A stretch of 64,000 nt of DNA from a virus (taxonomy: Duplodnaviria > Heunggongvirae > Uroviricota > Caudoviricetes), in the IMG/VR virus record IMGVR_UViG_3300045450_000131, positions 97,228-161,227 of that record. One strand, 5' to 3'. The first letter of the stretch is position 1. Every line of letters starts with the position of its first letter. The translations under genes and the position numbers were made by a program. Below, one piece after another: positions 1 through 64,000 of the stretch. Below the pieces are notes generated by a model. It was not told the origin of the DNA. It was given only the letters and a program-made list of their open reading frames with translations, and ran no database searches.

Positions 1-1365
1 ATCATTGATTGTGTGGGTGTGACCGAGTAAAGAGTAGCGGTCGTCATGGTTGTGGGATTTTAATGCATAACGATCGTCAAATAGCTTGTCAGCGTTCATC
101 TTGTTATTCAAGAGAGGCTGTAAGTCAGTAATATCTGATGCCACGTGAGTGTGGCGTAAGTCGGCTTTTGTGTTAGTTAAGATGTTAATTTTAGAATCAG
201 CTTGATCTAGTCTAGCATTAACATCTCTCAACTTACCAGCTTGATCAGCAGACATATAACCGGCTGATGTTGGTGATGCCTCATTCATACTGATGCTAAC
301 CACGCGCTCACCAATTACATTGATAGACTCAACTGCCTTAATAGGTGCAATGCCTGAAATTAAGACTGAGGATGGGCCAGAAGAGTAAACTGCAGGTTCA
401 GTTTCAGCATCTACACCAAAAACAATCGTGTTCTTGTTCTTGACAAAGCCAACACGATAAGCTAATAAGCCTGCTGGCCGTGATGATGTTAAGGTGCCGG
501 TGCTGTCAATATACAACGCTTTGCCAATATCGCGTGACCAATCCCACTGATCATATGTAATGTCCCCGCTCTGGGTTAATACACCAACTTCATTCTTGTA
601 TAATGCATCTTGGACAATACCGATTGGCGTCTTCTTATTAATTTCGGCCGGGCTTGAGCTTGCCAAAGACACTGTGTCTTCACCTGAGAAGTAAACTAAA
701 GACATCGCTGGGATGTTTTCGCCCGCGCGTACTGGAATAAATGCATTTGGCGGGATTGCTAAAACGCCAGATGAGCCAGTTGTGGTTCTAATTCTGACTC
801 TAGTATTAGAAGTCAGGAACTCGCCACTTGAAGTTCTTAGTGGGTGCAACTGGCTATCAAGCATGACATAACCAGGATTTACAGGTGTATTCAAATTAAC
901 TTGTGTGCCATACTGTCTAGATGTAATGGAATTATTACCAGCATTAACAACCCCTGCAAACAACCTAACTTTTGTTAACCACTTATTTGCCTGCGAAGAG
1001 AATACCTTCATTGTATTAGTATTCAAGTCAAACCAATGCTGGTCATTGGTAGGGTTTTGTGGTGTTAAGGCAGAAACTTTTGGCTCGAGAGTAGTAATAC
1101 CATATGCAACATTACTAGTAAGCAAATCCATGTCCCAATACAAATAATTATCTACGCCATCGACTAGTGGCCCCCACGCATTCTGTACACTGCTGTCAAA
1201 TGCCTGTAAGTAATCTGAACTGCCATGTGCAAAAGTAATAAGCAATGGGGTCGGCGCAACGTTTAAGCTGACAAAGCCACTAACTGCAGATAGTTGCAAG
1301 AATTGTGGTAGACCGCTGGCGTCTTTTTGGTATGAAATTAAACCCTGTCTGAAGCTGTTTCTCAT
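1..1365 (-). CDS. Virion structural / tail-fibre-like protein, 3' end runs off the window
   Basis: Not in the ORF track. Hand translation from ATG at 1365 (MRNSFRQGLISYQKD...) stays open to base 1. The end has H-x-H repeats (HTHV, HNHD, HTHT) typical of fibre knots. A TAAATA late-type core lies at 1392-1397. Confidence 0.7.
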   Translation of the reverse strand, partial: MRNSFRQGLISYQKDASGLPQFLQLSAVSGFVSLNVAPTPLLITFAHGSSDYLQAFDSSVQNAWGPLVDGVDNYLYWDMDLLTSNVAYGITTLEPKVSALTPQNPTNDQHWFDLNTNTMKVFSSQANKWLTKVRLFAGVVNAGNNSITSRQYGTQVNLNTPVNPGYVMLDSQLHPLRTSSGEFLTSNTRVRIRTTTGSSGVLAIPPNAFIPVRAGENIPAMSLVYFSGEDTVSLASSSPAEINKKTPIGIVQDALYKNEVGVLTQSGDITYDQWDWSRDIGKALYIDSTGTLTSSRPAGLLAYRVGFVKNKNTIVFGVDAETEPAVYSSGPSSVLISGIAPIKAVESINVIGERVVSISMNEASPTSAGYMSADQAGKLRDVNARLDQADSKINILTNTKADLRHTHVASDITDLQPLLNNKMNADKLFDDRYALKSHNHDDRYSLLGHTHTIND

Positions 1366-1409
1366 TTTATTTCCAATAATAACTGATGATGTATTTAATG
1401 ACACACAAC

Positions 1410-1431
1410 AAAAAGCCACCCTAAGGTGGCG
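1410..1431 (-). terminator. Rho-independent terminator
   Basis: GCCACC-TTAG-GGTGGC stem followed by a T run on the minus strand, just downstream of the Acb1-like gene. Confidence 0.75.
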
Positions 1432-1455
1432 ATTCTTATTTAGCAACTAATGCTA

Positions 1456-1887
1456 TTAGCGGGTGACGTCGAGTGGCTCAATCATTTCATGCCAGAACAT
1501 CATTCCAAAATTAGGCAATTCTAATTCATTAATATTAACTTTGCTGCCCTTTTGAATTGAGAGATGCGGGGTGTACGTCTCATAGTCATGAGTACCCCCA
1601 ATGCTCATAAAGTACTCATGACGTCTATTCAAGGTGGGTGAGTCTAATACTATCACTAGATATCCATCATCAAATTGCTCAAACTTTATTGGCGTCGCAA
1701 AGTACTCTGTCGATAGCTGCGTCGTTTTAACTTCTTTTCTAGAATATAAAAGGGTGACGTGCAGGTCATCATTTAAAGTGATTCCCTGCACGACAGCCCA
1801 CTCTTTTAAGAGAGCTAACGTTGCAGGCGTCGGCTTGACAGAAATGTAAGTTCCGGTAGTATTTTCCATTAACTCTCTCAGTAACAT
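1456..1887 (-). CDS. acb1: 2H phosphoesterase, T4 gp57B/Acb1-like anti-CBASS nuclease
   Basis: Two H-x-T/S motifs (LHVTLLYSR, YTPHLSI), plus LVIVLDS..L..RH and G.THDY..YTPH, colinear with T4 57B as recalled; 143 aa. Confidence 0.8.
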   Translation of the reverse strand: MLLRELMENTTGTYISVKPTPATLALLKEWAVVQGITLNDDLHVTLLYSRKEVKTTQLSTEYFATPIKFEQFDDGYLVIVLDSPTLNRRHEYFMSIGGTHDYETYTPHLSIQKGSKVNINELELPNFGMMFWHEMIEPLDVTR

Positions 1888-1890
1888 ATT

Positions 1891-2136
1891 TTATGCTAGA
1901 AGTTTCTTTAGTTCGTTAAAGCCGCCGATGGGCGTGCCATTATGTAGAATTTGTGGCATGCTCTTGGCCGTTGGGATTTGGCTAATTAGGTCGTTACGCG
2001 AAATATACTTTGCGTTCTCTTCCTTCTTTTGTCCGACATCGAGGTGGACAATCTCAAAGTTGGCACCGCACTTTTCAAGTAGTGCCTTGCTTTGATCACA
2101 GAATGGGCATGCAGGTTTTGAATATACTGTAAACAT
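1891..2136 (-). CDS. Glutaredoxin (NrdC-like)
   Basis: CPFC active site, SMPQI and IGGFNEL motifs; adjacent to nrdB. Confidence 0.92.
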   Translation of the reverse strand: MFTVYSKPACPFCDQSKALLEKCGANFEIVHLDVGQKKEENAKYISRNDLISQIPTAKSMPQILHNGTPIGGFNELKKLLA

Positions 2137-2144
2137 AGTTCTCC

Positions 2145-3308
2145 TTAAAGGTCTGGAAGATCGTCATAGTCAATAGTTGAAGTCATGGCGCCCAGAACAT
2201 ACGCCACGTTTTCAGTTTCTTGCATCGCAACTTGCTTCTTGTTGGTGTTGAAGTGCTTATTGTACCATGGAAGGGGAGTTGAACGGACGGTAATAGGAAT
2301 CTTAATCCCGATGTCGTTCAACTTAAGGGGTGCAGTATGGTCAACGAAATCGACCATGATTTTTTCATTCATGCCGGACATTGGACCAAACTTAAATTGA
2401 TACTTTGCCCACGACTTCTCTTCGTCAATAACGGTAATAAGTGCATCACGCGCTTCCTTCATCATCTCAAGTGCAACTTGCTTGAAGCGGGGATCGCGCT
2501 TAACGAGAGAATTAATAATCCAGGCAGTCCATTTGGTGTGAAGTGTTTCGTCCTGTAGAATTAGGGAGATGATATTGCCTGAACCGATAAAGATTTTGTT
2601 TTCAACCATACCCAAACTGGTAGCGAATGAAACCATGAATCGAATTGCTTCTAACCCGTATGACGCAATCAAAGCCATCCAAATGGCTCTAATGTGTTTA
2701 TGTTCGGTGGTTTGGCTTTCAAGGTACTTAATAGTTGGTGCAAGTAAAGCCTTCAGTTCAGGATTACGTTTGACATCTTCTCTTAAGCTATTTAGGGTGA
2801 TTATGTTGCTGTTGATCTGGTGAAGCTCATCATAATATTTGCTAATGCCGCTCGTCATATTGATAATTTCTGGATTATCATGGATAGAGTTAAACTGCTC
2901 AACTGGCACGTTGTAAATGTTTTTAATAATGTGCGAATATGAGTCAGAGTGGATTTGTTCAATTGCTGACCACCACAACATCAGGCCTTCAATTTCTGGC
3001 ACTGAACAAACTGGAGTAAAGATTTGAACTGGTGATCGACCTTGGATAGAATCAAGGGTAGTTTGACGCAAAAGGTTAGAAGTGTAGATGTGACTGGTTG
3101 CACGAGATGCTTCCTTGAAGTCAATCTGATCCTTCATCAAGTTAATTTCACCTGGTTGCCAGAAGGCACCCTTCTGGATGTTTAAAAATTCAGCAACTTT
3201 AGGGAATGCATATTCTTCGTAGCGCTGGATAGTAACTGAACCGGCTGGGTCTAAGAACATCTGCCGATTGCTGTAGTTTGGGATTTTTGAAAAGTCTAGT
3301 GTTGCCAT
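2145..3308 (-). CDS. nrdB: Ribonucleotide reductase class Ia beta subunit
   Basis: FWQPGEINL, EQIHSDSYS, LEAIRF and DETLH iron ligands; C-terminal QETE..Y. Confidence 0.96.
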   Translation of the reverse strand: MATLDFSKIPNYSNRQMFLDPAGSVTIQRYEEYAFPKVAEFLNIQKGAFWQPGEINLMKDQIDFKEASRATSHIYTSNLLRQTTLDSIQGRSPVQIFTPVCSVPEIEGLMLWWSAIEQIHSDSYSHIIKNIYNVPVEQFNSIHDNPEIINMTSGISKYYDELHQINSNIITLNSLREDVKRNPELKALLAPTIKYLESQTTEHKHIRAIWMALIASYGLEAIRFMVSFATSLGMVENKIFIGSGNIISLILQDETLHTKWTAWIINSLVKRDPRFKQVALEMMKEARDALITVIDEEKSWAKYQFKFGPMSGMNEKIMVDFVDHTAPLKLNDIGIKIPITVRSTPLPWYNKHFNTNKKQVAMQETENVAYVLGAMTSTIDYDDLPDL

Positions 3309-3361
3309 GTTAAAAATAGTTATATAGAGGTGGAGAATTTAAAATTCTCCACCCTCTTAAT

Positions 3362-5731
3362 TTATAGAACGCAAGCCTCGCAAGCTTCTTCATCATCGAT
3401 ACTCATGATAGGTGATGGCTCACCAATGTATTCAATTATATTACTTACGCTGGCCTCGTCATCCTTACTAACAGCATCGTGCAATCCTTGCTTGTCGGTT
3501 AGGTTGTAGTAGTGAGACTTAAATCCCCACTTATGGCACAACATTAGCACCTTCAATACGAGGGTGATCGGAATCTTACCCTGTGGGAAGAACTTCGGTG
3601 AGTAGAAGGTATTAGACGAGATACCTTGATCAACATACACCTGGCAAACTGCCACGGTCTTCAGGTATGGGATTGGGTCTGGCTGATCCCATAGTAGTTG
3701 ATAGTGCTTGCCTAATTTCTTGTATTCTGGTGCAACTTGCGCAAAGCCGCCAGCTTTGCTTTCCTTAATAACAATTAGCTGCTTAATCATTTCCATGCCG
3801 TTGGTTGAAGTCAACACGACAGAGGATGATTCAACCGGCGCAATTGCCATGAGAGTGGAGTTGCGAATGCCAAACTTTACCATTCGACCCCGTAGGAATT
3901 CCCAAGCAAGGTCTTCAGATGGGCTGAAGTCTGTAATTTCATTGACGCCTGGCGCTCGACGCTCCCACGGGAAGACGCCCTTGCCATACCATGTGTTCTT
4001 TGATTCAGTGCATGGGCCCTTCTCTTCAGCCAAGTCAACGCTTGCCTCAATTAGATAATATGAAAGGTGCTCCATAACCTTCTTCATTTCAGCTAGCGCT
4101 TCAGGCTCACCATACTTAAGCTTGCGCTTAGCATGCCAGTAGGCAACGTTGGTGATACCTATTCCGAGTGGCTCGAATTCAATGTTGTGCAATCTAGATT
4201 GTTCAGTGAGGAAGGTCTGATATTGCAGCAAGTTGTGTAACCAACGATGTAGTACACGAGCTGGGTGCTTCAAGTCAGATGGACGCTTAATTTTGCCCAA
4301 GTTAAGAGAACCTAAGGTGCAAAGTGCAATGCGGCCGTCGGGATCATCGACAGTTTGGAACGAACGGGTGTGCAGCATGATTTCAGTGCATAGGTTCGTT
4401 TGGTAAACTGGGGATATTGTCGAAATCAGCGGGCCTTGATTCTGAACGTTGTCTACATTCAAAATGAAGATACGGCCGGTTTCTTGCCGTTCCTTAATGA
4501 ACATGTCCTTGAAGATGGTTTCGGCTGGGATTGAGCGAGTGCGCAGGTCCTTCCTTTTCTCATACTTGACATACAGTTCTTCAAACTTCGCGATATCACG
4601 ATAGTAAGCTTCATACAAGTCAGGCACTTCATTTGGGTCGAAGAAGGTGATGTTTTGCTGAGCTTTGAGCCGCCGCCAGAAGATCGCGGCATTTGCAACG
4701 CAGTAGTCAAGGTGACGAACTCGACTTTCCTCAGTGCCTTGGTTGTTCTTTAAAACAATTAGGTCGGGGAATGAGTAGTGCCAGATTGGATAGTTAACGG
4801 TTGCGGCGGCATTACGAATACCACCAGCGGAGCATGAACGCAAATCATAGAACCACTTCTTCAGGAATGGGGTAAAACCAGTGTGCTTGATTTCACCGTT
4901 GCGAATTGGGGCACCAAGCGGGCGAAGACGACCAACATCCAAACCAATACCGGCGCGCTTGCTTGCATAGTCAGCAAGGACTTGGCCAGATGCAAAGATT
5001 GACTTAAGAGTGTCGTCAGACTTAATTAAAACGCATGAGCTAAATTGCTTGGTTGGGGTACCTAAGCCTGCAAGCACTGGAGTTGCCAAGGTGAACATGC
5101 CGTCAGATGATTCTTGATAACCATCTCTAACCCACTTCATACGGTCCTTCTTCTCAGCGTGAAACGCGGTGGCTGCTGCAACCATGTAACGCACTTGTGG
5201 GGTCTCAATAATTTGACCAGTTACCTTATTTTGAACTAGGTACTTTTCGCATAGCTGCTCAACTGCGGCATAAGGTAGAAGCTCGTCTTTGTCATGGTCA
5301 ATGTACTTATCAAGTTGGTCCCATTCGGCTTCGGTATACCACTCTAGCAATTCACTGGTGTAGAGCTTTGTATCAACGTTCTTCTTGATGATTTCATACA
5401 GTCGCGGTGGGGTGTAATCTCCATACACGTCCTTCCGCAGCATGGTGATGCGCTGCTTACCAGCTGCCATTTCGTACATGACGTCACCAATGTCGGGATG
5501 CTCCGACTCGTCAATTAAATTAACCATCCCGCGAAGTGCGATTTCATCCAGCTGTCGTGTCGTCATGCCATCATGAAACTCAGCTTGCGCGTGAATCTCA
5601 ATCATCGATGGGGATACGTTTGGAATGCCATCGCAGACACGGGCAATTTGGGCCTGGAATTTAGCGAGGTCAAACTTAGTTTTAGAACCATCGCGTTTAA
5701 CTAATGTGTAATCTTCTAGTTTCTTTTCCAT
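3362..5731 (-). CDS. nrdA: Ribonucleotide reductase class Ia alpha subunit
   Basis: N-terminal ATP cone (VKRDG..F), ATPVLAGLG, QFSSCVLI, TNLCTEI, CTLGSLN, and C-terminal CEACVL. Confidence 0.97.
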   Translation of the reverse strand: MEKKLEDYTLVKRDGSKTKFDLAKFQAQIARVCDGIPNVSPSMIEIHAQAEFHDGMTTRQLDEIALRGMVNLIDESEHPDIGDVMYEMAAGKQRITMLRKDVYGDYTPPRLYEIIKKNVDTKLYTSELLEWYTEAEWDQLDKYIDHDKDELLPYAAVEQLCEKYLVQNKVTGQIIETPQVRYMVAAATAFHAEKKDRMKWVRDGYQESSDGMFTLATPVLAGLGTPTKQFSSCVLIKSDDTLKSIFASGQVLADYASKRAGIGLDVGRLRPLGAPIRNGEIKHTGFTPFLKKWFYDLRSCSAGGIRNAAATVNYPIWHYSFPDLIVLKNNQGTEESRVRHLDYCVANAAIFWRRLKAQQNITFFDPNEVPDLYEAYYRDIAKFEELYVKYEKRKDLRTRSIPAETIFKDMFIKERQETGRIFILNVDNVQNQGPLISTISPVYQTNLCTEIMLHTRSFQTVDDPDGRIALCTLGSLNLGKIKRPSDLKHPARVLHRWLHNLLQYQTFLTEQSRLHNIEFEPLGIGITNVAYWHAKRKLKYGEPEALAEMKKVMEHLSYYLIEASVDLAEEKGPCTESKNTWYGKGVFPWERRAPGVNEITDFSPSEDLAWEFLRGRMVKFGIRNSTLMAIAPVESSSVVLTSTNGMEMIKQLIVIKESKAGGFAQVAPEYKKLGKHYQLLWDQPDPIPYLKTVAVCQVYVDQGISSNTFYSPKFFPQGKIPITLVLKVLMLCHKWGFKSHYYNLTDKQGLHDAVSKDDEASVSNIIEYIGEPSPIMSIDDEEACEACVL

Positions 5732-5848
5732 ATTTCAGTGTAAATGTTGATTTCAGAGATAGCAATGCCCGCTAACAATTAGTTATTGTAACTTAAAGTT
5801 AAGAAGGGCTAAAGACAATAATAGGCTCACGATGGAGCCTATTATGTC

Positions 5849-6442
5849 TTATGCAAATGTTTCTGGGGAAGTTGTGAAGGCGCGCATTTCATTAATGCGG
5901 CGGAGCCAACCATTGAGGTATTTTGCTTGTGATGGGTTTGATGCGACGATCTGCCTGTAAAAGGCAGTGCGCTGATCACAAATGCTATTACATGCAGTAA
6001 TCTGGTTGAGGGTTTTAATTTTGGCGAGTGTGACAGGTCCAATTACGCCATCTGCATTTACACCTGCTGCCCGCTGTAAGAAGGTGTTGGCACGCTGAAT
6101 GCCGTGGTTAACGCAGCCGTCAAAGTGTAAAACTGCAATTCGTGATGGTAGTTGGTCGCACTTTCCGGCGATCCAGTATCTTGCGAAGTAAACCGCCTTT
6201 GCTTGTTCCCAAGTCAATAATGCAATATTCAAATCATTATTGGCATTTTTAGCCACGCCAAATTTAGTTTCGCCGCCCCTGTCTTGGGGATCGTTGACGT
6301 AACCGACTGCTTTACGGTTAGCGGCAGTATCAATCCGACCTAATAATACGGCTGGGTGGTTTACATTCCAGAAACCACCCACCTCGTACAACATCGCATG
6401 GTCAATAGCCCGTTCAAAGGCTTTTGTGTATGCCATAATCAT
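5849..6442 (-). CDS. Endolysin, glycosyl hydrolase 108 family with peptidoglycan-binding domain
   Basis: EVGG, DPQDRGGETKFGV, FDGCVNHG, LQRAAGV.ADG.IGP.TL and YL.GW..R motifs. Confidence 0.88.
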   Translation of the reverse strand: MIMAYTKAFERAIDHAMLYEVGGFWNVNHPAVLLGRIDTAANRKAVGYVNDPQDRGGETKFGVAKNANNDLNIALLTWEQAKAVYFARYWIAGKCDQLPSRIAVLHFDGCVNHGIQRANTFLQRAAGVNADGVIGPVTLAKIKTLNQITACNSICDQRTAFYRQIVASNPSQAKYLNGWLRRINEMRAFTTSPETFA

Positions 6443-6461
6443 ACTCCTTGTTTATGAGGAG

Positions 6462-6469
6462 TATTTATA
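6462..6469 (-). promoter_or_regulatory. T4-type late promoter TATAAATA
   Basis: Exact T4 late consensus about 20 nt upstream of the endolysin start. Confidence 0.75.
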
Positions 6470-6493
6470 AGGCACCGCCCAGATTACGAAAGA

Positions 6494-7003
6494 TTAACCC
6501 AAAATATCACCAACTGTGCTGCCATTAATATATCTCCCTAAATCATGGGGTCCGCACACAATACCATAAAAAATCTGCTTTCCATGTGATAATTCAGGCC
6601 CGGTTGGGTGAATCATAGCACTTCCCTTCAGAATCATTGGGTGTACACAGGATTTCTTTTCTGAAAAATTTACAACCTGTAATTTAGTTGTAACTAATTT
6701 TGAGTCGTGCGGCGAGAATAACAAAATGTCATGTTCGAAGGTGGCACAAGCCGTAACTGGGATTGTGTCAATAGTATAAGTTTCCTTATCCACTGCAATC
6801 AAAGACCAGGATGCAGGCAAGTCCATCTCTAGATTTTGCACCTTGATAGTAATGGTTGGCCCGGTTGTTTCTTCCAAGTAATCTAGTGATTCAACCTTGA
6901 AGTCCATCATATGGCCTGAGAAGGACCAGAAGTGAGTGACTCCCATTGGGGCACTAATATTATCGATAATGTATGGACGTGAGAAGTCAGATAGGATTTG
7001 CAT
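6494..7003 (-). CDS. Hypothetical protein
   Basis: 169-aa ORF in operon context; no motif recognised. Confidence 0.7.
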   Translation of the reverse strand: MQILSDFSRPYIIDNISAPMGVTHFWSFSGHMMDFKVESLDYLEETTGPTITIKVQNLEMDLPASWSLIAVDKETYTIDTIPVTACATFEHDILLFSPHDSKLVTTKLQVVNFSEKKSCVHPMILKGSAMIHPTGPELSHGKQIFYGIVCGPHDLGRYINGSTVGDILG

Positions 7004-7029
7004 GTTTTCTTATTTTCAATCTAATGCTG

Positions 7030-7335
7030 TTATAGTGGGGCTGGTGTGTAATCGGCTTCAAAATCATCTTTTGACATTACAATAAATCTGCCTAATTTAG
7101 TCTTAGTAATATAATCTCCCGGTTCTATGAGCTCGGGATAAAATTCACCATCCATAATAAAGTCAGAAACTTCTAATATACCATATCGGTTACGTGGCAA
7201 CTCTAATTCAAGTGTTCCTGCCGTCCCGACTATTTTAATATCGTCGGTATTAAGTAATTCTCTAACGTCAGGGTGATCACCGTGTTTCCACCACTGAGTG
7301 GCTTCAACATATTGTGGGTTTCGCATGTATCTCAT
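7030..7335 (-). CDS. Conserved phage protein of the EA.QW...GDYI type
   Basis: VEATQW, GTLE, PGDYITK and F...Y motifs of a widespread phage family of unknown function. Confidence 0.65.
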   Translation of the reverse strand: MRYMRNPQYVEATQWWKHGDHPDVRELLNTDDIKIVGTAGTLELELPRNRYGILEVSDFIMDGEFYPELIEPGDYITKTKLGRFIVMSKDDFEADYTPAPL

Positions 7336-7826
7336 AGAGTGATTATCGACATGTAGATTGCACCGTATTCAAAATCAGCGTGATCAAATCCTGCTTCGCT
7401 GTATGCCTTTTCAATTTGAATCTTTTGAATTGAAACTAAAATCTTAGAAGTTGCGTGCTTGTTATATTTCTCTTCATTCTTAACTAAAGCTAAGACTTCA
7501 TGCTTAATGTGATTAAATGCCGCATATTCTAAGTCTAGACCACCATTGATCATAATAATGCGTTTTTCAATATCAATAGCGAAGTCCTCTTTTGCTATCA
7601 TATCGCCGTAATTTTTATCGTGATATGAATACGGTCTATTAAGCTTGAATGTATTACAGTTTAAACTTTCTGGTGAATTACCCACAGTTTGAAAGTCAAT
7701 TTGGATGCTATATCTTAAATCCAACTTTCTTAATTCAGAGATTACTTTTCTACGCAACTCTATATTAGCAAGGTATTCGTCTCTGCTCATGTTATCTTCC
7801 AATTCTGTTATTTGACAATCGCTCAA
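7332..7826 (-). CDS. Hypothetical protein
   Basis: ORF overlapping its neighbours; the start may be at MSRDEY. Confidence 0.6.
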   Translation of the reverse strand: MSDCQITELEDNMSRDEYLANIELRRKVISELRKLDLRYSIQIDFQTVGNSPESLNCNTFKLNRPYSYHDKNYGDMIAKEDFAIDIEKRIIMINGGLDLEYAAFNHIKHEVLALVKNEEKYNKHATSKILVSIQKIQIEKAYSEAGFDHADFEYGAIYMSIITL

Positions 7827-7980
7827 TTAACATCTTTAGCTTGTCATTCTCTAATTCTAGCCTATCAATTCGGGCGGCAAGTTCAGCATATCCACTAATA
7901 TTTTTGTGTTCTTCCATGCCTAATCGATTATTTCTATCAATTAGCTGCAAGTTGTCAAATTGCTCTTTAGTCATTGTCAT
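7792..7980 (-). CDS. Hypothetical small coiled-coil protein
   Basis: 62 aa, heptad-rich C-terminus, overlaps both neighbours. Confidence 0.55.
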   Translation of the reverse strand: MTMTKEQFDNLQLIDRNNRLGMEEHKNISGYAELAARIDRLELENDKLKMLIERLSNNRIGR

Positions 7981-8219
7981 GATGATAGCCTCTTAAGTTT
8001 GTTTTGCAATTCAGTTACTTGAGCTTTCAATACCCTATTTTGGTGCACCAATAGATTTGCCCTATCAGTTAGGGACTTAATCTGATTAGTTAGTGAACGC
8101 GTGTGCTTAAAAATATTCTCATTGAGATGTTTTATATTAGCTTCATCCTGTGATGGCATAGAATCCTCATGTAATTTTCTAATATTACTGATTGTAACAC
8201 GCACCACAAAGTCGCGCAA
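7977..8219 (-). CDS. Hypothetical coiled-coil protein
   Basis: 80 aa with a heptad pattern. Confidence 0.5.
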   Translation of the reverse strand: MRDFVVRVTISNIRKLHEDSMPSQDEANIKHLNENIFKHTRSLTNQIKSLTDRANLLVHQNRVLKAQVTELQNKLKRLSS

Positions 8220-8257
8220 GTATTTCTAGGTTGCGCGACTTTGTGGTGCAAAAATGC

Positions 8258-8629
8258 TTAGACTTTCTCTTTTACAAATTTAGCGTGAAATTCTTCTTCT
8301 GTATACTTTCTAACAACATACCCTTCGTCAGCATCAAACATATACCTCAAATAATAATCTTTATATTTTAAAGCATAAAGAGTGTTTACCGACACTCTTA
8401 CATCCTTATGATGAACCGCAAAACAGTAAGTTTCCTTAGGATCAACTTCCATAAGAAGCGCCTCTAAGTGTTCTTTAAGAAGCGCATATGAGGTATCATC
8501 TAATGGTGTTAAGATAGGTGCTGTGCAAAAAATATCATCAAATAATGATACGGTCACACCCCATGCATGCTTTTTAATACTTTTGTATCGTGTCTCTTTC
8601 GCGTAATCATCTAAAGTTAGTTTTTCCAT
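8258..8629 (-). CDS. Hypothetical protein
   Basis: 123-aa ORF directly downstream of uvsW with an SD-like AGGG. Confidence 0.6.
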   Translation of the reverse strand: MEKLTLDDYAKETRYKSIKKHAWGVTVSLFDDIFCTAPILTPLDDTSYALLKEHLEALLMEVDPKETYCFAVHHKDVRVSVNTLYALKYKDYYLRYMFDADEGYVVRKYTEEEFHAKFVKEKV

Positions 8630-8638
8630 AATTTTTCC

Positions 8639-10051
8639 CTAAAGCTTGTATTTTACAAGTTTGTTAATAGGATATTCGGATTGTTTAAAATATTTTGCAC
8701 GCTCTCTGTAATGTTTCTTACTCCACTTCAGTTTGGAGTGAACATCCACCAGGTGAACACGCTCTTTATCTCGGCCTTTTCGCAATCCACGGCCAATACT
8801 TTGAATACAGCGGATGAAGGACTTGCCTGCATCCACCATAATTTCGCAGAAAATCCGATCAATACTAATACCAGTTGACGCAATGCCGAAGGTCGCAATA
8901 ACAATCAAGTCATCACGGGTTTCAAACATACTATACCACTCTGCTCTGACATCTGTATCATCCGCGCCATGTAAGAAGACGGAATCCTTGATTAGTTTCT
9001 GTAGTGCCTTACCCTGTTTAATTGAATTTACTAAAACTAGGGTGTTGCCATATTGCTCCGCCTTGACAATAATCAAATTGGCTAGAAAGTCAAGCCGCTC
9101 GGATGACTTCGCCAAGAAAGTCTTCTCACTGCCGTAATCTGGAAACTCTTCATCGACGTCATCTTCAATCTCGACTGGCTCAATCTCAAGTTGTGCTAGG
9201 TATCCCATTTCCATCAACTGCGCGGCGGATATAGAATATAATACCTCGCCAATGGAGCCCTTCAGAGTGACCTTGTCAATCTCTGGAGTAGGCATGGTAC
9301 CAGTAAAACCGAAGCGATACCCAATATCCTTTGCATAGACATTAATTAGTTCGCCAACTACCTTCGCCTTAGCACCATGCGCTTCGTCAACAATGACGCA
9401 GTGGAAGTCTCTCACTACAGCTGGGTTATTCTGTAGAGATTGCCAAGTCGCAACTACCACCTCGTGGTAGATGTCTTTCGTACTGCCTGAATAGATACCA
9501 ACATCTAATAATCCTAACTTAAAGGTGGCAACTGTCTGCTTAACTAAGTCGTCTGACGGCACAATAACGATAGTGCGCTTATCATTAATTGCCATTACAT
9601 CCGCCAGGCCAGCAACCATCCAAGTCTTGCCTGAACCCGTCGCAGCTAGAATAAAGCCGCTGGTATTTTCCAAGCATGCATTGATGGCATCAACTTGATA
9701 TGGTCGCAATTCGACTTTAAGCTGCATGCCCGGCTTATTAATAAACCAATCTTTGTCAATCCTAGTATCAATTAACTCTATAGGCTTGCGGTTATCCACT
9801 AAGTCAATGTCGTAATTCCAACTTTCCAGGTATGGGGTGATGTCATCTAGCAGTCTATGGTAGACTTTGCCATTCTTATCAAAGAAATTTACCTTCCCAT
9901 TCCATCTCCCAATCTTGTAGGCAGGCATGAAAAAAGCCCCCTCGACCATGAGAGCAAACTTATTTTCTAAGAACTCTTGGTCAGGAGGATTCAAGCCACT
10001 GATGTGACAATATACTTCATCATTTACAGTAATACGTGCGGTCTTACCCAT
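8639..10051 (-). CDS. uvsW: SF2 DNA helicase, UvsW-like
   Basis: LRPYQ, ATGSGKT, IVDEAH, GFTGT, TGISI and QSIGRGLR motifs. Confidence 0.93.
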   Translation of the reverse strand: MGKTARITVNDEVYCHISGLNPPDQEFLENKFALMVEGAFFMPAYKIGRWNGKVNFFDKNGKVYHRLLDDITPYLESWNYDIDLVDNRKPIELIDTRIDKDWFINKPGMQLKVELRPYQVDAINACLENTSGFILAATGSGKTWMVAGLADVMAINDKRTIVIVPSDDLVKQTVATFKLGLLDVGIYSGSTKDIYHEVVVATWQSLQNNPAVVRDFHCVIVDEAHGAKAKVVGELINVYAKDIGYRFGFTGTMPTPEIDKVTLKGSIGEVLYSISAAQLMEMGYLAQLEIEPVEIEDDVDEEFPDYGSEKTFLAKSSERLDFLANLIIVKAEQYGNTLVLVNSIKQGKALQKLIKDSVFLHGADDTDVRAEWYSMFETRDDLIVIATFGIASTGISIDRIFCEIMVDAGKSFIRCIQSIGRGLRKGRDKERVHLVDVHSKLKWSKKHYRERAKYFKQSEYPINKLVKYKL

Positions 10052-10451
10052 ACTTAAAGTGTCGTTCTAAATTATTCATTTTAATAAACTTGAAAACATT
10101 TGGCTCACCGATTGAGTTTGCCATCTTAGCCCACACAAGCTGGGTGATTAAACTCAGCTCGTATGCGGTAATGTCTGTCTCAATACTTAACTTAATTGTA
10201 ACACGCTCACCATTTTCATTAATGTATGTTAAGGACAAGGTAGGAAGGTCAGCAGTTTCACCACCTTGTTTGACTTTGAACAGCTTAGCATTATCGAGCA
10301 TTGGAAATTGCTGTAAAGAAACAGGAATCTTGATGTGAGATACATCAGGCATCGTTGTGTCCATCTCTGTCTTTCCTCTATATCCAACTTGTACGTTATC
10401 TATATCCACGTTAACGAATGGATCAACTACTAATCTAGTTACAAATTTCAT
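10044..10451 (-). CDS. Hypothetical protein
   Basis: 135 aa, overlapping neighbours between uvsY-like and uvsW. Confidence 0.65.
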   Translation of the reverse strand: MKFVTRLVVDPFVNVDIDNVQVGYRGKTEMDTTMPDVSHIKIPVSLQQFPMLDNAKLFKVKQGGETADLPTLSLTYINENGERVTIKLSIETDITAYELSLITQLVWAKMANSIGEPNVFKFIKMNNLERHFKYG

Positions 10452-10909
10452 ATGATTGCGTCCTCGATAGTGGCTACACGCAACTTAACAATTGCGCCGA
10501 TCATCCAGCCCATCTGCTTAAAGCCGTCAACGATTTCTTCTAACTTACCGTAAATCAACGCCGCTTCAATGATAAGCTGATTTAGCTCGACAATGTCCTT
10601 CTCACCATTAATCAGAGTCGTCGCTTCTCTTGCAGCAAGCGCTCTTGATCCTTGAGAGTAATTCTTAGTAAAACGCGCTTCAAGTCTATTCCGGTTATTT
10701 TCTAACCACTTCATAAGCTGCTTCATTTCCTGCATTTTCTGCGCGTAGAATGCCTGGTGCTTTGGTAAGTCTCGAGCTAGGTGCTCGAGTTTCTTTCCTT
10801 CAATGTCAAACAGCTTATCAGACTCGATGACGTATTGCTCATATTCAATAAACAGCTCAGGCAGTTGCTCCTGTAGCTTGTCGTCTTCAAGTGTGAATAG
10901 AAAGCTCAT
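10448..10909 (-). CDS. uvsY: Recombination mediator, UvsY-like
   Basis: Helical 153-aa protein in the uvsX-uvsW cluster with FKQMGWMIGAIVKLR, resembling the UvsY C-terminal motif. Confidence 0.65.
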   Translation of the reverse strand: MSFLFTLEDDKLQEQLPELFIEYEQYVIESDKLFDIEGKKLEHLARDLPKHQAFYAQKMQEMKQLMKWLENNRNRLEARFTKNYSQGSRALAAREATTLINGEKDIVELNQLIIEAALIYGKLEEIVDGFKQMGWMIGAIVKLRVATIEDAII

Positions 10910-11127
10910 TAATAACCTTCGTCCTCGTCATCAAGGTAGTTATCATTTTCGTCATCATCGGTGTCGTCATCATCGCGTGGGTTCTTACCAGTCACGTCTT
11001 CAATCTTGAAGGACTTAGCTAGGCCATCACCAACGACTAACTCGCCAATAGTTTCTGCCTGCTCCTTGGCATCGTCAATGCTATTTTCTTTGATTTTAAA
11101 AGTGATTGTTGCTTCGTAAATTGCCAT
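10909..11127 (-). CDS. Small acidic hypothetical protein
   Basis: 72 aa with an Asp/Glu-rich tail. Confidence 0.6.
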   Translation of the reverse strand: MAIYEATITFKIKENSIDDAKEQAETIGELVVGDGLAKSFKIEDVTGKNPRDDDDTDDDENDNYLDDEDEGY

Positions 11128-11196
11128 GATATGTGATCTCGCTAAAAATGATATTTTAACAAATTAAATTACTTGATATAAACCTGTATAAGGTTA

Positions 11197-11222
11197 AAAG
11201 GGGAGAATTAAATTCTCCCCTT
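11197..11222 (-). terminator. Rho-independent terminator downstream of uvsX
   Basis: GGGGAGAATT / AATTCTCCCC inverted repeat followed by TTTT on the minus strand. Confidence 0.75.
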
Positions 11223-11226
11223 ATTT

Positions 11227-12330
11227 TCAATCTAATGCTTTATCGTTGTCGTCGTCTGATAGCGCTTCGATAATTTCAGCAGTATTGACTGCTTCCTCTG
11301 GCCGCTCTAGAATTGGTAGGCATTCTGGGTGAGTTAGTAATAACTTAGCAATGTCATGCGTAAGTTCGCTTTCCTTAAATGCTACTCGTTGCTTTTGGCC
11401 CTTTGCATCAGTAAATTCAGCAACATACTTTTGCTTTTCACCAGGTTGAGTGCCCTTGGCAATGACCTTCATCTCTTCCAGCAACTCAACCAAGCCGCTG
11501 AATGGGCTCATGCCCTTGTTGTATGGAACTTCTAATTCAACCTTAGTGCCAAGCTTTGCAAAACGTGACTTGTAGGTTTCGAACTTCATTCGGACGCCAG
11601 TTACAATACCTTCTTCCTTCAGCTTCAGCTTAGTAACAATACCAATAATTGAAACTGAGAACTTGGTGCTGTTAGTAATGGCCCATGCACCGTCACCCAT
11701 CATAATGTCCTGTGGATAGACGTGATCGGTTAACACGAACGAGATAGGAAGCCTACCGATATTGCCAACTGCAAGTCGTAGCATTGCTTTACGACGCTTT
11801 GCAAGCTGACCTTGATCACCCTTAATAACACCCTTGTCGTAGTTCTCGATTTCTGTCGAGGAGCTCAACATTGCAAGTGAGTCCAATACAATAAGAACCT
11901 TATCACCATTTGGATTATCCTTACCGAATTCCTTAGTGTAGGAACTGAAGAAGTCTGATAGAACTCGATTCACGTCTTCAATCGTGGTGACTGACAGATA
12001 AGTGAGCTTTTCTTCGCTAATGTCGACGCCGATCTTACGCAGATAGTCTACGTCAATCGCATGCTCTGAGTCTAGATACACAATGTGATAACCTTCAAGC
12101 TGGGCTTGCAGTGCAAGGTTAGAAGCCATGAATGACTTACCAGAACCTGATGGACCTGCAAATAGAGTTAGCTTAGAAAGTGGAATGCCCTTCAGGAAGT
12201 CACCGCTGAGAGCGCGATTTAGTGCATAGTTACCGGTTGATAGCCATGTTTCAGTGGTCTTGATACCAACACCAACAGTGTCAAGTTTAGCCACGTCTTT
12301 CTTAAATTGAGAAAGAAACTTTAATGCCAT
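11227..12330 (-). CDS. uvsX: RecA-like recombinase UvsX
   Basis: STGNYALN, GPSGSGKS, YLDSEHA, VLDSLAML and GFSPFSGL-like (GMSPFSGL) motifs. Start moved to MALKF at 12330 behind an AAGG SD. Confidence 0.94.
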   Translation of the reverse strand: MALKFLSQFKKDVAKLDTVGVGIKTTETWLSTGNYALNRALSGDFLKGIPLSKLTLFAGPSGSGKSFMASNLALQAQLEGYHIVYLDSEHAIDVDYLRKIGVDISEEKLTYLSVTTIEDVNRVLSDFFSSYTKEFGKDNPNGDKVLIVLDSLAMLSSSTEIENYDKGVIKGDQGQLAKRRKAMLRLAVGNIGRLPISFVLTDHVYPQDIMMGDGAWAITNSTKFSVSIIGIVTKLKLKEEGIVTGVRMKFETYKSRFAKLGTKVELEVPYNKGMSPFSGLVELLEEMKVIAKGTQPGEKQKYVAEFTDAKGQKQRVAFKESELTHDIAKLLLTHPECLPILERPEEAVNTAEIIEALSDDDNDKALD

Positions 12331-12386
12331 TTGTATTCCTTTTTGAAAACGACTTCGGCAGAATTGCTCTGCCGATTTTCCCAAAT

Positions 12387-12413
12387 TAGGTGGACCCGAA
12401 GGCCCACTCCTAA
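12387..12413 (-). terminator. UUCG-capped hairpin between gp32 and uvsX
   Basis: GTGGGCC-TTCG-GGTCCAC on the minus strand; weak U-tract, so a terminator or a processing stem. Confidence 0.55.
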
Positions 12414-13316
12414 TTATTCTGCTTCTTGCTTAGCCTTTTGTGCTGCTGCACGTGCCTTGAGTTGCTCAACAACTGAGAGCTTCTTTTCGCCAGCTGGCTT
12501 TTCAACTACAGCTTCTTCCTGCTTTTCAGTAGGTGCGTCGTCTTCAGTCTTGGTCTTCTTGACCAAATTTAGACCTTCGGTCTTTGCAGTTTCCTTTGGC
12601 TTTTCTTCACCATAAGAACCACCGGTGCGATCTGCAGTGAGCATAGCCTCGAGGACTTCCTTGCTCATCTTTGGGGTGCGTTGCTTAGCTAGATCGAAGA
12701 GCTCCATAGCTTCAACTACATCGCTGTCAACATTGCTTTGCTTCGGCGCGAAGCTTGAGGTACCATAGTCAGCGTAATCACCGGACTTGCTCTTTTTAAT
12801 ACGGAAGTTATAACCGCCCTGTAGTTCGTATGGAGCTTCCTCAAGGTCACCAGATTGGAATGCAGCCTGGATTTGCTTGAAGATTTTTGGTCCAAATTCA
12901 ATTAGCTTAACTAGCTGCTCTTGATCGTGCTCAATTGGTGTGTCCATCACTAGCACTTGACCAATGTAGGACTTCTTGCGGTAGTACTTCTTACCTAGAG
13001 CTTGGTTGTGTTCTGGGTCCTTCTCGTCGTAGTACTTCTGTGAGAGTGCGCAGATTGGGCATTCTTCACCGTACATCTTCAGGCATGGTACCTTTTGGCG
13101 CTTGCCATTGATAGTGAGTTCGTGAGCGAGGTTTTCAACTAGGAAGCCCATGCCGTTGTCTTCGTCGGCGTCGGGTAGGAAGCGAACAACAGACACGGTG
13201 TCTACGTCGGCCTTCCAGAATGGGAAGAATAGTTTCCAAGATTGATCGCCACCACCTTCGTTAGAGGTCTTTGAAGCGAATGCGGAAGCTAGATCAGCGA
13301 GAGATTTCTTTGCCAT
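12414..13316 (-). CDS. gp32: Single-stranded DNA-binding protein, T4 gp32-like
   Basis: VVRFLPD, H...ING....PCL..YGE.CPIC zinc site, FGPKIF, GYNFRIKK and YADY..S.F motifs. Confidence 0.9.
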   Translation of the reverse strand: MAKKSLADLASAFASKTSNEGGGDQSWKLFFPFWKADVDTVSVVRFLPDADEDNGMGFLVENLAHELTINGKRQKVPCLKMYGEECPICALSQKYYDEKDPEHNQALGKKYYRKKSYIGQVLVMDTPIEHDQEQLVKLIEFGPKIFKQIQAAFQSGDLEEAPYELQGGYNFRIKKSKSGDYADYGTSSFAPKQSNVDSDVVEAMELFDLAKQRTPKMSKEVLEAMLTADRTGGSYGEEKPKETAKTEGLNLVKKTKTEDDAPTEKQEEAVVEKPAGEKKLSVVEQLKARAAAQKAKQEAE

Positions 13317-13379
13317 TTTATTTAAACCTTTTCAAAATTAAAAATTACATAAAGCATACAGACCCATTCGTCTGCAAGT

Positions 13380-13387
13380 TATTTATA
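13380..13387 (-). promoter_or_regulatory. T4-type late promoter TATAAATA
   Basis: Exact consensus about 65 nt upstream of the gp32-like start. Confidence 0.6.
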
Positions 13388-13493
13388 TGAAACCGCCAGC
13401 TTTATGCATAAGATAAACGACTTAGTTTGTATCGTTTAAGTAGTAATTGTAACTTAGTATATGATCGTTTCAATCTTAATTTTGGGTTAAATG

Positions 13494-13516
13494 AAAAAGG
13501 GCCCGAAGGCCCTTTA
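13494..13516 (-). terminator. Rho-independent terminator, UUCG loop
   Basis: AGGGCC-TTCG-GGCCCT followed by a T run. Confidence 0.85.
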
Positions 13517-13534
13517 AAATGCAAGAAATGTATT

Positions 13535-14758
13535 TTAGACAATTTCCATCACGTAGCTATCCACCTCAGACCCTACCAGCGGAGTTGCCTGTGCCATCAT
13601 GATGGCATGAATGCGCTCGGGTGGCAGAAACTTGTCAGTCCTAGTCTGTTGTCTCTCATTTACTTTCTTTTCAGATGCGTAGAATTCCACGCTAGTGATG
13701 TGATAGTTGCGGCGTCGAGCCTCACTCACCCAGAAGTTCCGGCCCTTCTTATTGTGATTCATTCGATCTACCACTAGCGTCTTACGACTATTAAAGGCTT
13801 CCATGAATTTCTTCATGGCAAATTCCTTGTAGCCTTTTTCATCTTGCATGTGGCAGTAATTCCACGCCTCGCGATAGCGATCCGCATCAGAGCACGCATT
13901 ATATCCATAACTGCCAGTCACCGTATCACCCCAGCACTTCTCAGCATATTGAATACGAAGATCGTCCTCACTCACTATCACGCACCTATGATTATGCCCG
14001 AAATGTTGACGGATGTAAGTAGTCTTCCCAACACCGCTGGGTCCAACCAGCAGGATCATTGCTGCCTCGGGCTCCTTATGGTTCTCAAACTTACCATCAA
14101 AGTGCATTTGCGTAAGTCGGCGCAGTTGATTCTTGCGAGGCATTTGAGTAATATCTACTTTGTCAAAGTCATTAATCCAGTTCTCGACGTTTTCCAGCTT
14201 TTCAGCGTGATTATCAGAAATACGACCACGTGAATCAGAGCGAAGCATGTCATAGAAACACACATATTCATTCTCAAGCGTCATCACGAGTGCCCGCCGC
14301 AAATTCTTCAGCTTTTCAACATTCTTCAGCCCATACGGAAGGTGATGCTCGATCATCAGCTTGATCGCCCGAATATCAAGCCAGTTCAACCCCAACTTGA
14401 AGAGGCCATCACGAATCTCTTTATCATCGCACACCACATTGATGAACTCGTTTGCCGAGATGGGTTCATGCCCAGCATAAGACCGATAGAAGACTCCAGG
14501 TTGATCCTTTTTCTCAAGGATTTTTTCTGCTTCAGGCTTGCCAAAATCGTGGAAGAGCAAAGCCACCCGAGTCATGAGCTGTTGCTTGGCAGTACGCTCA
14601 TGTGCAATCTTTTCATATTGCTCGAGGGTCATCATGGTATGGACCCACGTGTTGGCTTCACGGTGCCAAGGGGAATCCTCGACAGTCTTTTGCATTGCAA
14701 TCCCATACGTGCTATTTTTTGCAATCTCAACCAAGTCCTCAAAAGCAAATTCGCTCAT
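13535..14758 (-). CDS. HD-domain phosphohydrolase fused to a P-loop polynucleotide-kinase-like domain
   Basis: PWH.E...VHT, LFHDFGK, GHE..SA and D..GR in the N-terminal half; GPSGVGKTT, SEDDLR, VVDRMN and RQ.TR in the C-terminal half. Confidence 0.8.
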   Translation of the reverse strand: MSEFAFEDLVEIAKNSTYGIAMQKTVEDSPWHREANTWVHTMMTLEQYEKIAHERTAKQQLMTRVALLFHDFGKPEAEKILEKKDQPGVFYRSYAGHEPISANEFINVVCDDKEIRDGLFKLGLNWLDIRAIKLMIEHHLPYGLKNVEKLKNLRRALVMTLENEYVCFYDMLRSDSRGRISDNHAEKLENVENWINDFDKVDITQMPRKNQLRRLTQMHFDGKFENHKEPEAAMILLVGPSGVGKTTYIRQHFGHNHRCVIVSEDDLRIQYAEKCWGDTVTGSYGYNACSDADRYREAWNYCHMQDEKGYKEFAMKKFMEAFNSRKTLVVDRMNHNKKGRNFWVSEARRRNYHITSVEFYASEKKVNERQQTRTDKFLPPERIHAIMMAQATPLVGSEVDSYVMEIV

Positions 14759-14786
14759 TTTAAATGTCCTTTATTTTGTTAAGCTA

Positions 14787-14816
14787 ATTATAACATGAAC
14801 CTAAAAGTAAGTACAC
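14787..14816 (-). promoter_or_regulatory. Early sigma70-type promoter GTGTAC-N18-TATAAT
   Basis: T4-early-like -35 (GTTTAC class) and a perfect -10, upstream of the HD-kinase gene. Confidence 0.7.
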
Positions 14817-14821
14817 AAAAG

Positions 14822-14846
14822 AAAAGGGCTCTTTAAGAGCCCTTTA
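14822..14846. terminator. Bidirectional terminator
   Basis: AAAAGGGCTCT-TTA-AGAGCCCTTTT. Confidence 0.8.
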
Positions 14847-14859
14847 TTAAATGTTCAAA

Positions 14860-15252
14860 TTATGATTTCACATCAAGCGCTTTTGCAATGTATTCAAATC
14901 GTTGGCTGTCAGTCAGCTCGTTCCAAGATGGAAATCGATTTGAATTAATATCAGTGCTGTAGACATAATCTACGTACAATTTCTGAGCAGCAATAATCAC
15001 CTCATCCTTAGTATTACTAGATACATAAGATGTTTTCTTAGGGATAACATCTTCGACATAAAGGAATGGAATCCTATAGTCGCCGATTTCAGTCATAATT
15101 TGGACTTCATCGCCATTTTCTAAAATGAAAACTAGCTCATTTACTGCGTTAGAAGTTACGCTCTTAATAGTTTTACCTTCTAAGAACTTAAACTTTTTCT
15201 GACGTTCAAGTTCTGCGTCATTAATGAAATTCTTCTTAAAAATAGTTGACAT
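14860..15252 (-). CDS. Hypothetical protein
   Basis: 130-aa ORF in operon. Confidence 0.6.
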   Translation of the reverse strand: MSTIFKKNFINDAELERQKKFKFLEGKTIKSVTSNAVNELVFILENGDEVQIMTEIGDYRIPFLYVEDVIPKKTSYVSSNTKDEVIIAAQKLYVDYVYSTDINSNRFPSWNELTDSQRFEYIAKALDVKS

Positions 15253-15257
15253 ATAAT

Positions 15258-15584
15258 TTAATCCAGACGAGTATTAACAGAAATTTTTATCCCTAATTCC
15301 TTAATTTTACCCGCAAATGCCCTTGCACCCGCTTCTTTGGCATACATATTTTGGCATGAGTTACCAGACGGGTTCCAGATGCTGTACCCACCATAGTAGT
15401 CGTCGGTTCGACCAATTTTCTTTTCCTTCAGCAGCTTGACAAGAGGTCCACGTGCGGGTTTAATATTTACCCATGCGAATCCACACGGATAATTGTCCCC
15501 ACCATTTTCATCTAGATAGGTTTGGGTTGCAAGTGCTGCGGCTTCTTGTGCAGCAATAAGAGTTTCTTCCAGTAGCGATGACAT
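15258..15584 (-). CDS. Conserved phage hypothetical protein
   Basis: CGFAWV..KPARG, YGG..IWNP and KEAGA.AFA...RLD pattern, recalled from large phages. Confidence 0.7.
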   Translation of the reverse strand: MSSLLEETLIAAQEAAALATQTYLDENGGDNYPCGFAWVNIKPARGPLVKLLKEKKIGRTDDYYGGYSIWNPSGNSCQNMYAKEAGARAFAGKIKELGIKISVNTRLD

Positions 15585-15592
15585 ATAATCCT

Positions 15593-16060
15593 TTACTTGG
15601 AGGGCTTACTATAATTATACAATGCCTTTGAGACAGTGTATACAGTAGAATTAGCATCAATAGGAATATCATCCTCATGGATGTCAATTTCTAAGGCAAG
15701 TTCGTCTTCGACCATCATGATAATCTCAACAACATCCAAACTATCAACACCCAAGTCAAGAAGTGTATTACTAATGACTGCAGACTGGGAAGTGTTAAGT
15801 TGATCAGCAGTATTTTTAATAACTGACTCTAAGAACTGCTGCTCGTAAATTGACACTTCTCCGAGATTCTCGCGGATACCCGCCTCTACAACTGGCCCTT
15901 CATCTTTCTTCTTAAATGATTCCAAAATGGGGGTAAATGCCTTGATAATTTGTGATAGCTTTTTATTCATCTTGCTGTTGCCAGTAATAGCAAAGCCTTT
16001 CTTCAGTTCTTGCAGCGTATTTAGGGCATCACCAGCATTACGAATCATTTGATCATTCAT
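15593..16060 (-). CDS. Protein with a C-terminal acyl-carrier-protein-like domain
   Basis: DLGVDSLDVVEIIMMVEDELALEI matches the ACP phosphopantetheine site (D-S-L); about 70 extra N-terminal residues. Confidence 0.75.
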   Translation of the reverse strand: MNDQMIRNAGDALNTLQELKKGFAITGNSKMNKKLSQIIKAFTPILESFKKKDEGPVVEAGIRENLGEVSIYEQQFLESVIKNTADQLNTSQSAVISNTLLDLGVDSLDVVEIIMMVEDELALEIDIHEDDIPIDANSTVYTVSKALYNYSKPSK

Positions 16061-16212
16061 AGGTCACCATCTTCCTTCATTCGATCAATATTAGCATTTA
16101 ACATGTTTTCAAAGAACTCGTCAAGAATCTCAGCCTACTGATTTGCCTCTTCATGTGTTCTAAAAATTTACTCACTGACACGCAAGTCCAATTACTAATT
16201 CTGCTACTCATA

Positions 16213-16461
16213 TTATCCCAAAATGTAAGTTGCAGTGCCAACTAAAGTACATACAACTATCACTAGCATTATAAAGAGGACCACAGCAATCCTAGACATT
16301 ACCTCAAATGCCTTAATGTGTCCAGGCACGGGACACCATGAGTCGTCGTATTCAGGCAGTCTAGCAAGTTTAATGACAAACTTAATAAATGCCGTTGTTA
16401 TTTTTTCTCGTAGCGTCATACTTATCCCCAAATATAGGTTGCCATACCGACAATTATACAC
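16213..16461 (-). CDS. Small membrane protein
   Basis: Hydrophobic C-terminal helix; the real start is probably MTLREK. Confidence 0.55.
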   Translation of the reverse strand: MYNCRYGNLYLGISMTLREKITTAFIKFVIKLARLPEYDDSWCPVPGHIKAFEVMSRIAVVLFIMLVIVVCTLVGTATYILG

Positions 16462-16510
16462 ACTACTACAGAGAATGCGACGTACAAGACAGCAATGACT
16501 TTAAAGAAGT

Positions 16511-16810
16511 TCATTTGTCAACTCGCTCGTATTTCGCACAGTATGGCTTGCCTTGCTCGACATTCTGATTTACTCCTACAGAAATCTCTCTATTATTTTG
16601 TGTAATAAACGTTAGGCTTTTATCCCGTAACCGTAGGATTGTGCCGACCTTTACTTGATCGACGCACACCTCATGAGTAGTTAGGTTGTAATATGCGACC
16701 CATGAAACTGCGCCAATAAAGAACAATACAGAAACGCATAAGAAGACGACTTTCATTTTTTGCATAGTTGAAATTTCAGAAGTGCGGGTTGCGTTCGTCA
16801 ACATGACCAC
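16511..16810 (-). CDS. Membrane-anchored hypothetical protein
   Basis: One N-terminal TM segment (VVFLCVSVLFFIGAVSWVAYY). Confidence 0.55.
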   Translation of the reverse strand: MVMLTNATRTSEISTMQKMKVVFLCVSVLFFIGAVSWVAYYNLTTHEVCVDQVKVGTILRLRDKSLTFITQNNREISVGVNQNVEQGKPYCAKYERVDK

Positions 16811-17228
16811 CGATCATCCACGAGTAGCCACCAACTTGCTTCCAACCAGCACTGTTTTTACGACGGTTAAACTTATGGCCAGTGGAAGTAATCACCATCT
16901 GCTTCGGCGTGATGCGCACAATCTCACCACACGGATAGGAATCACCGTTGAAGGACTTGGAAACCTTATCACCAACTTTGGGAGGCACGAAGATCGAGTA
17001 GCGGGGAGAGACGTGTTCACCTGCATCTGCGGCTTGGTATTCAACGCCAGATACTTCAGTGACCTTCTTTGCAAGTTCCTCACACTGTTCAAAGTTCTTG
17101 ATGTCCCACTTGTCGATCACGCCATCGTATTCCAGACCTTCGATCTTGCGAAGAGTAGGAGTACCAGTGAAGGGATTTTCTGCAGTGATGCCAACAACGT
17201 CGTTACGGTTAGTAAGGATGTAGATCAT
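16776..17228 (-). CDS. Conserved phage hypothetical protein
   Basis: SPRY....PKVGD.VS.SFNGD.YPCG.I..IT motif. Confidence 0.7.
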   Translation of the reverse strand: MIYILTNRNDVVGITAENPFTGTPTLRKIEGLEYDGVIDKWDIKNFEQCEELAKKVTEVSGVEYQAADAGEHVSPRYSIFVPPKVGDKVSKSFNGDSYPCGEIVRITPKQMVITSTGHKFNRRKNSAGWKQVGGYSWMIGGHVDERNPHF

Positions 17229-17302
17229 GTTGAACCTGTATGTTTGTTTGCGATAGAGTAATTATAACGACCTGGCGGGAATCGTGTTAACTTCTTTTCA
17301 AG

Positions 17303-17560
17303 TTATTTTCTACGCATAGCACCGGCTCTACCTTGCTTTGACCATTCATATGAATGCCCATCAGGGGTTTTACCATCTATTACACTTGAAACACCCAACT
17401 TACCGACTAGATTTGTTTCTGACGGCGCAATGCACACGTGACTATTTCCCTCAGCCCTTTTTGAGGCTGATAATTTTAATGCTGTTGATAATTCGCTATC
17501 ACCAAGAGACTCACAATGCGGTGCTCCTCCTGAGTCAAGCCAGTAGATGACCATGCTCAT
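17303..17560 (-). CDS. Hypothetical protein
   Basis: 85 aa with an SD (AAGGA) and a TATAAT upstream. Confidence 0.65.
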   Translation of the reverse strand: MSMVIYWLDSGGAPHCESLGDSELSTALKLSASKRAEGNSHVCIAPSETNLVGKLGVSSVIDGKTPDGHSYEWSKQGRAGAMRRK

Positions 17561-17639
17561 GTTATTTTTCCTTTTTAGTAGTAGGAATTATAACACAAAA
17601 CACGCAAGTCATAAGCATTAGATTAAAAATAGCGGTAGC

Positions 17640-20222
17640 TTACTGCGCCTTTAGAGAAGCAACTTCCGATTTTAATTCCTTAACTTGGCCTGATAGTTCC
17701 TTTACCGCCTCAACCAATAACGCAATAACGCCATTGTGGTCTAAAGCAAGTAAGTCGCCTGTGTTAGTTTCACGATTGTAATTTTGTGGGACAATAACAG
17801 CCTCTGGTAAAATATCATATACATCCTGAGCAAAGAGGTGGGCCTTAGTGGGATGCTCAGTCATGCTGTTTGTAGTTGTCTGGTCACTTCTCTTACCAGT
17901 ATAACCAGTTAACTTTTCCAACTTTTCAAGCGCATTTGAAATTTTAACGTTATCGTATTTTACTCGATTGTCTGAGGTTGAAACCCATCCGCCAGAAGAT
18001 GTTCCCTGGCCACTACTGTTCATTGTAAAAATGGCGCCATTAATATCCCACTGGAAATATGCAAATTGACCAGATAGGTGTCTGCAGTAAAATCTAGCAT
18101 TTGTGCCAATGGCGGTATCCGCAATAATTAATTGACCATACTTATCGTCTGTACCACCATTTGCATACGATTGAACATTCAATGCATAACCTGTATTAAC
18201 TCCACCAGGAATAGTATAAAAGCCTTTTGCCTGTGTATTTTTTCCAATGTACAAATTACTTTGTACATTGGAATCACCTGCATTATTGCACCAAAATGTT
18301 CTGTCAATAAACACTCCATTAGTTGGATTATATCGATAAAATCCAGCTACATCATCAATGTCACTTTGACTAAGCATCATTGCCCAGCTGACAGTCCCAT
18401 TTAACGCCCCGTAAATCACATTACTGCCACTGTTTACGGTTCTATTCAAAGTGATAGAAGGGCTTGTGTTGGTAATAATAATGGCGGAGTTTGCGTTATT
18501 AGTTTTAGTAATAAACAGTGTATCAGACATAGTATCACCAGACTTTAATACTCTTAAGTTATCAGCTGCTGACTGCGCAGCTGAAACTGGCTTATTAGCA
18601 TCAGAAGTGTTATCAACATTGCCTAAATTAACATCCGCCTTTGTAATAGATAGTGCGTGAGTATGAGTTACACCCGTCGTGGAGTTAGTAGTGTTGCCAG
18701 ATAAAGTGGAAGGAATACCTAGAGAAATGGTTCTGTCGTTAGTTAAATCACCACCGCCAGTTAAACCATTTCCTGCAGTTACTGCTCTGTTATTTTTAAC
18801 AGCGTCTGTAATACCAAAACCAGATAACGTAGTTGGATTAGAACCTGCCGTAACGCGACCCTTGTTGTCAGTAGTTACCTTGAAATAATCGCCGGCTGTG
18901 CCAACATTAGTTAATGCAATTTTAGCTAGAGGGTCGGTAGAGCCAGTGTTATTGTCTGTAGTTAAGAATAAACCACCTCCGCTATATAAACTTGCACTGA
19001 TGGTGCCATTCTCTGAAATGATAATACCAGCCCCAGCCCCATTAATTGATGGCTTTGAGAATTCTGAGAATGTGATGGCGCTGGAGCCTAAGTCAGTGAC
19101 AGTGCCAGATTGCACCCAGGTAGTTTTGTTATTTCTATTACCGGATAATACTAAAACTGCTGAGTTGTTAATTTCAATCGGGGTGTTAAAGTCTTGCGCT
19201 CTTGCCCATCCACTTGAGCTTGCAACCCAGATGCCGTTTTCACCTTGATTGGTTTGGTTCTTAACTAGAACTCGATCACCTTCAGATAAGAAAACAGTAT
19301 CGATAGTTTGTAAGCCACTGAGAGCAATATTCTCAGTGGTTGCTACCTTGACAGAGCCGACCCAGTGTAAACCCTGAACGAAGTTATCAACGTATTCCTT
19401 ATTCACTGCGTCGGTTAGTAAAACCGGTGTGCCTACATTACGAATCTTATTGCCGCCGACATTCAAGTCGGCAAGCATGCTATTGCTACCGTCGGTTAGT
19501 AACTTGCCACTGTTAATTTGATTTAACCTATCTGGTAAGGTAGAAGAGCCTAAGTATGTGTTTAGACCTGACACTTTGTTAATGTCCACCACCCCCACCG
19601 TAATGCCATTAATTAAGTTACGCTGGCTCGAGGTCAAGTGTCTATCTTGGTCATTAATGTGATTATTCAAGTCAGTTCTTAGACTGTCAGTTGTATTTGA
19701 CGTGTTGCTTGTTAAGTTAGCAATGTCGGTAGTTTGCTTTGCATTAACATTAACAATATCATCCAACTGGCTCTGAACATTTGACTTAACATTAACTAGC
19801 TGATTGACGTTATTGGCAGTTAAACTAGGGAAGTTTAAATTGTTTAAAAATGTCTTCTGATCCGATGTAACATGTTTTGTGTTATCAGAAATGTGGCTAT
19901 TAAGATTACCAGCTAAATTATCTAGCGACGTCTTAATGCTGGGAATATTATTAATAGTATTTCCATCAACAGTAATTGAATCAAGTAAATTTCTGCGAGT
20001 GAAATTTAAGTGAATGTCTTGGTTTTCAACGTGATTAACAAGATCAGCCGCGTCAGCAAGTAAGTTCCACCCATTCGTGGCATACGTATATAATCCAGTT
20101 TTTCCGGTTGTTAAAAAGAATAACTCACCCACGCTACCGTCATTTGGAAATATTTCACCTGACGCGACGGTAGCGTTGGCAATAGAGCTACCTTCAGTAA
20201 TTTTTGGGCTGTCAATAAGCAT
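17640..20222 (-). CDS. Tail fibre / receptor-binding protein with C-terminal S74-type intramolecular chaperone
   Basis: H..D...HLT repeats, fibre shaft motifs (VGLGNVDNTSD-like, HTH), and a C-terminal SD.R.K...I.NAL.K...L.G....LVEAVKEL coiled coil. Confidence 0.88.
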   Translation of the reverse strand: MLIDSPKITEGSSIANATVASGEIFPNDGSVGELFFLTTGKTGLYTYATNGWNLLADAADLVNHVENQDIHLNFTRRNLLDSITVDGNTINNIPSIKTSLDNLAGNLNSHISDNTKHVTSDQKTFLNNLNFPSLTANNVNQLVNVKSNVQSQLDDIVNVNAKQTTDIANLTSNTSNTTDSLRTDLNNHINDQDRHLTSSQRNLINGITVGVVDINKVSGLNTYLGSSTLPDRLNQINSGKLLTDGSNSMLADLNVGGNKIRNVGTPVLLTDAVNKEYVDNFVQGLHWVGSVKVATTENIALSGLQTIDTVFLSEGDRVLVKNQTNQGENGIWVASSSGWARAQDFNTPIEINNSAVLVLSGNRNNKTTWVQSGTVTDLGSSAITFSEFSKPSINGAGAGIIISENGTISASLYSGGGLFLTTDNNTGSTDPLAKIALTNVGTAGDYFKVTTDNKGRVTAGSNPTTLSGFGITDAVKNNRAVTAGNGLTGGGDLTNDRTISLGIPSTLSGNTTNSTTGVTHTHALSITKADVNLGNVDNTSDANKPVSAAQSAADNLRVLKSGDTMSDTLFITKTNNANSAIIITNTSPSITLNRTVNSGSNVIYGALNGTVSWAMMLSQSDIDDVAGFYRYNPTNGVFIDRTFWCNNAGDSNVQSNLYIGKNTQAKGFYTIPGGVNTGYALNVQSYANGGTDDKYGQLIIADTAIGTNARFYCRHLSGQFAYFQWDINGAIFTMNSSGQGTSSGGWVSTSDNRVKYDNVKISNALEKLEKLTGYTGKRSDQTTTNSMTEHPTKAHLFAQDVYDILPEAVIVPQNYNRETNTGDLLALDHNGVIALLVEAVKELSGQVKELKSEVASLKAQ

Positions 20223-20246
20223 GTTTTAACCTCTTTTCAATGAGGC

Positions 20247-20254
20247 TATTTATT
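20247..20254 (-). promoter_or_regulatory. Late promoter-like AATAAATA
   Basis: About 25 nt upstream of the fibre start at 20222. Confidence 0.55.
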
Positions 20255-20269
20255 TCCACCCTAGGTATT

Positions 20270-21541
20270 TCAATACCATTCTAATAAAATAAAACCGTTA
20301 GATCCGGCAGCGCCAATGGAGCCTGAGCCTGAGTTAGTAAATGATCCTCCACCACCTCCACCTCCAGCCCCAAAACCAGCCGCATTTATACCAGGTCTAG
20401 ACCCACCGTCTCGTCCTTTCCCCGGACCGCCTCCAGGCCCAAACATAGAACTAGCACCAGCTCCACCATGACTTCCGTTGCTACCATATACGCCATCATC
20501 ACCAAATGCGCCGCTCGGATATCCAGTTCCACCAGCTCCACCCGCCGCGGAAGTTTGAACAGATAGACCACCCTTACCGCCACCACCACCGGCCAGGAAT
20601 GGAACGATTTGTGTAATTGCATCACCGGTAATTCCAACGCTACTTGCGCCACCATTGGCGCCATCTGCACCATTTATACCTGAGCCGCCAGATGTCCCAC
20701 CAGTTCCACCTAATCCAACAATTACGGTTATGTTAGTGCCAGCCACGACATTAAATTTAGATTTGTAGACATATTGCCCAGCCCCACCGCCCCCACCACC
20801 GGAACCGACCCTATTTCCCATTAAACCAGCAACTACAGAGCCAGCACCCCCACCCCCACCCCCACCCGCTCCGCAGCCAGAAACAAACATTGCAGTTGCC
20901 CCAGCCGGGACATTAATATTGCCTGAAGATAGGAATAATGTAGGCTGAATGACCATTCTAATGGTCTTATCAACGTAGTCCTTATTTGCGCCATCAGTTG
21001 CCGCGGCAGGTGTAGCGACGTTTTTTAATTTAAAGCCAGCAATGTTCAAATCAGCCAGCATAAAATTCGTGCCATCAACATTTAACTTACTTGAAGTTAA
21101 TAATGATAGTTTTGTGCTGATATTATCAGCACCTAAGTAGGTCGCAATGCCAGTTAGCTTGTTTACTTCCGCCGCAGTCACCGTGATGTTGTCAATGAAG
21201 GTGTTTTGAGATGTAGTTAAGTGCTTATTAAAATCTAAGATGTGATTTGATAAATCGGTTGATAATGAACCAGTAGTGGTAATTAAATCAGCGACCTTAT
21301 TAATTTGGGTAGCTTGAGTTGTGGTAAGGTGGATTGCTGAATTTGTGGCGTGATTAGCAAGTTCTTCCGCCTTGCTAAGTAACTTCCACCCTCCACTCAT
21401 GTAGGCGTGTAAGCCTATATTCCCGGCCATAAGAAAGAACAATTCCCCAACATCGGGGCTGCTAGGGAATGTATTACCTGAAGGGATAGTCGCATTTATA
21501 ATTGCGGACCCTTCGGCGATGTGCGGATTATGAATAAGCAT
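20270..21541 (-). CDS. Tail fibre-like protein with glycine-rich C-terminal domain
   Basis: N-terminus shared with the 17640 protein; GAGGGGGGG repeats; ends G.NG.I..EW. Confidence 0.8.
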   Translation of the reverse strand: MLIHNPHIAEGSAIINATIPSGNTFPSSPDVGELFFLMAGNIGLHAYMSGGWKLLSKAEELANHATNSAIHLTTTQATQINKVADLITTTGSLSTDLSNHILDFNKHLTTSQNTFIDNITVTAAEVNKLTGIATYLGADNISTKLSLLTSSKLNVDGTNFMLADLNIAGFKLKNVATPAAATDGANKDYVDKTIRMVIQPTLFLSSGNINVPAGATAMFVSGCGAGGGGGGGAGSVVAGLMGNRVGSGGGGGGAGQYVYKSKFNVVAGTNITVIVGLGGTGGTSGGSGINGADGANGGASSVGITGDAITQIVPFLAGGGGGKGGLSVQTSAAGGAGGTGYPSGAFGDDGVYGSNGSHGGAGASSMFGPGGGPGKGRDGGSRPGINAAGFGAGGGGGGGSFTNSGSGSIGAAGSNGFILLEWY

Positions 21542-21571
21542 TTTTAATTCCCCAGCTTTACATTAACCGAG

Positions 21572-21579
21572 TATTTATA
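21572..21579 (-). promoter_or_regulatory. T4-type late promoter TATAAATA
   Basis: Exact consensus about 30 nt upstream of 21541. Confidence 0.7.
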
Positions 21580-21594
21580 AAATGCTTATTATTT

Positions 21595-24330
21595 TTAACT
21601 CCATTTACGAATAAGAATATCAGCTAATTGTTTAACTTCTGCTGCTGACAGCGGTGCGTTATGCACAATAGCCTCACCGATAATACCATTATATGCAAAC
21701 TGTGTATTATCGGTGGTCTTGCAGTAACCTAATCTCATGCTATTCGCAACTGCCTGCAGCGCGCTAGATGGGATAGAGCCATTACTAACTCTAATACCGT
21801 TTAGATACAAATAGTACCCAACAGTGTCTTCAACAATAGTTATAATGCACATGCTGCCATTAGGAACATCTACATTTGACCCATAGCTTGACCCGCTGTT
21901 CCCCGCGCTAATCTTATCGCCCGGCAAATAAATTGATCTGAACCCACCTACTGTATCAATTGAGCCAATTGAAATGGGAATTGCAGCGGCTGAACCTAAA
22001 TTATTATAATAGATCTGTGCTAAAGTTAATGTAAGGCCAGTAGAAGCAGTTACATTATGATTTGCAGTAGTAGATTCTAAAGTAATCTTATTTGATAATA
22101 CTCCGCCAAATCTAATACCAGGCTTGCCATTAAACGCATTTAGCAACAACGTAGGCTTTATCGTAGATGCGCTTAATGTGCCGCCGACACCACCGACACC
22201 GGACCAAGAATTAACTTGATTATTTGTTAAAGACAGAGTTCCTATCATAGTAGCATCATAACGCGCGGTGATTTTAGCCTGTTGTGGATATGCCTCTATT
22301 GCATAGATTGATGCTGGTGGTACAAAGTTAGAAGTATATCTTGCAACTCCCTTAGTGACTCTTAAATTATCAATAATACAATTCTGCGCGCTCGAGCCAA
22401 TAGTAATATAATTATCAGAGGTGTCAAATGCCTTTATTGCAACGGCACCCGCAGAAATCCCGTCAACGTATAAAGTCAAAGTGTTAGCCGCAGAATTTTG
22501 AACTAATGCAACATGATACCATTTTAGCGGAATTATACTAATTGATGAACTGAGCGCCGCCGCGCTTTGGGAATAATTATAATTAGATAAGCCAATCTTT
22601 CCAGGGCTGACATTATGTGAAGAGAAAATGTGCCATGAATTTGTTGAGCCCCAATCAGCACCACCTTGAATCAATTTTACAAATTCAGTTTGCTTAGTTA
22701 AGGTTTTAAAACTAAACTCTATAGTAAAATCTCCCGTGCCAAATGCAAACCTCGAAGCGGTAGGAGTTACGAGAGTCTGATTATTAAACAAAAGCCCCTT
22801 ATTGCTAATTCCATCATCAATAACTGACACGCCGGAATTCGTAAACGTGGTTGCATTTACAGATAAGTCTATTAATCCTGAATCGGCATTTACTAACAAT
22901 GAATTGCTGGTATAAAACTGATCGCTGCTTTCTGTAGTCTTATTGAGCGAGTCATATGATAATACAGCTGGAATAAAATTGCGAGAAAAAATACCAGTTC
23001 CATTATGAAAAACGAACTCGTCAATTGAGAAAACACCTACAGCGTTTTGCGGAGAATTGTTTCCAATATATGGGCCCCGCCCACTAATATTAAGGTAATT
23101 TACCGTATCAGCCCCGCTGGCTTCTTGAATGCCATTTACAAATAACTTTAAAATGCCGTTTTTTCTGGAGGCCGCTACGTGCATCCAGCCCGCATTAAAT
23201 AAATTAGTAGTGCCGGATAATGTGTATGCTCCATTAACATACCACGCAAGTACGCCTGAAGGTAAAACAGCAAGCACGGGATATGCCCCGTTTCCTGAGC
23301 TGCCGTCAAATAATGGCTTTTCTCCATGTGCAGAATCTACACTAACCCACATTTGAATTGTGAAGTCATTGTTTCCTATTGCCCAAAACGGTGAAGCCGC
23401 AAATACGAAATCTCTACGAGTTGCAGTACCAGCCAATCTATAAGAAGAGCTTCCAATTTTCTTAGTACTTGTATCTAACGTAAATGTAGAAACTGTGTTA
23501 TTTGAGATTAGTGTAGTTTGACCAAGGCGGGCAGCTCCCAGGTCTGTTAACTTATCATCTTCAAAATTTACATATACTGTTGGCTTAACATATGGTGTTG
23601 TTAATGTAGAAGATAATACTGGTGTAGAAGTTATTCTTTGTGTCGGGACTTCAAATGGCGCAGTATATAAGGCAAAACCATTAATGAATAAAATATCTTC
23701 CATTTGGCCCTGTATTGGATACACACTTACATCCTGTCCTGCGCGACCAATCATTGGTCTATTAGCACCCTGAACGTAATTGTTAGTATCTGCATAAGAA
23801 ATACCTTCTTGCACTCCATTGATAAACTGTCTAGTTATGCCTTTACTTCGGCTTAGTGCAACGTGAGTCCAAACGTTATTCTGTATAGCTGTGCTTGCGG
23901 TGATTGCAGTAGTTGCAGCTTTGGGATAGAATTTTAAAATGCCAGTATCGTTAATTGACCAGTTAATATAAACGCCAGACCCTCCAGATGGCCTGAAATC
24001 TAAAATCATTCTTTCGCCAGAACTGCTAGCATTTAATTTTAGCCATAATGAGATTGTAAAGTCATTTAATCCAAATGCAAGTGCATTACCAGTAGAAGTA
24101 TCATTATTCAGATAAATCTGACTGTTAGACGTGTTAAAGAAATCAATAGATGACCCGAATTTTGATGTATTATCGGTTATTAGCTGTGTGTTGGTCTGTA
24201 CGTGAGTAATTACTGGATTAGACTCATTAGAAATGGTTGAAACCCCGCTCATATAGAACGTGGCAGGAACAGGAGTACTCCTGTTCACAACCTCGCTATT
24301 TTTTGTAAAACCTGGTTGTAAGTTAAACAT
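21595..24330 (-). CDS. Virion protein with tandem LamG/concanavalin-A-like lectin domains
   Basis: Three repeats of F..G..DFTI..W...W.HVA..R......L..NG...ID.LR.TKG.A.Y..NF, plus a fourth jelly-roll-like C-terminal domain. Confidence 0.82.
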   Translation of the reverse strand: MFNLQPGFTKNSEVVNRSTPVPATFYMSGVSTISNESNPVITHVQTNTQLITDNTSKFGSSIDFFNTSNSQIYLNNDTSTGNALAFGLNDFTISLWLKLNASSSGERMILDFRPSGGSGVYINWSINDTGILKFYPKAATTAITASTAIQNNVWTHVALSRSKGITRQFINGVQEGISYADTNNYVQGANRPMIGRAGQDVSVYPIQGQMEDILFINGFALYTAPFEVPTQRITSTPVLSSTLTTPYVKPTVYVNFEDDKLTDLGAARLGQTTLISNNTVSTFTLDTSTKKIGSSSYRLAGTATRRDFVFAASPFWAIGNNDFTIQMWVSVDSAHGEKPLFDGSSGNGAYPVLAVLPSGVLAWYVNGAYTLSGTTNLFNAGWMHVAASRKNGILKLFVNGIQEASGADTVNYLNISGRGPYIGNNSPQNAVGVFSIDEFVFHNGTGIFSRNFIPAVLSYDSLNKTTESSDQFYTSNSLLVNADSGLIDLSVNATTFTNSGVSVIDDGISNKGLLFNNQTLVTPTASRFAFGTGDFTIEFSFKTLTKQTEFVKLIQGGADWGSTNSWHIFSSHNVSPGKIGLSNYNYSQSAAALSSSISIIPLKWYHVALVQNSAANTLTLYVDGISAGAVAIKAFDTSDNYITIGSSAQNCIIDNLRVTKGVARYTSNFVPPASIYAIEAYPQQAKITARYDATMIGTLSLTNNQVNSWSGVGGVGGTLSASTIKPTLLLNAFNGKPGIRFGGVLSNKITLESTTANHNVTASTGLTLTLAQIYYNNLGSAAAIPISIGSIDTVGGFRSIYLPGDKISAGNSGSSYGSNVDVPNGSMCIITIVEDTVGYYLYLNGIRVSNGSIPSSALQAVANSMRLGYCKTTDNTQFAYNGIIGEAIVHNAPLSAAEVKQLADILIRKWS

Positions 24331-27300
24331 TATCTAAAGTCCTTGTTCATGGAGCAAATTAGAATACCTAAAGGTGCATCATAGACCGCGGTTAAGAAGT
24401 CTACAGAGTTAGGTGCTGGCGATGTAGATGGAACGTTTCCACCAGAAAACTTATACATGGACCCGTAAGATAGATTTCTACCACCAGTCGCATCTTGCGC
24501 AATGCGAATGTTCAGCACTTGGCCATCAACTAAGTTGGTCGGGTTCGCCAATCCTCTGTTACCACCAAGAGTAACTCTGAAATTGTTAGATAAAGATGCA
24601 TCAATCGCGATTGATGCTGCATCAGTTAATGTTGTAGGTGTTACAACTTGTGCAGCAGTAAAAGTATTGGCGCCATTAGTTACATTCCCAGCTGCCTTCC
24701 AACCGTTAGAATAGAAATAAAATCTATTGTTTGTGGTATCTACATGGATTGGCGCGCGGCCGGTAAATAAAGTTGGGGCACCGGTAGGAGCACCTGCAGA
24801 AGCTGTAATGTGTAAGAAACCATTGGTCGCGTTAGTTGCTAATGCGCCATAACCGACAACCAAGTTACCATCTGTAGTTACTGTAAATCTTCTTAGATCT
24901 TTTGTAAAGATACAAGCTCTTTGGTTGCCGTTAGTATAATAGTATGAGTCGTTTGACTGTAATCCAGAAGAAACAACTGCTGCATCAGTCACGCCACCTG
25001 CTGACATCTGTCCTAAGTAGGTAGATCCTGAAGCACCCCTAAATGATATATCTGCTTGAGCGCTAGATCCAGTGTTGGTATTGACCATCAATAATCTATT
25101 GCCCACGTTAGCATTTCTAACAATTTGCAATAAGCTGTTAGCTCCAGGATCAGAAACATCTGCAGATGTGCCAAGTAGCATATAACCGGCGGCGGTCAGC
25201 CTCATCTTTTCAGACCCAGCGACTGCAAATGCATAATAACCAGATGTTGTCTGTGTGGAATCTCCGACGTGCGCCCATAAACCCGCATCATTGCTTAGTG
25301 ACCAACCATAACACGCAGTGCTTGAGAAGTTACCTAAAGATAACTTTAACTGCTGATTGGTAGGTGCTGCAGAATTAGTATAAGATGTATCTAAAGCAAT
25401 TTGTGATGGAGTTGCTGTAGCATTGTTTGCTGGCTGAGCACCGAATACAAACTTATTACCAACGGCTGTAGCATTAGCAGCACCTATGGCGCCATTGTTA
25501 TTAATTTGGAATTGGGTGTTTGCGCCTGCAGCTGCAGCTTGAGCGGTAACGGTTCCCCATGTCGGTGCTGCACCTGGGCCTTGATTAATTAGGGCCTGGC
25601 CGGCAGTACCGTTAGTGCCGATTAATGCGGTGTTTGGAATACCAGTTAAGGAAGCGCCAGAACCAGAGAATGAAGTTGCAGATAATACACCTGCCTTAGT
25701 CAAGCGCATTTTTTCTGTATTGCCAACTGACCATGCAAAGTAACCATTACCATTTTGGTCAGTAGCGTGAGACCAGAAACCAGAATCGTTAGATACGCCC
25801 ATACCATACGCTTCAGTTAAGCCACTTGAAGTGTAGGTCTTTAAGTAGAACTTGAGCTGAGTTGCAGCAGGAGTTGCAGAGTTTGCAACTGTATTGTCTA
25901 GCTGAATATAAGCTGGGGTTGCAGTCTGGTTTAAGTTGAAGTTTCTGGTAGAACCAAAATAGGCGCTATCACCAGACACACTAATTGAAGATGCACCAAA
26001 CTGGCCATTATTATTGAATTGCAAGTAGCCCGACCCACCCGCTGGTGGATATGAAGTTGTGGTCGCTGGAGTTGTCCAGGTAGGAACTCCATTCCCGCTT
26101 GATGTTAGTACTTGACCACTAGAACCATAATTGGAATTAGAAGTGCCTAAAGATAAAGCGCCTGTACCAGTAATACGTAATCTTTGCGTTCTAGTACTAC
26201 CAGCATACGTGTTAAAGATAATAGAGCTTGATTCTTTGTATGAACCGTCAAAACCTTGGCCCGCGCGGCCGCCCGTTAGGGTTAAGTCACCACCCGGGCT
26301 GCCCAGCTGATCACTTCCGCCATAATAACCACCAGCACCTGCTTCTAGGTTTAGATTACCGCCATTCTTTGCACCACCCGCACCACCAATGCCAGCGTCA
26401 CCGTTACCACCCTGAATATTAACATGGTGGGCTTGGTTATTATATGAACCGTTAACACCCGCAATAGTTAAAATTGCTGCAGATAGGGCCGTAGCCGCAG
26501 GGTCCGCAGGATTATAACTAGCACCTAAGCTGCTTCTAATTGAACCGCTTGCCTGTAAAGTTAAGTTTGAAAGTCTTCCTAACGTTGTTAGTGAAGAATT
26601 GACAACGTTAGAAGCGAGTGTAGTTCCAGTCAAGGTACCAGCATCTCCTCCACTGCCCGTTAAAGTGATAACACCAGTTGCTGCATTGTAAGACCCACCA
26701 GACCCTGTTACTGAGATTGCGCTTCTTGCGCGCGCATCTGTATAATATAGATTAGCGCCTTCTGTAATGTCTGCGGTAGTTAAAACAACCTGACCTACTT
26801 TGTTATTGACAGAAGTAACACCACCTTGAGATAGAAGTTCTTGCCAAGAAGCAACTTGTGTGGCGTCATCCTCCTTTAAAATAAAGGACTTTGATAAATC
26901 CGTTCTAATTGCAACGTCGCCACGCTCTGCGCCTAAAGCAAGCATCGCAGCCTGAGACGCGACTACAAATGTGTCAGTAATTGCAATCGCCGGTAGTTGA
27001 GCAAAGTCGATTTTGTTATTAACTAGCCTTGCTGGAGTATACCCAAGCGCGGAAATTACCGTGGAAGAAGTTAGATCTGGAATTGCAGGTAGCTGAGCTG
27101 GTAAAACCTTACCGTCAGTTCCCAATCTAGCTGGTGTGTAACCTAATCCAGCAACAATAGATGCATTGTCTAATTTTAAATCTCCGCTGATGCCCTTCCA
27201 AGTCGAGCCGTCATAGATTTTCATCCCCCCATCTGTGCCCCTCAAGAAGAATAACTGCCCTTGAGATGCGGTTGAAGGTAGGGTAGTACCACCTTCAACC

Positions 27301-27353
27301 TTAAAGTTCATCGCTGTAGAAACGCCTAGTAGTTGTAAGCCGTCAGAAATCAT
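24330..27353 (-). CDS. Long tail fibre protein
   Basis: ALGYTPA repeats, VTSVN.KVG.V.L, DI.EG.NLYYT.ARA and EKMRLT..G repeats typical of fibres. Confidence 0.85.
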   Translation of the reverse strand: MISDGLQLLGVSTAMNFKVEGGTTLPSTASQGQLFFLRGTDGGMKIYDGSTWKGISGDLKLDNASIVAGLGYTPARLGTDGKVLPAQLPAIPDLTSSTVISALGYTPARLVNNKIDFAQLPAIAITDTFVVASQAAMLALGAERGDVAIRTDLSKSFILKEDDATQVASWQELLSQGGVTSVNNKVGQVVLTTADITEGANLYYTDARARSAISVTGSGGSYNAATGVITLTGSGGDAGTLTGTTLASNVVNSSLTTLGRLSNLTLQASGSIRSSLGASYNPADPAATALSAAILTIAGVNGSYNNQAHHVNIQGGNGDAGIGGAGGAKNGGNLNLEAGAGGYYGGSDQLGSPGGDLTLTGGRAGQGFDGSYKESSSIIFNTYAGSTRTQRLRITGTGALSLGTSNSNYGSSGQVLTSSGNGVPTWTTPATTTSYPPAGGSGYLQFNNNGQFGASSISVSGDSAYFGSTRNFNLNQTATPAYIQLDNTVANSATPAATQLKFYLKTYTSSGLTEAYGMGVSNDSGFWSHATDQNGNGYFAWSVGNTEKMRLTKAGVLSATSFSGSGASLTGIPNTALIGTNGTAGQALINQGPGAAPTWGTVTAQAAAAGANTQFQINNNGAIGAANATAVGNKFVFGAQPANNATATPSQIALDTSYTNSAAPTNQQLKLSLGNFSSTACYGWSLSNDAGLWAHVGDSTQTTSGYYAFAVAGSEKMRLTAAGYMLLGTSADVSDPGANSLLQIVRNANVGNRLLMVNTNTGSSAQADISFRGASGSTYLGQMSAGGVTDAAVVSSGLQSNDSYYYTNGNQRACIFTKDLRRFTVTTDGNLVVGYGALATNATNGFLHITASAGAPTGAPTLFTGRAPIHVDTTNNRFYFYSNGWKAAGNVTNGANTFTAAQVVTPTTLTDAASIAIDASLSNNFRVTLGGNRGLANPTNLVDGQVLNIRIAQDATGGRNLSYGSMYKFSGGNVPSTSPAPNSVDFLTAVYDAPLGILICSMNKDFR

Positions 27354-27380
27354 GAATAGTTCCCTTTATGATGCAGGAAC

Positions 27381-27388
27381 TATTTATG
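27381..27388 (-). promoter_or_regulatory. Late promoter-like CATAAATA
   Basis: About 28 nt upstream of the fibre operon start. Confidence 0.65.
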
Positions 27389-27394
27389 ATGATT

Positions 27395-28939
27395 TTAAGA
27401 AATCATGAACGGTATAGGCTCATCTCCATATTCGTCATCATCTGGCTGCACATATTCATTGACTTGCTTAAATGCAGTGTCATCATATTCAGCTAGCCTC
27501 TTTAATAATCTAATTACAATTAAGCATGCAGAAACGTTGTCATCTGTCATGCCAGATTTAGCTTCATAAGTTCCACCACGAGCAACATAATTCTTGAGCT
27601 CTTCTAGAAGCATTGCTGACTTAATAGTCATGCCGCCCTTTATCTTTTCAATTAAGCTCTTAAGTTGTAAGCAAGTCACAATCTTTGTTTTACCAGACGT
27701 AAAGACACCTAGTTTAGTCGGATGATCTGAATATAATTCAGCGTGTTCAGGCTGCTTTTCATCATTTAAGTATAATGCAGCAATTGCCTCACCAATACCA
27801 TTTCGCTCAAATGACCAGATTACATCAGACCTACCTCCATTTTTGGCCGAAGACAGCATGTTGAGAATCCATTTAATCTTTGCGTACATAAGTGGAATTT
27901 GAATATCATTGCTTCGCCACTCTGCAACTTGAATTAAAGATGGGAATTCAAACACTTCAATGGCTGTAAAGTCTTTACCACCACCCGTAGCAGGGTCTAC
28001 GCCAACTAAGTAAGTTTTGCCCTTACCACCAAGTTGTTCTTCGGGCACCCAAAACTTAAATCCCATGTTTTCATGGTTAATAATTTCTTCCTTTAATTGG
28101 ATTAACCGTAAGGAAGAAATGAGTAATGCATCTGACGATAAGAATTCACACCCAACTTCCTGCCTGGTTTGGAGCAGTCCAAGTTGACTCACCATGACAT
28201 CCCAGTATGTCTCATCGCGTTCCGGGTGCTCCTGCCAAAATACTCTAAATGGGGCATATCCGTTCTCACCGGGCTTTCCATCACCTGCTGTATTTGCAGC
28301 TCTCCACAACCCTGCAAATAGTTCAGTGTCGCCGTTAGGGGTAGATGAAATGATTGCTGAGCCACCAGTTGACAAGGTTGGGGTTAAGGAGGACCATAAG
28401 GCTTCTTGAATTCGAGGGTTAATGAACGCCAACTCATCTAGGTAAATCTTTGAGATAGATAAACCTCGGCCAGTTTTTTCGGTAGTTGCTTCAGAGATAA
28501 TGCGAGAGCCGTTGTCAAATTCAATGTTGTGGCGGTTGTAATACTTCAAGCCACACTTAATCCAATTAGGCAATTCCTCGTATGCAAATCGTACACGAGC
28601 AGCAATTTCCAAGGCGTGATTCTGATTCTTGGATGCAATCAAAACTGTAACATCGTCGGTGAATAAACTATACCATAACAAATACATTGCTGCGGTAAGA
28701 GTTTTACCACACTGTCTTGGCTGTAAAGTAATCGTGAATCGATTATCTTGCATGTGACGTACGAATCTCTCTTGGTATTCGAACATCTTGAATGGGATGG
28801 TGCCCTTAGTAGGGTGCTGCACTCTAATGTAGTTACTAATGAAATACACCGCGTCTGTCTTACACCTCCTTAACTCCATGATCATCTCTGGGGTGTATTC
28901 GTCGGTGGCATATGCCTTCTTTAGTTGTGGATTTTTCAT
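27395..28939 (-). CDS. gp17: Terminase large subunit, T4 gp17-like
   Basis: FEYQ, PRQCGKT Walker A, YLDELAF Walker B, STPNG, nuclease GVDPATG.G.D and a C-terminal DD.V. Confidence 0.95.
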   Translation of the reverse strand: MKNPQLKKAYATDEYTPEMIMELRRCKTDAVYFISNYIRVQHPTKGTIPFKMFEYQERFVRHMQDNRFTITLQPRQCGKTLTAAMYLLWYSLFTDDVTVLIASKNQNHALEIAARVRFAYEELPNWIKCGLKYYNRHNIEFDNGSRIISEATTEKTGRGLSISKIYLDELAFINPRIQEALWSSLTPTLSTGGSAIISSTPNGDTELFAGLWRAANTAGDGKPGENGYAPFRVFWQEHPERDETYWDVMVSQLGLLQTRQEVGCEFLSSDALLISSLRLIQLKEEIINHENMGFKFWVPEEQLGGKGKTYLVGVDPATGGGKDFTAIEVFEFPSLIQVAEWRSNDIQIPLMYAKIKWILNMLSSAKNGGRSDVIWSFERNGIGEAIAALYLNDEKQPEHAELYSDHPTKLGVFTSGKTKIVTCLQLKSLIEKIKGGMTIKSAMLLEELKNYVARGGTYEAKSGMTDDNVSACLIVIRLLKRLAEYDDTAFKQVNEYVQPDDDEYGDEPIPFMIS

Positions 28940-29712
28940 TCTGTGAACTCACAATCGCATTCGTGCTTAAATCCAGTTTCGCCGAGAGCATGTTTTAACA
29001 GTGAGCGCGACTGAATTGTAATATGATTCAACTCATAAACCGTAGTTTTAATCTTTTTGAATCCCAAGCCTTTTTCCCACAACTTAAAAAACAGATTTTT
29101 CTTATTACATGCCGTAGATGCAAATAGACTCCTGCAAAAATTATGTGCTGAGGAGTAAAAGATAGCGGATTCTTGTGAGTCATGATTTGAATGCGCGAAA
29201 TCATCTACAAAAAGCACATTAATAGTTTGTCCCCTTAGCGCGTTGCCACTCGCAATAATAAAATATATGTAACTGCTATTTTGAAACTGGATATTATTGT
29301 AGTTCTTTCTAGTAGTTGGCTGTTTCATCCAACTTGGCAAGTTATCATACGCATACCTAATTGCTTCATTTGCATTTCTAGACATTGAGTTATTCGGTGA
29401 AACATATACTACCTTTTGGTTACTTTGAAATAAGGCAACCCATAGCAAGTAAGCCAACCCCGCTGTTGTAGTTCCAGCTTGCCGGCAATTTAGTGATAAT
29501 GTGTTATCATCTCTAAAAGAAGTAATTAGCTCTTCTTGATTTGGACGTAATGTAATACTGCCGCTTGTGCCAGCGGTAATAAAATTATTGACTTTGTAGT
29601 ATGTGTTAATAAAGTAGATCGGGTCTTTTAAGCACTTAATGAGTTCCTCACAATGATACTTTGTGAGCGTGCTCTTAATTTCTACCTGACCTTTGTGAGA
29701 TGAAATCTTCAT
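28936..29712 (-). CDS. Degenerate terminase ATPase-domain paralog, no nuclease domain
   Basis: Colinear with the gp17 N-terminus (ELIKCLKDPIYFINTY vs ELRRCKTDAVYFISNY; LPSWMK vs LPNWIK; LRGQTI..LFVDDFAH vs GRGLSI..IYLDELAF). The Walker A Lys is lost (RQAGTT). Confidence 0.75.
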   Translation of the reverse strand: MKISSHKGQVEIKSTLTKYHCEELIKCLKDPIYFINTYYKVNNFITAGTSGSITLRPNQEELITSFRDDNTLSLNCRQAGTTTAGLAYLLWVALFQSNQKVVYVSPNNSMSRNANEAIRYAYDNLPSWMKQPTTRKNYNNIQFQNSSYIYFIIASGNALRGQTINVLFVDDFAHSNHDSQESAIFYSSAHNFCRSLFASTACNKKNLFFKLWEKGLGFKKIKTTVYELNHITIQSRSLLKHALGETGFKHECDCEFTE

Positions 29713-29740
29713 ATTATTCTCCTAATATGAAGATTATTTA

Positions 29741-30349
29741 CTATTTCCGGGTGATCAATTCTGCGTATTTAAAATCTTCAGTAGGAACCAAAATAATCTT
29801 ATCGCACAGTAATTGAATTTCTGCGCCCATGTCTAAAGCAGTATCTAGCTCATTCATGTGCCATGTTACATCACTCATAAAATAGTCTACTACTTCATAT
29901 CCCTCATCTCGAGAGGCGTATTCCATCTTTTCTCCAATAGCATGCGCGATGTCAAGAGAGTCTTTAACAGGACGGTCTTCACCATTCCAAGTTCCCCATA
30001 ATATTTTAAAGTTACCAACCGGAAACACATAATGTGGTGTTCCATATGGCTTTGCTTTACCAATATCACCTGTGCAATATAAAGCTTCACTTCTAACTTT
30101 AACGTGATAGTTCTTTTCAAACCATTCATCTAGTAACTCATGCACTAACTTAGAACTATCACGAGGCTTACGATCCTTACGAACCGTAGTTGCCTCGATA
30201 GGTTTAAAAATACTGCGTTTAACGGTCGCACCTCGGTATAATGGTCTGCCTCCAGCTTGTTCTAAGAATTGCTCACATTCGGTATGAATGGCCTTTCTAA
30301 CACTGTCCTTATAGGCAAACGATTTAAATGAGGGAAGACCAAAAGCCAT
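29741..30349 (-). CDS. ADP-ribosyltransferase-fold-like paralog A1
   Basis: LYRG / VRKDRKPRD / LYCTGD / YG / FPVGNFK / EIQLLCD shared with the neck-region paralogs. Confidence 0.6.
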   Translation of the reverse strand: MAFGLPSFKSFAYKDSVRKAIHTECEQFLEQAGGRPLYRGATVKRSIFKPIEATTVRKDRKPRDSSKLVHELLDEWFEKNYHVKVRSEALYCTGDIGKAKPYGTPHYVFPVGNFKILWGTWNGEDRPVKDSLDIAHAIGEKMEYASRDEGYEVVDYFMSDVTWHMNELDTALDMGAEIQLLCDKIILVPTEDFKYAELITRK

Positions 30350-30435
30350 TTTACTTTTTCTTTTCTAGGTATATTACCAACTTGTTAGTTAGGTATGTTG
30401 TAAGAGCGCTGGCAACTGCGCCAACGACAATTTTC

Positions 30436-30687
30436 TTAATAATTTGTGTCATCTGTTTCCTTTCTAAATTTTGCCGCAATATTCTCGGCATGGTACTTAG
30501 TAAGGTTCTTAGCCTGATTTGCACGAGCAAGTGTCATCGCGTGCACGGCGCTGGCAAACGTTTCTGCTTCTCTCAACCAAAAATCTAATGGCTTTTCCTT
30601 TAGAAGTTTTCTACCTTGCGTAAATGCAAAATAGCCACCAACTAATCCACCTAAAACTAATAATGCTGACTTAACATTCTTCTTCAT
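30436..30687 (-). CDS. Small membrane-anchored hypothetical protein
   Basis: N-terminal hydrophobic helix ALLVLGGLVGGYFAF. Confidence 0.6.
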   Translation of the reverse strand: MKKNVKSALLVLGGLVGGYFAFTQGRKLLKEKPLDFWLREAETFASAVHAMTLARANQAKNLTKYHAENIAAKFRKETDDTNY

Positions 30688-30707
30688 CGTTTTCTCCTCG
30701 GGTTACA

Positions 30708-31253
30708 TCAAATGTCATTTAAGTTATTTAGAGCCTTTTTAAACTCACGAGAGAACTCCTCATTGAACTTCTTAATTTTAACTTTTCTAGGTGTTTCATA
30801 TGTCCAAACCGGGATTCGATATGCAGTTGCACCTGGATTTGACAACATCAAACTGACGTGCTTTGCCGCAACTTTAGCCGCCATTTGAATGCGCTTCTTG
30901 CCATCACCCTTAATTCCCAGCTCTTTGAATCTTTTTAAGATGTTCTGGCTTACGACTAAGTTCTTGAGGGTGATATAGAGTTGGTTCATGTAGTGATTGC
31001 CATTCATTCCCATCCCACCTGGTCTAAAGGGACCAGGTCGATACCAACCATTGCCTGGGGGAGGCTGGATTGGAGGAGTTGATGGTGATACTTCAGGTGG
31101 AGTTCCGCCATCGGCAGGGCTTCCAGAATCACCCCCACCCATATCTCCACCCCCGCCGCCATCTTCTTCAATCAGCAAGAGTGGCAGTAAGGCATCGTAA
31201 ATCTCTTGCTTAGATTCACTAAGCGTTTCTTCGAATAATTCATTTACTTTCAT
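30708..31253 (-). CDS. Hypothetical protein with MKVNELFEE N-terminus and Gly/Pro-rich linker
   Basis: Start moved to 31253, giving an ATGA overlap with the upstream stop; low-complexity GGGGG and PPP region. Confidence 0.65.
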   Translation of the reverse strand: MKVNELFEETLSESKQEIYDALLPLLLIEEDGGGGGDMGGGDSGSPADGGTPPEVSPSTPPIQPPPGNGWYRPGPFRPGGMGMNGNHYMNQLYITLKNLVVSQNILKRFKELGIKGDGKKRIQMAAKVAAKHVSLMLSNPGATAYRIPVWTYETPRKVKIKKFNEEFSREFKKALNNLNDI

Positions 31254-31990
31254 GCTCGATACCATCCATTCATCTTCTTTTTTAGGTCCTCGGGTGAAAA
31301 GATAGTAGGTGTCAAGTATTTCTCTTTTTCGTTTTTTAACTTGTCTAAGGTGCGTTTACCAACTGGATTAGCAACTGGCTCCTTATAGAATCCTGCAACT
31401 TGCTTATAGATTTGCAAGATAGCTTTATCGTCAAACTCACCAGGGTTATTATTCACTTCCTTGAAGAAACTAAATTTACCTTTGAAGTATTCTTTATTTT
31501 CCTGAGATAAGGCATGTACCTTTTCAATGAATTCCATGTTGACATGACGATCAATTTCCTTGCCTCTAACTTCGGCTCTATTTTTAGCGACATCGAGCGA
31601 GGTATTGACAAATACCATGCCGACATCATAGCCCAACGATTCTAAAATACCAGCTCTACCTAAAATATTTGAAACATCATTTGAGGTACCGTCAACAAAT
31701 AACGGCAGCATGCCATTGACATAATTAGTTAGCATGTCGACGGTCATCGGTCTTGTTTTATCTCGAAAAAAGGTCTTCCAAGTTTGATCATTGGATGGGA
31801 TGTCAAACTTTTTAGATAAGAATTCAGTTGACTTGTCCGTATTAACTACCTTAGGTGAGATAGAGCCACTAAGTTGCTTGACGGTATAGGACTTGCCGGC
31901 ACCCGGAATACCAACGACAAATGTCGCTTTAAGAATGCCAGCGTCCTGTATACCTTCAGATAATAAATAGTCTTTGAATGTTAATTTCAT
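31250..31990 (-). CDS. P-loop nucleotide kinase (zeta-toxin/AAA_33-like) with capsid-targeting-like N-terminus
   Basis: GIPGAGKS Walker A, VNTD, FVDGTS, VFVNTSL.VA..R...R lid; starts MKLTFKDYLLSE. Confidence 0.78.
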   Translation of the reverse strand: MKLTFKDYLLSEGIQDAGILKATFVVGIPGAGKSYTVKQLSGSISPKVVNTDKSTEFLSKKFDIPSNDQTWKTFFRDKTRPMTVDMLTNYVNGMLPLFVDGTSNDVSNILGRAGILESLGYDVGMVFVNTSLDVAKNRAEVRGKEIDRHVNMEFIEKVHALSQENKEYFKGKFSFFKEVNNNPGEFDDKAILQIYKQVAGFYKEPVANPVGKRTLDKLKNEKEKYLTPTIFSPEDLKKKMNGWYRA

Positions 31991-31999
31991 GGAGATAAC

Positions 32000-32794
32000 G
32001 TGTTTTTACAAAACAAATACAGCCGAATTTATTTTGCAATTGTTAATAGGGCTAAGATGTCTATTTATGAGGGATATAGTGAAGAGCATCATATTATACC
32101 TGAATGTATGGGTGGTTTAAGGGGAGATAACTTAGTAAAACTTACAGCGAGAGAGCATTTTATTTGTCATCGGCTTCTTGTAAAAATGACAACTGGCAGA
32201 GATAAGTCAAAAATGGCACTAGCAGTAATTAGACTGTCAAACCCTTCAAAATTTCATTATATGGGAAAGATTACCGGTAAGAAATATGAACATATTAAAA
32301 AGGAATTATCAGAAAGTAAAAAGGGAATTCCTGCTCATCCAAACACTATTAAGGCGCTAAACGAAAATAGGAATAAAAATGGTGGTCCTAATAAAGGAAA
32401 GAAACTATTACCGGAAACTATTAAGAAAATTATAGATGTGCGATCTGGTGTTCCACTGACCGATGAACATAAATCAAAGCTAAGCAAAGCACTAAAAGGT
32501 AAAACGAGAACAGCAGAACAAAAGAAAAATATATCAAACGCATACTTTTCTTCTGTTGCTAAACAAGAAGCTTTAGCAAAAGTTCATGAATCTAAAAGGG
32601 GTAAAGCATTATCCGATGAACATAAGCAATTATTAAGTTCAAAACTAAAAGGAAAAAAGAGAAGTGAAGAAGCGTGTATTGCGATGCGGAAGCCAAGACC
32701 TAAACTTACATGTCCACATTGTAATAAAATAGGTGGCTCCTCTCAAATGAAAAGATACCATTTTGATAATTGCAAATTACGCAGTGAAGATTAG
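32000..32794 (+). mobile_element. Free-standing HNH homing endonuclease with NUMOD3-type repeats
   Basis: EEHHIIPECMGG..NLVKLTAREHFICH.LL; repeated K..ISK.LKGK motifs; C-terminal CPHC zinc finger; opposite strand to the operon. Confidence 0.88.
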
Positions 32795-32796
32795 TG

Positions 32797-33573
32797 TCAT
32801 AGATTTGCCCTGATTTTTTCCCACTGATCTTTCTCGATCATAATACATTTATCTGAAAACCAGACTTCAGAATCTTCGCATTTAAAATTATCAATATCTT
32901 TCAATGTCATGCCAATATTTTCATACGTATATATCTTCTTTAAATCCTTAATTAATTGCGCTGAAACATATTCAAAGTTTTCATCTTTTGGAAATCTAAC
33001 ATTTGCCCTATTTGCAAAACCTCTAACAAATTTCTCTTGATTATCTTTAATTAGGCTTATTAATTCATTAAAATCTGCTGGCTCGCTGAGTATACCATCA
33101 AGATAATGATTTAATCTTGTCAAACCGATTTGATGCAATCCTAAAGATGGTACATCAGCTTTTATATCCCAGATATCATTACTGTTAACACAACCGATCT
33201 TAGAATTGTTAAATGGAAATACTGCGAAAGTTGCACCATCTCTACCATAACTGCGAGCAGTATAATAATTTGTAGAACAGATAAATGACTTGGACCTTTT
33301 TGGGAAATTTGAATTTGCGGGGTTAGAGTCAAAAAGCTTAGTGTAAAAATTTGAAGTATTTTCAGATTGCCTTTCTCCAGACCCTGGATTATAGATGCCA
33401 CTTGAAATTTGTCTTCGAATACCTCGCCAAATTTGGCCACCATCAGCGCTTAAATGAGATTCAACCGCTTGCGAGCAGTGCTCATTTAGCAATTCAAGCA
33501 ATTCGTCAGAATCATTAACTTCTGTTGAATCATATTGCTTAATTTTTGATTCGTGTAATTCACACAGTTTCAC
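32797..33573 (-). CDS. ADP-ribosyltransferase-fold-like paralog B1
   Basis: IWRG / RQSENTSNFY / PKRSKSFICSTN / A.SYG / DSEVWF. Probable GTG start at 33573 (MKLCELHESK) behind AAAGGA. Confidence 0.65.
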   Translation of the reverse strand: MKLCELHESKIKQYDSTEVNDSDELLELLNEHCSQAVESHLSADGGQIWRGIRRQISSGIYNPGSGERQSENTSNFYTKLFDSNPANSNFPKRSKSFICSTNYYTARSYGRDGATFAVFPFNNSKIGCVNSNDIWDIKADVPSLGLHQIGLTRLNHYLDGILSEPADFNELISLIKDNQEKFVRGFANRANVRFPKDENFEYVSAQLIKDLKKIYTYENIGMTLKDIDNFKCEDSEVWFSDKCIMIEKDQWEKIRANL

Positions 33574-34162
33574 TTGAATTCCTTTCTGCTCTCTGTCTTG
33601 CACCACGCTCTTGTGCTGACTTTCTTATATTTGCGAGATGCTCAGGAGAGAACTTTTTGCCTTTATGCGAGTTTGACATTTTTAATTTTGTTTCTGCTGA
33701 TGCAGTCTTTCCAGTCATTATAATGGAATGATGCTTTCTCATCTCCAACACTTTTGCAGAAGTTCTTTGCGATAAACTTATCTTATCTTTTGCTTCTTTT
33801 GATAGTGGGCCTTTTTTAATTCCTTTGTGCGATTCCGACATTTTAGCCCTTACTTCTTCAGATATATTTTTAATGCCTTCACCTCCGTCAGTATGGTTGA
33901 GAAGTGGGCCTTTACCGAGATCATTTCTCCCAATAACATCAATTAAACATTGTTCCATAAAATAAGCGTGATCCTCATTTAATGCTTTTATTATCTCAAT
34001 AGAAGGAGGCGTTCCAAGTCGTATTAATTTTCTGACTCGTCTAGCCATATGTGAATCATCTTTTCTGCTTAGGTGCACATTTGACCTGCCGTCACACCCT
34101 TTGCCAATATAAAATGGCTCACCATTTGGCATCCTATAAATGTATGTGTAGTATTGTTTCAT
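33560..34162 (-). mobile_element. GIY-YIG-type homing endonuclease with NUMOD3 repeats
   Basis: YTYIY....EPFYIGKG...R...H, E..LI..IG, L.NHTDGGEG; repeated KMSESHKG motifs. Confidence 0.85.
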
Positions 34163-34629
34163 TTAAATTCTTTTACTTCGGCATCAACGCTTATCATTCT
34201 GAGAATTTCTTCGCGGGATGCAACTACGACACCCGCTGGATTTTTGTTATTTGCATAAGGCACAAAGGTGTTATTGCGCTTACGATCGCCTTTGACTTTA
34301 GCTCTACTATTTGCCGCATTTAGCGCAATAGCCAAATAGTTTGCTGCAACTTCAGCATTACGGGCAGCATAACGTGGCTCAATAATTTCCGTGTATGCAG
34401 TTTGAGTGTTAAAGGCATTAATTGCGGCGTCATATACATTATCGATCTTTTCATCGATTGCAATGTCTTCCTCATCCTTTTCTGGCGGTTCTTCAGGGTT
34501 TGCCATATTAGCCAATTCGCCCTCAGTAATATTAGCATATTCATCCACTTCATTTTCCTGGTGTGGTGGGGTGTTGAATAACTCATCGAGCGGATTCGTG
34601 ATATTGTGTTTATTAATGTTAGGCTTCAT
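34159..34629 (-). CDS. Putative terminase small subunit (gp16-like)
   Basis: Helical 156 aa with EPR.A....EVA..YL..AL.A and a C-terminal VVASREEILRMI resembling T4-type TerS; weak call. Confidence 0.45.
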   Translation of the reverse strand: MKPNINKHNITNPLDELFNTPPHQENEVDEYANITEGELANMANPEEPPEKDEEDIAIDEKIDNVYDAAINAFNTQTAYTEIIEPRYAARNAEVAANYLAIALNAANSRAKVKGDRKRNNTFVPYANNKNPAGVVVASREEILRMISVDAEVKEFK

Positions 34630-34637
34630 GATATAAA

Positions 34638-35105
34638 TTACCTCTTTCGCTTGTTGTTTTTAAACAACGTCTGTTCAGTGATGACTCTAAATTCAGCACC
34701 TTGCTGTTCCGCAAAGATACTTGCGGCCTTCCACTTTGCTTGATTTACCATAAATGCCTGCTTGTCTCTGTCAGACATTTTAGGGGTAATCACTGATTCT
34801 TTATATGGCTTAATCTCAATGATTTCCTTCTTTACCTGACCACTAGTATCTATGTACTGGATAATAAAGTCAGGGTAGTAGCGTGAAATTACAGGTCGGC
34901 CTTGCGCATCTGTCTTGATTGGATTGACGTATGGAATTGCCAGCTCTTCTGATCCCCATCTTACAACGGCATTATTTTCATCCAACCATTTCATGAATCT
35001 TAATTCCCAACTTGATCTAAAGAAAATTGCGTTGGAATTACCGACGTATTTCTGTGGAAACTTTGGAATAAATCTTCCACGCATGGTGCCTTTTACTGCT
35101 GGCAT
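34638..35105 (-). CDS. gp4: Head completion nuclease, T4 gp4-like
   Basis: G.F.PKFPQKY.G...IFFRSSWE..FM.WLD....V..WGSEE..IPY, YYPDF, EIKP and N.AKW.AA motifs. Confidence 0.9.
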   Translation of the reverse strand: MPAVKGTMRGRFIPKFPQKYVGNSNAIFFRSSWELRFMKWLDENNAVVRWGSEELAIPYVNPIKTDAQGRPVISRYYPDFIIQYIDTSGQVKKEIIEIKPYKESVITPKMSDRDKQAFMVNQAKWKAASIFAEQQGAEFRVITEQTLFKNNKRKR

Positions 35106-35108
35106 ATA

Positions 35109-36425
35109 TTATAATCTTCCAATAAAATCACCGAGAGTGTCAGTGCTTCTAGTAATACTCTCAACTGGAGTTGACCTTCCTTTTGCGGAGTCAAATACGG
35201 TGTTGCCAATTTGAGCTGTGATACCATTTACCGCTTGCCCAATTACATTAGATGCCGCATTAGTGACACCTCCTGCAATATCTCTCGCGGCAGCACCAAC
35301 CAGGCCACCACCAATATTGGAGACTTGAGATGTAATAAGGGATGCAAATCTACCCTTGCCTGCAACTGACTGGATTGCTTTAGTGATTGCGCCAGATGTA
35401 ATTTGCTGAGCGGCTCTACCAGCTTGATTAGATAAAATATTGCCAAAGACGCTACCTGCACCACCGCTATTTCCGCCCCCTCTACCAAACGGGCTCATAT
35501 CAACCGGGGCACCACCAACGCCAGGCACAGTAATGTTATACTGTGGGCCGTCCATCACTGTGAGTGAGCCAACATCCACGATTTCCATCCAATCATAGTC
35601 AAATTGCATCGTCATTAAGTTGACATCAGATGATTCGTGAGATAAGTCATCCAAGTCAAATGACACGATTCTGGCATTAATGAAGTCGAAGATAACTTCC
35701 TTGGTAGCTGCACCAAGTTGTGCGCCAGGGTCAACGAAGATTTGCTTTACTCGAATTGTTTGAATAACGTTTCCGACTGCTGAATCTATAACTCCTCGGA
35801 TTGCATTATCTGTTGCTGAATTTCCAATGCTCGAGAACATCATGCCATTGCCGCTTGAGATGGAGTTTGCATCAGGCAAGGTAGTGGTTCCCTCTCTTAA
35901 TAATTGCCTACGTGTAATTGGTGAGTGCATCATCATCAAACCACGAAAGAAATTTAAAACTCTATTTCCTGTATCGTCCATGAACGTGACTGTTAACTCT
36001 CTATGACGAATCTTTTTTAGCGCCTTAGTTCTGAAGTTGTAAACGTTGACGTCATCATCGTATTCAAAGTCAATTTTTGGTCTATCAACCGCCCTTACCA
36101 TGAAGGTAAAGTCATTACTTCTAGCTCCTCCAAAAACTTCAGGAAATTGCGCTACTGCCTCAGGAGTAAAGATAAATTCTACCTTGAATAAGAACTTTAA
36201 CTTTGGTCTGTAGTTCGTCGCGCCGGCTAGAGCAGCTGCATATGACGTTGCATAAAATGAACCGTCACCCCTATTTGCAGGTGGTACCTCGGTTGATGAT
36301 GTAATTCCAAAGGAAGTGCCTAATGTGTTTCGTGCGAAGGTTTCGACAACGGCGCCAAACCGCGTTGATGCCTCTCTTTCTAGAGCAATTTTTGTGCTGT
36401 CTAAAATTGGTTTAATGCTTGCCAT
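35109..36425 (-). CDS. Tail-tube-like / baseplate-tube junction protein
   Basis: VDRPK..F, TF.DD and L..QF.YD tube-fold motifs with a Gly/Ala-rich C-terminus; adjacent to the tube gene. Confidence 0.6.
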   Translation of the reverse strand: MASIKPILDSTKIALEREASTRFGAVVETFARNTLGTSFGITSSTEVPPANRGDGSFYATSYAAALAGATNYRPKLKFLFKVEFIFTPEAVAQFPEVFGGARSNDFTFMVRAVDRPKIDFEYDDDVNVYNFRTKALKKIRHRELTVTFMDDTGNRVLNFFRGLMMMHSPITRRQLLREGTTTLPDANSISSGNGMMFSSIGNSATDNAIRGVIDSAVGNVIQTIRVKQIFVDPGAQLGAATKEVIFDFINARIVSFDLDDLSHESSDVNLMTMQFDYDWMEIVDVGSLTVMDGPQYNITVPGVGGAPVDMSPFGRGGGNSGGAGSVFGNILSNQAGRAAQQITSGAITKAIQSVAGKGRFASLITSQVSNIGGGLVGAAARDIAGGVTNAASNVIGQAVNGITAQIGNTVFDSAKGRSTPVESITRSTDTLGDFIGRL

Positions 36426-36448
36426 AATATACGCCCTACGTTGAGATG

Positions 36449-36456
36449 TATTTATA
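36449..36456 (-). promoter_or_regulatory. T4-type late promoter TATAAATA
   Basis: Exact consensus about 24 nt upstream of 36425. Confidence 0.7.
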
Positions 36457-36487
36457 ATATGTAAGGACTTAATTTAGAAGCACGCAT

Positions 36488-36512
36488 AAAAATGGCCCGA
36501 AATTGGGCCATA
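36488..36512 (-). terminator. Terminator after the tail tube gene
   Basis: ATGGCCC...GGGCCAT stem followed by TTTTT on the minus strand. Confidence 0.75.
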
Positions 36513-36534
36513 CTTATTAAGGCTATTTTTAACC

Positions 36535-37128
36535 TCAGGTTACATTTCCACCTAACGCAGTTCCGTAACCTGCACCAGATTCGATCTTACGCGCGTGATC
36601 GTAACGGATAGAAACGGTGATCGTTGCGGCTTCAGATGCTGAGTAATCTCTGTCGCCATAATCAGCATTCATTAAAATACAACCTTCAACTACCCATGAA
36701 GAGACAACGCCTTCATCACCGTCTAACTGATCAATCTTCATACCAAACTTATAGTCAGAACCAGTAGCGGCGGTATTTAGCCACCGACCATCTAGGTCTG
36801 AACCGATAATGCGCTGTTGAGTTTCAAGTTGTGATTCAATAACCTTAGTTGCCAATCCAGTAATGTCGTCTTCAAACGTGATGCTGATTGGCTCCCAGCT
36901 ATGCTTACCGGCTACGTAGGCGGTAGAGTTATAACGGTGTAAAGTTACTTCTTCGAATGTCAAGTTAGGCAAGGTCAAAGTCGTAGTTTGCATTGTAAGG
37001 TTACGACTGTTTGTGCCAGGAATAAGTTGACCAATATTCTGGAAAGTAACTCTAAACTTGTTTCTTAAACGTGGATGTAAAATACCAGCGCCTGCACCTG
37101 GTATGCCGAAATTTGCGAGTGTAGCCAC
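36535..37128 (-). CDS. gp19: Tail tube protein, gp19-like
   Basis: P.L..KFRV.F, TLP..TFEE, YVAGKH.WEPISITF.DD and I.VSIRYD motifs; follows the sheath gene. Confidence 0.88.
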   Translation of the reverse strand: MATLANFGIPGAGAGILHPRLRNKFRVTFQNIGQLIPGTNSRNLTMQTTTLTLPNLTFEEVTLHRYNSTAYVAGKHSWEPISITFEDDITGLATKVIESQLETQQRIIGSDLDGRWLNTAATGSDYKFGMKIDQLDGDEGVVSSWVVEGCILMNADYGDRDYSASEAATITVSIRYDHARKIESGAGYGTALGGNVT

Positions 37129-37188
37129 TGTGTTGCTCCTTTGTGATTAATTCACTCTATTGGGATTATGCCAATATATGTTCATGTT

Positions 37189-37196
37189 TATTTATG
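37189..37196 (-). promoter_or_regulatory. Late promoter-like CATAAATA
   Basis: Between the sheath terminator and the tube start. Confidence 0.65.
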
Positions 37197-37235
37197 GGCG
37201 AGCCAGTTTTAGACTCGCTTTTTGAAAAGCATGTT

Positions 37236-37268
37236 AAAAAGGGACAAGAATAATTCTTGTCCCTTTTT
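37236..37268. terminator. Bidirectional terminator after the sheath gene
   Basis: AAAAAGGGACAAGAAT-A-ATTCTTGTCCCTTTTT. Confidence 0.85.
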
Positions 37269-37283
37269 CATAATGCCTCTTAT

Positions 37284-39128
37284 TTAAAGAGCGCTGTCAG
37301 TAGCAACTACACGAATTGGAATATACACGAATTCAGCGGTTCTTGTTGGCTTAATAGCAACATCTAACCACAGTTCGTTTCTGTCAATGCGCTCAGCAGT
37401 GTTGTTGTTACCATCACATACTGATAGATAGTCAGTTAAACCACGCTTGATTAAGATGTCATTTAGAATGCCATCAGCCGCCGCCTTCAAGTTATCGCGT
37501 GTAATCTGGTCATTTGGTTCAAAGACGAATGGTAAAGCGCCCTTACGTAGTGAACGACGTAGGTACATAACTAGTCGCACAACGTTAATGCGGTCCATAG
37601 CAGAAGCCGCTGGAGCGGAAGTCTTCTGACCCCAAACTAGTAAACCACGACCCGCAAAGTACGCGATTGGGTTGATGTTCTTGTCGTACTCATATAGGTT
37701 ATCAACTTGGCCTTCATTCAAGTTAACTTCAACGAAGGTGGTCGCATTACCTGGTGTGCCAGTGAAATAGCCAGTTTTAGAAACGCCAGTTACTACACCG
37801 CGGCTTACACCGGCTGGAGCAGTCCAAACATAACCCGCATTATCAGAGATAGCGATAGTTCTTAGAGCAACGCCTGATGGTGCGCCTAATACGTTTCTGC
37901 CATCAAGATTAGATTGTAAAGCCCAAGGGTAGTAATATGCCGCGCTCTCGCTGGTAAATCTTTCGCTAGTTAAAGCCCATTGCGCAACTTGATCTGGTGT
38001 CTTGTCTGCTGGAGTATCAGCAATAACTAAAGCTTCATCCTTAACTGCAACGCTTAGCGCTAGCATCTCATCTACAACTTCATGGTAACCAGGGCAGACG
38101 ATTAGGTTGTATTCATAGAGGGAAGATCGTACTTCAACGTTGCTGTTGATTTCAGCCTGTAAAGCGGTAGTAATAGCAACACGACGTGCAGCATCATTTG
38201 CACCTAGTGGGCTAGAATTTGTAACGCTAGAAACGGTAACAGTAAACTCATCACCTGCAGCAAAGGCAGTGCTACCTGGTGTTGCAATGAAGTTGATTCT
38301 GTTATTGTCAAATGGTGAGTTAACAACACCAACGCCAGCGTTACCACTAACAGAACCAGTAACTGCGAATGCGGTTGGAGATGTAAATGAAATAGTAAAG
38401 GTTTCTGGGATTGCGAGTGCGTCTGAAACTAAGTTAACAAACTTACCATTACCAGTGTTGCCTGGCGCCGCCTCAACTTGGTATGTTAGGTTGAATGAGA
38501 ACTTGTCGCCCGCTGCAAAATTGGATGCGCCTGGCTGAACAGTAAAGTTAACTACAGTGGAGTTAAATGGTAAACCAACTGCACCAGCACCAATATAACC
38601 GGCGCTAGATCCAGTGACAGAGAAGGTAGATGGTGAAGTTAAGGTAACTACAATATCTTGCGGCTTAACTCTAGAGTCAGATGCGCTGATGTTAAAGAGA
38701 CTACCATCGCCTACGCCGTTAAAAACTGGCTCACTGGTAATAACTGGGGTTCCAAGAGAGATGAATGTCTCTGCTTCGTCGGACAAATCAATGTTTGCTC
38801 TGACGACATATGCCCTATTACCAGCCCCTAGAAAGTGGTTTAAAGCTAAAAGACCGTATTCATTTCTTGCGTCGCCGTGGTATTCATTTCCAGACACGTC
38901 GCGTCGGAATGATGGAACACCGTAAAGCTGGAGGGACTGTGCTAAAGAAGTTACTGTTCTAACTACTGAATGCTCTAATGTACCGGCTGCTGGGGTAACG
39001 CCGTTAGTTTGGGTCTTGCCTGCGCGGGTGGCGACAAAAATCAATGGAACGGTAGGTGCCGAAACTGGAATAAAGAAACTCTCGTTGGTAACAGTGACGG
39101 AAACGCCTGGTGAAACGCGTGTTGCCAT
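37284..39128 (-). CDS. gp18: Tail sheath protein, gp18-like
   Basis: SPGVSV, AAYYYPW, W.APAG..RG, INPI, WGQKT, DRINV.RL, FEPND and AEF.YIPI motifs. Confidence 0.95.
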   Translation of the reverse strand: MATRVSPGVSVTVTNESFFIPVSAPTVPLIFVATRAGKTQTNGVTPAAGTLEHSVVRTVTSLAQSLQLYGVPSFRRDVSGNEYHGDARNEYGLLALNHFLGAGNRAYVVRANIDLSDEAETFISLGTPVITSEPVFNGVGDGSLFNISASDSRVKPQDIVVTLTSPSTFSVTGSSAGYIGAGAVGLPFNSTVVNFTVQPGASNFAAGDKFSFNLTYQVEAAPGNTGNGKFVNLVSDALAIPETFTISFTSPTAFAVTGSVSGNAGVGVVNSPFDNNRINFIATPGSTAFAAGDEFTVTVSSVTNSSPLGANDAARRVAITTALQAEINSNVEVRSSLYEYNLIVCPGYHEVVDEMLALSVAVKDEALVIADTPADKTPDQVAQWALTSERFTSESAAYYYPWALQSNLDGRNVLGAPSGVALRTIAISDNAGYVWTAPAGVSRGVVTGVSKTGYFTGTPGNATTFVEVNLNEGQVDNLYEYDKNINPIAYFAGRGLLVWGQKTSAPAASAMDRINVVRLVMYLRRSLRKGALPFVFEPNDQITRDNLKAAADGILNDILIKRGLTDYLSVCDGNNNTAERIDRNELWLDVAIKPTRTAEFVYIPIRVVATDSAL

Positions 39129-39181
39129 TGTTTTTCTCCTATCATTGGCAGAAATATCTTCTGCTCTGGTTGTTCATCGGA

Positions 39182-39189
39182 TATTTATG
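39182..39189 (-). promoter_or_regulatory. Late promoter-like CATAAATA
   Basis: About 55 nt upstream of the sheath start. Confidence 0.65.
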
Positions 39190-39220
39190 TTATAGCCAGG
39201 TTTTAGTCGAGATATGAACG

Positions 39221-39889
39221 TCACTTTTTATCAAATCCCAAGTAAGTTGATAGCGGTCTTGCCCATCCATCCTCTATTGGAATAGAAATATACCTATCAC
39301 ATTCAACCATAATTTCTCTCTTAATTGATAAGGCATAATCGAGGTCTCTATCTGTGTAATTTAAGCTATTAAAATAAGCATCTAGCTCTTCATTATTAAA
39401 TTTATCACCATCCATATATTGTTTTCGTAGGCTTTTATCTTTCTGCCTATCATCCATCAAGTACATTTCTATCTGATCAAATAAATCTTCGACATGAGGT
39501 GACCATAAGAATTTAAAATCGCCAATTGGAAATACTACATTTGTTTTGCCATAACCACCGGTGAATATATCTCCATACTTACCCATACAGAACATAGACC
39601 CCTTTCGGCCATTAATGTCAAATTTTTCTTTCATATAATGGTCAATATAATCATGCAGTGGTTTCCATGTAGATAAGGGAGTTCTATCTTTTCTAACTTC
39701 CTTTTCATACGCATTTACTTTATCTTCTATTTCTGGCACATCATAAATGCCAATAAGACCGCCCTTACTGTGGCTCCCTCTATACATCAAATTTGCTTTT
39801 TTGGATTCGGAAATAAATGGCATGCACTGATCATAGATTAACTCTTTTAGCCCTTTACTCTCGGTAATAAATTGCTTGAATGTTTTCAT
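39221..39889 (-). CDS. ADP-ribosyltransferase-fold-like paralog A2
   Basis: Starts MKTFKQFITE; MYRG / VRKDRTP / MFCMG / GYG / FPIGDFK.LWS..V.DL / REIMVECD. Confidence 0.62.
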   Translation of the reverse strand: MKTFKQFITESKGLKELIYDQCMPFISESKKANLMYRGSHSKGGLIGIYDVPEIEDKVNAYEKEVRKDRTPLSTWKPLHDYIDHYMKEKFDINGRKGSMFCMGKYGDIFTGGYGKTNVVFPIGDFKFLWSPHVEDLFDQIEMYLMDDRQKDKSLRKQYMDGDKFNNEELDAYFNSLNYTDRDLDYALSIKREIMVECDRYISIPIEDGWARPLSTYLGFDKK

Positions 39890-40695
39890 TTGCCTTTTAC
39901 TCTGTCTGGATATATGTTATCAGGTTGCGGTGGAATGGGGCCTTCAGCATCACGAGAATCAATCTCAATACGTGCAATTGGATCACCAAATGGTAAAACA
40001 TTACCATCTGCATCGACCTCATTGATGTGCATCTGATTTAAGCTGCCAATCTGAACAATAATCTTTCTAACTAAATCATCCTTTACCCCCATTGGAATAC
40101 TTAGGTAAATTGGCATGGTGAAAGTTAGAGTCCAATTTACAATCCTATGTTCTGTGCCGGATGGATAATTTTCTTCGTTGGCAATATCATCCAATATGAC
40201 TCTAGTTAACTTAGTCCAATCAAATGCGCCGTCTGACTTTTGAATCTGGATGTCAGGGTTGAATAAAACTAAAATCTGCTCCAATATTTGATGCAACTGC
40301 TGGGTATTAGATGCATAAATTGAGAGTTCTACGCTCATATTATATGGGACTGGCATAACTCTTTTAACAACAGTTAAGTCTTCTGGGAAAACACCGCCAG
40401 TTTTCATAGTAACGCGCTGATCAACTAAGCCAGTGGTCCGGCGCCTAGTTTCATCAGGACTAAGTCCAGTCATGAAGACCGACATTGTAGGCAAACTGAA
40501 TTGTCTATTTTGTGTATTGCCGCTCATGATAGCCGCAACAACTCTATCTTTATTACCGACTAATACTGGCACTGAAATCATTTCAGCAACGTCACATTCC
40601 CCAATCCCAGTCTGCACCTGCAAACCGTGGAAAATGCTGATAAATTGCAATAAGTATTGCCTTAATTGCCCATCATAATAGTATGAATTAATCAT
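39886..40695 (-). CDS. gp15: Tail terminator / sheath stabiliser, gp15-like
   Basis: YYYDGQLRQYL.QF, LPTMS, PVPYN...EL.IY, QI.EQIL..FNP and W.LTF motifs. Confidence 0.82.
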   Translation of the reverse strand: MINSYYYDGQLRQYLLQFISIFHGLQVQTGIGECDVAEMISVPVLVGNKDRVVAAIMSGNTQNRQFSLPTMSVFMTGLSPDETRRRTTGLVDQRVTMKTGGVFPEDLTVVKRVMPVPYNMSVELSIYASNTQQLHQILEQILVLFNPDIQIQKSDGAFDWTKLTRVILDDIANEENYPSGTEHRIVNWTLTFTMPIYLSIPMGVKDDLVRKIIVQIGSLNQMHINEVDADGNVLPFGDPIARIEIDSRDAEGPIPPQPDNIYPDRVKGK

Positions 40696-41371
40696 CTAAT
40701 CCCATCCTAATAACTCTTTTGCCACCATAAGATTCATACGGCACGCCATAATATTCATCGCATAGTAGCATGATTTCGCTGTTTGAATTTAAAGCACCCT
40801 CTAAATCCATCTTAAAGTTAAGTTCATCCAACTCAGCTTCAACTCTATTAAGAGCATCTTGATACATGGATTTATCCCCTTTATACGAAACTGCTCTTCT
40901 AACGTGCAACCCGGCCATTAAGTTATCAAAGTCATGATAAAGGTCCTTAACCATTGGTGACCAAATAACCTTAAAATTGCCAATTGGGAAGATTGCATAT
41001 AATGCACCGTACTCCGATGCCTCTCCAGCTAATCTTTCTGGATAGCAAAACGCGGCTTGGGTTCTTGGTCTTACTTTAAACTTTTGTTGAAAATAGTCAT
41101 CTAAGATCTGCGTTTCTTCCTTACTCATGTCAACTGGAGTTCTATCTTTTCTTACAGCCTTTTTTACATATGGGTAAGAATCATAAGAGGAATACTCTGA
41201 CATATCCTTAAATGGATGTTTTACATGCATTGGTTTGTGAGACCAAGATCTAAATCCGCGAGTTAAAAATTTGCCACCAGACTGAGATAGAAATGGCTGA
41301 CAATCTCTCTTAATTAAATCAAAGGGATTAACGTTTTCATCTTCACTTAGAAATTGCTTAAATGTAATCAT
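40688..41371 (-). CDS. ADP-ribosyltransferase-fold-like paralog A3
   Basis: Starts MITFKQFLSE; LTRG / VRKDRTP.D / RPR...FC / A.EYG / FPIGNFK.IWS / SEIMLLCD. Confidence 0.62.
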   Translation of the reverse strand: MITFKQFLSEDENVNPFDLIKRDCQPFLSQSGGKFLTRGFRSWSHKPMHVKHPFKDMSEYSSYDSYPYVKKAVRKDRTPVDMSKEETQILDDYFQQKFKVRPRTQAAFCYPERLAGEASEYGALYAIFPIGNFKVIWSPMVKDLYHDFDNLMAGLHVRRAVSYKGDKSMYQDALNRVEAELDELNFKMDLEGALNSNSEIMLLCDEYYGVPYESYGGKRVIRMGLDD

Positions 41372-42057
41372 ACTAGTATCATTAAGTATTTGTTACATGA
41401 GATCATGATCTCATAATCGGTTTTATCGGTAATTGCTTCTAGTAAATTTTTATCTGTGTATGTCCCAATATATGAATTAAAGGCATCATTAAACAAATCT
41501 TTTACTTCACCGGGCGCTGACTGAATTGCCTTATTAATGGATAAATATTTTGTCTCTAAATCTGAGTGTCTCCACGCCCTATGCATTTTAGCAGATAAAT
41601 CTTTAACCTCCGGTGACCAGATATATTTAAAGTTGCCTATAGGAACAAAAATGCAGGATCGCCCGTACCCTCCTGCAACTTCTTCATCTGCTACAACAAA
41701 TATACCCTGCTTTCTTGGTTCCCACCCAAATATCTGCTTAAATTTTTCATCGACCAAATTACTAACAATAGGATTTGTATCTAGCGGACGACGATCTAAT
41801 CTAGGTGATTTAGTAAAGCACTCATAGACGGTTTCATGATTGTAGCCACCACCGTCATACCTTACACTCAATTTAAATCTTTCAGGCATGCTATCTCTAC
41901 TAGTGCCCCTGAATAAAGGGTAATCTAAAACCTGGTCAGCTTTAATTCCTAGATGGGATAAAAATGGCTTGCAGTGCTCATCGACATATTCGAAAAGAGA
42001 TGGATATTCATCATCTTCGTCCTCTTCAGATAGTAGAAATTCTCTAAAGCTAATCAT
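41368..42057 (-). CDS. ADP-ribosyltransferase-fold-like paralog A4
   Basis: Starts MISFREFLLSEE; LFRG / R.DRRPLD / EPRKQGIF / AGGYG / PIGNFKYIWS / YEIMISC. Confidence 0.62.
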   Translation of the reverse strand: MISFREFLLSEEDEDDEYPSLFEYVDEHCKPFLSHLGIKADQVLDYPLFRGTSRDSMPERFKLSVRYDGGGYNHETVYECFTKSPRLDRRPLDTNPIVSNLVDEKFKQIFGWEPRKQGIFVVADEEVAGGYGRSCIFVPIGNFKYIWSPEVKDLSAKMHRAWRHSDLETKYLSINKAIQSAPGEVKDLFNDAFNSYIGTYTDKNLLEAITDKTDYEIMISCNKYLMILV

Positions 42058-42728
42058 AGAAATTCCGGCAGAGAATAACGTAAGCGATAAGGGACCGCGT
42101 AATACTCATCACATATAACCATGACTTCGTTCGGGGTCTTAAGTGCGGCGCCAATTTCATCCGTGTAATCAAAACCCGCTATATGCTTATTAATCACGTC
42201 TTGATATTTCTGGCCAGATGGGAAAGCATGCTCCTCATCTTCAAATTTACTTAAAGATGGTATCTTGTTTCTCTTAATTGCCGTATACAAGTCAGCCACT
42301 TGCTTAGAGTATATGATCTTAAAATCGCCAATTGGAAAAATTAGATATGCGTCACCATAACCTTCTGCTTGCGAAATTCCTTCTGCTCCTGTACAGAACA
42401 AACCTTCCGACCTAGGTCTAACTCCAAATTTTTTCTCTAAGAAATTGTCGATTGCATCTGCCAAATCGGGATCAGTATCTAACGGCTTACGATCCTTTCT
42501 AACTGGAATTTTATATGCAAAATCCTTAAAAAGCGGATATTTTTTAGTCGCTCTCGGCGCGCCTTTAAAACCCCTAAGCAGATAACTACGATCGCCAAAG
42601 TGCTTTAAAAATGGACCGCAGTCATTTTTAATATCATTTGCTAAATCTCTACGCTCCTGGTCAAGCTCATCCGCAAAACTCTCTTTAAGAATATGCTCTT
42701 CTTGAATAAATTGTTTGAATGTAATCAT
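42054..42728 (-). CDS. ADP-ribosyltransferase-fold-like paralog A5
   Basis: Starts MITFKQFIQE; LLRG / VRKDRKPLD / RPRSEGLFCT / A.GYG / FPIGDFK / NEVMVICD. Confidence 0.62.
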   Translation of the reverse strand: MITFKQFIQEEHILKESFADELDQERRDLANDIKNDCGPFLKHFGDRSYLLRGFKGAPRATKKYPLFKDFAYKIPVRKDRKPLDTDPDLADAIDNFLEKKFGVRPRSEGLFCTGAEGISQAEGYGDAYLIFPIGDFKIIYSKQVADLYTAIKRNKIPSLSKFEDEEHAFPSGQKYQDVINKHIAGFDYTDEIGAALKTPNEVMVICDEYYAVPYRLRYSLPEFL

Positions 42729-42731
42729 ATA

Positions 42732-43373
42732 TTATTTAAATCTTGGGACAATAAGATAAGCGCCGCATTTAATGATGGTTTCATTTCCAAACCTAATTGC
42801 GTCCTTAACAGAATAATTTTTGTAAGAGTCAATAATAGGTTCTAACTTTTCAAAAATTAGATCTAAATCTTTTACTTCCATATTTGTTCGTGGGTTAAGA
42901 TCGTCACGAGCCGCATCCTTCTGAATCACCGTGTATAATACTCTTAGCAAATCATCTACGTTTTCTGACGTGACGCACTTGTAATCGCCGAGTGGGTATA
43001 TTCTACATGTGTCTCCATACTGGTGTGCTTGCATGCTATCAGAGGTACAAAAGACGCCTTGAGTTCTTGGACGCCAACCAAGTCTTTCTTCAAACTCATC
43101 ATCTAGTCGACGAGTAATTTGTTCAGAAATATCTTTTGGCTTTCTTTCGGCTCGAGTAAATCTAATATAGCAGTCCTTCTCTTCACCGTCAATTAATAAT
43201 GTTACGCGAGTATCACTATTAGATAATTTTAGTCCTCGAAATAATCTCAAATCATATAAGTTGTGCAAACCTACATCTTCGATTAATTGCTCAGCCCTAT
43301 CTGATAGAAACTCCTCCAGAGTTTCTATCTCAGTATCCTCTTCACTGAGTAGAAATTGCTTAAATGTAATCAT
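42732..43373 (-). CDS. ADP-ribosyltransferase-fold-like paralog A6
   Basis: Starts MITFKQFLLSEE; LFRG / RAERKPKD / RPRTQGVFCTSD / A.QYG / YPLGDYK / NETIIKC. Confidence 0.62.
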   Translation of the reverse strand: MITFKQFLLSEEDTEIETLEEFLSDRAEQLIEDVGLHNLYDLRLFRGLKLSNSDTRVTLLIDGEEKDCYIRFTRAERKPKDISEQITRRLDDEFEERLGWRPRTQGVFCTSDSMQAHQYGDTCRIYPLGDYKCVTSENVDDLLRVLYTVIQKDAARDDLNPRTNMEVKDLDLIFEKLEPIIDSYKNYSVKDAIRFGNETIIKCGAYLIVPRFK

Positions 43374-45226
43374 ATCTTTTTGCTTGTTGGCGAAATCTTT
43401 GTCTGCATATTTAGGATTTCCCGCTGACTCTGAGTGTGGGATGAGCGTTGATTTCTACGATCAGTTTCAGAATACATCCATTTGTTCTTCACTTCGCTGA
43501 ATTTATATAGGCGTGCCGCCATGTTAAGTTTCGGGTCATATTCGAGGCGGAAGTAGGCCCCGTCTTTAATACCAGCAACGTCAGGCAACTTAAATCCAGT
43601 TTCATAATGCCCACCGTCAGGCGGTAAACCATCCTCTTGGAATAAGCCTACACCATCGTAAGAACCCGGTTGATTAAATCGATTTGTTCCGCTTGCCTGC
43701 TCGCGCATGTTAGTTCCACTCTCAGGCACTGCGTATTTTGCTTCTGCTTCGTTTCTTTCAGTAATAGTAAGAGGCGCAGTTTGAATCTGCTCGATGCCCT
43801 TAAAGAAGTCGCCATCATCGACGATGTATTTCTGAGTATCTACCGTGCCTAATATATCGCGGTGCTCTTGAGATGGGATAAGTTGCTGTGCTTGGAAGCG
43901 GTACATAATTGGCTTCCATCCAGTTGTATAGCCATCTACTGCCCATCCCACGTCAGATACTTCTAAAAATTTTCTAACTGGCTTTAGGTTATGATCATAT
44001 TGCATTTCGCTTGGCACTTCCAAGACATCGCCAACGACTACAGGCCTACCTAAATTTCTTACCATTTCAGCAAATGAGACGTTGAACGAATAGATGTCTG
44101 CAATTTGAAAACCAAATTTTGACAAGTCACTAACTGAATCAAATGGGGTGTATTGTGCCTTTAGCTGAATAGATGACTTTGCATAGTCTCGATCCCTATT
44201 CTCCATGAATAAACTATCTTGAATGTCATCTAGGGTTGTGGCTTGGAAGTCAAATAACTCCAACTTATCAACCGCCCATGGGGAATCATTCAGCACACCA
44301 GCAAATGATAAAGGCACTAATCTCCAATATCTAGATGGGGCACTCTGCTTAATTCTAATTAAGGCTGGAGAATCTACATTTGGTAAGTTAACGACGTCGA
44401 CTCTTTTCCACATCATTTCTAGTGGGATCATAAATGAGTCATTCACATTATATGGCTTATTCCCCTGCACAATTGTGAATGAGCCAATCATGCTGTTGAA
44501 TTGAACGTTAACTGTCGCTTCTCCTAAAATATTGGTCGATTTAGGAGTAGTGAATGCGACGGTGAATTTAGTTGGCGAAGTCGCGAAAAGCATGAAGGAG
44601 CCCAACTTTGGCTCGCTACCCACAATAAAGTTGCCGATGCTACCATTACCCTGATTATCTCCAGTAATAATTTTTAAAGGATTAACAAAGAAGTCACCAT
44701 CAGACCGATCAACTCTAACTTGTAATGCGCGAGTATTCTTATCTTGATTTTGCTTAATTCTGAATGAGGTGATGTGAGTCAGTTCTGGCTGACCTGGTGC
44801 ATTCTCGGGTAAACCATAAGATGTTTTCCGGACACCAAAATCATAACCAATATATGCAGGCGCTTGGATTACTTGAATGCCAGTTTGGATGGAGTTCCAC
44901 TCACCTTCTAAGTCATCAAATGCCATTGAAGTATCTGAGGAACCGATCGGCTTGCCATGCCCAGTCAAGTCAATTAATTTACCCTGTTCATGAATGCCTA
45001 GCAGTTTGAATACATTTACGGGTGCACCAGAGATGTTTAGGGACTCGGCGGCAAGTTGCTCTTGGTACCTATTTTCCGGAACTGCGCATTCATCCTGGGT
45101 AATTTTAAATGTCCCAACACAGAGCTCCGGTGGGACATACGCCTGCACTGGTGCCAAGTTGGATGTATTAGCATTAATGCTACCTGCAGCATCAACGCAT
45201 TGTTCTAGAGTAAGACGTTCAGACAC
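43370..45226 (-). CDS. Neck protein, gp14-like, enlarged
   Basis: EQ.L.AESL.I.G..V, FMENRDR.Y, LSKFG.QI.D, PVVVGDVL..P and EV.DV motifs; 618 aa. Confidence 0.7.
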   Translation of the reverse strand: MSERLTLEQCVDAAGSINANTSNLAPVQAYVPPELCVGTFKITQDECAVPENRYQEQLAAESLNISGAPVNVFKLLGIHEQGKLIDLTGHGKPIGSSDTSMAFDDLEGEWNSIQTGIQVIQAPAYIGYDFGVRKTSYGLPENAPGQPELTHITSFRIKQNQDKNTRALQVRVDRSDGDFFVNPLKIITGDNQGNGSIGNFIVGSEPKLGSFMLFATSPTKFTVAFTTPKSTNILGEATVNVQFNSMIGSFTIVQGNKPYNVNDSFMIPLEMMWKRVDVVNLPNVDSPALIRIKQSAPSRYWRLVPLSFAGVLNDSPWAVDKLELFDFQATTLDDIQDSLFMENRDRDYAKSSIQLKAQYTPFDSVSDLSKFGFQIADIYSFNVSFAEMVRNLGRPVVVGDVLEVPSEMQYDHNLKPVRKFLEVSDVGWAVDGYTTGWKPIMYRFQAQQLIPSQEHRDILGTVDTQKYIVDDGDFFKGIEQIQTAPLTITERNEAEAKYAVPESGTNMREQASGTNRFNQPGSYDGVGLFQEDGLPPDGGHYETGFKLPDVAGIKDGAYFRLEYDPKLNMAARLYKFSEVKNKWMYSETDRRNQRSSHTQSQREILNMQTKISPTSKKI

Positions 45227-46052
45227 CTTTATATCCTAATGTTTGTAAGTAATTTACGAGGTCTAGGTCAACGTTATCTTGGTCAGACTCTTCATCAACT
45301 AAAATAAAAATTGCCTTTCCTTGAATATAGATTTCATTATCTAAAGTTTTATTTTTAATATTATTGCCATTGCCGCGGACAAAATTGGTAGGAGTTAACA
45401 CTGCCTTAAAATAATCTAGGAAGTTGTTTACGTTGTGCAATTCAAACTTTTCTAAAATTTCTTTACACTCATCAATCAAATAAGAGCTTGAATGTGAATC
45501 ATCTTCACCTTTTAATTTTTTTATTTGTGAATTTAAAAAATCGACGTTAATTTGTGGTAGCACTTTTACCAGTTCTTCATAGGTAGTAATATCATGCTTT
45601 CCCATTTGCAATGCATAATTCACCTGTGTCATCAGTGAGCCTAGGTCGGCTTCACCTTCAAATGCATGCCATAAATCTGCAGTAGGAACAATACCAATGT
45701 TCGCGTCATCATATGGTAAAACCAAATAAAGTGAACCGAACCCCTGTGCGTTGCTTTTATCTGTGCTGCAAATAAAAGAGCGTGATCTCTTTGGGTAGCC
45801 TTTCCATTCTGGTGCGTTATCCAAATACAAAGTATAGTAGTTAGAAGTATTAGCGGACTTTCTTTCTTTACCTAAATTAGAATCACCTAAAAAGGTAGAT
45901 GAGCTATTAAAAGTGCCGCGATAAATTTTAGAATTTTTGGACTTAATATAGCCCATGCAATGCTGCTTAATTAGATTGATGGCTTCTTCACTAGTAAGAG
46001 TTTTGGTTCTCTCACTGCCAGCTTCGTATAGAAATTGTTTGAATGTAATCAT
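45219..46052 (-). CDS. ADP-ribosyltransferase-fold-like paralog B2
   Basis: Starts MITFKQFLYE at 46052; IYRG / RKSANTSNYY / PKRSRSFICSTD / A.GFG / DNEIYIQG. Confidence 0.65.
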   Translation of the reverse strand: MITFKQFLYEAGSERTKTLTSEEAINLIKQHCMGYIKSKNSKIYRGTFNSSSTFLGDSNLGKERKSANTSNYYTLYLDNAPEWKGYPKRSRSFICSTDKSNAQGFGSLYLVLPYDDANIGIVPTADLWHAFEGEADLGSLMTQVNYALQMGKHDITTYEELVKVLPQINVDFLNSQIKKLKGEDDSHSSSYLIDECKEILEKFELHNVNNFLDYFKAVLTPTNFVRGNGNNIKNKTLDNEIYIQGKAIFILVDEESDQDNVDLDLVNYLQTLGYKGV

Positions 46053-46053
46053 G

Positions 46054-46935
46054 TTAGTCATTTAAGTGAAACTTGTAAGATTTTAAGAAGTCAATTATGT
46101 CTTTTCTATCTTCTTCTTGCTTGTTAGATACCATAACTTTTATAAAGATAGCTTTACCTTGAATATACAACTCAACGTCGCGCGCATCTATATTAATACT
46201 ACTTGCCTTGCCATGTTTAAAGTTATCTGTTGCAAATAGCTTTTTAAAATAATCAAGATAATTATTGCTATTAGTTTCATCTAACTTCATTAGCGCCCTT
46301 TTAGCATTATCTAGAATCGCTGAAATTTTCATTATTTCTCCAAATTCAGCAACTTCTTTAATCCTATCTAGCGTTAAGGATTCTAAAATACGAACTAACT
46401 CTTCATACGTGTTTGGCTTTTTAAAGTTTTTTCTCATATCGTCTTTATGAGTTAATCTAAACTCATTTACCATTAGACTATTAAGTATAGTCATTTCCTT
46501 ATCTAGAGAACTGGTACTGACATCTCCATCCACAAAGGCCTGCCATAAGTCATATCTTGGGGTAACTCCAACATGCGCATCATCATACGGTAAAACAATG
46601 AACAAATCACCAAATCCATTTGATGTGGATGAAGAAGTAGAACAAATAAAAGACCTTGAGCGTTTTGGAAATTCACTCCACTGCGGTGAATTATCCATAA
46701 ACAAAGTATAGTAATTGTAAGTGTTAGCTGACTTCCTAGGACTTCCTAAATTAGAATCTCCTATTAATATTGGTGCATTATTATAGGTTCCACGCCATAT
46801 TTGTCTACTTCCAGCTTTAACGGCTTCTATATAACCCATGCAATTCTGCATTATTAAAGTTAAAGCAGTTTCAGGATTAATTTCCTTTAGCCGCCCACTT
46901 CCCTCTTCAGATAGAAATTGTTTAAATGTGATCAT
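46054..46935 (-). CDS. ADP-ribosyltransferase-fold-like paralog B3
   Basis: Starts MITFKQFLSEE at 46935; IWRG / RKSANTYNYY / PKRSRSFICSTS / GFG / DVELYIQG. Confidence 0.65.
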   Translation of the reverse strand: MITFKQFLSEEGSGRLKEINPETALTLIMQNCMGYIEAVKAGSRQIWRGTYNNAPILIGDSNLGSPRKSANTYNYYTLFMDNSPQWSEFPKRSRSFICSTSSSTSNGFGDLFIVLPYDDAHVGVTPRYDLWQAFVDGDVSTSSLDKEMTILNSLMVNEFRLTHKDDMRKNFKKPNTYEELVRILESLTLDRIKEVAEFGEIMKISAILDNAKRALMKLDETNSNNYLDYFKKLFATDNFKHGKASSINIDARDVELYIQGKAIFIKVMVSNKQEEDRKDIIDFLKSYKFHLND

Positions 46936-46946
46936 CATTTCTGTTA

Positions 46947-48857
46947 TCATCCAATCAAAAACGCACAATTGCCCGCTGAACCAGGCCCGCCGTATTCATA
47001 ATTTAATAATTCTTCTTTTAGTTCTACCATGTCTTGCCTAGCTTCAGAAATTAGCAACTCACCATTTAAATTAATGGTACCGTTAGGACCAGGTGTACCA
47101 GAACTAAACTTGCTTCTAATCAATCCAAGCATCATCTTCAATTCAGCCATTGCCCATCCTTGAAGATATTGCTTACACCATCTATCTCTTAATAATTCCT
47201 GCTCGGTTTTTTCTAAGTTACATTCAATTAGGATTGTTTCATATCCCCTGATTGCACGGGTAAATAGGATTTCACGTGAGGCTTCGTCCCACTGGAATGT
47301 TAAATCGCCAGCTAAGATACGCTGCAGTTCTTCTCCGTATGATGCAACTAAATGTGTGGATAAAATATCTCCACCACCGGCCGATAAATTATAAAACTGC
47401 TGAGCAAACGCTTGTGACCATACATCTGATGGACCACCAGTAAATGCTGCAATTGGACCAATGCGACTGATTTTAAAAATGTCAACAATTTTATCAGTTT
47501 TGTCAATTGCGGAATTTAAGTAATATAGTTGCTGGTTTGGAATTAGCTTGAAAATAATGTAGCCACGCTTATATGCTCCCGCAGATAGTTGACGGTAAAA
47601 TTCCAATGCATTATCAATCGCAATGTTAAATTGCTCTTCCTGTAGCTCGACGCACATCTGCGGCCAGCCCATCTGAGAGTTTAATACCTTAATAAGCTTG
47701 ATGCGCTCATCATAACTTCCATCATCTCCAATTGCAACTTTAGATGTAGTAGGCGATCCTTCTTGATCTGTATTAACTTTATTCCAACTAACTCCATTCC
47801 ATGCATTTAATTCTTTAGTAGTGGTGTTATAAAATAGCTGGCCGATGTAGGGCGCATTTAATAACTCTGGTTCTAAAGTTAATGGTGTTACGAATGCTGG
47901 TGTTAAGTTTGAGCCGTTATTGAATAGTGAGTTGGTGCTATTCGGTACCACCCACATTGCGCCATCAAAGTAATGAATTCTTTGTAAGGTGTAATCATAA
48001 TAAACATCACCGATCTCTGGATATTCAGGTGTTCTAATATTTGCGGTAATCTTATTAAAGGCTGCCCATGTTGCACCTGCTCTTAATGATAGATTATCTT
48101 TATTAACATCAATCCAAATACGACCGTTAAAAACTTTGAGTTGGTGGCCACCATATAGATAAACCTGGCCTAATAGACCTGGATTATAGGAGCCACTAAC
48201 AATTGAATCTGCGCGAGTTGGAATCCACGCCCCAGTAATGCCATCATAATATTGAACAATGTTAAGTTGTTGGTCATGATACACCATGCCAGGTGTTGGG
48301 GATAATGGCGCTGTTTGGAAAGATGGGATGTTGCCGGTATATGACGAGCTATACTTTTCAGCCGAAGCACCTTCAAGAGGGTATGATTGCACCCCAATTG
48401 GATAATATTGAATTACGTTGGAACACGCATGAACAGAAGCATAGTAGATAACGTTAGGATTAGTATTTTCGACTACAATGCTGAAGATTTTGAAATTTGC
48501 AGGAAAGCCAGTTACCGTCGCTGTAGATTCTAAAACTTCAGGTTCTGGGAATGGTTCATTTAGAATATTGTAGTATGCGCCAACAACTTGTGCCTCGTCA
48601 ATCTTGTTGGTTGGATTTGTCCAGTCAGGATTTTTATCAGCAAAATATCTTTCGCCGTCTTGTGGGTAATTAACAGTGCTAATTGGCTTGTCGCTCAATA
48701 AGACGATTGCGCCGTCCGCAACATCTTGTGCTAATGGTCGCTTTACTACCAACTTAATTGAAGTCGGAGTTGGGCGAGAGATTTCAATTGAGAACTGACG
48801 AGCGTTTATCCAAAGATCGTGGGTGGTTTTAGAACTGATGTCTGTCGGTGTAAGCAT
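46947..48857 (-). CDS. Neck protein, gp13-like, with long N-terminal extension
   Basis: C-terminal LG.P...VEL..EQ...AID.AL..Y, W...A.AE.K..LG.IRSKF and LNGE.LI.EA motifs. Start at MLTPTD (48857) because CATAAATA lies at 48883-48890. Confidence 0.78.
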   Translation of the reverse strand: MLTPTDISSKTTHDLWINARQFSIEISRPTPTSIKLVVKRPLAQDVADGAIVLLSDKPISTVNYPQDGERYFADKNPDWTNPTNKIDEAQVVGAYYNILNEPFPEPEVLESTATVTGFPANFKIFSIVVENTNPNVIYYASVHACSNVIQYYPIGVQSYPLEGASAEKYSSSYTGNIPSFQTAPLSPTPGMVYHDQQLNIVQYYDGITGAWIPTRADSIVSGSYNPGLLGQVYLYGGHQLKVFNGRIWIDVNKDNLSLRAGATWAAFNKITANIRTPEYPEIGDVYYDYTLQRIHYFDGAMWVVPNSTNSLFNNGSNLTPAFVTPLTLEPELLNAPYIGQLFYNTTTKELNAWNGVSWNKVNTDQEGSPTTSKVAIGDDGSYDERIKLIKVLNSQMGWPQMCVELQEEQFNIAIDNALEFYRQLSAGAYKRGYIIFKLIPNQQLYYLNSAIDKTDKIVDIFKISRIGPIAAFTGGPSDVWSQAFAQQFYNLSAGGGDILSTHLVASYGEELQRILAGDLTFQWDEASREILFTRAIRGYETILIECNLEKTEQELLRDRWCKQYLQGWAMAELKMMLGLIRSKFSSGTPGPNGTINLNGELLISEARQDMVELKEELLNYEYGGPGSAGNCAFLIG

Positions 48858-48882
48858 ATGTAATTCTAGAGAAGTAGAAACA

Positions 48883-48890
48883 TATTTATG
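48883..48890 (-). promoter_or_regulatory. Late promoter-like CATAAATA heading the neck/ART operon
   Basis: About 26 nt upstream of 48857. Confidence 0.65.
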
Positions 48891-48957
48891 CCCTAATATG
48901 ATCACCCACCGCTATTTAGCAACTAATACTATATGTGTGTGCTGGTGTAAATACAGA

Positions 48958-49281
48958 ATGGACTTCATATTACACACCTTTCGCCCGACCGAAACAGTTG
49001 ACGCGGTTCTTAAATTAATGAACAGACACGATATGCCACGAGACATCCTCCTGGTCTTACGTCAAAGTTTTAACCAGCTTAATGGGATGGCTGTGCCTCG
49101 AGTCGGCCAAACTTTTAAGATTCCAGTTGAAGGTAAATCTCAGGAATATCAAGAGGCTATATTGCCCTTGCCCGAGGCACAAAAAGAGGAGGTGCCAATT
49201 ATAACACCTCCTCAAGATAATAGTGGTTTAACTGTTGTTGGCGCTAAGAGACCAACTAGAAAAATTGTAACCTTAAGTTAA
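48958..49281 (+). CDS. LysM-like domain protein
   Basis: HTFRPTETVDAVL...F..LNG...PRVGQTFKIP resembles LysM. Start set at MDFIL, with TAAATA 4 nt upstream. Confidence 0.55.
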   Translation: MDFILHTFRPTETVDAVLKLMNRHDMPRDILLVLRQSFNQLNGMAVPRVGQTFKIPVEGKSQEYQEAILPLPEAQKEEVPIITPPQDNSGLTVVGAKRPTRKIVTLS

Positions 49282-49863
49282 GACATTCAAGACGATCTTG
49301 CTGATATTGATAGCATCGTCTTGTCCATTGTGGGGCCTACCGTCAAAGACGTGGCCGCAATAGTTGAGCATTCTATCCAAGCCCATTTCCTTCTTTAGAT
49401 TGTGCTTTAAAGCGAAAAGAGTTTTGATATTATAGAAGCTTCGCATATTGTCAAATGGATTGTCTTCATATGAGATACCGTATAAGCCGACGCCCTGCTT
49501 GCCAGTTACGCTAGATAACTTCCATCGATCATACTCTCCACATGCAAACCATATGTGCTGCTTTGTGCATTCACTGTCTGCCGCAAATTGCTTAAGACCA
49601 TCTACAATGTCTACACCGTGGCGATCTAGATCACCTTGAGCCCAGCCTGTAAGCTGTGTACAGAACTTGCTAACTTTTGAATACCGTGGCTTAATAATAA
49701 CTGAGCCCTTCTTGATAACTTTCTTTTCTGTCAAGTTAAGCTTTGCCCACCCAATCTCAATTACCTCACTTGGTTGATTGTTTTGCAATTCACTTGCGTC
49801 TGTCTTATCCCAACACGTGGCTTCTACATCTACCACGATGACTTCATTTAGCTTAGCGCCCAT
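49273..49863 (-). CDS. DEDDh 3'-5' exonuclease (ERI-1/KapD-like)
   Basis: VVDVEATCW, EVIEIG, FCTQLTG, GEYD and G.PH.G.DDA motifs. Confidence 0.9.
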   Translation of the reverse strand: MGAKLNEVIVVDVEATCWDKTDASELQNNQPSEVIEIGWAKLNLTEKKVIKKGSVIIKPRYSKVSKFCTQLTGWAQGDLDRHGVDIVDGLKQFAADSECTKQHIWFACGEYDRWKLSSVTGKQGVGLYGISYEDNPFDNMRSFYNIKTLFALKHNLKKEMGLDRMLNYCGHVFDGRPHNGQDDAINISKIVLNVLT

Positions 49864-50068
49864 TCTTTACACCTATTTTTATTTCTTTGAGCAGGCTCAT
49901 CAATAGCCCAACATTTTTATCCGTGTCTTTGCCCTTGTTAATTTCAGCCAGCAATGATTCTCCAATCTCACGGGTTCGGTTCGAGATAAATGCAACTTCA
50001 TTCGGCTTTATACCAAATTTAAAAGCTTGCTCAATATCAGCAAATGTCTTAATCATACTTGTCAGCAC
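49853..50068 (-). CDS. Hypothetical protein
   Basis: Small ORF overlapping both neighbours. Confidence 0.5.
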   Translation of the reverse strand: MLTSMIKTFADIEQAFKFGIKPNEVAFISNRTREIGESLLAEINKGKDTDKNVGLLMSLLKEIKIGVKNGR

Positions 50069-50273
50069 CTGCCACCAGGCTAAGTAATGCTGCGAGCTCG
50101 GCGTTATTTGTAGTTAGCTCGATATTTAGCAGCCTAATTGCTTCCTGATATTGCGAAGTTTGCATGCCCATCTTGCCGCCATTAATGACGTTGCGAAGAC
50201 GAACCATTGTATGGTCAATAACTTGGTTACGCTCACGCAGCCAGTTAATTCTCTCCTGTGACATTGGTTTCAT
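50049..50273 (-). CDS. Hypothetical protein
   Basis: Start moved to MKPMSQ (50273), overlapping the end of denV-like. Confidence 0.5.
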   Translation of the reverse strand: MKPMSQERINWLRERNQVIDHTMVRLRNVINGGKMGMQTSQYQEAIRLLNIELTTNNAELAALLSLVAGADKYD

Positions 50274-50913
50274 TAGTTGTCCTTTTAATAAACCATTCTG
50301 GGGCTTGGCGGCCGTATGACCACTTGGCAAACCTGATCTTGTCCAGAACGTAGAAATTTTGGTAAGAAAGCGTAACATCATCCACCTTGAATTGATCAGG
50401 CATGGCCTTCGGCGGGTCATAGAATTCACCCTGCTTGATATTCTTCGGAGGAGTCTTCAGCACTTCAAGCAGCGCCTCGACGCTGTGATGCTTGTTGCGC
50501 CTGAAGGTAAACTCCTTCAGCAGCTCCACAAGCAAGTTATAGAGATAATTATAATTCGAAACGTTGTCACGAGCCCATACATTACAAGGATGATTGGCGT
50601 GAGACGCCTTGTACATCTGCTTATTGATAATCTCAACTTTAGGAACTTCTTTCCAGCCAACAACAGCGCCGTTTTGGTTTAATACATCCTCACGTTCATA
50701 TTGAATATTAATGGATTCGCCTGGCAGAAGTAGAATCTTCTTGCTTTTTACTTTCCCATCCACGTTCACGGTAAACGGCGTCATTGTGCCATCCAGAATG
50801 CGGTGACAAGTCGAGAGCATTTGAGCATACTCAATGACCATCTTGATGACGTGCTGGTCGCAGTGCTGCTGTGCGCAGGTAGTAACATCAGTGTGCAGGT
50901 AAAAAATATTCAT
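50245..50913 (-). CDS. denV: Pyrimidine-dimer DNA glycosylase (DenV/endonuclease V family)
   Basis: MNIF.L...AQ.HCD.HV.KM..E.AQMLST, H.NHPC..W and P.AMPD..K...YQ.FY...K..FAKW motifs. Confidence 0.85.
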   Translation of the reverse strand: MNIFYLHTDVTTCAQQHCDQHVIKMVIEYAQMLSTCHRILDGTMTPFTVNVDGKVKSKKILLLPGESINIQYEREDVLNQNGAVVGWKEVPKVEIINKQMYKASHANHPCNVWARDNVSNYNYLYNLLVELLKEFTFRRNKHHSVEALLEVLKTPPKNIKQGEFYDPPKAMPDQFKVDDVTLSYQNFYVLDKIRFAKWSYGRQAPEWFIKRTTNETNVTGEN

Positions 50914-50919
50914 ACTGGT

Positions 50920-50949
50920 ATTTTAATTCAGTATGAACAAAATGTACAC
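50920..50949 (-). promoter_or_regulatory. Early promoter GTGTAC-N18-TAAAAT
   Basis: The -10 ends 6 nt before the denV-like ATG. Confidence 0.65.
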
Positions 50950-50954
50950 TAAAA

Positions 50955-51416
50955 TTATTCTCTCACTAATTTAAAATAGGTGCCTTCAATCCAGTCGTCT
51001 TCACCAGTTTCGATTTTAAAGCCCGCTGGCTTGAATCTTTTTAGCATGGTGCCATACACCCTAACTCTAGATTTTTCTTTTTCAGTTGCGGTGAAAACAA
51101 GTGCCTTTACGTCTTTTTCTTTAATTAAGTATTCTAGAATTTTCTTGATGGTTGCAAACACCTGAAATTCTTTGCCGGTGCCCGTCTTATCATAGGATGG
51201 GGCCTTACCACCAGATATTTCGTAAAATTGTATTTCCCATTCATCAACGTCCATTTTGCCATCTTCGACAAAGCTAGGTATGACTATGCGGTTGGCGGTG
51301 AATGTGATTCGTTTGTCATCTATAACAAACTTAGCAGTTAGATTCTTCTCTGTATTCTTAGTGATAATAAAATCAACTGGCTGATTTAACACTTCAAGCA
51401 ATTCTTCTATTTTCAT
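50955..51416 (-). CDS. Hypothetical protein, paralog of 57516..57932
   Basis: Starts MKIEELLEVLN; WEIQF, TG.G.EF.VF and R.R.Y motifs shared with the paralog. Confidence 0.7.
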   Translation of the reverse strand: MKIEELLEVLNQPVDFIITKNTEKNLTAKFVIDDKRITFTANRIVIPSFVEDGKMDVDEWEIQFYEISGGKAPSYDKTGTGKEFQVFATIKKILEYLIKEKDVKALVFTATEKEKSRVRVYGTMLKRFKPAGFKIETGEDDWIEGTYFKLVRE

Positions 51417-52261
51417 GGCCGCACCAATACGTATCCTTTTTCGGGCTTAGTGAATTCAACAATGAGTTGATTCTGGCTAGTATAAGAAACGTCAGATGGA
51501 ATAATTAATTTTGGACCGTTACCACGATCAACGAAAAATTGCGTAAACGCAATATATGGCTCATCTAAATCTAAGTTATGGTTTACAACCCACGAGGTAT
51601 TAGCTTCAGTCTGTGCGTGTTTGTATGTAATGCCAAATGAATCTTTATTTAAAATAACCCATGAGGTGCCATTCCAATTACGCATTTGATTATCAGTTAA
51701 GCTATACCACGCCTGTCCTAGGAATGGATTCTGAGGTGCATCAACTGAAGAGAAGTTACGGGCAATATTAACGTAATTCTGGGCATAGCCTTCACCCCAC
51801 CCAGTGGTGTTCCGTCCCATGAACTCAACGCCATAATCAGTGATATTAACACCTGGTGGAACCACTAACCCGCGCGTACCTAAATCTAGCAAGTAGGCGC
51901 TAATATTTGTGATATACCCGTCACTGAGTAATGGGTCTGCTGGATCGTTAATTGCAGAAATTACTTCATTGACTTTGATCTTGGTAGTATTGTTTGCAAA
52001 TGTACTGGATGATTCTGAATCGTTCTTTGGCGTGTACACGGTATACTTGCCGTTGTACTTGCTATTGCCAACAATTTCAAAGGTCGTTGCAACGATTGAC
52101 TGGTATGTGTTTGGCGGGTTTGCAGTGTAAAAAGGCAAGATAGAACCGAAACTATTTCGATAGTATTTGCCCTGGAATAAGTCAACGAAATTACCAGCAA
52201 TCTCAATTGAGCCTGGCTGCGAGGTAGTCGCGTTGACCTTTTGAATCTTAATCTTGCGCAT
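51413..52261 (-). CDS. Virion structural protein (baseplate/fibre-associated)
   Basis: G.GY.QN...I..NF....P.NP..GQ.WY and W.V.HNL motifs; AATAAATA at 52287-52294. Confidence 0.65.
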   Translation of the reverse strand: MRKIKIQKVNATTSQPGSIEIAGNFVDLFQGKYYRNSFGSILPFYTANPPNTYQSIVATTFEIVGNSKYNGKYTVYTPKNDSESSSTFANNTTKIKVNEVISAINDPADPLLSDGYITNISAYLLDLGTRGLVVPPGVNITDYGVEFMGRNTTGWGEGYAQNYVNIARNFSSVDAPQNPFLGQAWYSLTDNQMRNWNGTSWVILNKDSFGITYKHAQTEANTSWVVNHNLDLDEPYIAFTQFFVDRGNGPKLIIPSDVSYTSQNQLIVEFTKPEKGYVLVRP

Positions 52262-52299
52262 GAGTGTACCTGACGATTATGTCAGGTATTTATTCAATA

Positions 52300-52707
52300 T
52301 TAGAAAGTTAAAGTGCAGCGATTCTTCTCTTTAGGTTGCCACTCTGGCACTTCAACTTCTAAGTTCTTTTCAAACCACCGCGCAACGAGTCTGCGGTGAC
52401 AAAAGTCGCCTGGGCTTTCTAGCTTCTCAAAACACATGAGAGTGACGTCATCCCCATACTCAGCAATGATCGCTTCATATACTTCGCTTGGATCTAAGTC
52501 TGCTAAAACGATACGCTCAAATTCTTTATTATAAAGTTCCTCAGATAGACCCTTATGCGCCATATCTACTAGCGACCAAGGCGGAGCTAATACCTTAAAT
52601 TGAGGGCCAACATACCACTTTGGCGGGTGTTGGCTAATGCTCAATGGTACTTTAATATTCCTGATATTGGAAAAGTAAGATGTCTTCACCGTCTGTTTAG
52701 TACCCAA
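52300..52707 (-). CDS. DUF488-like protein
   Basis: TSYF, SIS..PP.WY, LAP.W and L.C.EK...FCHRRLVA.W motifs. Confidence 0.7.
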   Translation of the reverse strand: MGTKQTVKTSYFSNIRNIKVPLSISQHPPKWYVGPQFKVLAPPWSLVDMAHKGLSEELYNKEFERIVLADLDPSEVYEAIIAEYGDDVTLMCFEKLESPGDFCHRRLVARWFEKNLEVEVPEWQPKEKNRCTLTF

Positions 52708-52826
52708 ATAATAAGCGCGCCTAGTGCAAAGACAATTGTGCCAACACCAAGCATGATAAACACATCTGCCAGGAATGCTCCAATCTTAGCGCCAAATCCA
52801 AATGTCAGTGAATCAAAGAATCCCAT
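52686..52826 (-). CDS. Small membrane protein, 46 aa
   Basis: Hand translation MGFFDSLTFGFGAKIGAFLADVFIMLGVGTIVFALGALIIWVLNRR; GGAG SD upstream. Confidence 0.6.
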   Translation of the reverse strand: MGFFDSLTFGFGAKIGAFLADVFIMLGVGTIVFALGALIIWVLNRR

Positions 52827-52846
52827 TCTTACTCCTTTCGGATATT

Positions 52847-53245
52847 TTATCCAATGCTCATAGTTGAGCCAGCTGTAACATATGATGCCTTAGCCAGTCT
52901 GAACTGCTGCGCCCAAGGCCATTCATTCTTAAAATATGCCTTAAATGATTGAGAATCTAAATTAATGGTTTCATCAACGGATGCTTCCATCATCTCAATA
53001 ACTTCATTATAATCAGTCTCGTGATTTTGAGGAAAGCTGATGCTGACTCGCAGTTCCTTTAAGTCTTCAACATTCTCAGTTTTATTTACACGCTTAGAGA
53101 TTGTCTTAAGGTCTTCCTGCAACCGCGCCTTGAATTCAACAAGCGCTTCCTCATACTCCTTGCGGTGAATGTTGCGGTTCTCATAGAGCTTCTCGAGCAA
53201 AGTTGAGCGCTTAACATTGATTGATTTATTATGCATGTTAATCAT
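52847..53245 (-). CDS. Conserved hypothetical protein
   Basis: Helical, 132 aa, with an SD (AGGAG). Confidence 0.7.
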   Translation of the reverse strand: MINMHNKSINVKRSTLLEKLYENRNIHRKEYEEALVEFKARLQEDLKTISKRVNKTENVEDLKELRVSISFPQNHETDYNEVIEMMEASVDETINLDSQSFKAYFKNEWPWAQQFRLAKASYVTAGSTMSIG

Positions 53246-53269
53246 ATTTATTCTCCTAAATTATTTGTT

Positions 53270-53506
53270 TTAATCCACGGCCCCATTAGGCATCGTAGGC
53301 TGCATCCAGTGGGTTGGGTTAATTACAGTGTAGTTCCACGTATCGTGGCAGCCGCACCAAACTGCGGCAACCCAGCCTTCATCATCTTGCCAATGACCGT
53401 CAAACGTGCCAGTTGGGTTAAAGTCCAAGTCGATTAGAGTTGGGTCAAAGAGCCACAAAGGTCGATCCTCTGGTGCAGTGTTTATAGGGCACCATTGTTC
53501 ATTCAT
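53270..53506 (-). CDS. DUF551-like phage protein
   Basis: W.PI.TAP.D ... PTHW.P.P motif. Confidence 0.75.
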   Translation of the reverse strand: MNEQWCPINTAPEDRPLWLFDPTLIDLDFNPTGTFDGHWQDDEGWVAAVWCGCHDTWNYTVINPTHWMQPTMPNGAVD

Positions 53507-53510
53507 GATT

Positions 53511-53942
53511 TCAGTCCTTAAAAACTTTGCTGAAGAGCCCGACGTTGTCGAGGTGAGATGGGGGTGTCCAGCCAGTAGGCTTAACTAAGTCTGGCAAGCC
53601 AAGTTCATTCTTACGGTTGGCATTTACGCCAACTTCCTTCATGATGTTCTTTTCGTGAACTCGGTCCCATGCCAAATCCGAGTCGATCTCGAAGGCGTCA
53701 AGTGTACCGATAGCAACGACGCACAGGTCAATAAGGGCATCAACCGATTCATCCGCCCGGTCCTTCTTAAAATTAGGATCGTTGAGTGCTTCGTCCAGTT
53801 CTTGGAGTTCTTCTTTTAGAAAGTCAATTCTGAACTGCAGAAAGGTGCGCAGCTCATCTTTATCAAGCTTACGCACCGCAGTATTGACGCCAAATTTTGT
53901 GTGCATTTGAGCGATATTTTTTACCCAGCCGTCTTTTTGCAT
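53511..53942 (-). CDS. MazG-like / all-alpha nucleotide pyrophosphohydrolase
   Basis: FLKEELQEL, VDALIDL..VAIG, AWDRVHEKN..K and LVKP.GW.PP motifs. Confidence 0.82.
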   Translation of the reverse strand: MQKDGWVKNIAQMHTKFGVNTAVRKLDKDELRTFLQFRIDFLKEELQELDEALNDPNFKKDRADESVDALIDLCVVAIGTLDAFEIDSDLAWDRVHEKNIMKEVGVNANRKNELGLPDLVKPTGWTPPSHLDNVGLFSKVFKD

Positions 53943-54013
53943 AGCATCTTTTCCTCTTAAAGATGCTATTGTAACATTACATTTACGTAAAATTAGAGAG
54001 TTATGCGATCCAA

Positions 54014-54427
54014 TTAAAGCATTGAGAAGTGTGGGTCAGTTTCTAAAATCCAAGTGTCGGCTGCGCCGAGAGTAATCATGCCGTCTGCAGAAGCATCGCA
54101 AAGCAAAATCAGCTGGTGCACTTTATCAAGGAGCCTATCGTGTTGTTCCTGAAGCAAACTCCACTTAGTCCACCACAGTCCTTCTTCCTTACATGTCTTT
54201 TCTGCGCGCAGGAAATTAATGGCTTCAGTTCGGGTTAAAGCCGGCTTAGGTTTTTTAAATATGCCACCGGGTTGTGGCACCATTAGCTTATTAATTTCAT
54301 TACTAAGGCGGCTGATAATAAAGAGCTCACCTTGATTAATAAATTGAATGCACTTCTCTTTAACTAGCTCGGCACTAACCTTAGCCGAGCTTTCCATGTC
54401 AGAAAATACGGCATATACTTTAGTCAT
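54014..54427 (-). CDS. Hypothetical protein
   Basis: 137-aa ORF in an early operon. Confidence 0.6.
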   Translation of the reverse strand: MTKVYAVFSDMESSAKVSAELVKEKCIQFINQGELFIISRLSNEINKLMVPQPGGIFKKPKPALTRTEAINFLRAEKTCKEEGLWWTKWSLLQEQHDRLLDKVHQLILLCDASADGMITLGAADTWILETDPHFSML

Positions 54428-54698
54428 CTTGCTTCCTCACTAATCCCATTAGCTCAGCAAATTGATTCTGCAGCTTTGTTTGGCCTTCACGAATACCACG
54501 CATGTGCTCGCGCACTGCATAACGCAGCATGCTAACTAGGTTATTGGCTGACATACTATCATCTATATCAAACAAATAGCCTGGCCTATCAGGATTTATT
54601 GACCAGATTTCGTATTTGTTAGAACGAATACCTCCTGGCATGACATAGGCTCGTGCTTCAATCTCCCAGGTGTCAAAGACCGCTTTGAGATGATCCAT
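54420..54698 (-). CDS. Hypothetical protein
   Basis: 92-aa ORF in an early operon. Confidence 0.6.
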   Translation of the reverse strand: MDHLKAVFDTWEIEARAYVMPGGIRSNKYEIWSINPDRPGYLFDIDDSMSANNLVSMLRYAVREHMRGIREGQTKLQNQFAELMGLVRKQDD

Positions 54699-54702
54699 AA
54701 TG

Positions 54703-55023
54703 TTATTCGAACTTCAGGTTAATGCCGCGGGCCATGGCAGGCAACACGATATCTGGGTTCATGCCCGCATCAAGAATGGACTTGTTCATCTTAACGATAA
54801 GGCCAACAAATAGGTCAATAATTTCTTGTAGCACCGCGAGATCAAATTTTGGCGTCAAGCTAATTTCCATAGTACCCCCGATTGTTTCTGCAAGCTCAGC
54901 TTTAAAGCCCGCATTCTTTAGACCATTGACCATCATCACCATCGCTTGAAAATTTGCAGCCTTTTCAATTTCGATGTTGCTAATTTCCTTAACCATGTTA
55001 AGGAGGTCGCGCTCAGAGTACAT
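54703..55023 (-). CDS. Hypothetical protein
   Basis: First gene behind the early promoter at 55060-55089. Confidence 0.65.
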   Translation of the reverse strand: MYSERDLLNMVKEISNIEIEKAANFQAMVMMVNGLKNAGFKAELAETIGGTMEISLTPKFDLAVLQEIIDLFVGLIVKMNKSILDAGMNPDIVLPAMARGINLKFE

Positions 55024-55059
55024 ATATTATCATCCTTAGTATGAGATTGGTATGAATGA

Positions 55060-55089
55060 ATTATAACCTAATAAACTAATTTAGTACAC
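55060..55089 (-). promoter_or_regulatory. Early promoter GTGTAC-N18-TATAAT
   Basis: Matches the same class as 14787-14816. Confidence 0.7.
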
Positions 55090-55096
55090 ATAAATA
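55089..55096 (+). promoter_or_regulatory. Late promoter-like CATAAATA
   Basis: Back to back with the early promoter; 5 nt before the HNH ATG. Confidence 0.6.
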
Positions 55097-55101
55097 TATG
55101 C

Positions 55102-55518
55102 ATGACATATCGAGCTTTACCAAAACCTGATCATTATTTTACCGCTCCACCAGGCACCTGTAGGTGGTGTAATAAATCCACCGGCTTGACTCCAAAAGGC
55201 AAGCCTAAAACTTCTAGGTGGCACAAGGAATGCGTAGATGAATACTTATTTTTATATTGGCCATCAGAGGCCCGCAAGAAGGTGTGGGCCAGAGATAAGG
55301 GGAAGTGCGCCTGTTGTGGAATTGTCTGCCAGCGACATGGTAATAACTGGGACTTAGATCACATCAAGCCGCTAGTTGAAGCAAACCATGATAAGTCATA
55401 TTGGCAGCTTGATAATATGCAAACCCTCTGCAAACAATGTCACAAAGAGAAAACCTCGCGTGAAGCGACCGCCCGAGCTGCAAAAAGAAAACTAGAAAAG
55501 GCCAAGAATGTTAATTAA
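55102..55518 (+). CDS. HNH endonuclease
   Basis: CRWC, RDKGKCACCG, WDLDHIKPL and LDNMQTLCKQCHKEKT motifs. Confidence 0.88.
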   Translation: MTYRALPKPDHYFTAPPGTCRWCNKSTGLTPKGKPKTSRWHKECVDEYLFLYWPSEARKKVWARDKGKCACCGIVCQRHGNNWDLDHIKPLVEANHDKSYWQLDNMQTLCKQCHKEKTSREATARAAKRKLEKAKNVN

Positions 55519-56263
55519 TGAATTAGTCGGCGTCAAGAAATTTAAAGACATGACGGCCACCGACGTATTACAGCTACTGAGTAAGAATTACACCTCATTT
55601 AAAGATGTAAAATTGCTAGGCCAAGGTTCAAATGGTGCCGCAGTTAAAATTAAGAATGACGTCTGGAAGTTCTGGATGGTAGACTCTGCATATGAGGAAT
55701 ATGTCAGATATTGCCAACATAACGAAGGCAATAAATTCCTACCAAAATTTTTGTCTAATATAAAGAAAATTCCGGCCTTCTTTATTAGACATGAGGATGC
55801 GCCAAAGTATGTTAAGTGCATTAAGGTTGAGGAGCTTGAACCATTAGGTTATGCAAATGATGTTAAATTTAAACTTAATACTGGTAAGTTTATTACTTTA
55901 GAACATGTTATTAATGCCGCGGATAAGTTAACAGATAGTGAAGTTGGTGATAACTTCAGGTATGCAACTGCCCTTAGCGCTGGGGCTGATAGGAAAATTG
56001 AGGCTACAGACTTAAGTCAAGATTTAATCTTATTGATGAAGACGCTGGATGAAATTAGAAATCTAAATCACTTTCTAGATTTGCATGGAGGCAACTTCAT
56101 GTATAGAGATAAGCAACTAGTTATTTTAGACCCCATCGCTAATCATGATGACCTATACATTAACACCAACTTTACTAAGTTTGACATGCGTAGACCTGAG
56201 AATCGTAACAACGCGCAGCCAGCCTTCTCAAGCAAGGACGTCAATCAACGCGAGGGTGAATAA
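55508..56263 (+). CDS. Protein-kinase-like (ePK/APH superfamily) enzyme
   Basis: Gly loop LLGQGSNGAAV, beta-3 Lys (VWK), catalytic loop DLHGGNFM, and VILDP at the DFG position. Confidence 0.78.
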   Translation: MLINELVGVKKFKDMTATDVLQLLSKNYTSFKDVKLLGQGSNGAAVKIKNDVWKFWMVDSAYEEYVRYCQHNEGNKFLPKFLSNIKKIPAFFIRHEDAPKYVKCIKVEELEPLGYANDVKFKLNTGKFITLEHVINAADKLTDSEVGDNFRYATALSAGADRKIEATDLSQDLILLMKTLDEIRNLNHFLDLHGGNFMYRDKQLVILDPIANHDDLYINTNFTKFDMRRPENRNNAQPAFSSKDVNQREGE

Positions 56264-56477
56264 TGATTCTGTCTAGCTCCATTAAAATTAGAGCTAGTTC
56301 AGCCCGATAAAGTTTCTGATCCTCAGTTCTCCAGACTTCCTTTGGCTTACCGTAATCATACAAAATGCATGCAGCAAGAAGATTGTCGACGTGTTGGTAT
56401 TGGTCAACAAGCTTTTGTTTTTCATTAGCTTTGCCCGGCTTAGACTTAGCTTTTTCATAGTATGAAATGTTCTTCAT
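56241..56477 (-). CDS. Hypothetical protein
   Basis: 78 aa, convergent with the kinase. Confidence 0.55.
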   Translation of the reverse strand: MKNISYYEKAKSKPGKANEKQKLVDQYQHVDNLLAACILYDYGKPKEVWRTEDQKLYRAELALILMELDRIIIHPRVD

Positions 56478-56644
56478 TTTTCCTCTAGTTGATCTAGATA
56501 TTCTTCAAGCTCTTTTTCAGCCTCTTGCACTCTTTTATAGGCACTATTCCAGAAGTACGAGTCAACAATAGAACCAAGTTCCATGCGTGTGTTAGAAACT
56601 TCGCTAATAAGGGTCCTTAAAATACGGCGTTCTTCTTTAGTCAT
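56474..56644 (-). CDS. Small hypothetical protein, 56 aa
   Basis: Hand translation MTKEERRILRTLISEVSNTR...EEYLDQLEEK; ATGA overlap with the next gene. Confidence 0.55.
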   Translation of the reverse strand: MTKEERRILRTLISEVSNTRMELGSIVDSYFWNSAYKRVQEAEKELEEYLDQLEEK

Positions 56645-56645
56645 C

Positions 56646-56957
56646 TTATTCCTTCACTAATTTATATCCAAGTTCACGAGCTGCACTTTGAAGCAGCTTA
56701 AGTTTGACTTCGTCTTGTGTTTGACCGTGATTCCAAAAGCCATTCGAAATTGGGTGAAACGCGTAGCTGTCAAAATACCCCAGGGTTTGGGTATCAGCAT
56801 GCTCGCAGTGGATGACTCGACCATAATGCATGTCATCATTATTAGGATTGCGCCTGCCCAGAGAAGCCTCACGCATAATTTTCTTGCCGAGAAAGGGATC
56901 GTTTTGCCACTCGCTAGCTTGGTCATTAAACAAGATGATAGAAGTGCGCATGCCCAT
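56646..56957 (-). CDS. Hypothetical protein
   Basis: 103-aa ORF with an SD (GAGG). Confidence 0.6.
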   Translation of the reverse strand: MGMRTSIILFNDQASEWQNDPFLGKKIMREASLGRRNPNNDDMHYGRVIHCEHADTQTLGYFDSYAFHPISNGFWNHGQTQDEVKLKLLQSAARELGYKLVKE

Positions 56958-57150
56958 AATTTTTACCTCTTATTTAGGAGTCGTCGTATGCTTCGTTTGC
57001 TCGGTCCTCATGGACGCAAAATTCTATTAGCTCAATGAGCTTAGCTTGCTTTTCTGGAGAGTCAGCAAATTCTGCAAAGAGCTTTTTCATTTTATTAAGC
57101 TCTTCGGCGGAGGTATCCCAGTAGGCGATCTTATCGATAAAGTGCATATT

Positions 57151-57405
57151 TTAAGCCTGTTCAGCTTGCAGTTTGGCTTGAACCTTAGCGAGGAGGGTTT
57201 CGTCCTTCAGCTTCTTCAAATCATACTTGCGACCGGCCTTTAGCTTGACTGCATGAGCAACGAGCTTGTCTTTATCAGACACCTTCCCGGCCAGCACGGC
57301 TTGAATCCAGACCTTGCCGAAGCTAAAGCGCTTGCGGGCATCACGTTGAATGAGGTAAGCTGCTTTAGCTTGAACTTCGGTTTGCGCTTGAGTGATTTCG
57401 GTCAT
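57151..57405 (-). CDS. Hypothetical basic protein
   Basis: 84 aa with an SD (AAGGA), downstream of an early promoter. Confidence 0.6.
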   Translation of the reverse strand: MTEITQAQTEVQAKAAYLIQRDARKRFSFGKVWIQAVLAGKVSDKDKLVAHAVKLKAGRKYDLKKLKDETLLAKVQAKLQAEQA

Positions 57406-57443
57406 GATTTAATTTCCTTGACAAAGTTTGTTTTGATAGATGA

Positions 57444-57472
57444 ATTATATCTAATCTGCCAAGGTTGTACAT
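57444..57472 (-). promoter_or_regulatory. Early promoter ATGTAC-N17-TATAAT
   Basis: Variant of the GTGTAC class. Confidence 0.6.
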
Positions 57473-57481
57473 ATGATTCTT

Positions 57482-57489
57482 GATAAATA
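57482..57489 (+). promoter_or_regulatory. Late promoter-like GATAAATA
   Basis: 26 nt upstream of the 57516 start. Confidence 0.55.
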
Positions 57490-57515
57490 TATGAATAATA
57501 CAACTTATTACATAT

Positions 57516-57932
57516 ATGCTCATCAAAGAACTGCTAGATGAAGTTTTAAACACCAAGTTTGACTTCAACATCATCACTAGCACTGGTAAAATTTTAAAGG
57601 CATCTACTGAAATTGGAGAAGCCACATATACCTTTACGGCGTACATGCCATATACTGGCGCCGCGTGGGACTTTGAATTTTCAAGAGGTGAGAGCGGCTA
57701 TGAACTTAGCAACACGGGTGATGAATTCAAGGTTTTTTCTGTAGCGCGGCAATTCTTTGATTTACTAATGACTAAGAAGAATCCTGAAAAGATCTACTTC
57801 AGTGGAGCTGTCGATGAAGGTAGAGAAAGATTATATAAGAAGTTTGCCTTATACCTATCTCGTCAATATAATTTAAAATTAAATACTCGTGAGTATGAAG
57901 ATGAACATCAATACACCTTAAGCAAGGTGTAA
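57516..57932 (+). CDS. Hypothetical protein, paralog of 50955..51416
   Basis: Starts MLIKELLDEVLN; WDFEF, NTGDEF.VF and RERLY motifs. Confidence 0.7.
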   Translation: MLIKELLDEVLNTKFDFNIITSTGKILKASTEIGEATYTFTAYMPYTGAAWDFEFSRGESGYELSNTGDEFKVFSVARQFFDLLMTKKNPEKIYFSGAVDEGRERLYKKFALYLSRQYNLKLNTREYEDEHQYTLSKV

Positions 57933-57972
57933 GTACGAACCTTCTATGGAAATTGCACTTTGGTGCAAGACT

Positions 57973-58002
57973 GTTTACATCCTGATATCAGGATGTTATA
58001 AT
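57973..58002 (+). promoter_or_regulatory. Early promoter GTTTAC-N18-TATAAT with a perfect 20-bp palindrome in the spacer
   Basis: T4 early consensus; ACATCCTGAT-ATCAGGATGT at 57977-57996. Confidence 0.8.
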
Positions 58003-58008
58003 CAACAT

Positions 58009-58455
58009 ATGAACAATTACACCATCATCTCTATTGAAACCGCTAAGCAAATGCTGAAGCTTTTGAAGAACCGAAAGCTCTCGCTGAGCGATGCATACAA
58101 GGCAGTTGAACGCCTGATGCCGACCGGCTGGCCAGCGCTGAACGATGTTTACGGCCTCGCTGGTGAAGCCGGTTCTCTCGCTCTCGAAGGTGATGGTAAC
58201 TGGAAACAGTTCAACTTGAACGAAGAACACTGGTGCTTCGGTGAAGCCGATCTTGAAAGGATCGGCTGTTTCAGAAATAACACAGACGCTCAGTATCTCA
58301 ATCGTGAACAGATGATTCGTCTGATGCAAGGCCACATCGGCACTTTTAATACGCCAAAGGCCAAGCCAAAGGCCAACCGCACATTGGAAGAAGCCGAACG
58401 CGAAATTGCCCGGCTGCAATCGCTCCTACGAATGAACAACATTAATATACCTTAA
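58009..58455 (+). CDS. Hypothetical protein, probably leaderless
   Basis: Start moved to MNNYTII (58009), 6 nt after the -10. Confidence 0.7.
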   Translation: MNNYTIISIETAKQMLKLLKNRKLSLSDAYKAVERLMPTGWPALNDVYGLAGEAGSLALEGDGNWKQFNLNEEHWCFGEADLERIGCFRNNTDAQYLNREQMIRLMQGHIGTFNTPKAKPKANRTLEEAEREIARLQSLLRMNNINIP

Positions 58456-58465
58456 CTAGAGATAG

Positions 58466-58807
58466 TTAATTCAAGTATAAGTATGAGCCCTCGAGCGAAA
58501 TCATACTTTGATTAAGGTCCTCGTGCCTGACGTTTTTGTAATTCTTGCTACTTGTAATTGTATTATTATAGCTTAACCCGAGCTGCAAAGGTCGATTCAA
58601 TATTAGATAGCGTAAGGTGATAGCTTTACTTCTATCTTTGCAGTCAAATCTACTTATATCTTCTTCGCTCACCGCTATCTTTAGATAGTATGTAATAGTA
58701 AGCTCATCATTCATGTCGTGCAGGGTAATAATATAATTAATATTGCCCTCTTTGTGGTGCTCAATTAGAGGAGTGAGCTGATCTTCATATAGAATTTTGA
58801 CTCTCAT
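58466..58807 (-). CDS. Hypothetical protein
   Basis: AT-rich ORF with an ATGA overlap. Confidence 0.55.
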   Translation of the reverse strand: MRVKILYEDQLTPLIEHHKEGNINYIITLHDMNDELTITYYLKIAVSEEDISRFDCKDRSKAITLRYLILNRPLQLGLSYNNTITSSKNYKNVRHEDLNQSMISLEGSYLYLN

Positions 58808-59358
58808 ATTTTACCTTTCATGTGGTCTAATACGCAGTAATAATTATCTTCGTCATGCTTGCTCTCATGCCATGTCTGCAGCACACTTGGGAAAATGCCA
58901 TTGTATGTGATGGATAATGGGTCAAACGATTCATCACACCGCAAAGATAAGATAAACATGTCATCCCAATATCTGTTAAGTCTACCACTTGTGCTACTCT
59001 TCTTATACCACAGGTCGTTAAACTTAGTGACATAGACAATCGCTTCATGTTCATATGGGCCAATAGTATGCGTTCCCTTACTGGTAAGCTTATTATCAAG
59101 CAGATATTTTTTATCAGCCTTAATAAGCAAATCGCCCACTTCACCAATATCAGTTCTCTCTATGTCTAATTTTAGATATGTGTAGATGAAAAGATCAGAT
59201 GCGTACTCGGATGCCATTGCTACTAAACAAGCACTTCCATATCTGATATCTTTTGCCGTAGCAATCACATCTTTATCATGCGTAAAGTGCTCAACTGTCT
59301 CTCTATAGTCAGCTAACCTGGACTTGTAGAGCTCATTAATCTCTTCTAATACGCTCAC
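58804..59358 (-). CDS. Hypothetical protein
   Basis: 184 aa, overlapping both neighbours. Confidence 0.6.
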   Translation of the reverse strand: MSVLEEINELYKSRLADYRETVEHFTHDKDVIATAKDIRYGSACLVAMASEYASDLFIYTYLKLDIERTDIGEVGDLLIKADKKYLLDNKLTSKGTHTIGPYEHEAIVYVTKFNDLWYKKSSTSGRLNRYWDDMFILSLRCDESFDPLSITYNGIFPSVLQTWHESKHDEDNYYCVLDHMKGKI

Positions 59359-59621
59359 GCTACCACCTTATAATTATTATCATCAAGTTTCTCTGTCCAC
59401 GACGCATTATTTGTAATAACAATTTTATGATAATTAAAAAGCAAGATGTCAAATAATTTAACTGCATCATTATAATGCATGAACTTAATTACCTTTGACG
59501 CCTCCTTGCTTCTAATAAAGGTGTTATCGAATAGTGAAATTACGCCCCATCCATCTTCATATCGGTCAATGGCGTAAGGTGTTACTTCAAATGGTAAGTC
59601 GTATTTGCTAGTTTCAGTCAT
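59355..59621 (-). CDS. Hypothetical protein
   Basis: 88 aa with an SD (AAGGA). Confidence 0.55.
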   Translation of the reverse strand: MTETSKYDLPFEVTPYAIDRYEDGWGVISLFDNTFIRSKEASKVIKFMHYNDAVKLFDILLFNYHKIVITNNASWTEKLDDNNYKVVA

Positions 59622-59653
59622 ATAAAATCCTTTAGTAAATTATACTACTACCT

Positions 59654-60301
59654 TTATAGCATTTTAAGCTGCTCTAGCAGGTCAAAATTAAAGTCATATT
59701 TGCTCTTAGTTAGATTTAACTTAGCATCCATCATCTGTAAGTTAATTAGGGATGCGGCGTTCTCAGGTGATATATTCTCCAAAAAGCACGCTATGATTGG
59801 GACCTTGTGGTCTAAGTGGTAATTAATATTACCTAGTCCTCGTGGCAAATTAAGCGGATTAATAATGTGCTTATTTTGATTATATGTCTTCTCAGTTATA
59901 AATCTTACCTTTGCTCTGTAGTCTTCATACAATTTCAAATCGTATTTGCGCGCATGCTTCTTCATGTATCCTGCATGTGCGTTCATCATGCGTCTATATC
60001 CACCGCATTTTTGACATGGCGGTATTCCACCATTTGCTTTGGCCCTAGAAAATAAATTATTAAACGTCCAAGTCTGTTCTGTTCCACAATCATGCGTAAA
60101 TTTCCACATGGGCTTACCATGTTCATTTGTGCCTGTATTAGAAATATTAGAATAACCTAAACCTTCTATAAATTCTTTTTCTATCTGCCTTTTTGTTAGA
60201 ACTTTATTCTTCACATAGCAATTTGCACATACCTTACTATAAGAAGCGGTGACTTCTATTTTGCCGCAAGAAGAGCAAATTCTCTCCTTCGCTTTACTCA
60301 T
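59654..60301 (-). CDS. Zinc-ribbon plus HNH-like nuclease, possible homing endonuclease
   Basis: CSSC..CANC, H.CG and PPCQKC; C-terminal YHLDHKVP...NLQMM...N..KS. Confidence 0.65.
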   Translation of the reverse strand: MSKAKERICSSCGKIEVTASYSKVCANCYVKNKVLTKRQIEKEFIEGLGYSNISNTGTNEHGKPMWKFTHDCGTEQTWTFNNLFSRAKANGGIPPCQKCGGYRRMMNAHAGYMKKHARKYDLKLYEDYRAKVRFITEKTYNQNKHIINPLNLPRGLGNINYHLDHKVPIIACFLENISPENAASLINLQMMDAKLNLTKSKYDFNFDLLEQLKML

Positions 60302-60612
60302 TTTGTGCCCTTACATGCTGAGCACGGAATAATATTAGGGCTCTTCTTAATTCTAGTCATTAAGTTATTAAACGTACTAGTTTGTTCAGTGCCACATGCG
60401 CTGTGGGTAAAAGTCCAAACACGCTGCTTGAAATTATTAAGAGATGGATTTTTAACATCAACATATCCAAAAGATTCAAGGTATTCTTTATCCTGCCTAA
60501 ATTTATCTGACAATTTATTTTTATCTGCGCATGCCCTACAGATATCGGATCTAGTTCTAGTTTCTTCAATTTGACTGCAGCATTGTGTGCAGACCCTCGT
60601 ATGTACTTTCAT
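60298..60612 (-). CDS. Zinc-ribbon protein, truncated paralog of the downstream gene
   Basis: CTQC..CRAC, WTFTHSACGTEQTSTFNNL and PCSAC; no nuclease domain. Confidence 0.65.
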   Translation of the reverse strand: MKVHTRVCTQCCSQIEETRTRSDICRACADKNKLSDKFRQDKEYLESFGYVDVKNPSLNNFKQRVWTFTHSACGTEQTSTFNNLMTRIKKSPNIIPCSACKGTK

Positions 60613-60655
60613 ATGTAATTCCGCTGATTATAAAGAAACATTATAAGCAGGCATG

Positions 60656-60690
60656 AAAAAAGGTCAACCTATTTTAAGGTTGACCTTTTT
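60656..60690. terminator. Terminator after the major capsid gene
   Basis: AAAAAGGTCAACCT...AGGTTGACCTTTTT. Confidence 0.88.
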
Positions 60691-60737
60691 GTGGCAGGGC
60701 TAGTTTAATCTAGCCTCTTATTCAATCAGAAATCTGA

Positions 60738-62006
60738 TTAGCTGAACGCGACGTTCTTGACTAAGATGCGGCTATAGTAATCACTTGAGTTACCGAAGCT
60801 GGTTTGCGCGTTAGTGAAGGTAGCCTTACCGTAACGGGTAGACAAGCTAACCGCAGGCATGAAGGTGTTCGCGTCCATAACAACACCAGTGGATTGTAGT
60901 GGAACGTATGGGCAGTAGAAGTAACCAGCGTCTAGTTCGGATGTACCGCCCTTATAACCGATTAGGATGTCTTCACCAGCAGAACCAGCTGCGCTGTTCG
61001 CGCCACCAGCGATGTCGTAGTTGTCGTTTAGACCCCAGTTGTAGGTGTAAACTCTCATGGAACCGTTTAGGGTACCAACTAGACGGTTGCCTGTTGGAGC
61101 TTCGAAGTTGCCTTGAACAGCTGGCGCGAACACGGAACGTGAAGCGGACTGTAGTAGGGAGGTAATTAGGTGACCGCCAACTAGCCAGTTACCTGGGCCG
61201 CGCTTAGTACGTGCACCGATTTCGTTCGCCATCTTGTTAACTAGAATACCTAGTTCAGCGTAGCGATCGCCGATGTAGTTTGGTGAATAACCTTGTGCTG
61301 GAGCAGCAAAGTCATAGGTCGCGACTGTGGAAGCTAAAGCTAGCAAGTCGGTTAGAATTTCGTTGTCGATTTCGTGAGCGATAGTTGCAGCTAGAGCGGC
61401 AGTTAGTTCGCTTTCGATGTCGATACCGTGGGTGACGGACATATCCTGAGCAGCTTCCATGGTCCAACGAGCCTGTAGCTTGCGGGAACCAACAGTGACT
61501 GACTGCTTTAGAACTGATAGGCGCATTGAACGACCACCGTAACCTTCGTAGTCTTCAGTGCGTGCACCGAAACCATCGGAAGTGTTAGCAGTTAGTGAAG
61601 GTGGGTAACCAGTGGTACCAACGTTCGCAGTAGAGTAGAAACGCTTCATCTTACCATTGTAGATGAAAGCTTCATCGCCTGGGGCGATGTCGTGTAGAGT
61701 GCCTGGAGCATCTACTGGTTCCGCAAACGCGAAGCGTAGGGAGTAGATTAATCCGGTTGGGCCAGTCATTGGCTGAACGCCGACTAGTTCACCACCGATG
61801 GTGCCAGGAATAATACGGCGGATCATTGGAATCATGATACGCTGGAAGGTAGCTACGTCAGCAGACTGAACAGCGTTAGCTGGTGCAGTTTCTAGAAGCT
61901 TCTTCTGGTTTTCCATCAGAGTAGCGACGATGGAACGCTTAGAGCCAGTTAGACCTTCTAGTAGGCCTTCCTTAGTCTCTTGCCAATTTTCGATAAGGTT
62001 TTGCAT
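60738..62006 (-). CDS. gp23: Major capsid protein, T4 gp23-like
   Basis: IPMIRR, VGVQPMTGPTGLI, SRKL.ARWT.EAAQD...HG.D.E.EL, EIDNEI, AGYFYCPYVPL and TRYG motifs. Confidence 0.97.
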   Translation of the reverse strand: MQNLIENWQETKEGLLEGLTGSKRSIVATLMENQKKLLETAPANAVQSADVATFQRIMIPMIRRIIPGTIGGELVGVQPMTGPTGLIYSLRFAFAEPVDAPGTLHDIAPGDEAFIYNGKMKRFYSTANVGTTGYPPSLTANTSDGFGARTEDYEGYGGRSMRLSVLKQSVTVGSRKLQARWTMEAAQDMSVTHGIDIESELTAALAATIAHEIDNEILTDLLALASTVATYDFAAPAQGYSPNYIGDRYAELGILVNKMANEIGARTKRGPGNWLVGGHLITSLLQSASRSVFAPAVQGNFEAPTGNRLVGTLNGSMRVYTYNWGLNDNYDIAGGANSAAGSAGEDILIGYKGGTSELDAGYFYCPYVPLQSTGVVMDANTFMPAVSLSTRYGKATFTNAQTSFGNSSDYYSRILVKNVAFS

Positions 62007-62026
62007 TTATTTCTCCTAATGGAAGA

Positions 62027-62911
62027 TTATTTATCAAGGCCTGCGAGGCGTCTAAAGTTCATTAACTGTTCGTTAACTGGCTTCTTAACTTCTGCGGCGG
62101 CTTCATTTCCGGTGACGACTGTAGTATTGTCTTCAGTTTTAGCTTCATTGATAGTGGTAGTAGCTGCTGGTGCTGCTGCTTCTTCCTTCATGATGCGACC
62201 GATGAAATACTTGTAACTCTCGTCGAGGCGGGCAGTGTCAACGGTCTTTAATACCATCGCCATTTGTTCACGCTTTGCGCCGGTTAGCGGGGATAGAACT
62301 TTTTCCATCTTCGCTTCACGGATCATCTTGTTGCGCTCTTCTTCTAGAGCTGCTAGTTGCTGTTCTGCGTCGGCTAGCTTACCTTCTGCAACAACTAACT
62401 TAGATTGGACTGCGTCTTCGTCAACATATGATGTAGAATATGTATTGACAAACGCTTCAAAGATCTTACGGCCAAAGTCATTTTGCTTAACAATGTCTAG
62501 GTCTTCCTTGAGTTCGTCCATTTCTTGGGTTAGACGCATCTCAAAGAAAGCATCGATCTTGTCAACTAGTGAATCTAGTTCAGCAGCGACTTCTTCAGCA
62601 AGCTTTGACTTTTCTTCTACTAGCTTCTCTGCTAATTCGACTTCTAGGTCACGGAAACGCTCTACGTCGCCAACGAATTCGCCGACTTCCTTCTTTAGAG
62701 CTTCCTCAACGAACACATCAACCTTATTGATTAGCTCGTCGCGTTCTGTGATCCACTGTTCTGCGAGTTCAGCGCGAACGTTGCCTTCAACTTCTTCTCT
62801 GACCTGTGTTTTGAATGCTTCAACTGAAGTATTCCACTGTTCAGAGATTTCAGCTCTTGACTCTTCGCTGAGTAGCTCGGATTGAAGAAGCTTATTTAGA
62901 ATCTCATCCAT
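62027..62911 (-). CDS. gp22: Prohead core scaffolding protein, gp22-like
   Basis: Acidic coiled coil directly upstream of gp23; LSEE...I, K.D.Y/F and FG..IFEAF motifs. Confidence 0.85.
   Translation of the reverse strand: MDEILNKLLQSELLSEESRAEISEQWNTSVEAFKTQVREEVEGNVRAELAEQWITERDELINKVDVFVEEALKKEVGEFVGDVERFRDLEVELAEKLVEEKSKLAEEVAAELDSLVDKIDAFFEMRLTQEMDELKEDLDIVKQNDFGRKIFEAFVNTYSTSYVDEDAVQSKLVVAEGKLADAEQQLAALEEERNKMIREAKMEKVLSPLTGAKREQMAMVLKTVDTARLDESYKYFIGRIMKEEAAAPAATTTINEAKTEDNTTVVTGNEAAAEVKKPVNEQLMNFRRLAGLDK
62028..62035 (-). promoter_or_regulatory. Late promoter-like GATAAATA for gp23
   Basis: Overlaps the gp22 stop, about 22 nt upstream of the gp23 ATG. Confidence 0.6.
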
Positions 62912-63035
62912 TGCTTTTCTCCTATGTGGGGTTGATGGGAATTGAGAAAGTCAGAATGAACTTTCCCGCTAGAATTTTGCATTACATTAAATTACGTTAA
63001 TGTTTAAGCGCATAATTCTATATAATGAAATGCGG

Positions 63036-63073
63036 AAAAAAGCGCTGAAAAACTATGCATTTTCAGCGCTTTT
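63036..63073. terminator. Long hairpin / terminator
   Basis: AAAAGCGCTGAAAA...TTTTCAGCGCTTTT. Confidence 0.65.
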
Positions 63074-63081
63074 AATATAAA

Positions 63082-63249
63082 TTACTCTTGGTCGTCAGTT
63101 TGAACTTCTTGTTCTTGACGTTGGCCTAGTCCAGTTACTTCACGGGTCTTGTTAACAAAATACTCATGCATCGTGACTGATGCTTGTTCTTCTCGGCCGT
63201 TAATGAAGTCTTGTAGCATGGATTTTAGTAGCTCTGCGTTGGTTGCCAT
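63082..63249 (-). CDS. Small acidic protein, possible prohead core component, 55 aa
   Basis: Hand translation MATNAELLKSMLQDFINGREEQASVTMHEYFVNKTREV...; GGAG SD; CATAAATA at 63279-63286. Confidence 0.65.
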   Translation of the reverse strand: MATNAELLKSMLQDFINGREEQASVTMHEYFVNKTREVTGLGQRQEQEVQTDDQE

Positions 63250-63312
63250 CTGAAATCTCCTTAATTTGGTTAGTGAAATATTTATGATTGGATTTTATAG
63301 ATCTAACCTGAA

Positions 63313-63708
63313 TTAGGAAATATCTGAAAACTTTACCCAATCTTCCTTATCGTCAAACTTGATAAGGGCGCTTTCACCCTTGACTTCTTGAACGACTCCG
63401 CTCTTATCTTTAACAGTTACCTTGTCACCTGATTTAACAGACTTGACTTCTAGTAGTTGTAAAATTGCAGCGCGAAGATTTACTGTGCTCTGCGAACCTT
63501 CTGTAATTCCTAGTTCCTTGCCGCTATCGTAGGCCTTCTGCAAAGCTTCTTGAATTTCCTTCATGCGAGTAAGGTCTTCAAATTGGCTTGCTAGTTCTTC
63601 AACTAGAGTTTTAGGTGTTGTAGTTTGTGCTGTCTCAACACTTTCGTTAATTTTGTTTTCAAACTTTTCTGGCAAACCAGCAAGTCTGCGTGCATCATTT
63701 AAATTCAT
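63313..63708 (-). CDS. Putative head-associated protein with RRLAGL motif
   Basis: Start at MNLNDARRLAGL (63708) behind GGAGG; INE motif resembling a prohead-protease site. Confidence 0.65.
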   Translation of the reverse strand: MNLNDARRLAGLPEKFENKINESVETAQTTTPKTLVEELASQFEDLTRMKEIQEALQKAYDSGKELGITEGSQSTVNLRAAILQLLEVKSVKSGDKVTVKDKSGVVQEVKGESALIKFDDKEDWVKFSDIS

Positions 63709-64000
63709 GAAATTTTCCTCCACATACGCGCGTATGATTTAGCTTGGGTCGTATCAATGAGATAGTCGTATGTTTCGTCTTCGCCTTCGTCATAGAATGA
63801 AACAATACATACCGCCTCTTTTGGCTTGTTAGCAAATGAGACTAGAGGGCCTTTTGGTCTTCCATCCACATCATAGATTTCGTCACCTTGATAGTACTTG
63901 ATTTTTTCGCCTAATGCCTGCTCAGCTTTCTTAAGCTGAGCGCGCGAAATTGGATTTTCATCAAGCTCTTTCCAGCTATTCGGCTTTTCAACAAAGTCAA
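63705..64000 (-). CDS. Partial hypothetical protein, 5' end outside the window
   Basis: Open frame ...DFVEKPNSWKELDE...AKSYARMWRKIS ending in an ATGA overlap. Confidence 0.6.
   Translation of the reverse strand, partial: DFVEKPNSWKELDENPISRAQLKKAEQALGEKIKYYQGDEIYDVDGRPKGPLVSFANKPKEAVCIVSFYDEGEDETYDYLIDTTQAKSYARMWRKIS

Follow-up and report, generated by a model that had tools for sequence, protein, structure and literature searches.

The closest described counterpart of the peptides reported here is the capsid targeting sequence (CTS) of the phage T4 internal proteins IPII and IPIII, reportedly described by Mullaney and Black in 1996. As read from NC_000866, ipII and ipIII begin with MKTYQEFIAE, ipI with MKTFKEFTST, alt with MELITELFDE and gp24 with MAKINELLRE. 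Alt is an ADP-ribosyltransferase (ART) that is packed in the T4 head at about 40 copies and injected, its N-terminal peptide being removed by gp21. The same protease removes the 10-residue propeptide MAKINELLRE from the vertex protein gp24 and cleaves its own N terminus at MNEPQLLIE. In the phiKZ-like and SPN3US giant phages, the cleavage motif is S/A/G-X-E. Cleavage by T4 gp21 takes place after the Glu of I/LxE motifs (PMC12991175), and the protease takes small N-terminal peptides off IPI-III and Alt (PMC9958956). In T4, the proteins marked by this same peptide class are internal to the head and leave it together with the DNA (PMC3012670, PMC9958956). The phiKZ-like phages and SPN3US also contain many head-internal proteins, including paralogue families, that are cut after Glu by a T4-related prohead protease, but their propeptides are long, share no common short tag and belong to an unrelated lineage, unlike the class I peptide described below (PMC5694885, PMC7411985).

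The window analysed here, a 64,000-nucleotide stretch of viral DNA from IMG/VR, is part of a 162-kb fragment (the 162,127-bp record, about 45% complete according to CheckV) of a jumbo phage of the T4 superfamily. The capsid proteins closest to that of this phage are from RsoM2USA, XacN1 and RaK2-type phages, and a megablast search of GenBank phages with positions 39000-47000 returned no match. Eight open reading frames (ORFs) start with the pattern M[IK]TF[KR][QED][FY][IL]x(x)E, termed class I: seven encode paralogues with a predicted ART-like fold and one encodes a P-loop kinase. A first-pass annotation of this DNA had listed these N termini together with a second set, class II, and all of them are found in the sequence at the genes named. 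It had also suggested a genome-wide scan and a comparison with shuffled N termini, both of which came out in favor of class I. The core F[KR][QED][FY][IL] occurs nine times in the six frames of the 162,127-bp record, eight of these being the tagged N termini, and the class I regular expression is matched six times as against a mean of 0.00 in 2000 shuffles of the N termini. With a weight matrix trained on tags from other genomes only, seven of the eight class I tags outscore all 39,727 internal windows, and the eighth has p = 2e-4. All eight sit at Met-1 of their ORF, 0-27 codons past the upstream in-frame stop.

Class I peptides are similar to the T4 CTS with regard to length (about ten N-terminal residues), pattern (M-K/I-T-F/Y-K/Q-E/Q-F-I/L-x-E), the I/L-x-E end, the presence of a gp21-type protease in the phage and the sharing of the tag by otherwise unrelated proteins. 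MKTFKQFITE is identical to MKTYQEFIAE of IPII/IPIII at 6 of 10 residues and to MKTFKEF of IPI at 6 of 7, and the terminal [IL]-x-E is present in 8/8 tags. An S77 (gp21-type) protease is encoded at G000:161885-162112 (PF03420, 48.3 bits), where the gene is truncated by the contig end, and 5/5 of the large IMG/VR contigs that bear the tag and were tested encode one as well. The T4 match proposed in the first-pass annotation is upheld for class I, and the I/L-x-E end and the encoded protease also support its reading. There are differences, however. The present phage is a distant jumbo relative of T4, its cargo consists of enzyme-like proteins of 22-33 kDa (an ART-fold family and a kinase), whereas that of the T4 CTS consists of small basic internal proteins, and the tagged genes lie inside a neck/tail operon, unlike the T-even IP loci.

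By analogy with T4, we consider it likely that the class I peptide, M-[IK]-T-F-K-Q-F-[IL]-x-E, is the orthologue of the CTS and loads enzymes into the head for delivery with the DNA. Since the eight enzymes begin with the head-loading peptide of T4, their packaging into the virion and codelivery with the DNA are probable. From the same analogy we infer that they are cleaved, injected and enzymatically active, and that their place in the virion is the head and not some other part. In the proposed mechanism, the tagged proteins would be made late, and their N-terminal amphipathic peptide would draw them into the scaffolding core of the prohead. Cleavage by the gp21-type S77 protease would follow, on the C-terminal side of the Glu in the final I/L-x-E, and the mature enzymes would remain in the DNA-filled head and exit with the DNA.

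The tagged ART-fold paralogues are all encoded on the minus strand. Five are found at 39221..39889 (222 aa; MKTFKQFITE, codons 39860-39889; family HMM E 4e-62; phrog_11975), 40688..41371 (227 aa; MITFKQFLSE), 41368..42057 (229 aa; MISFREFLLSE), 42054..42728 (224 aa; MITFKQFIQE) and 42732..43373 (213 aa; MITFKQFLLSE), with start codons at 39889, 41371, 42057, 42728 and 43373, respectively. Two longer paralogues of the phrog_12810 type are located at 45219..46052 (277 aa; MITFKQFLYE, start codon 46052) and 46054..46935 (293 aa; MITFKQFLSE, start codon 46935, with a second ATG 3 nt upstream). A ninth paralogue (29741..30349, minus strand, 202 aa) is untagged (MAFGLPSFKSFAYKD), the family HMM aligning only from position 18, and is a natural control. 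The remaining paralogue (32797..33573, minus strand) has a decayed N terminus (VKLCELHESKIKQYDSTE) with an uncertain GTG start, and is flanked by an HNH-like ORF (32000-32794, plus strand) and a GIY-YIG ORF (33560-34162, minus strand). The position of the tagged genes among neck/tail genes, the untagged paralogue and the decayed tag are observations that speak against the head-loading reading.

The protein encoded at 42054..42728 was modeled with AF2 (pLDDT 90). The model contains a helix at residues 4-36 followed by an alpha/beta domain, with the tag forming the beginning of this single long helix (pLDDT about 80); because the two are continuous, the tag could also belong to the fold. Foldseek found no match to the model in the PDB at E <= 0.001 and only uncharacterised proteins among the AFDB clusters. 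For the seven tagged ART-like proteins, Pfam gave no family at E <= 0.01, and their matches are to PHROGs of unknown function only. Conserved in the family are a near-invariant R52-G53 in the first strand, an invariant R106 with F111 and T/S-like positions after it, and a near-invariant E201 in a late strand. Together these positions could correspond to R-S-E, which besides H-Y-E is a catalytic motif of ARTs. The ADP-ribosyltransferase activity of the family is putative and derives from a weak fold match. As with T4 Alt, a fold of NAD-utilising enzymes would be carried ready-made by a T4-type head, here known from genes and predicted fold. Unlike Alt, to which it has no detectable sequence relation, the family has no Pfam ART match and comprises nine paralogues, seven of which bear an IP-type tag instead of an Alt-type peptide.

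The eighth tag, MKLTFKDYLLSE (start codon 31990), belongs to a Zeta-toxin/AAA_33-type P-loop kinase of 246 aa (31250..31990, minus strand). The protein matches PF06414 at 33.1 bits (cut-off 22.3) and PF13671 at 32.8 bits (cut-off 27), and its Walker A motif, GIPGAGKS, is at residues 27-34. All of the 120 nearest homologues listed (55-77% identical) have a recognisably similar N terminus, such as MITFKQY..ES or MKFEEFLLQES, and a loose tag regular expression fits 93 of these 120. Directly downstream of the kinase is the gene for the class II protein MKVNELFEE (30708..31253, minus strand, 181 aa), which has a Gly/Pro-rich middle, and the pair recurs on several contigs.

In line with the first-pass annotation, which had placed most tagged genes in operons headed by late-type promoters, all seven of the tagged ART-like genes belong to one late-type operon of overlapping genes running from 48857 to 39221, within which no strong internal terminator was found. 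The operon is headed by the late-type motif CATAAATA (48883..48890, minus strand), 33 nt before the ATG at 48857, and the preceding transcription unit is closed by a strong intrinsic-terminator-like hairpin with a 12-bp stem and a T run (49186..49213, minus strand). The first gene of the operon (46947..48857, minus strand) has a C-terminal part that matches the head-tail adaptor (gp13-like) phrog_211. Among the tagged genes are those for a virion structural protein (43370..45226, minus strand; phrog_11591) and a gp15-like tail sheath stabiliser (39886..40695, minus strand; PF16724, E 4e-40). TATAAATA is not enriched genome-wide (13 copies as against about 16 expected), so only its placement is informative, with 10/13 copies in upstream-oriented intergenic DNA. 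NATAAATA is usually located 27-40 nt ahead of structural gene starts, and a scan for sigma-70-like promoters in 29500-49400 was uninformative, with 53 sites versus 60 in shuffles. Late expression of the tagged operon is predicted from the placement of these promoter motifs.

Homologous cargo with variant tags is present in two cultured relatives, as gp53-gp63 of Atu_ph07 and ORF254-258 of RsoM2USA, at 24-47% identity. The ART-like paralogues of the window match Atu_ph07 gp53-gp63 and the kinase matches residues 250-462 of gp53, a virion protein in which both domains are fused. These eleven Atu_ph07 homologues form a tandem array, and their N termini are all M[RK]W.QL[TN]E, a variant of the tag, or MRLFQLLE. 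Published mass spectrometry found all eleven in virions, at 12-46% coverage and with 3-31 unique peptides each (PMC6102473, Table S5); the gp numbering was checked by CDS length and molecular weight. The virions were PEG-purified, and the 131-protein list includes probable contaminants (RecA-like, SSB-like and RNR) with 1-3 peptides each; the table reports virion association only and is silent on N termini and head location (PMC6102473). The 87-kDa gp53 peaks in gel band 9, where proteins of 21-22 kDa run, which indicates that it is processed into pieces (PMC6102473). In RsoM2USA, the genes for a tagged ART-like protein (_255) and a tagged kinase (_254) are neighbours, and the 10 most abundant virion bands identified include ORF257, whose gene lies between two further tagged ones, _256 and _258. 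The tag and the fold went unremarked in both papers, where the proteins are given as hypothetical.

These data also bear on an improbable alternative, in which the tag provides entry into the virion or the assembly pathway without an injected payload. It would then serve minor structural, neck or tail-associated proteins as a propeptide for assembly or scaffold docking, or hold the enzymes inactive up to cleavage by the head protease, the enzymes acting late in the producing cell. The tagged genes are indeed interleaved with neck/tail genes (gp13-like, gp15-like and sheath), away from the head genes, the Atu_ph07 mass spectrometry extends to virion association only and not to head location or ejection, and the processing of gp53 into pieces also counts in favor of this alternative. 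However, the T4 proteins with peptides of this class are internal to the head and accompany the DNA on ejection (PMC3012670, PMC9958956), small soluble enzyme folds are improbable as structural parts, and Alt provides a precedent for a packaged ART.

The CTS reading of class I is further informed by the distribution of the peptide. A scan of IMG/VR for MITFKQF gave 135 matches at >118 loci. The 111 complete ORFs form 51 clusters after removal of their first 12 residues, and only 18 of the 111 are ART-like. In these 111 copies, position 8 is L/I in 82% and position 10 is E in 71%, both positions being unconstrained by the search. Pfam gave mostly no family for 20 representatives of the other tagged clusters, the exceptions being weak RNA_ligase, DUF6321, Amidoligase_2, DUF6267 and Pribosyltran matches. 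At the level of sequence, class I is thus supported as a modular tag on unrelated proteins, beyond a mere paralogue signature. The earlier claim that unrelated enzymes share a tag stands for class I (the kinase, the ART-like proteins and the 51 clusters) and is weaker for class II, which is heterogeneous.

It is highly improbable that the shared N terminus is simply inherited and has no addressing role, as an ART paralogue signature together with a family-specific helix of the kinase. Seven of the eight tagged genes are paralogues, the tag is present throughout the kinase family and it runs into a helix in the model, but the same heptapeptide is carried by at least 50 unrelated IMG/VR clusters, and the tag is better conserved than the domain, pairwise identity in the ART family being 46% in the tag columns, 17% in the linker and 31% in the domain. 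Moreover, the T4 CTS match, the terminal I/L-x-E and the co-occurrence with S77 would all be coincidence. We give very little credence to a role of the peptide in some other process (translation initiation or mRNA 5' structure, a degradation signal, export or localisation elsewhere): the tagged genes have no visible Shine-Dalgarno-like sequence in front of them, which could make the first codons important for initiation, but synonymous codons of the tag vary freely among the 135 copies, indicating that selection acts on the peptide, which is without hydrophobic signal-peptide character, and the homologues are virion proteins.

T4, with its CTS, its polymorphic internal proteins and its packaged ART, has already established the principle of head loading. 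The cargo is new, so the gain lies in breadth and cargo rather than in a new mechanism. Should the tag act as it does in T4, this motif of ten residues would mark the DNA-codelivered proteins of a large, mostly uncultured group of T4-related phages, and such proteins are the first phage activities to face host defences. IMG/VR already shows at least 50 families of cargo, most of them without a known function. Here the tag yields candidates for early host takeover or anti-defence, its cargo being an uncharacterised set made up of an expanded ART-fold family and a kinase, the two being fused in some relatives. A literature search for MITFKQF or MKTFKQF found no paper, and the cultured relatives RsoM2USA and Atu_ph07 make the tag directly testable.

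Class II N termini (M-x-[LIV]-x-E-L) are over-represented but heterogeneous. The expression ^M.[LIV].EL, which was devised after the fact, is matched 6 times versus 0.37 in shuffles, and the external class I matrix reveals no link to class II, the top class II score having E = 0.8. MKVNELFEE starts at the second ATG of its ORF, and MKLCELHE depends on a doubtful GTG start right after the inserted GIY-YIG gene. The MKIEELLE protein (50955..51416, minus strand, 153 aa), encoded by the second gene behind AATAAATA at 52294, and the MLIKELLDE protein (57516..57932, plus strand, 138 aa), with GATAAATA 34 nt upstream, are paralogues (E 6e-11). A protein-kinase-like protein (55508..56263, plus strand) begins with MLINELVG, a weak class II match, and its homologue in a related contig starts MKVHELFEE. 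The Acb1-like protein (1456..1887, minus strand) begins with MLLRELME. The start of this protein was considered as an added extension and rejected, because it aligns with T4 57B at a two-residue offset and phrog_755 covers it from residue 8; a literature search for Acb1 in virions found nothing relevant. The expression also catches an ABC-ATPase-like start, MSIIELKEINQTY.

The T4 gp24 and gp21 peptides share the layout M-x-h-x-E-L-h-x-E with MKVNELFEE, MLIKELLDE, MKIEELLE and MLINELVG, and the Alt N terminus, MELITELFDE, also resembles class II. The gp24 and Alt peptides, both removed by gp21, are T4 counterparts that the first-pass annotation had missed. The gp24 and gp21 peptides are maturation propeptides of head components, not shown as portable address tags, and unlike gp24 the class II proteins are not capsid proteins. 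The most likely reading of class II is a looser set of helices at the N terminus. By analogy, the protease may remove MKVNELFEE, MKVVELFEA and MLIKELLDE/MKIEELLE as peptides of the gp24/Alt type, whereas the Acb1-like and ABC-ATPase-like starts are probably simply native N termini. The class II tags proposed earlier are all present, and in excess over shuffles, but they are not uniform, one start is doubtful and that of the Acb1-like protein is not an addition.

On a rather unlikely reading, both classes are loading signals, and the head would come pre-loaded with at least a dozen enzymes that act before phage transcription, among them the seven ART-fold proteins, the Zeta-type kinase, the protein kinase and the Acb1-like anti-CBASS nuclease. 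If so, MITFKQF[LI]xE could be read like a secretion signal, as a predictor of injected effectors across the T4 superfamily, in pelagiphages as well as in jumbo phages of 490 kb. The overall reading of the first-pass annotation, that tagged enzymes are packaged and delivered with the DNA, finds partial support, which for class I comes from its modularity, the CTS match, I/L-x-E, S77, the late-type operon and the Atu_ph07 virion homologues, and which is weaker for class II.

The major capsid protein (60738..62006, minus strand) belongs to the gp23 family (Pfam Gp23, E 7e-85), and its residues 34-42 include ...NQKKLLE-TAP.... Maturation could take place at LLE|G (residues 15-18), LME|N (30-33) and LLE|TAP (37-42, nt 61881-61898). 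The last of these, which had been put forward as a processing site, is present, but its aligned counterpart in T4 gp23 is DFQ-TAP, which is not cleaved, so cleavage at this site can only be presumed. In the gp22 position is an acidic coiled-coil scaffold protein (62027..62911, minus strand; N terminus MDEILNKLLQSE) with 13 I/L-x-E sites. Searched for internal repeats that resemble the tag, the scaffold, core and capsid proteins gave best windows at chance level (p about 0.003-0.005), and no gp24 paralogue was found in the record. A complex prediction for the scaffold protein with residues 1-45 of a tagged ART-like protein scored 0.00, which is neutral as evidence. The 3' part of a further gene (63705..64000, minus strand), which encodes 273 aa and runs past the window to 64526, lies between the S77 protease and scaffold genes, and its product starts with the class II-like MKVVELFEAK.

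Eight ORFs, encoding seven ART-fold paralogues and one P-loop kinase, begin with the class I tag M[IK]TF[KR][QED][FY][IL]x(x)E, and every N-terminus listed in the first-pass annotation was found in the sequence. Six-frame translation of the whole record contains the core F[KR][QED][FY][IL] nine times, eight of which are the starts of these ORFs, and the motif essentially never arises when N-termini are shuffled. A weight matrix trained only on tags of other genomes (metagenomic homologues and the cultured jumbo phages Atu_ph07 and RsoM2USA) places the eight tags on top, with seven outscoring all 39,727 internal windows; no further sequence of comparable score occurs anywhere in the 162 kb. The related genome G003 (349.7 kb, 97% complete) encodes ten class I-type proteins. 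Thus, a genome of this kind would carry around ten tagged proteins rather than dozens. A literature search for the tag sequence found no mention of it.

The tag is nearly identical to the peptide of the T4 internal proteins IPI and IPII, bearing out the proposed match to the T4 capsid targeting sequence (CTS). In the T4 record, ipII and ipIII begin with MKTYQEFIAE, ipI with MKTFKEFTST, alt with MELITELFDE and gp24 with MAKINELLRE. All eight class I tags end in [IL]-x-E, the preferred site of the T4 prohead protease gp21 (PMC12991175). The CTS, ~10 residues long, carries foreign proteins into the core and is the sole common feature of the otherwise diverse T-even internal proteins, and gp21 cuts small N-terminal peptides off IPI-III and Alt (PMC9958956; PMC3012670). 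An S77 protease is encoded by all five large tag-bearing contigs tested. Overall, class I is supported as a predicted T4-type capsid-loading peptide, by which the tagged proteins would be packaged, cleaved and injected; such a peptide is itself known, and its cargo here is new. The start of T4 Acb1 (gene 57B), MMEFKDFSTG, also resembles the adjacent ipI start, MKTFKEFTST (NC_000866; L004, 11592-12411), and a CTS-like peptide on T4 Acb1 was not addressed in the literature searched.

The source record (162,127 bp; window at bases 97228-161227) is ~45% complete according to CheckV. Its capsid protein (60738-62006, minus strand) matches Pfam Gp23 with an E-value of 7e-85 and is closest, at 42-50% identity, to those of the jumbo phages RsoM2USA and XacN1 and the RaK2 group, and a gene for a T4 gp21-type protease (Peptidase_S77, 48 bits) is found at the extreme end of the record, just beyond the window. 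Judged by these two similarities, the window comes from a T4-superfamily jumbo phage. The LLE|TAP site noted earlier in the capsid protein is present at residues 37-42, but it aligns with DFQ-TAP of T4 gp23, which is uncut in T4, and the T4 gp23 cleavage site LTE|A falls in a segment absent from the window's protein. Cleavage at LLE|T is plausible. The scaffold protein (62027-62911) ends in ...FRRLAGLDK and a 136-aa protein encoded upstream (63313-63723) starts with ...NDARRLAGLPE; in the scaffold family (alignment A3), RRLAG[IL] is also the conserved C terminus, and it may serve in docking or cleavage.

The seven tagged ART-like proteins are paralogues of a single family (phrog_11975/12810) and have no match in Pfam. 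A family HMM recovers nine members in the record: these seven plus two more, one lacking the tag (29741-30349) and one whose N terminus has decayed (32797-33573). The untagged paralogue, whose start, MAFGLPSFKSFAYKD, resembles a decayed, extended xTFKQFLxE, provides a natural control for packaging experiments. The decayed paralogue lies beside two homing-endonuclease-like ORFs, a flanking HNH-like ORF (32000-32794, plus strand; motif EEHHIIPE...REHFICH) and a GIY-YIG-like ORF that overlaps its start (33560-34162, minus strand; YIYRMPNGEPFYIGKG). In an AlphaFold2 model of the 42054-42728 product (pLDDT 90), a helix formed by residues 4-36, covering the tag and linker, precedes an α/β domain; a Foldseek search of this model against the PDB returned nothing. 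'ART-like' would be reasonable as a fold label rather than as a demonstrated activity, and the candidate catalytic residues of the family are R52, R106 and E201. The eighth tagged protein belongs to the Zeta-toxin/AAA_33 P-loop kinases, and its Walker A motif is intact. This kinase and the downstream Gly/Pro-rich protein (30708-31990 together) co-occur on several contigs (proteins P0166, P0177-P0180 and P0182) and look like a conserved gene pair. The Gly/Pro-rich protein has a conserved N terminus, MKxxEL..P.PLLEG, and a conserved C-terminal domain.

The tag is also found on unrelated proteins. IMG/VR was scanned by exact pattern for DNA that encodes MITFKQF, giving at least 135 matches at more than 118 loci. 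Among the matches listed, 111 complete ORFs of at least 60 aa form 51 clusters once the first 12 residues are removed, and just 18 of the 111 are ART-like. In the same matches, position 8 is L or I in 82% and position 10 is Glu in 71% of copies, neither being fixed by the search pattern. All synonymous codons are used, which places the selection at the level of the peptide. Each of the 120 nearest homologues listed for the kinase has a recognisably similar start (e.g. MITFKQY..ES or MKFEEFLLQES), and a loose tag regex fits 93 of them. Within the ART family, conservation is highest in the tag columns (46%), followed by the domain (31%) and the linker (17%). Cultured marine T4-like phages have variants of the tag too, such as MKTFAELQE in Melnitz. 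A nucleotidyltransferase-like protein (FGR[YL]NPPTVGH[EQ]KLI) starts with MITFKQFFTE in one IMG/VR contig (L078, 12007-12606) and with MKTLKELLRK in pelagiphage HTVC008M (L193, 5651-7441), where its gene adjoins a kinase homologue.

Evidence from virions comes from two relatives. Atu_ph07 gp53-gp63 match the window's paralogues, and the window's kinase matches residues 250-462 of gp53, a 778-aa ART-like and kinase fusion. All eleven tandem genes begin with M[RK]W.QL[TN]E or MRLFQLLE. With gp numbers mapped via published CDS lengths (CDS49, 1611 bp; CDS70, 1323 bp; 20 CDS between) and listed masses, the Atu_ph07 virion proteome contains all of gp53-gp63, each identified by 3-31 unique peptides that cover 12-46% of it (PMC6102473, Table S5), a table that reports association with PEG-purified virions, probable contaminants included, rather than N termini or place in the virion (PMC6102473). 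As gp53 (87 kDa) peaks in gel band 9, the position of proteins of 21-22 kDa (PMC6102473, Table S5), the data suggest that it is proteolytically processed, in or before the virion. In RsoM2USA, a tagged ART-like gene adjoins a tagged kinase gene, and the 10 most abundant virion bands identified include ORF257, which is flanked by two other tagged genes, _256 and _258.

A late-type promoter motif, as reported for most tagged genes, heads one large gene run. Next after a strong terminator (49186-49213) comes CATAAATA at 48890, lying 33 nt ahead of the start codon (ATG) at 48857; from there overlapping genes extend down to 39221: gp13-like, two tagged, a virion protein, four tagged, gp15-like and one more tagged. 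The kinase's copy of CATAAATA, 79 nt upstream, is less convincing. Capsid, sheath, tube and fibre gene starts have NATAAATA 27-40 nt upstream. TATAAATA is not enriched genome-wide; upstream-oriented intergenic DNA accounts for 10 of its 13 copies. The late-type context is seen at the level of motifs and discriminates little, as most of the window consists of late genes. No Shine-Dalgarno-like sequence is visible upstream of the tagged genes' start codons, and overlaps of 1-8 nt with the gene in front are frequent among these genes. The loop region of the 12-bp terminator hairpin (49186-49213) contains TGTTATAAT, the extended -10-like motif (GTTATAAT); upstream intergenic DNA of the genome is enriched in this motif, holding 23 of its 38 copies.

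Class II was proposed as a second tag. The pattern ^M.[LIV].EL occurs more often than expected (6 observed vs 0.37 in shuffles) and MK[LIVMF]xELFEE heads about 26 unrelated IMG/VR clusters. The set is mixed: it includes an ABC-ATPase-like start, two paralogues, one GTG-start-dependent member and an Acb1-like start, which can be aligned with T4 57B. MKVNELFEE (30708) and MKVVELFEA, from the gene beside the protease, share their first 12 residues and nothing else, and the protein kinase of the window has a homologue that begins with MKVHELFEE. In G003, 14 of 532 genes match the pattern. Class II starts have the same layout as the peptides that gp21 removes from T4 gp24 and Alt. As a capsid-loading peptide, class II is unproven; a loading or cleavage role is possible, if rather doubtful, for some of its proteins and less probable still for the Acb1-like protein. 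On a related contig (L139, IMGVR_UViG_3300043411_001582; 5358-13022), about seven leucine-rich-repeat proteins all start with MKVSELFE[ED]EERSVLSVMG, and their genes surround the terminase gene and adjoin one class I protein (MMTFKQFLLE).
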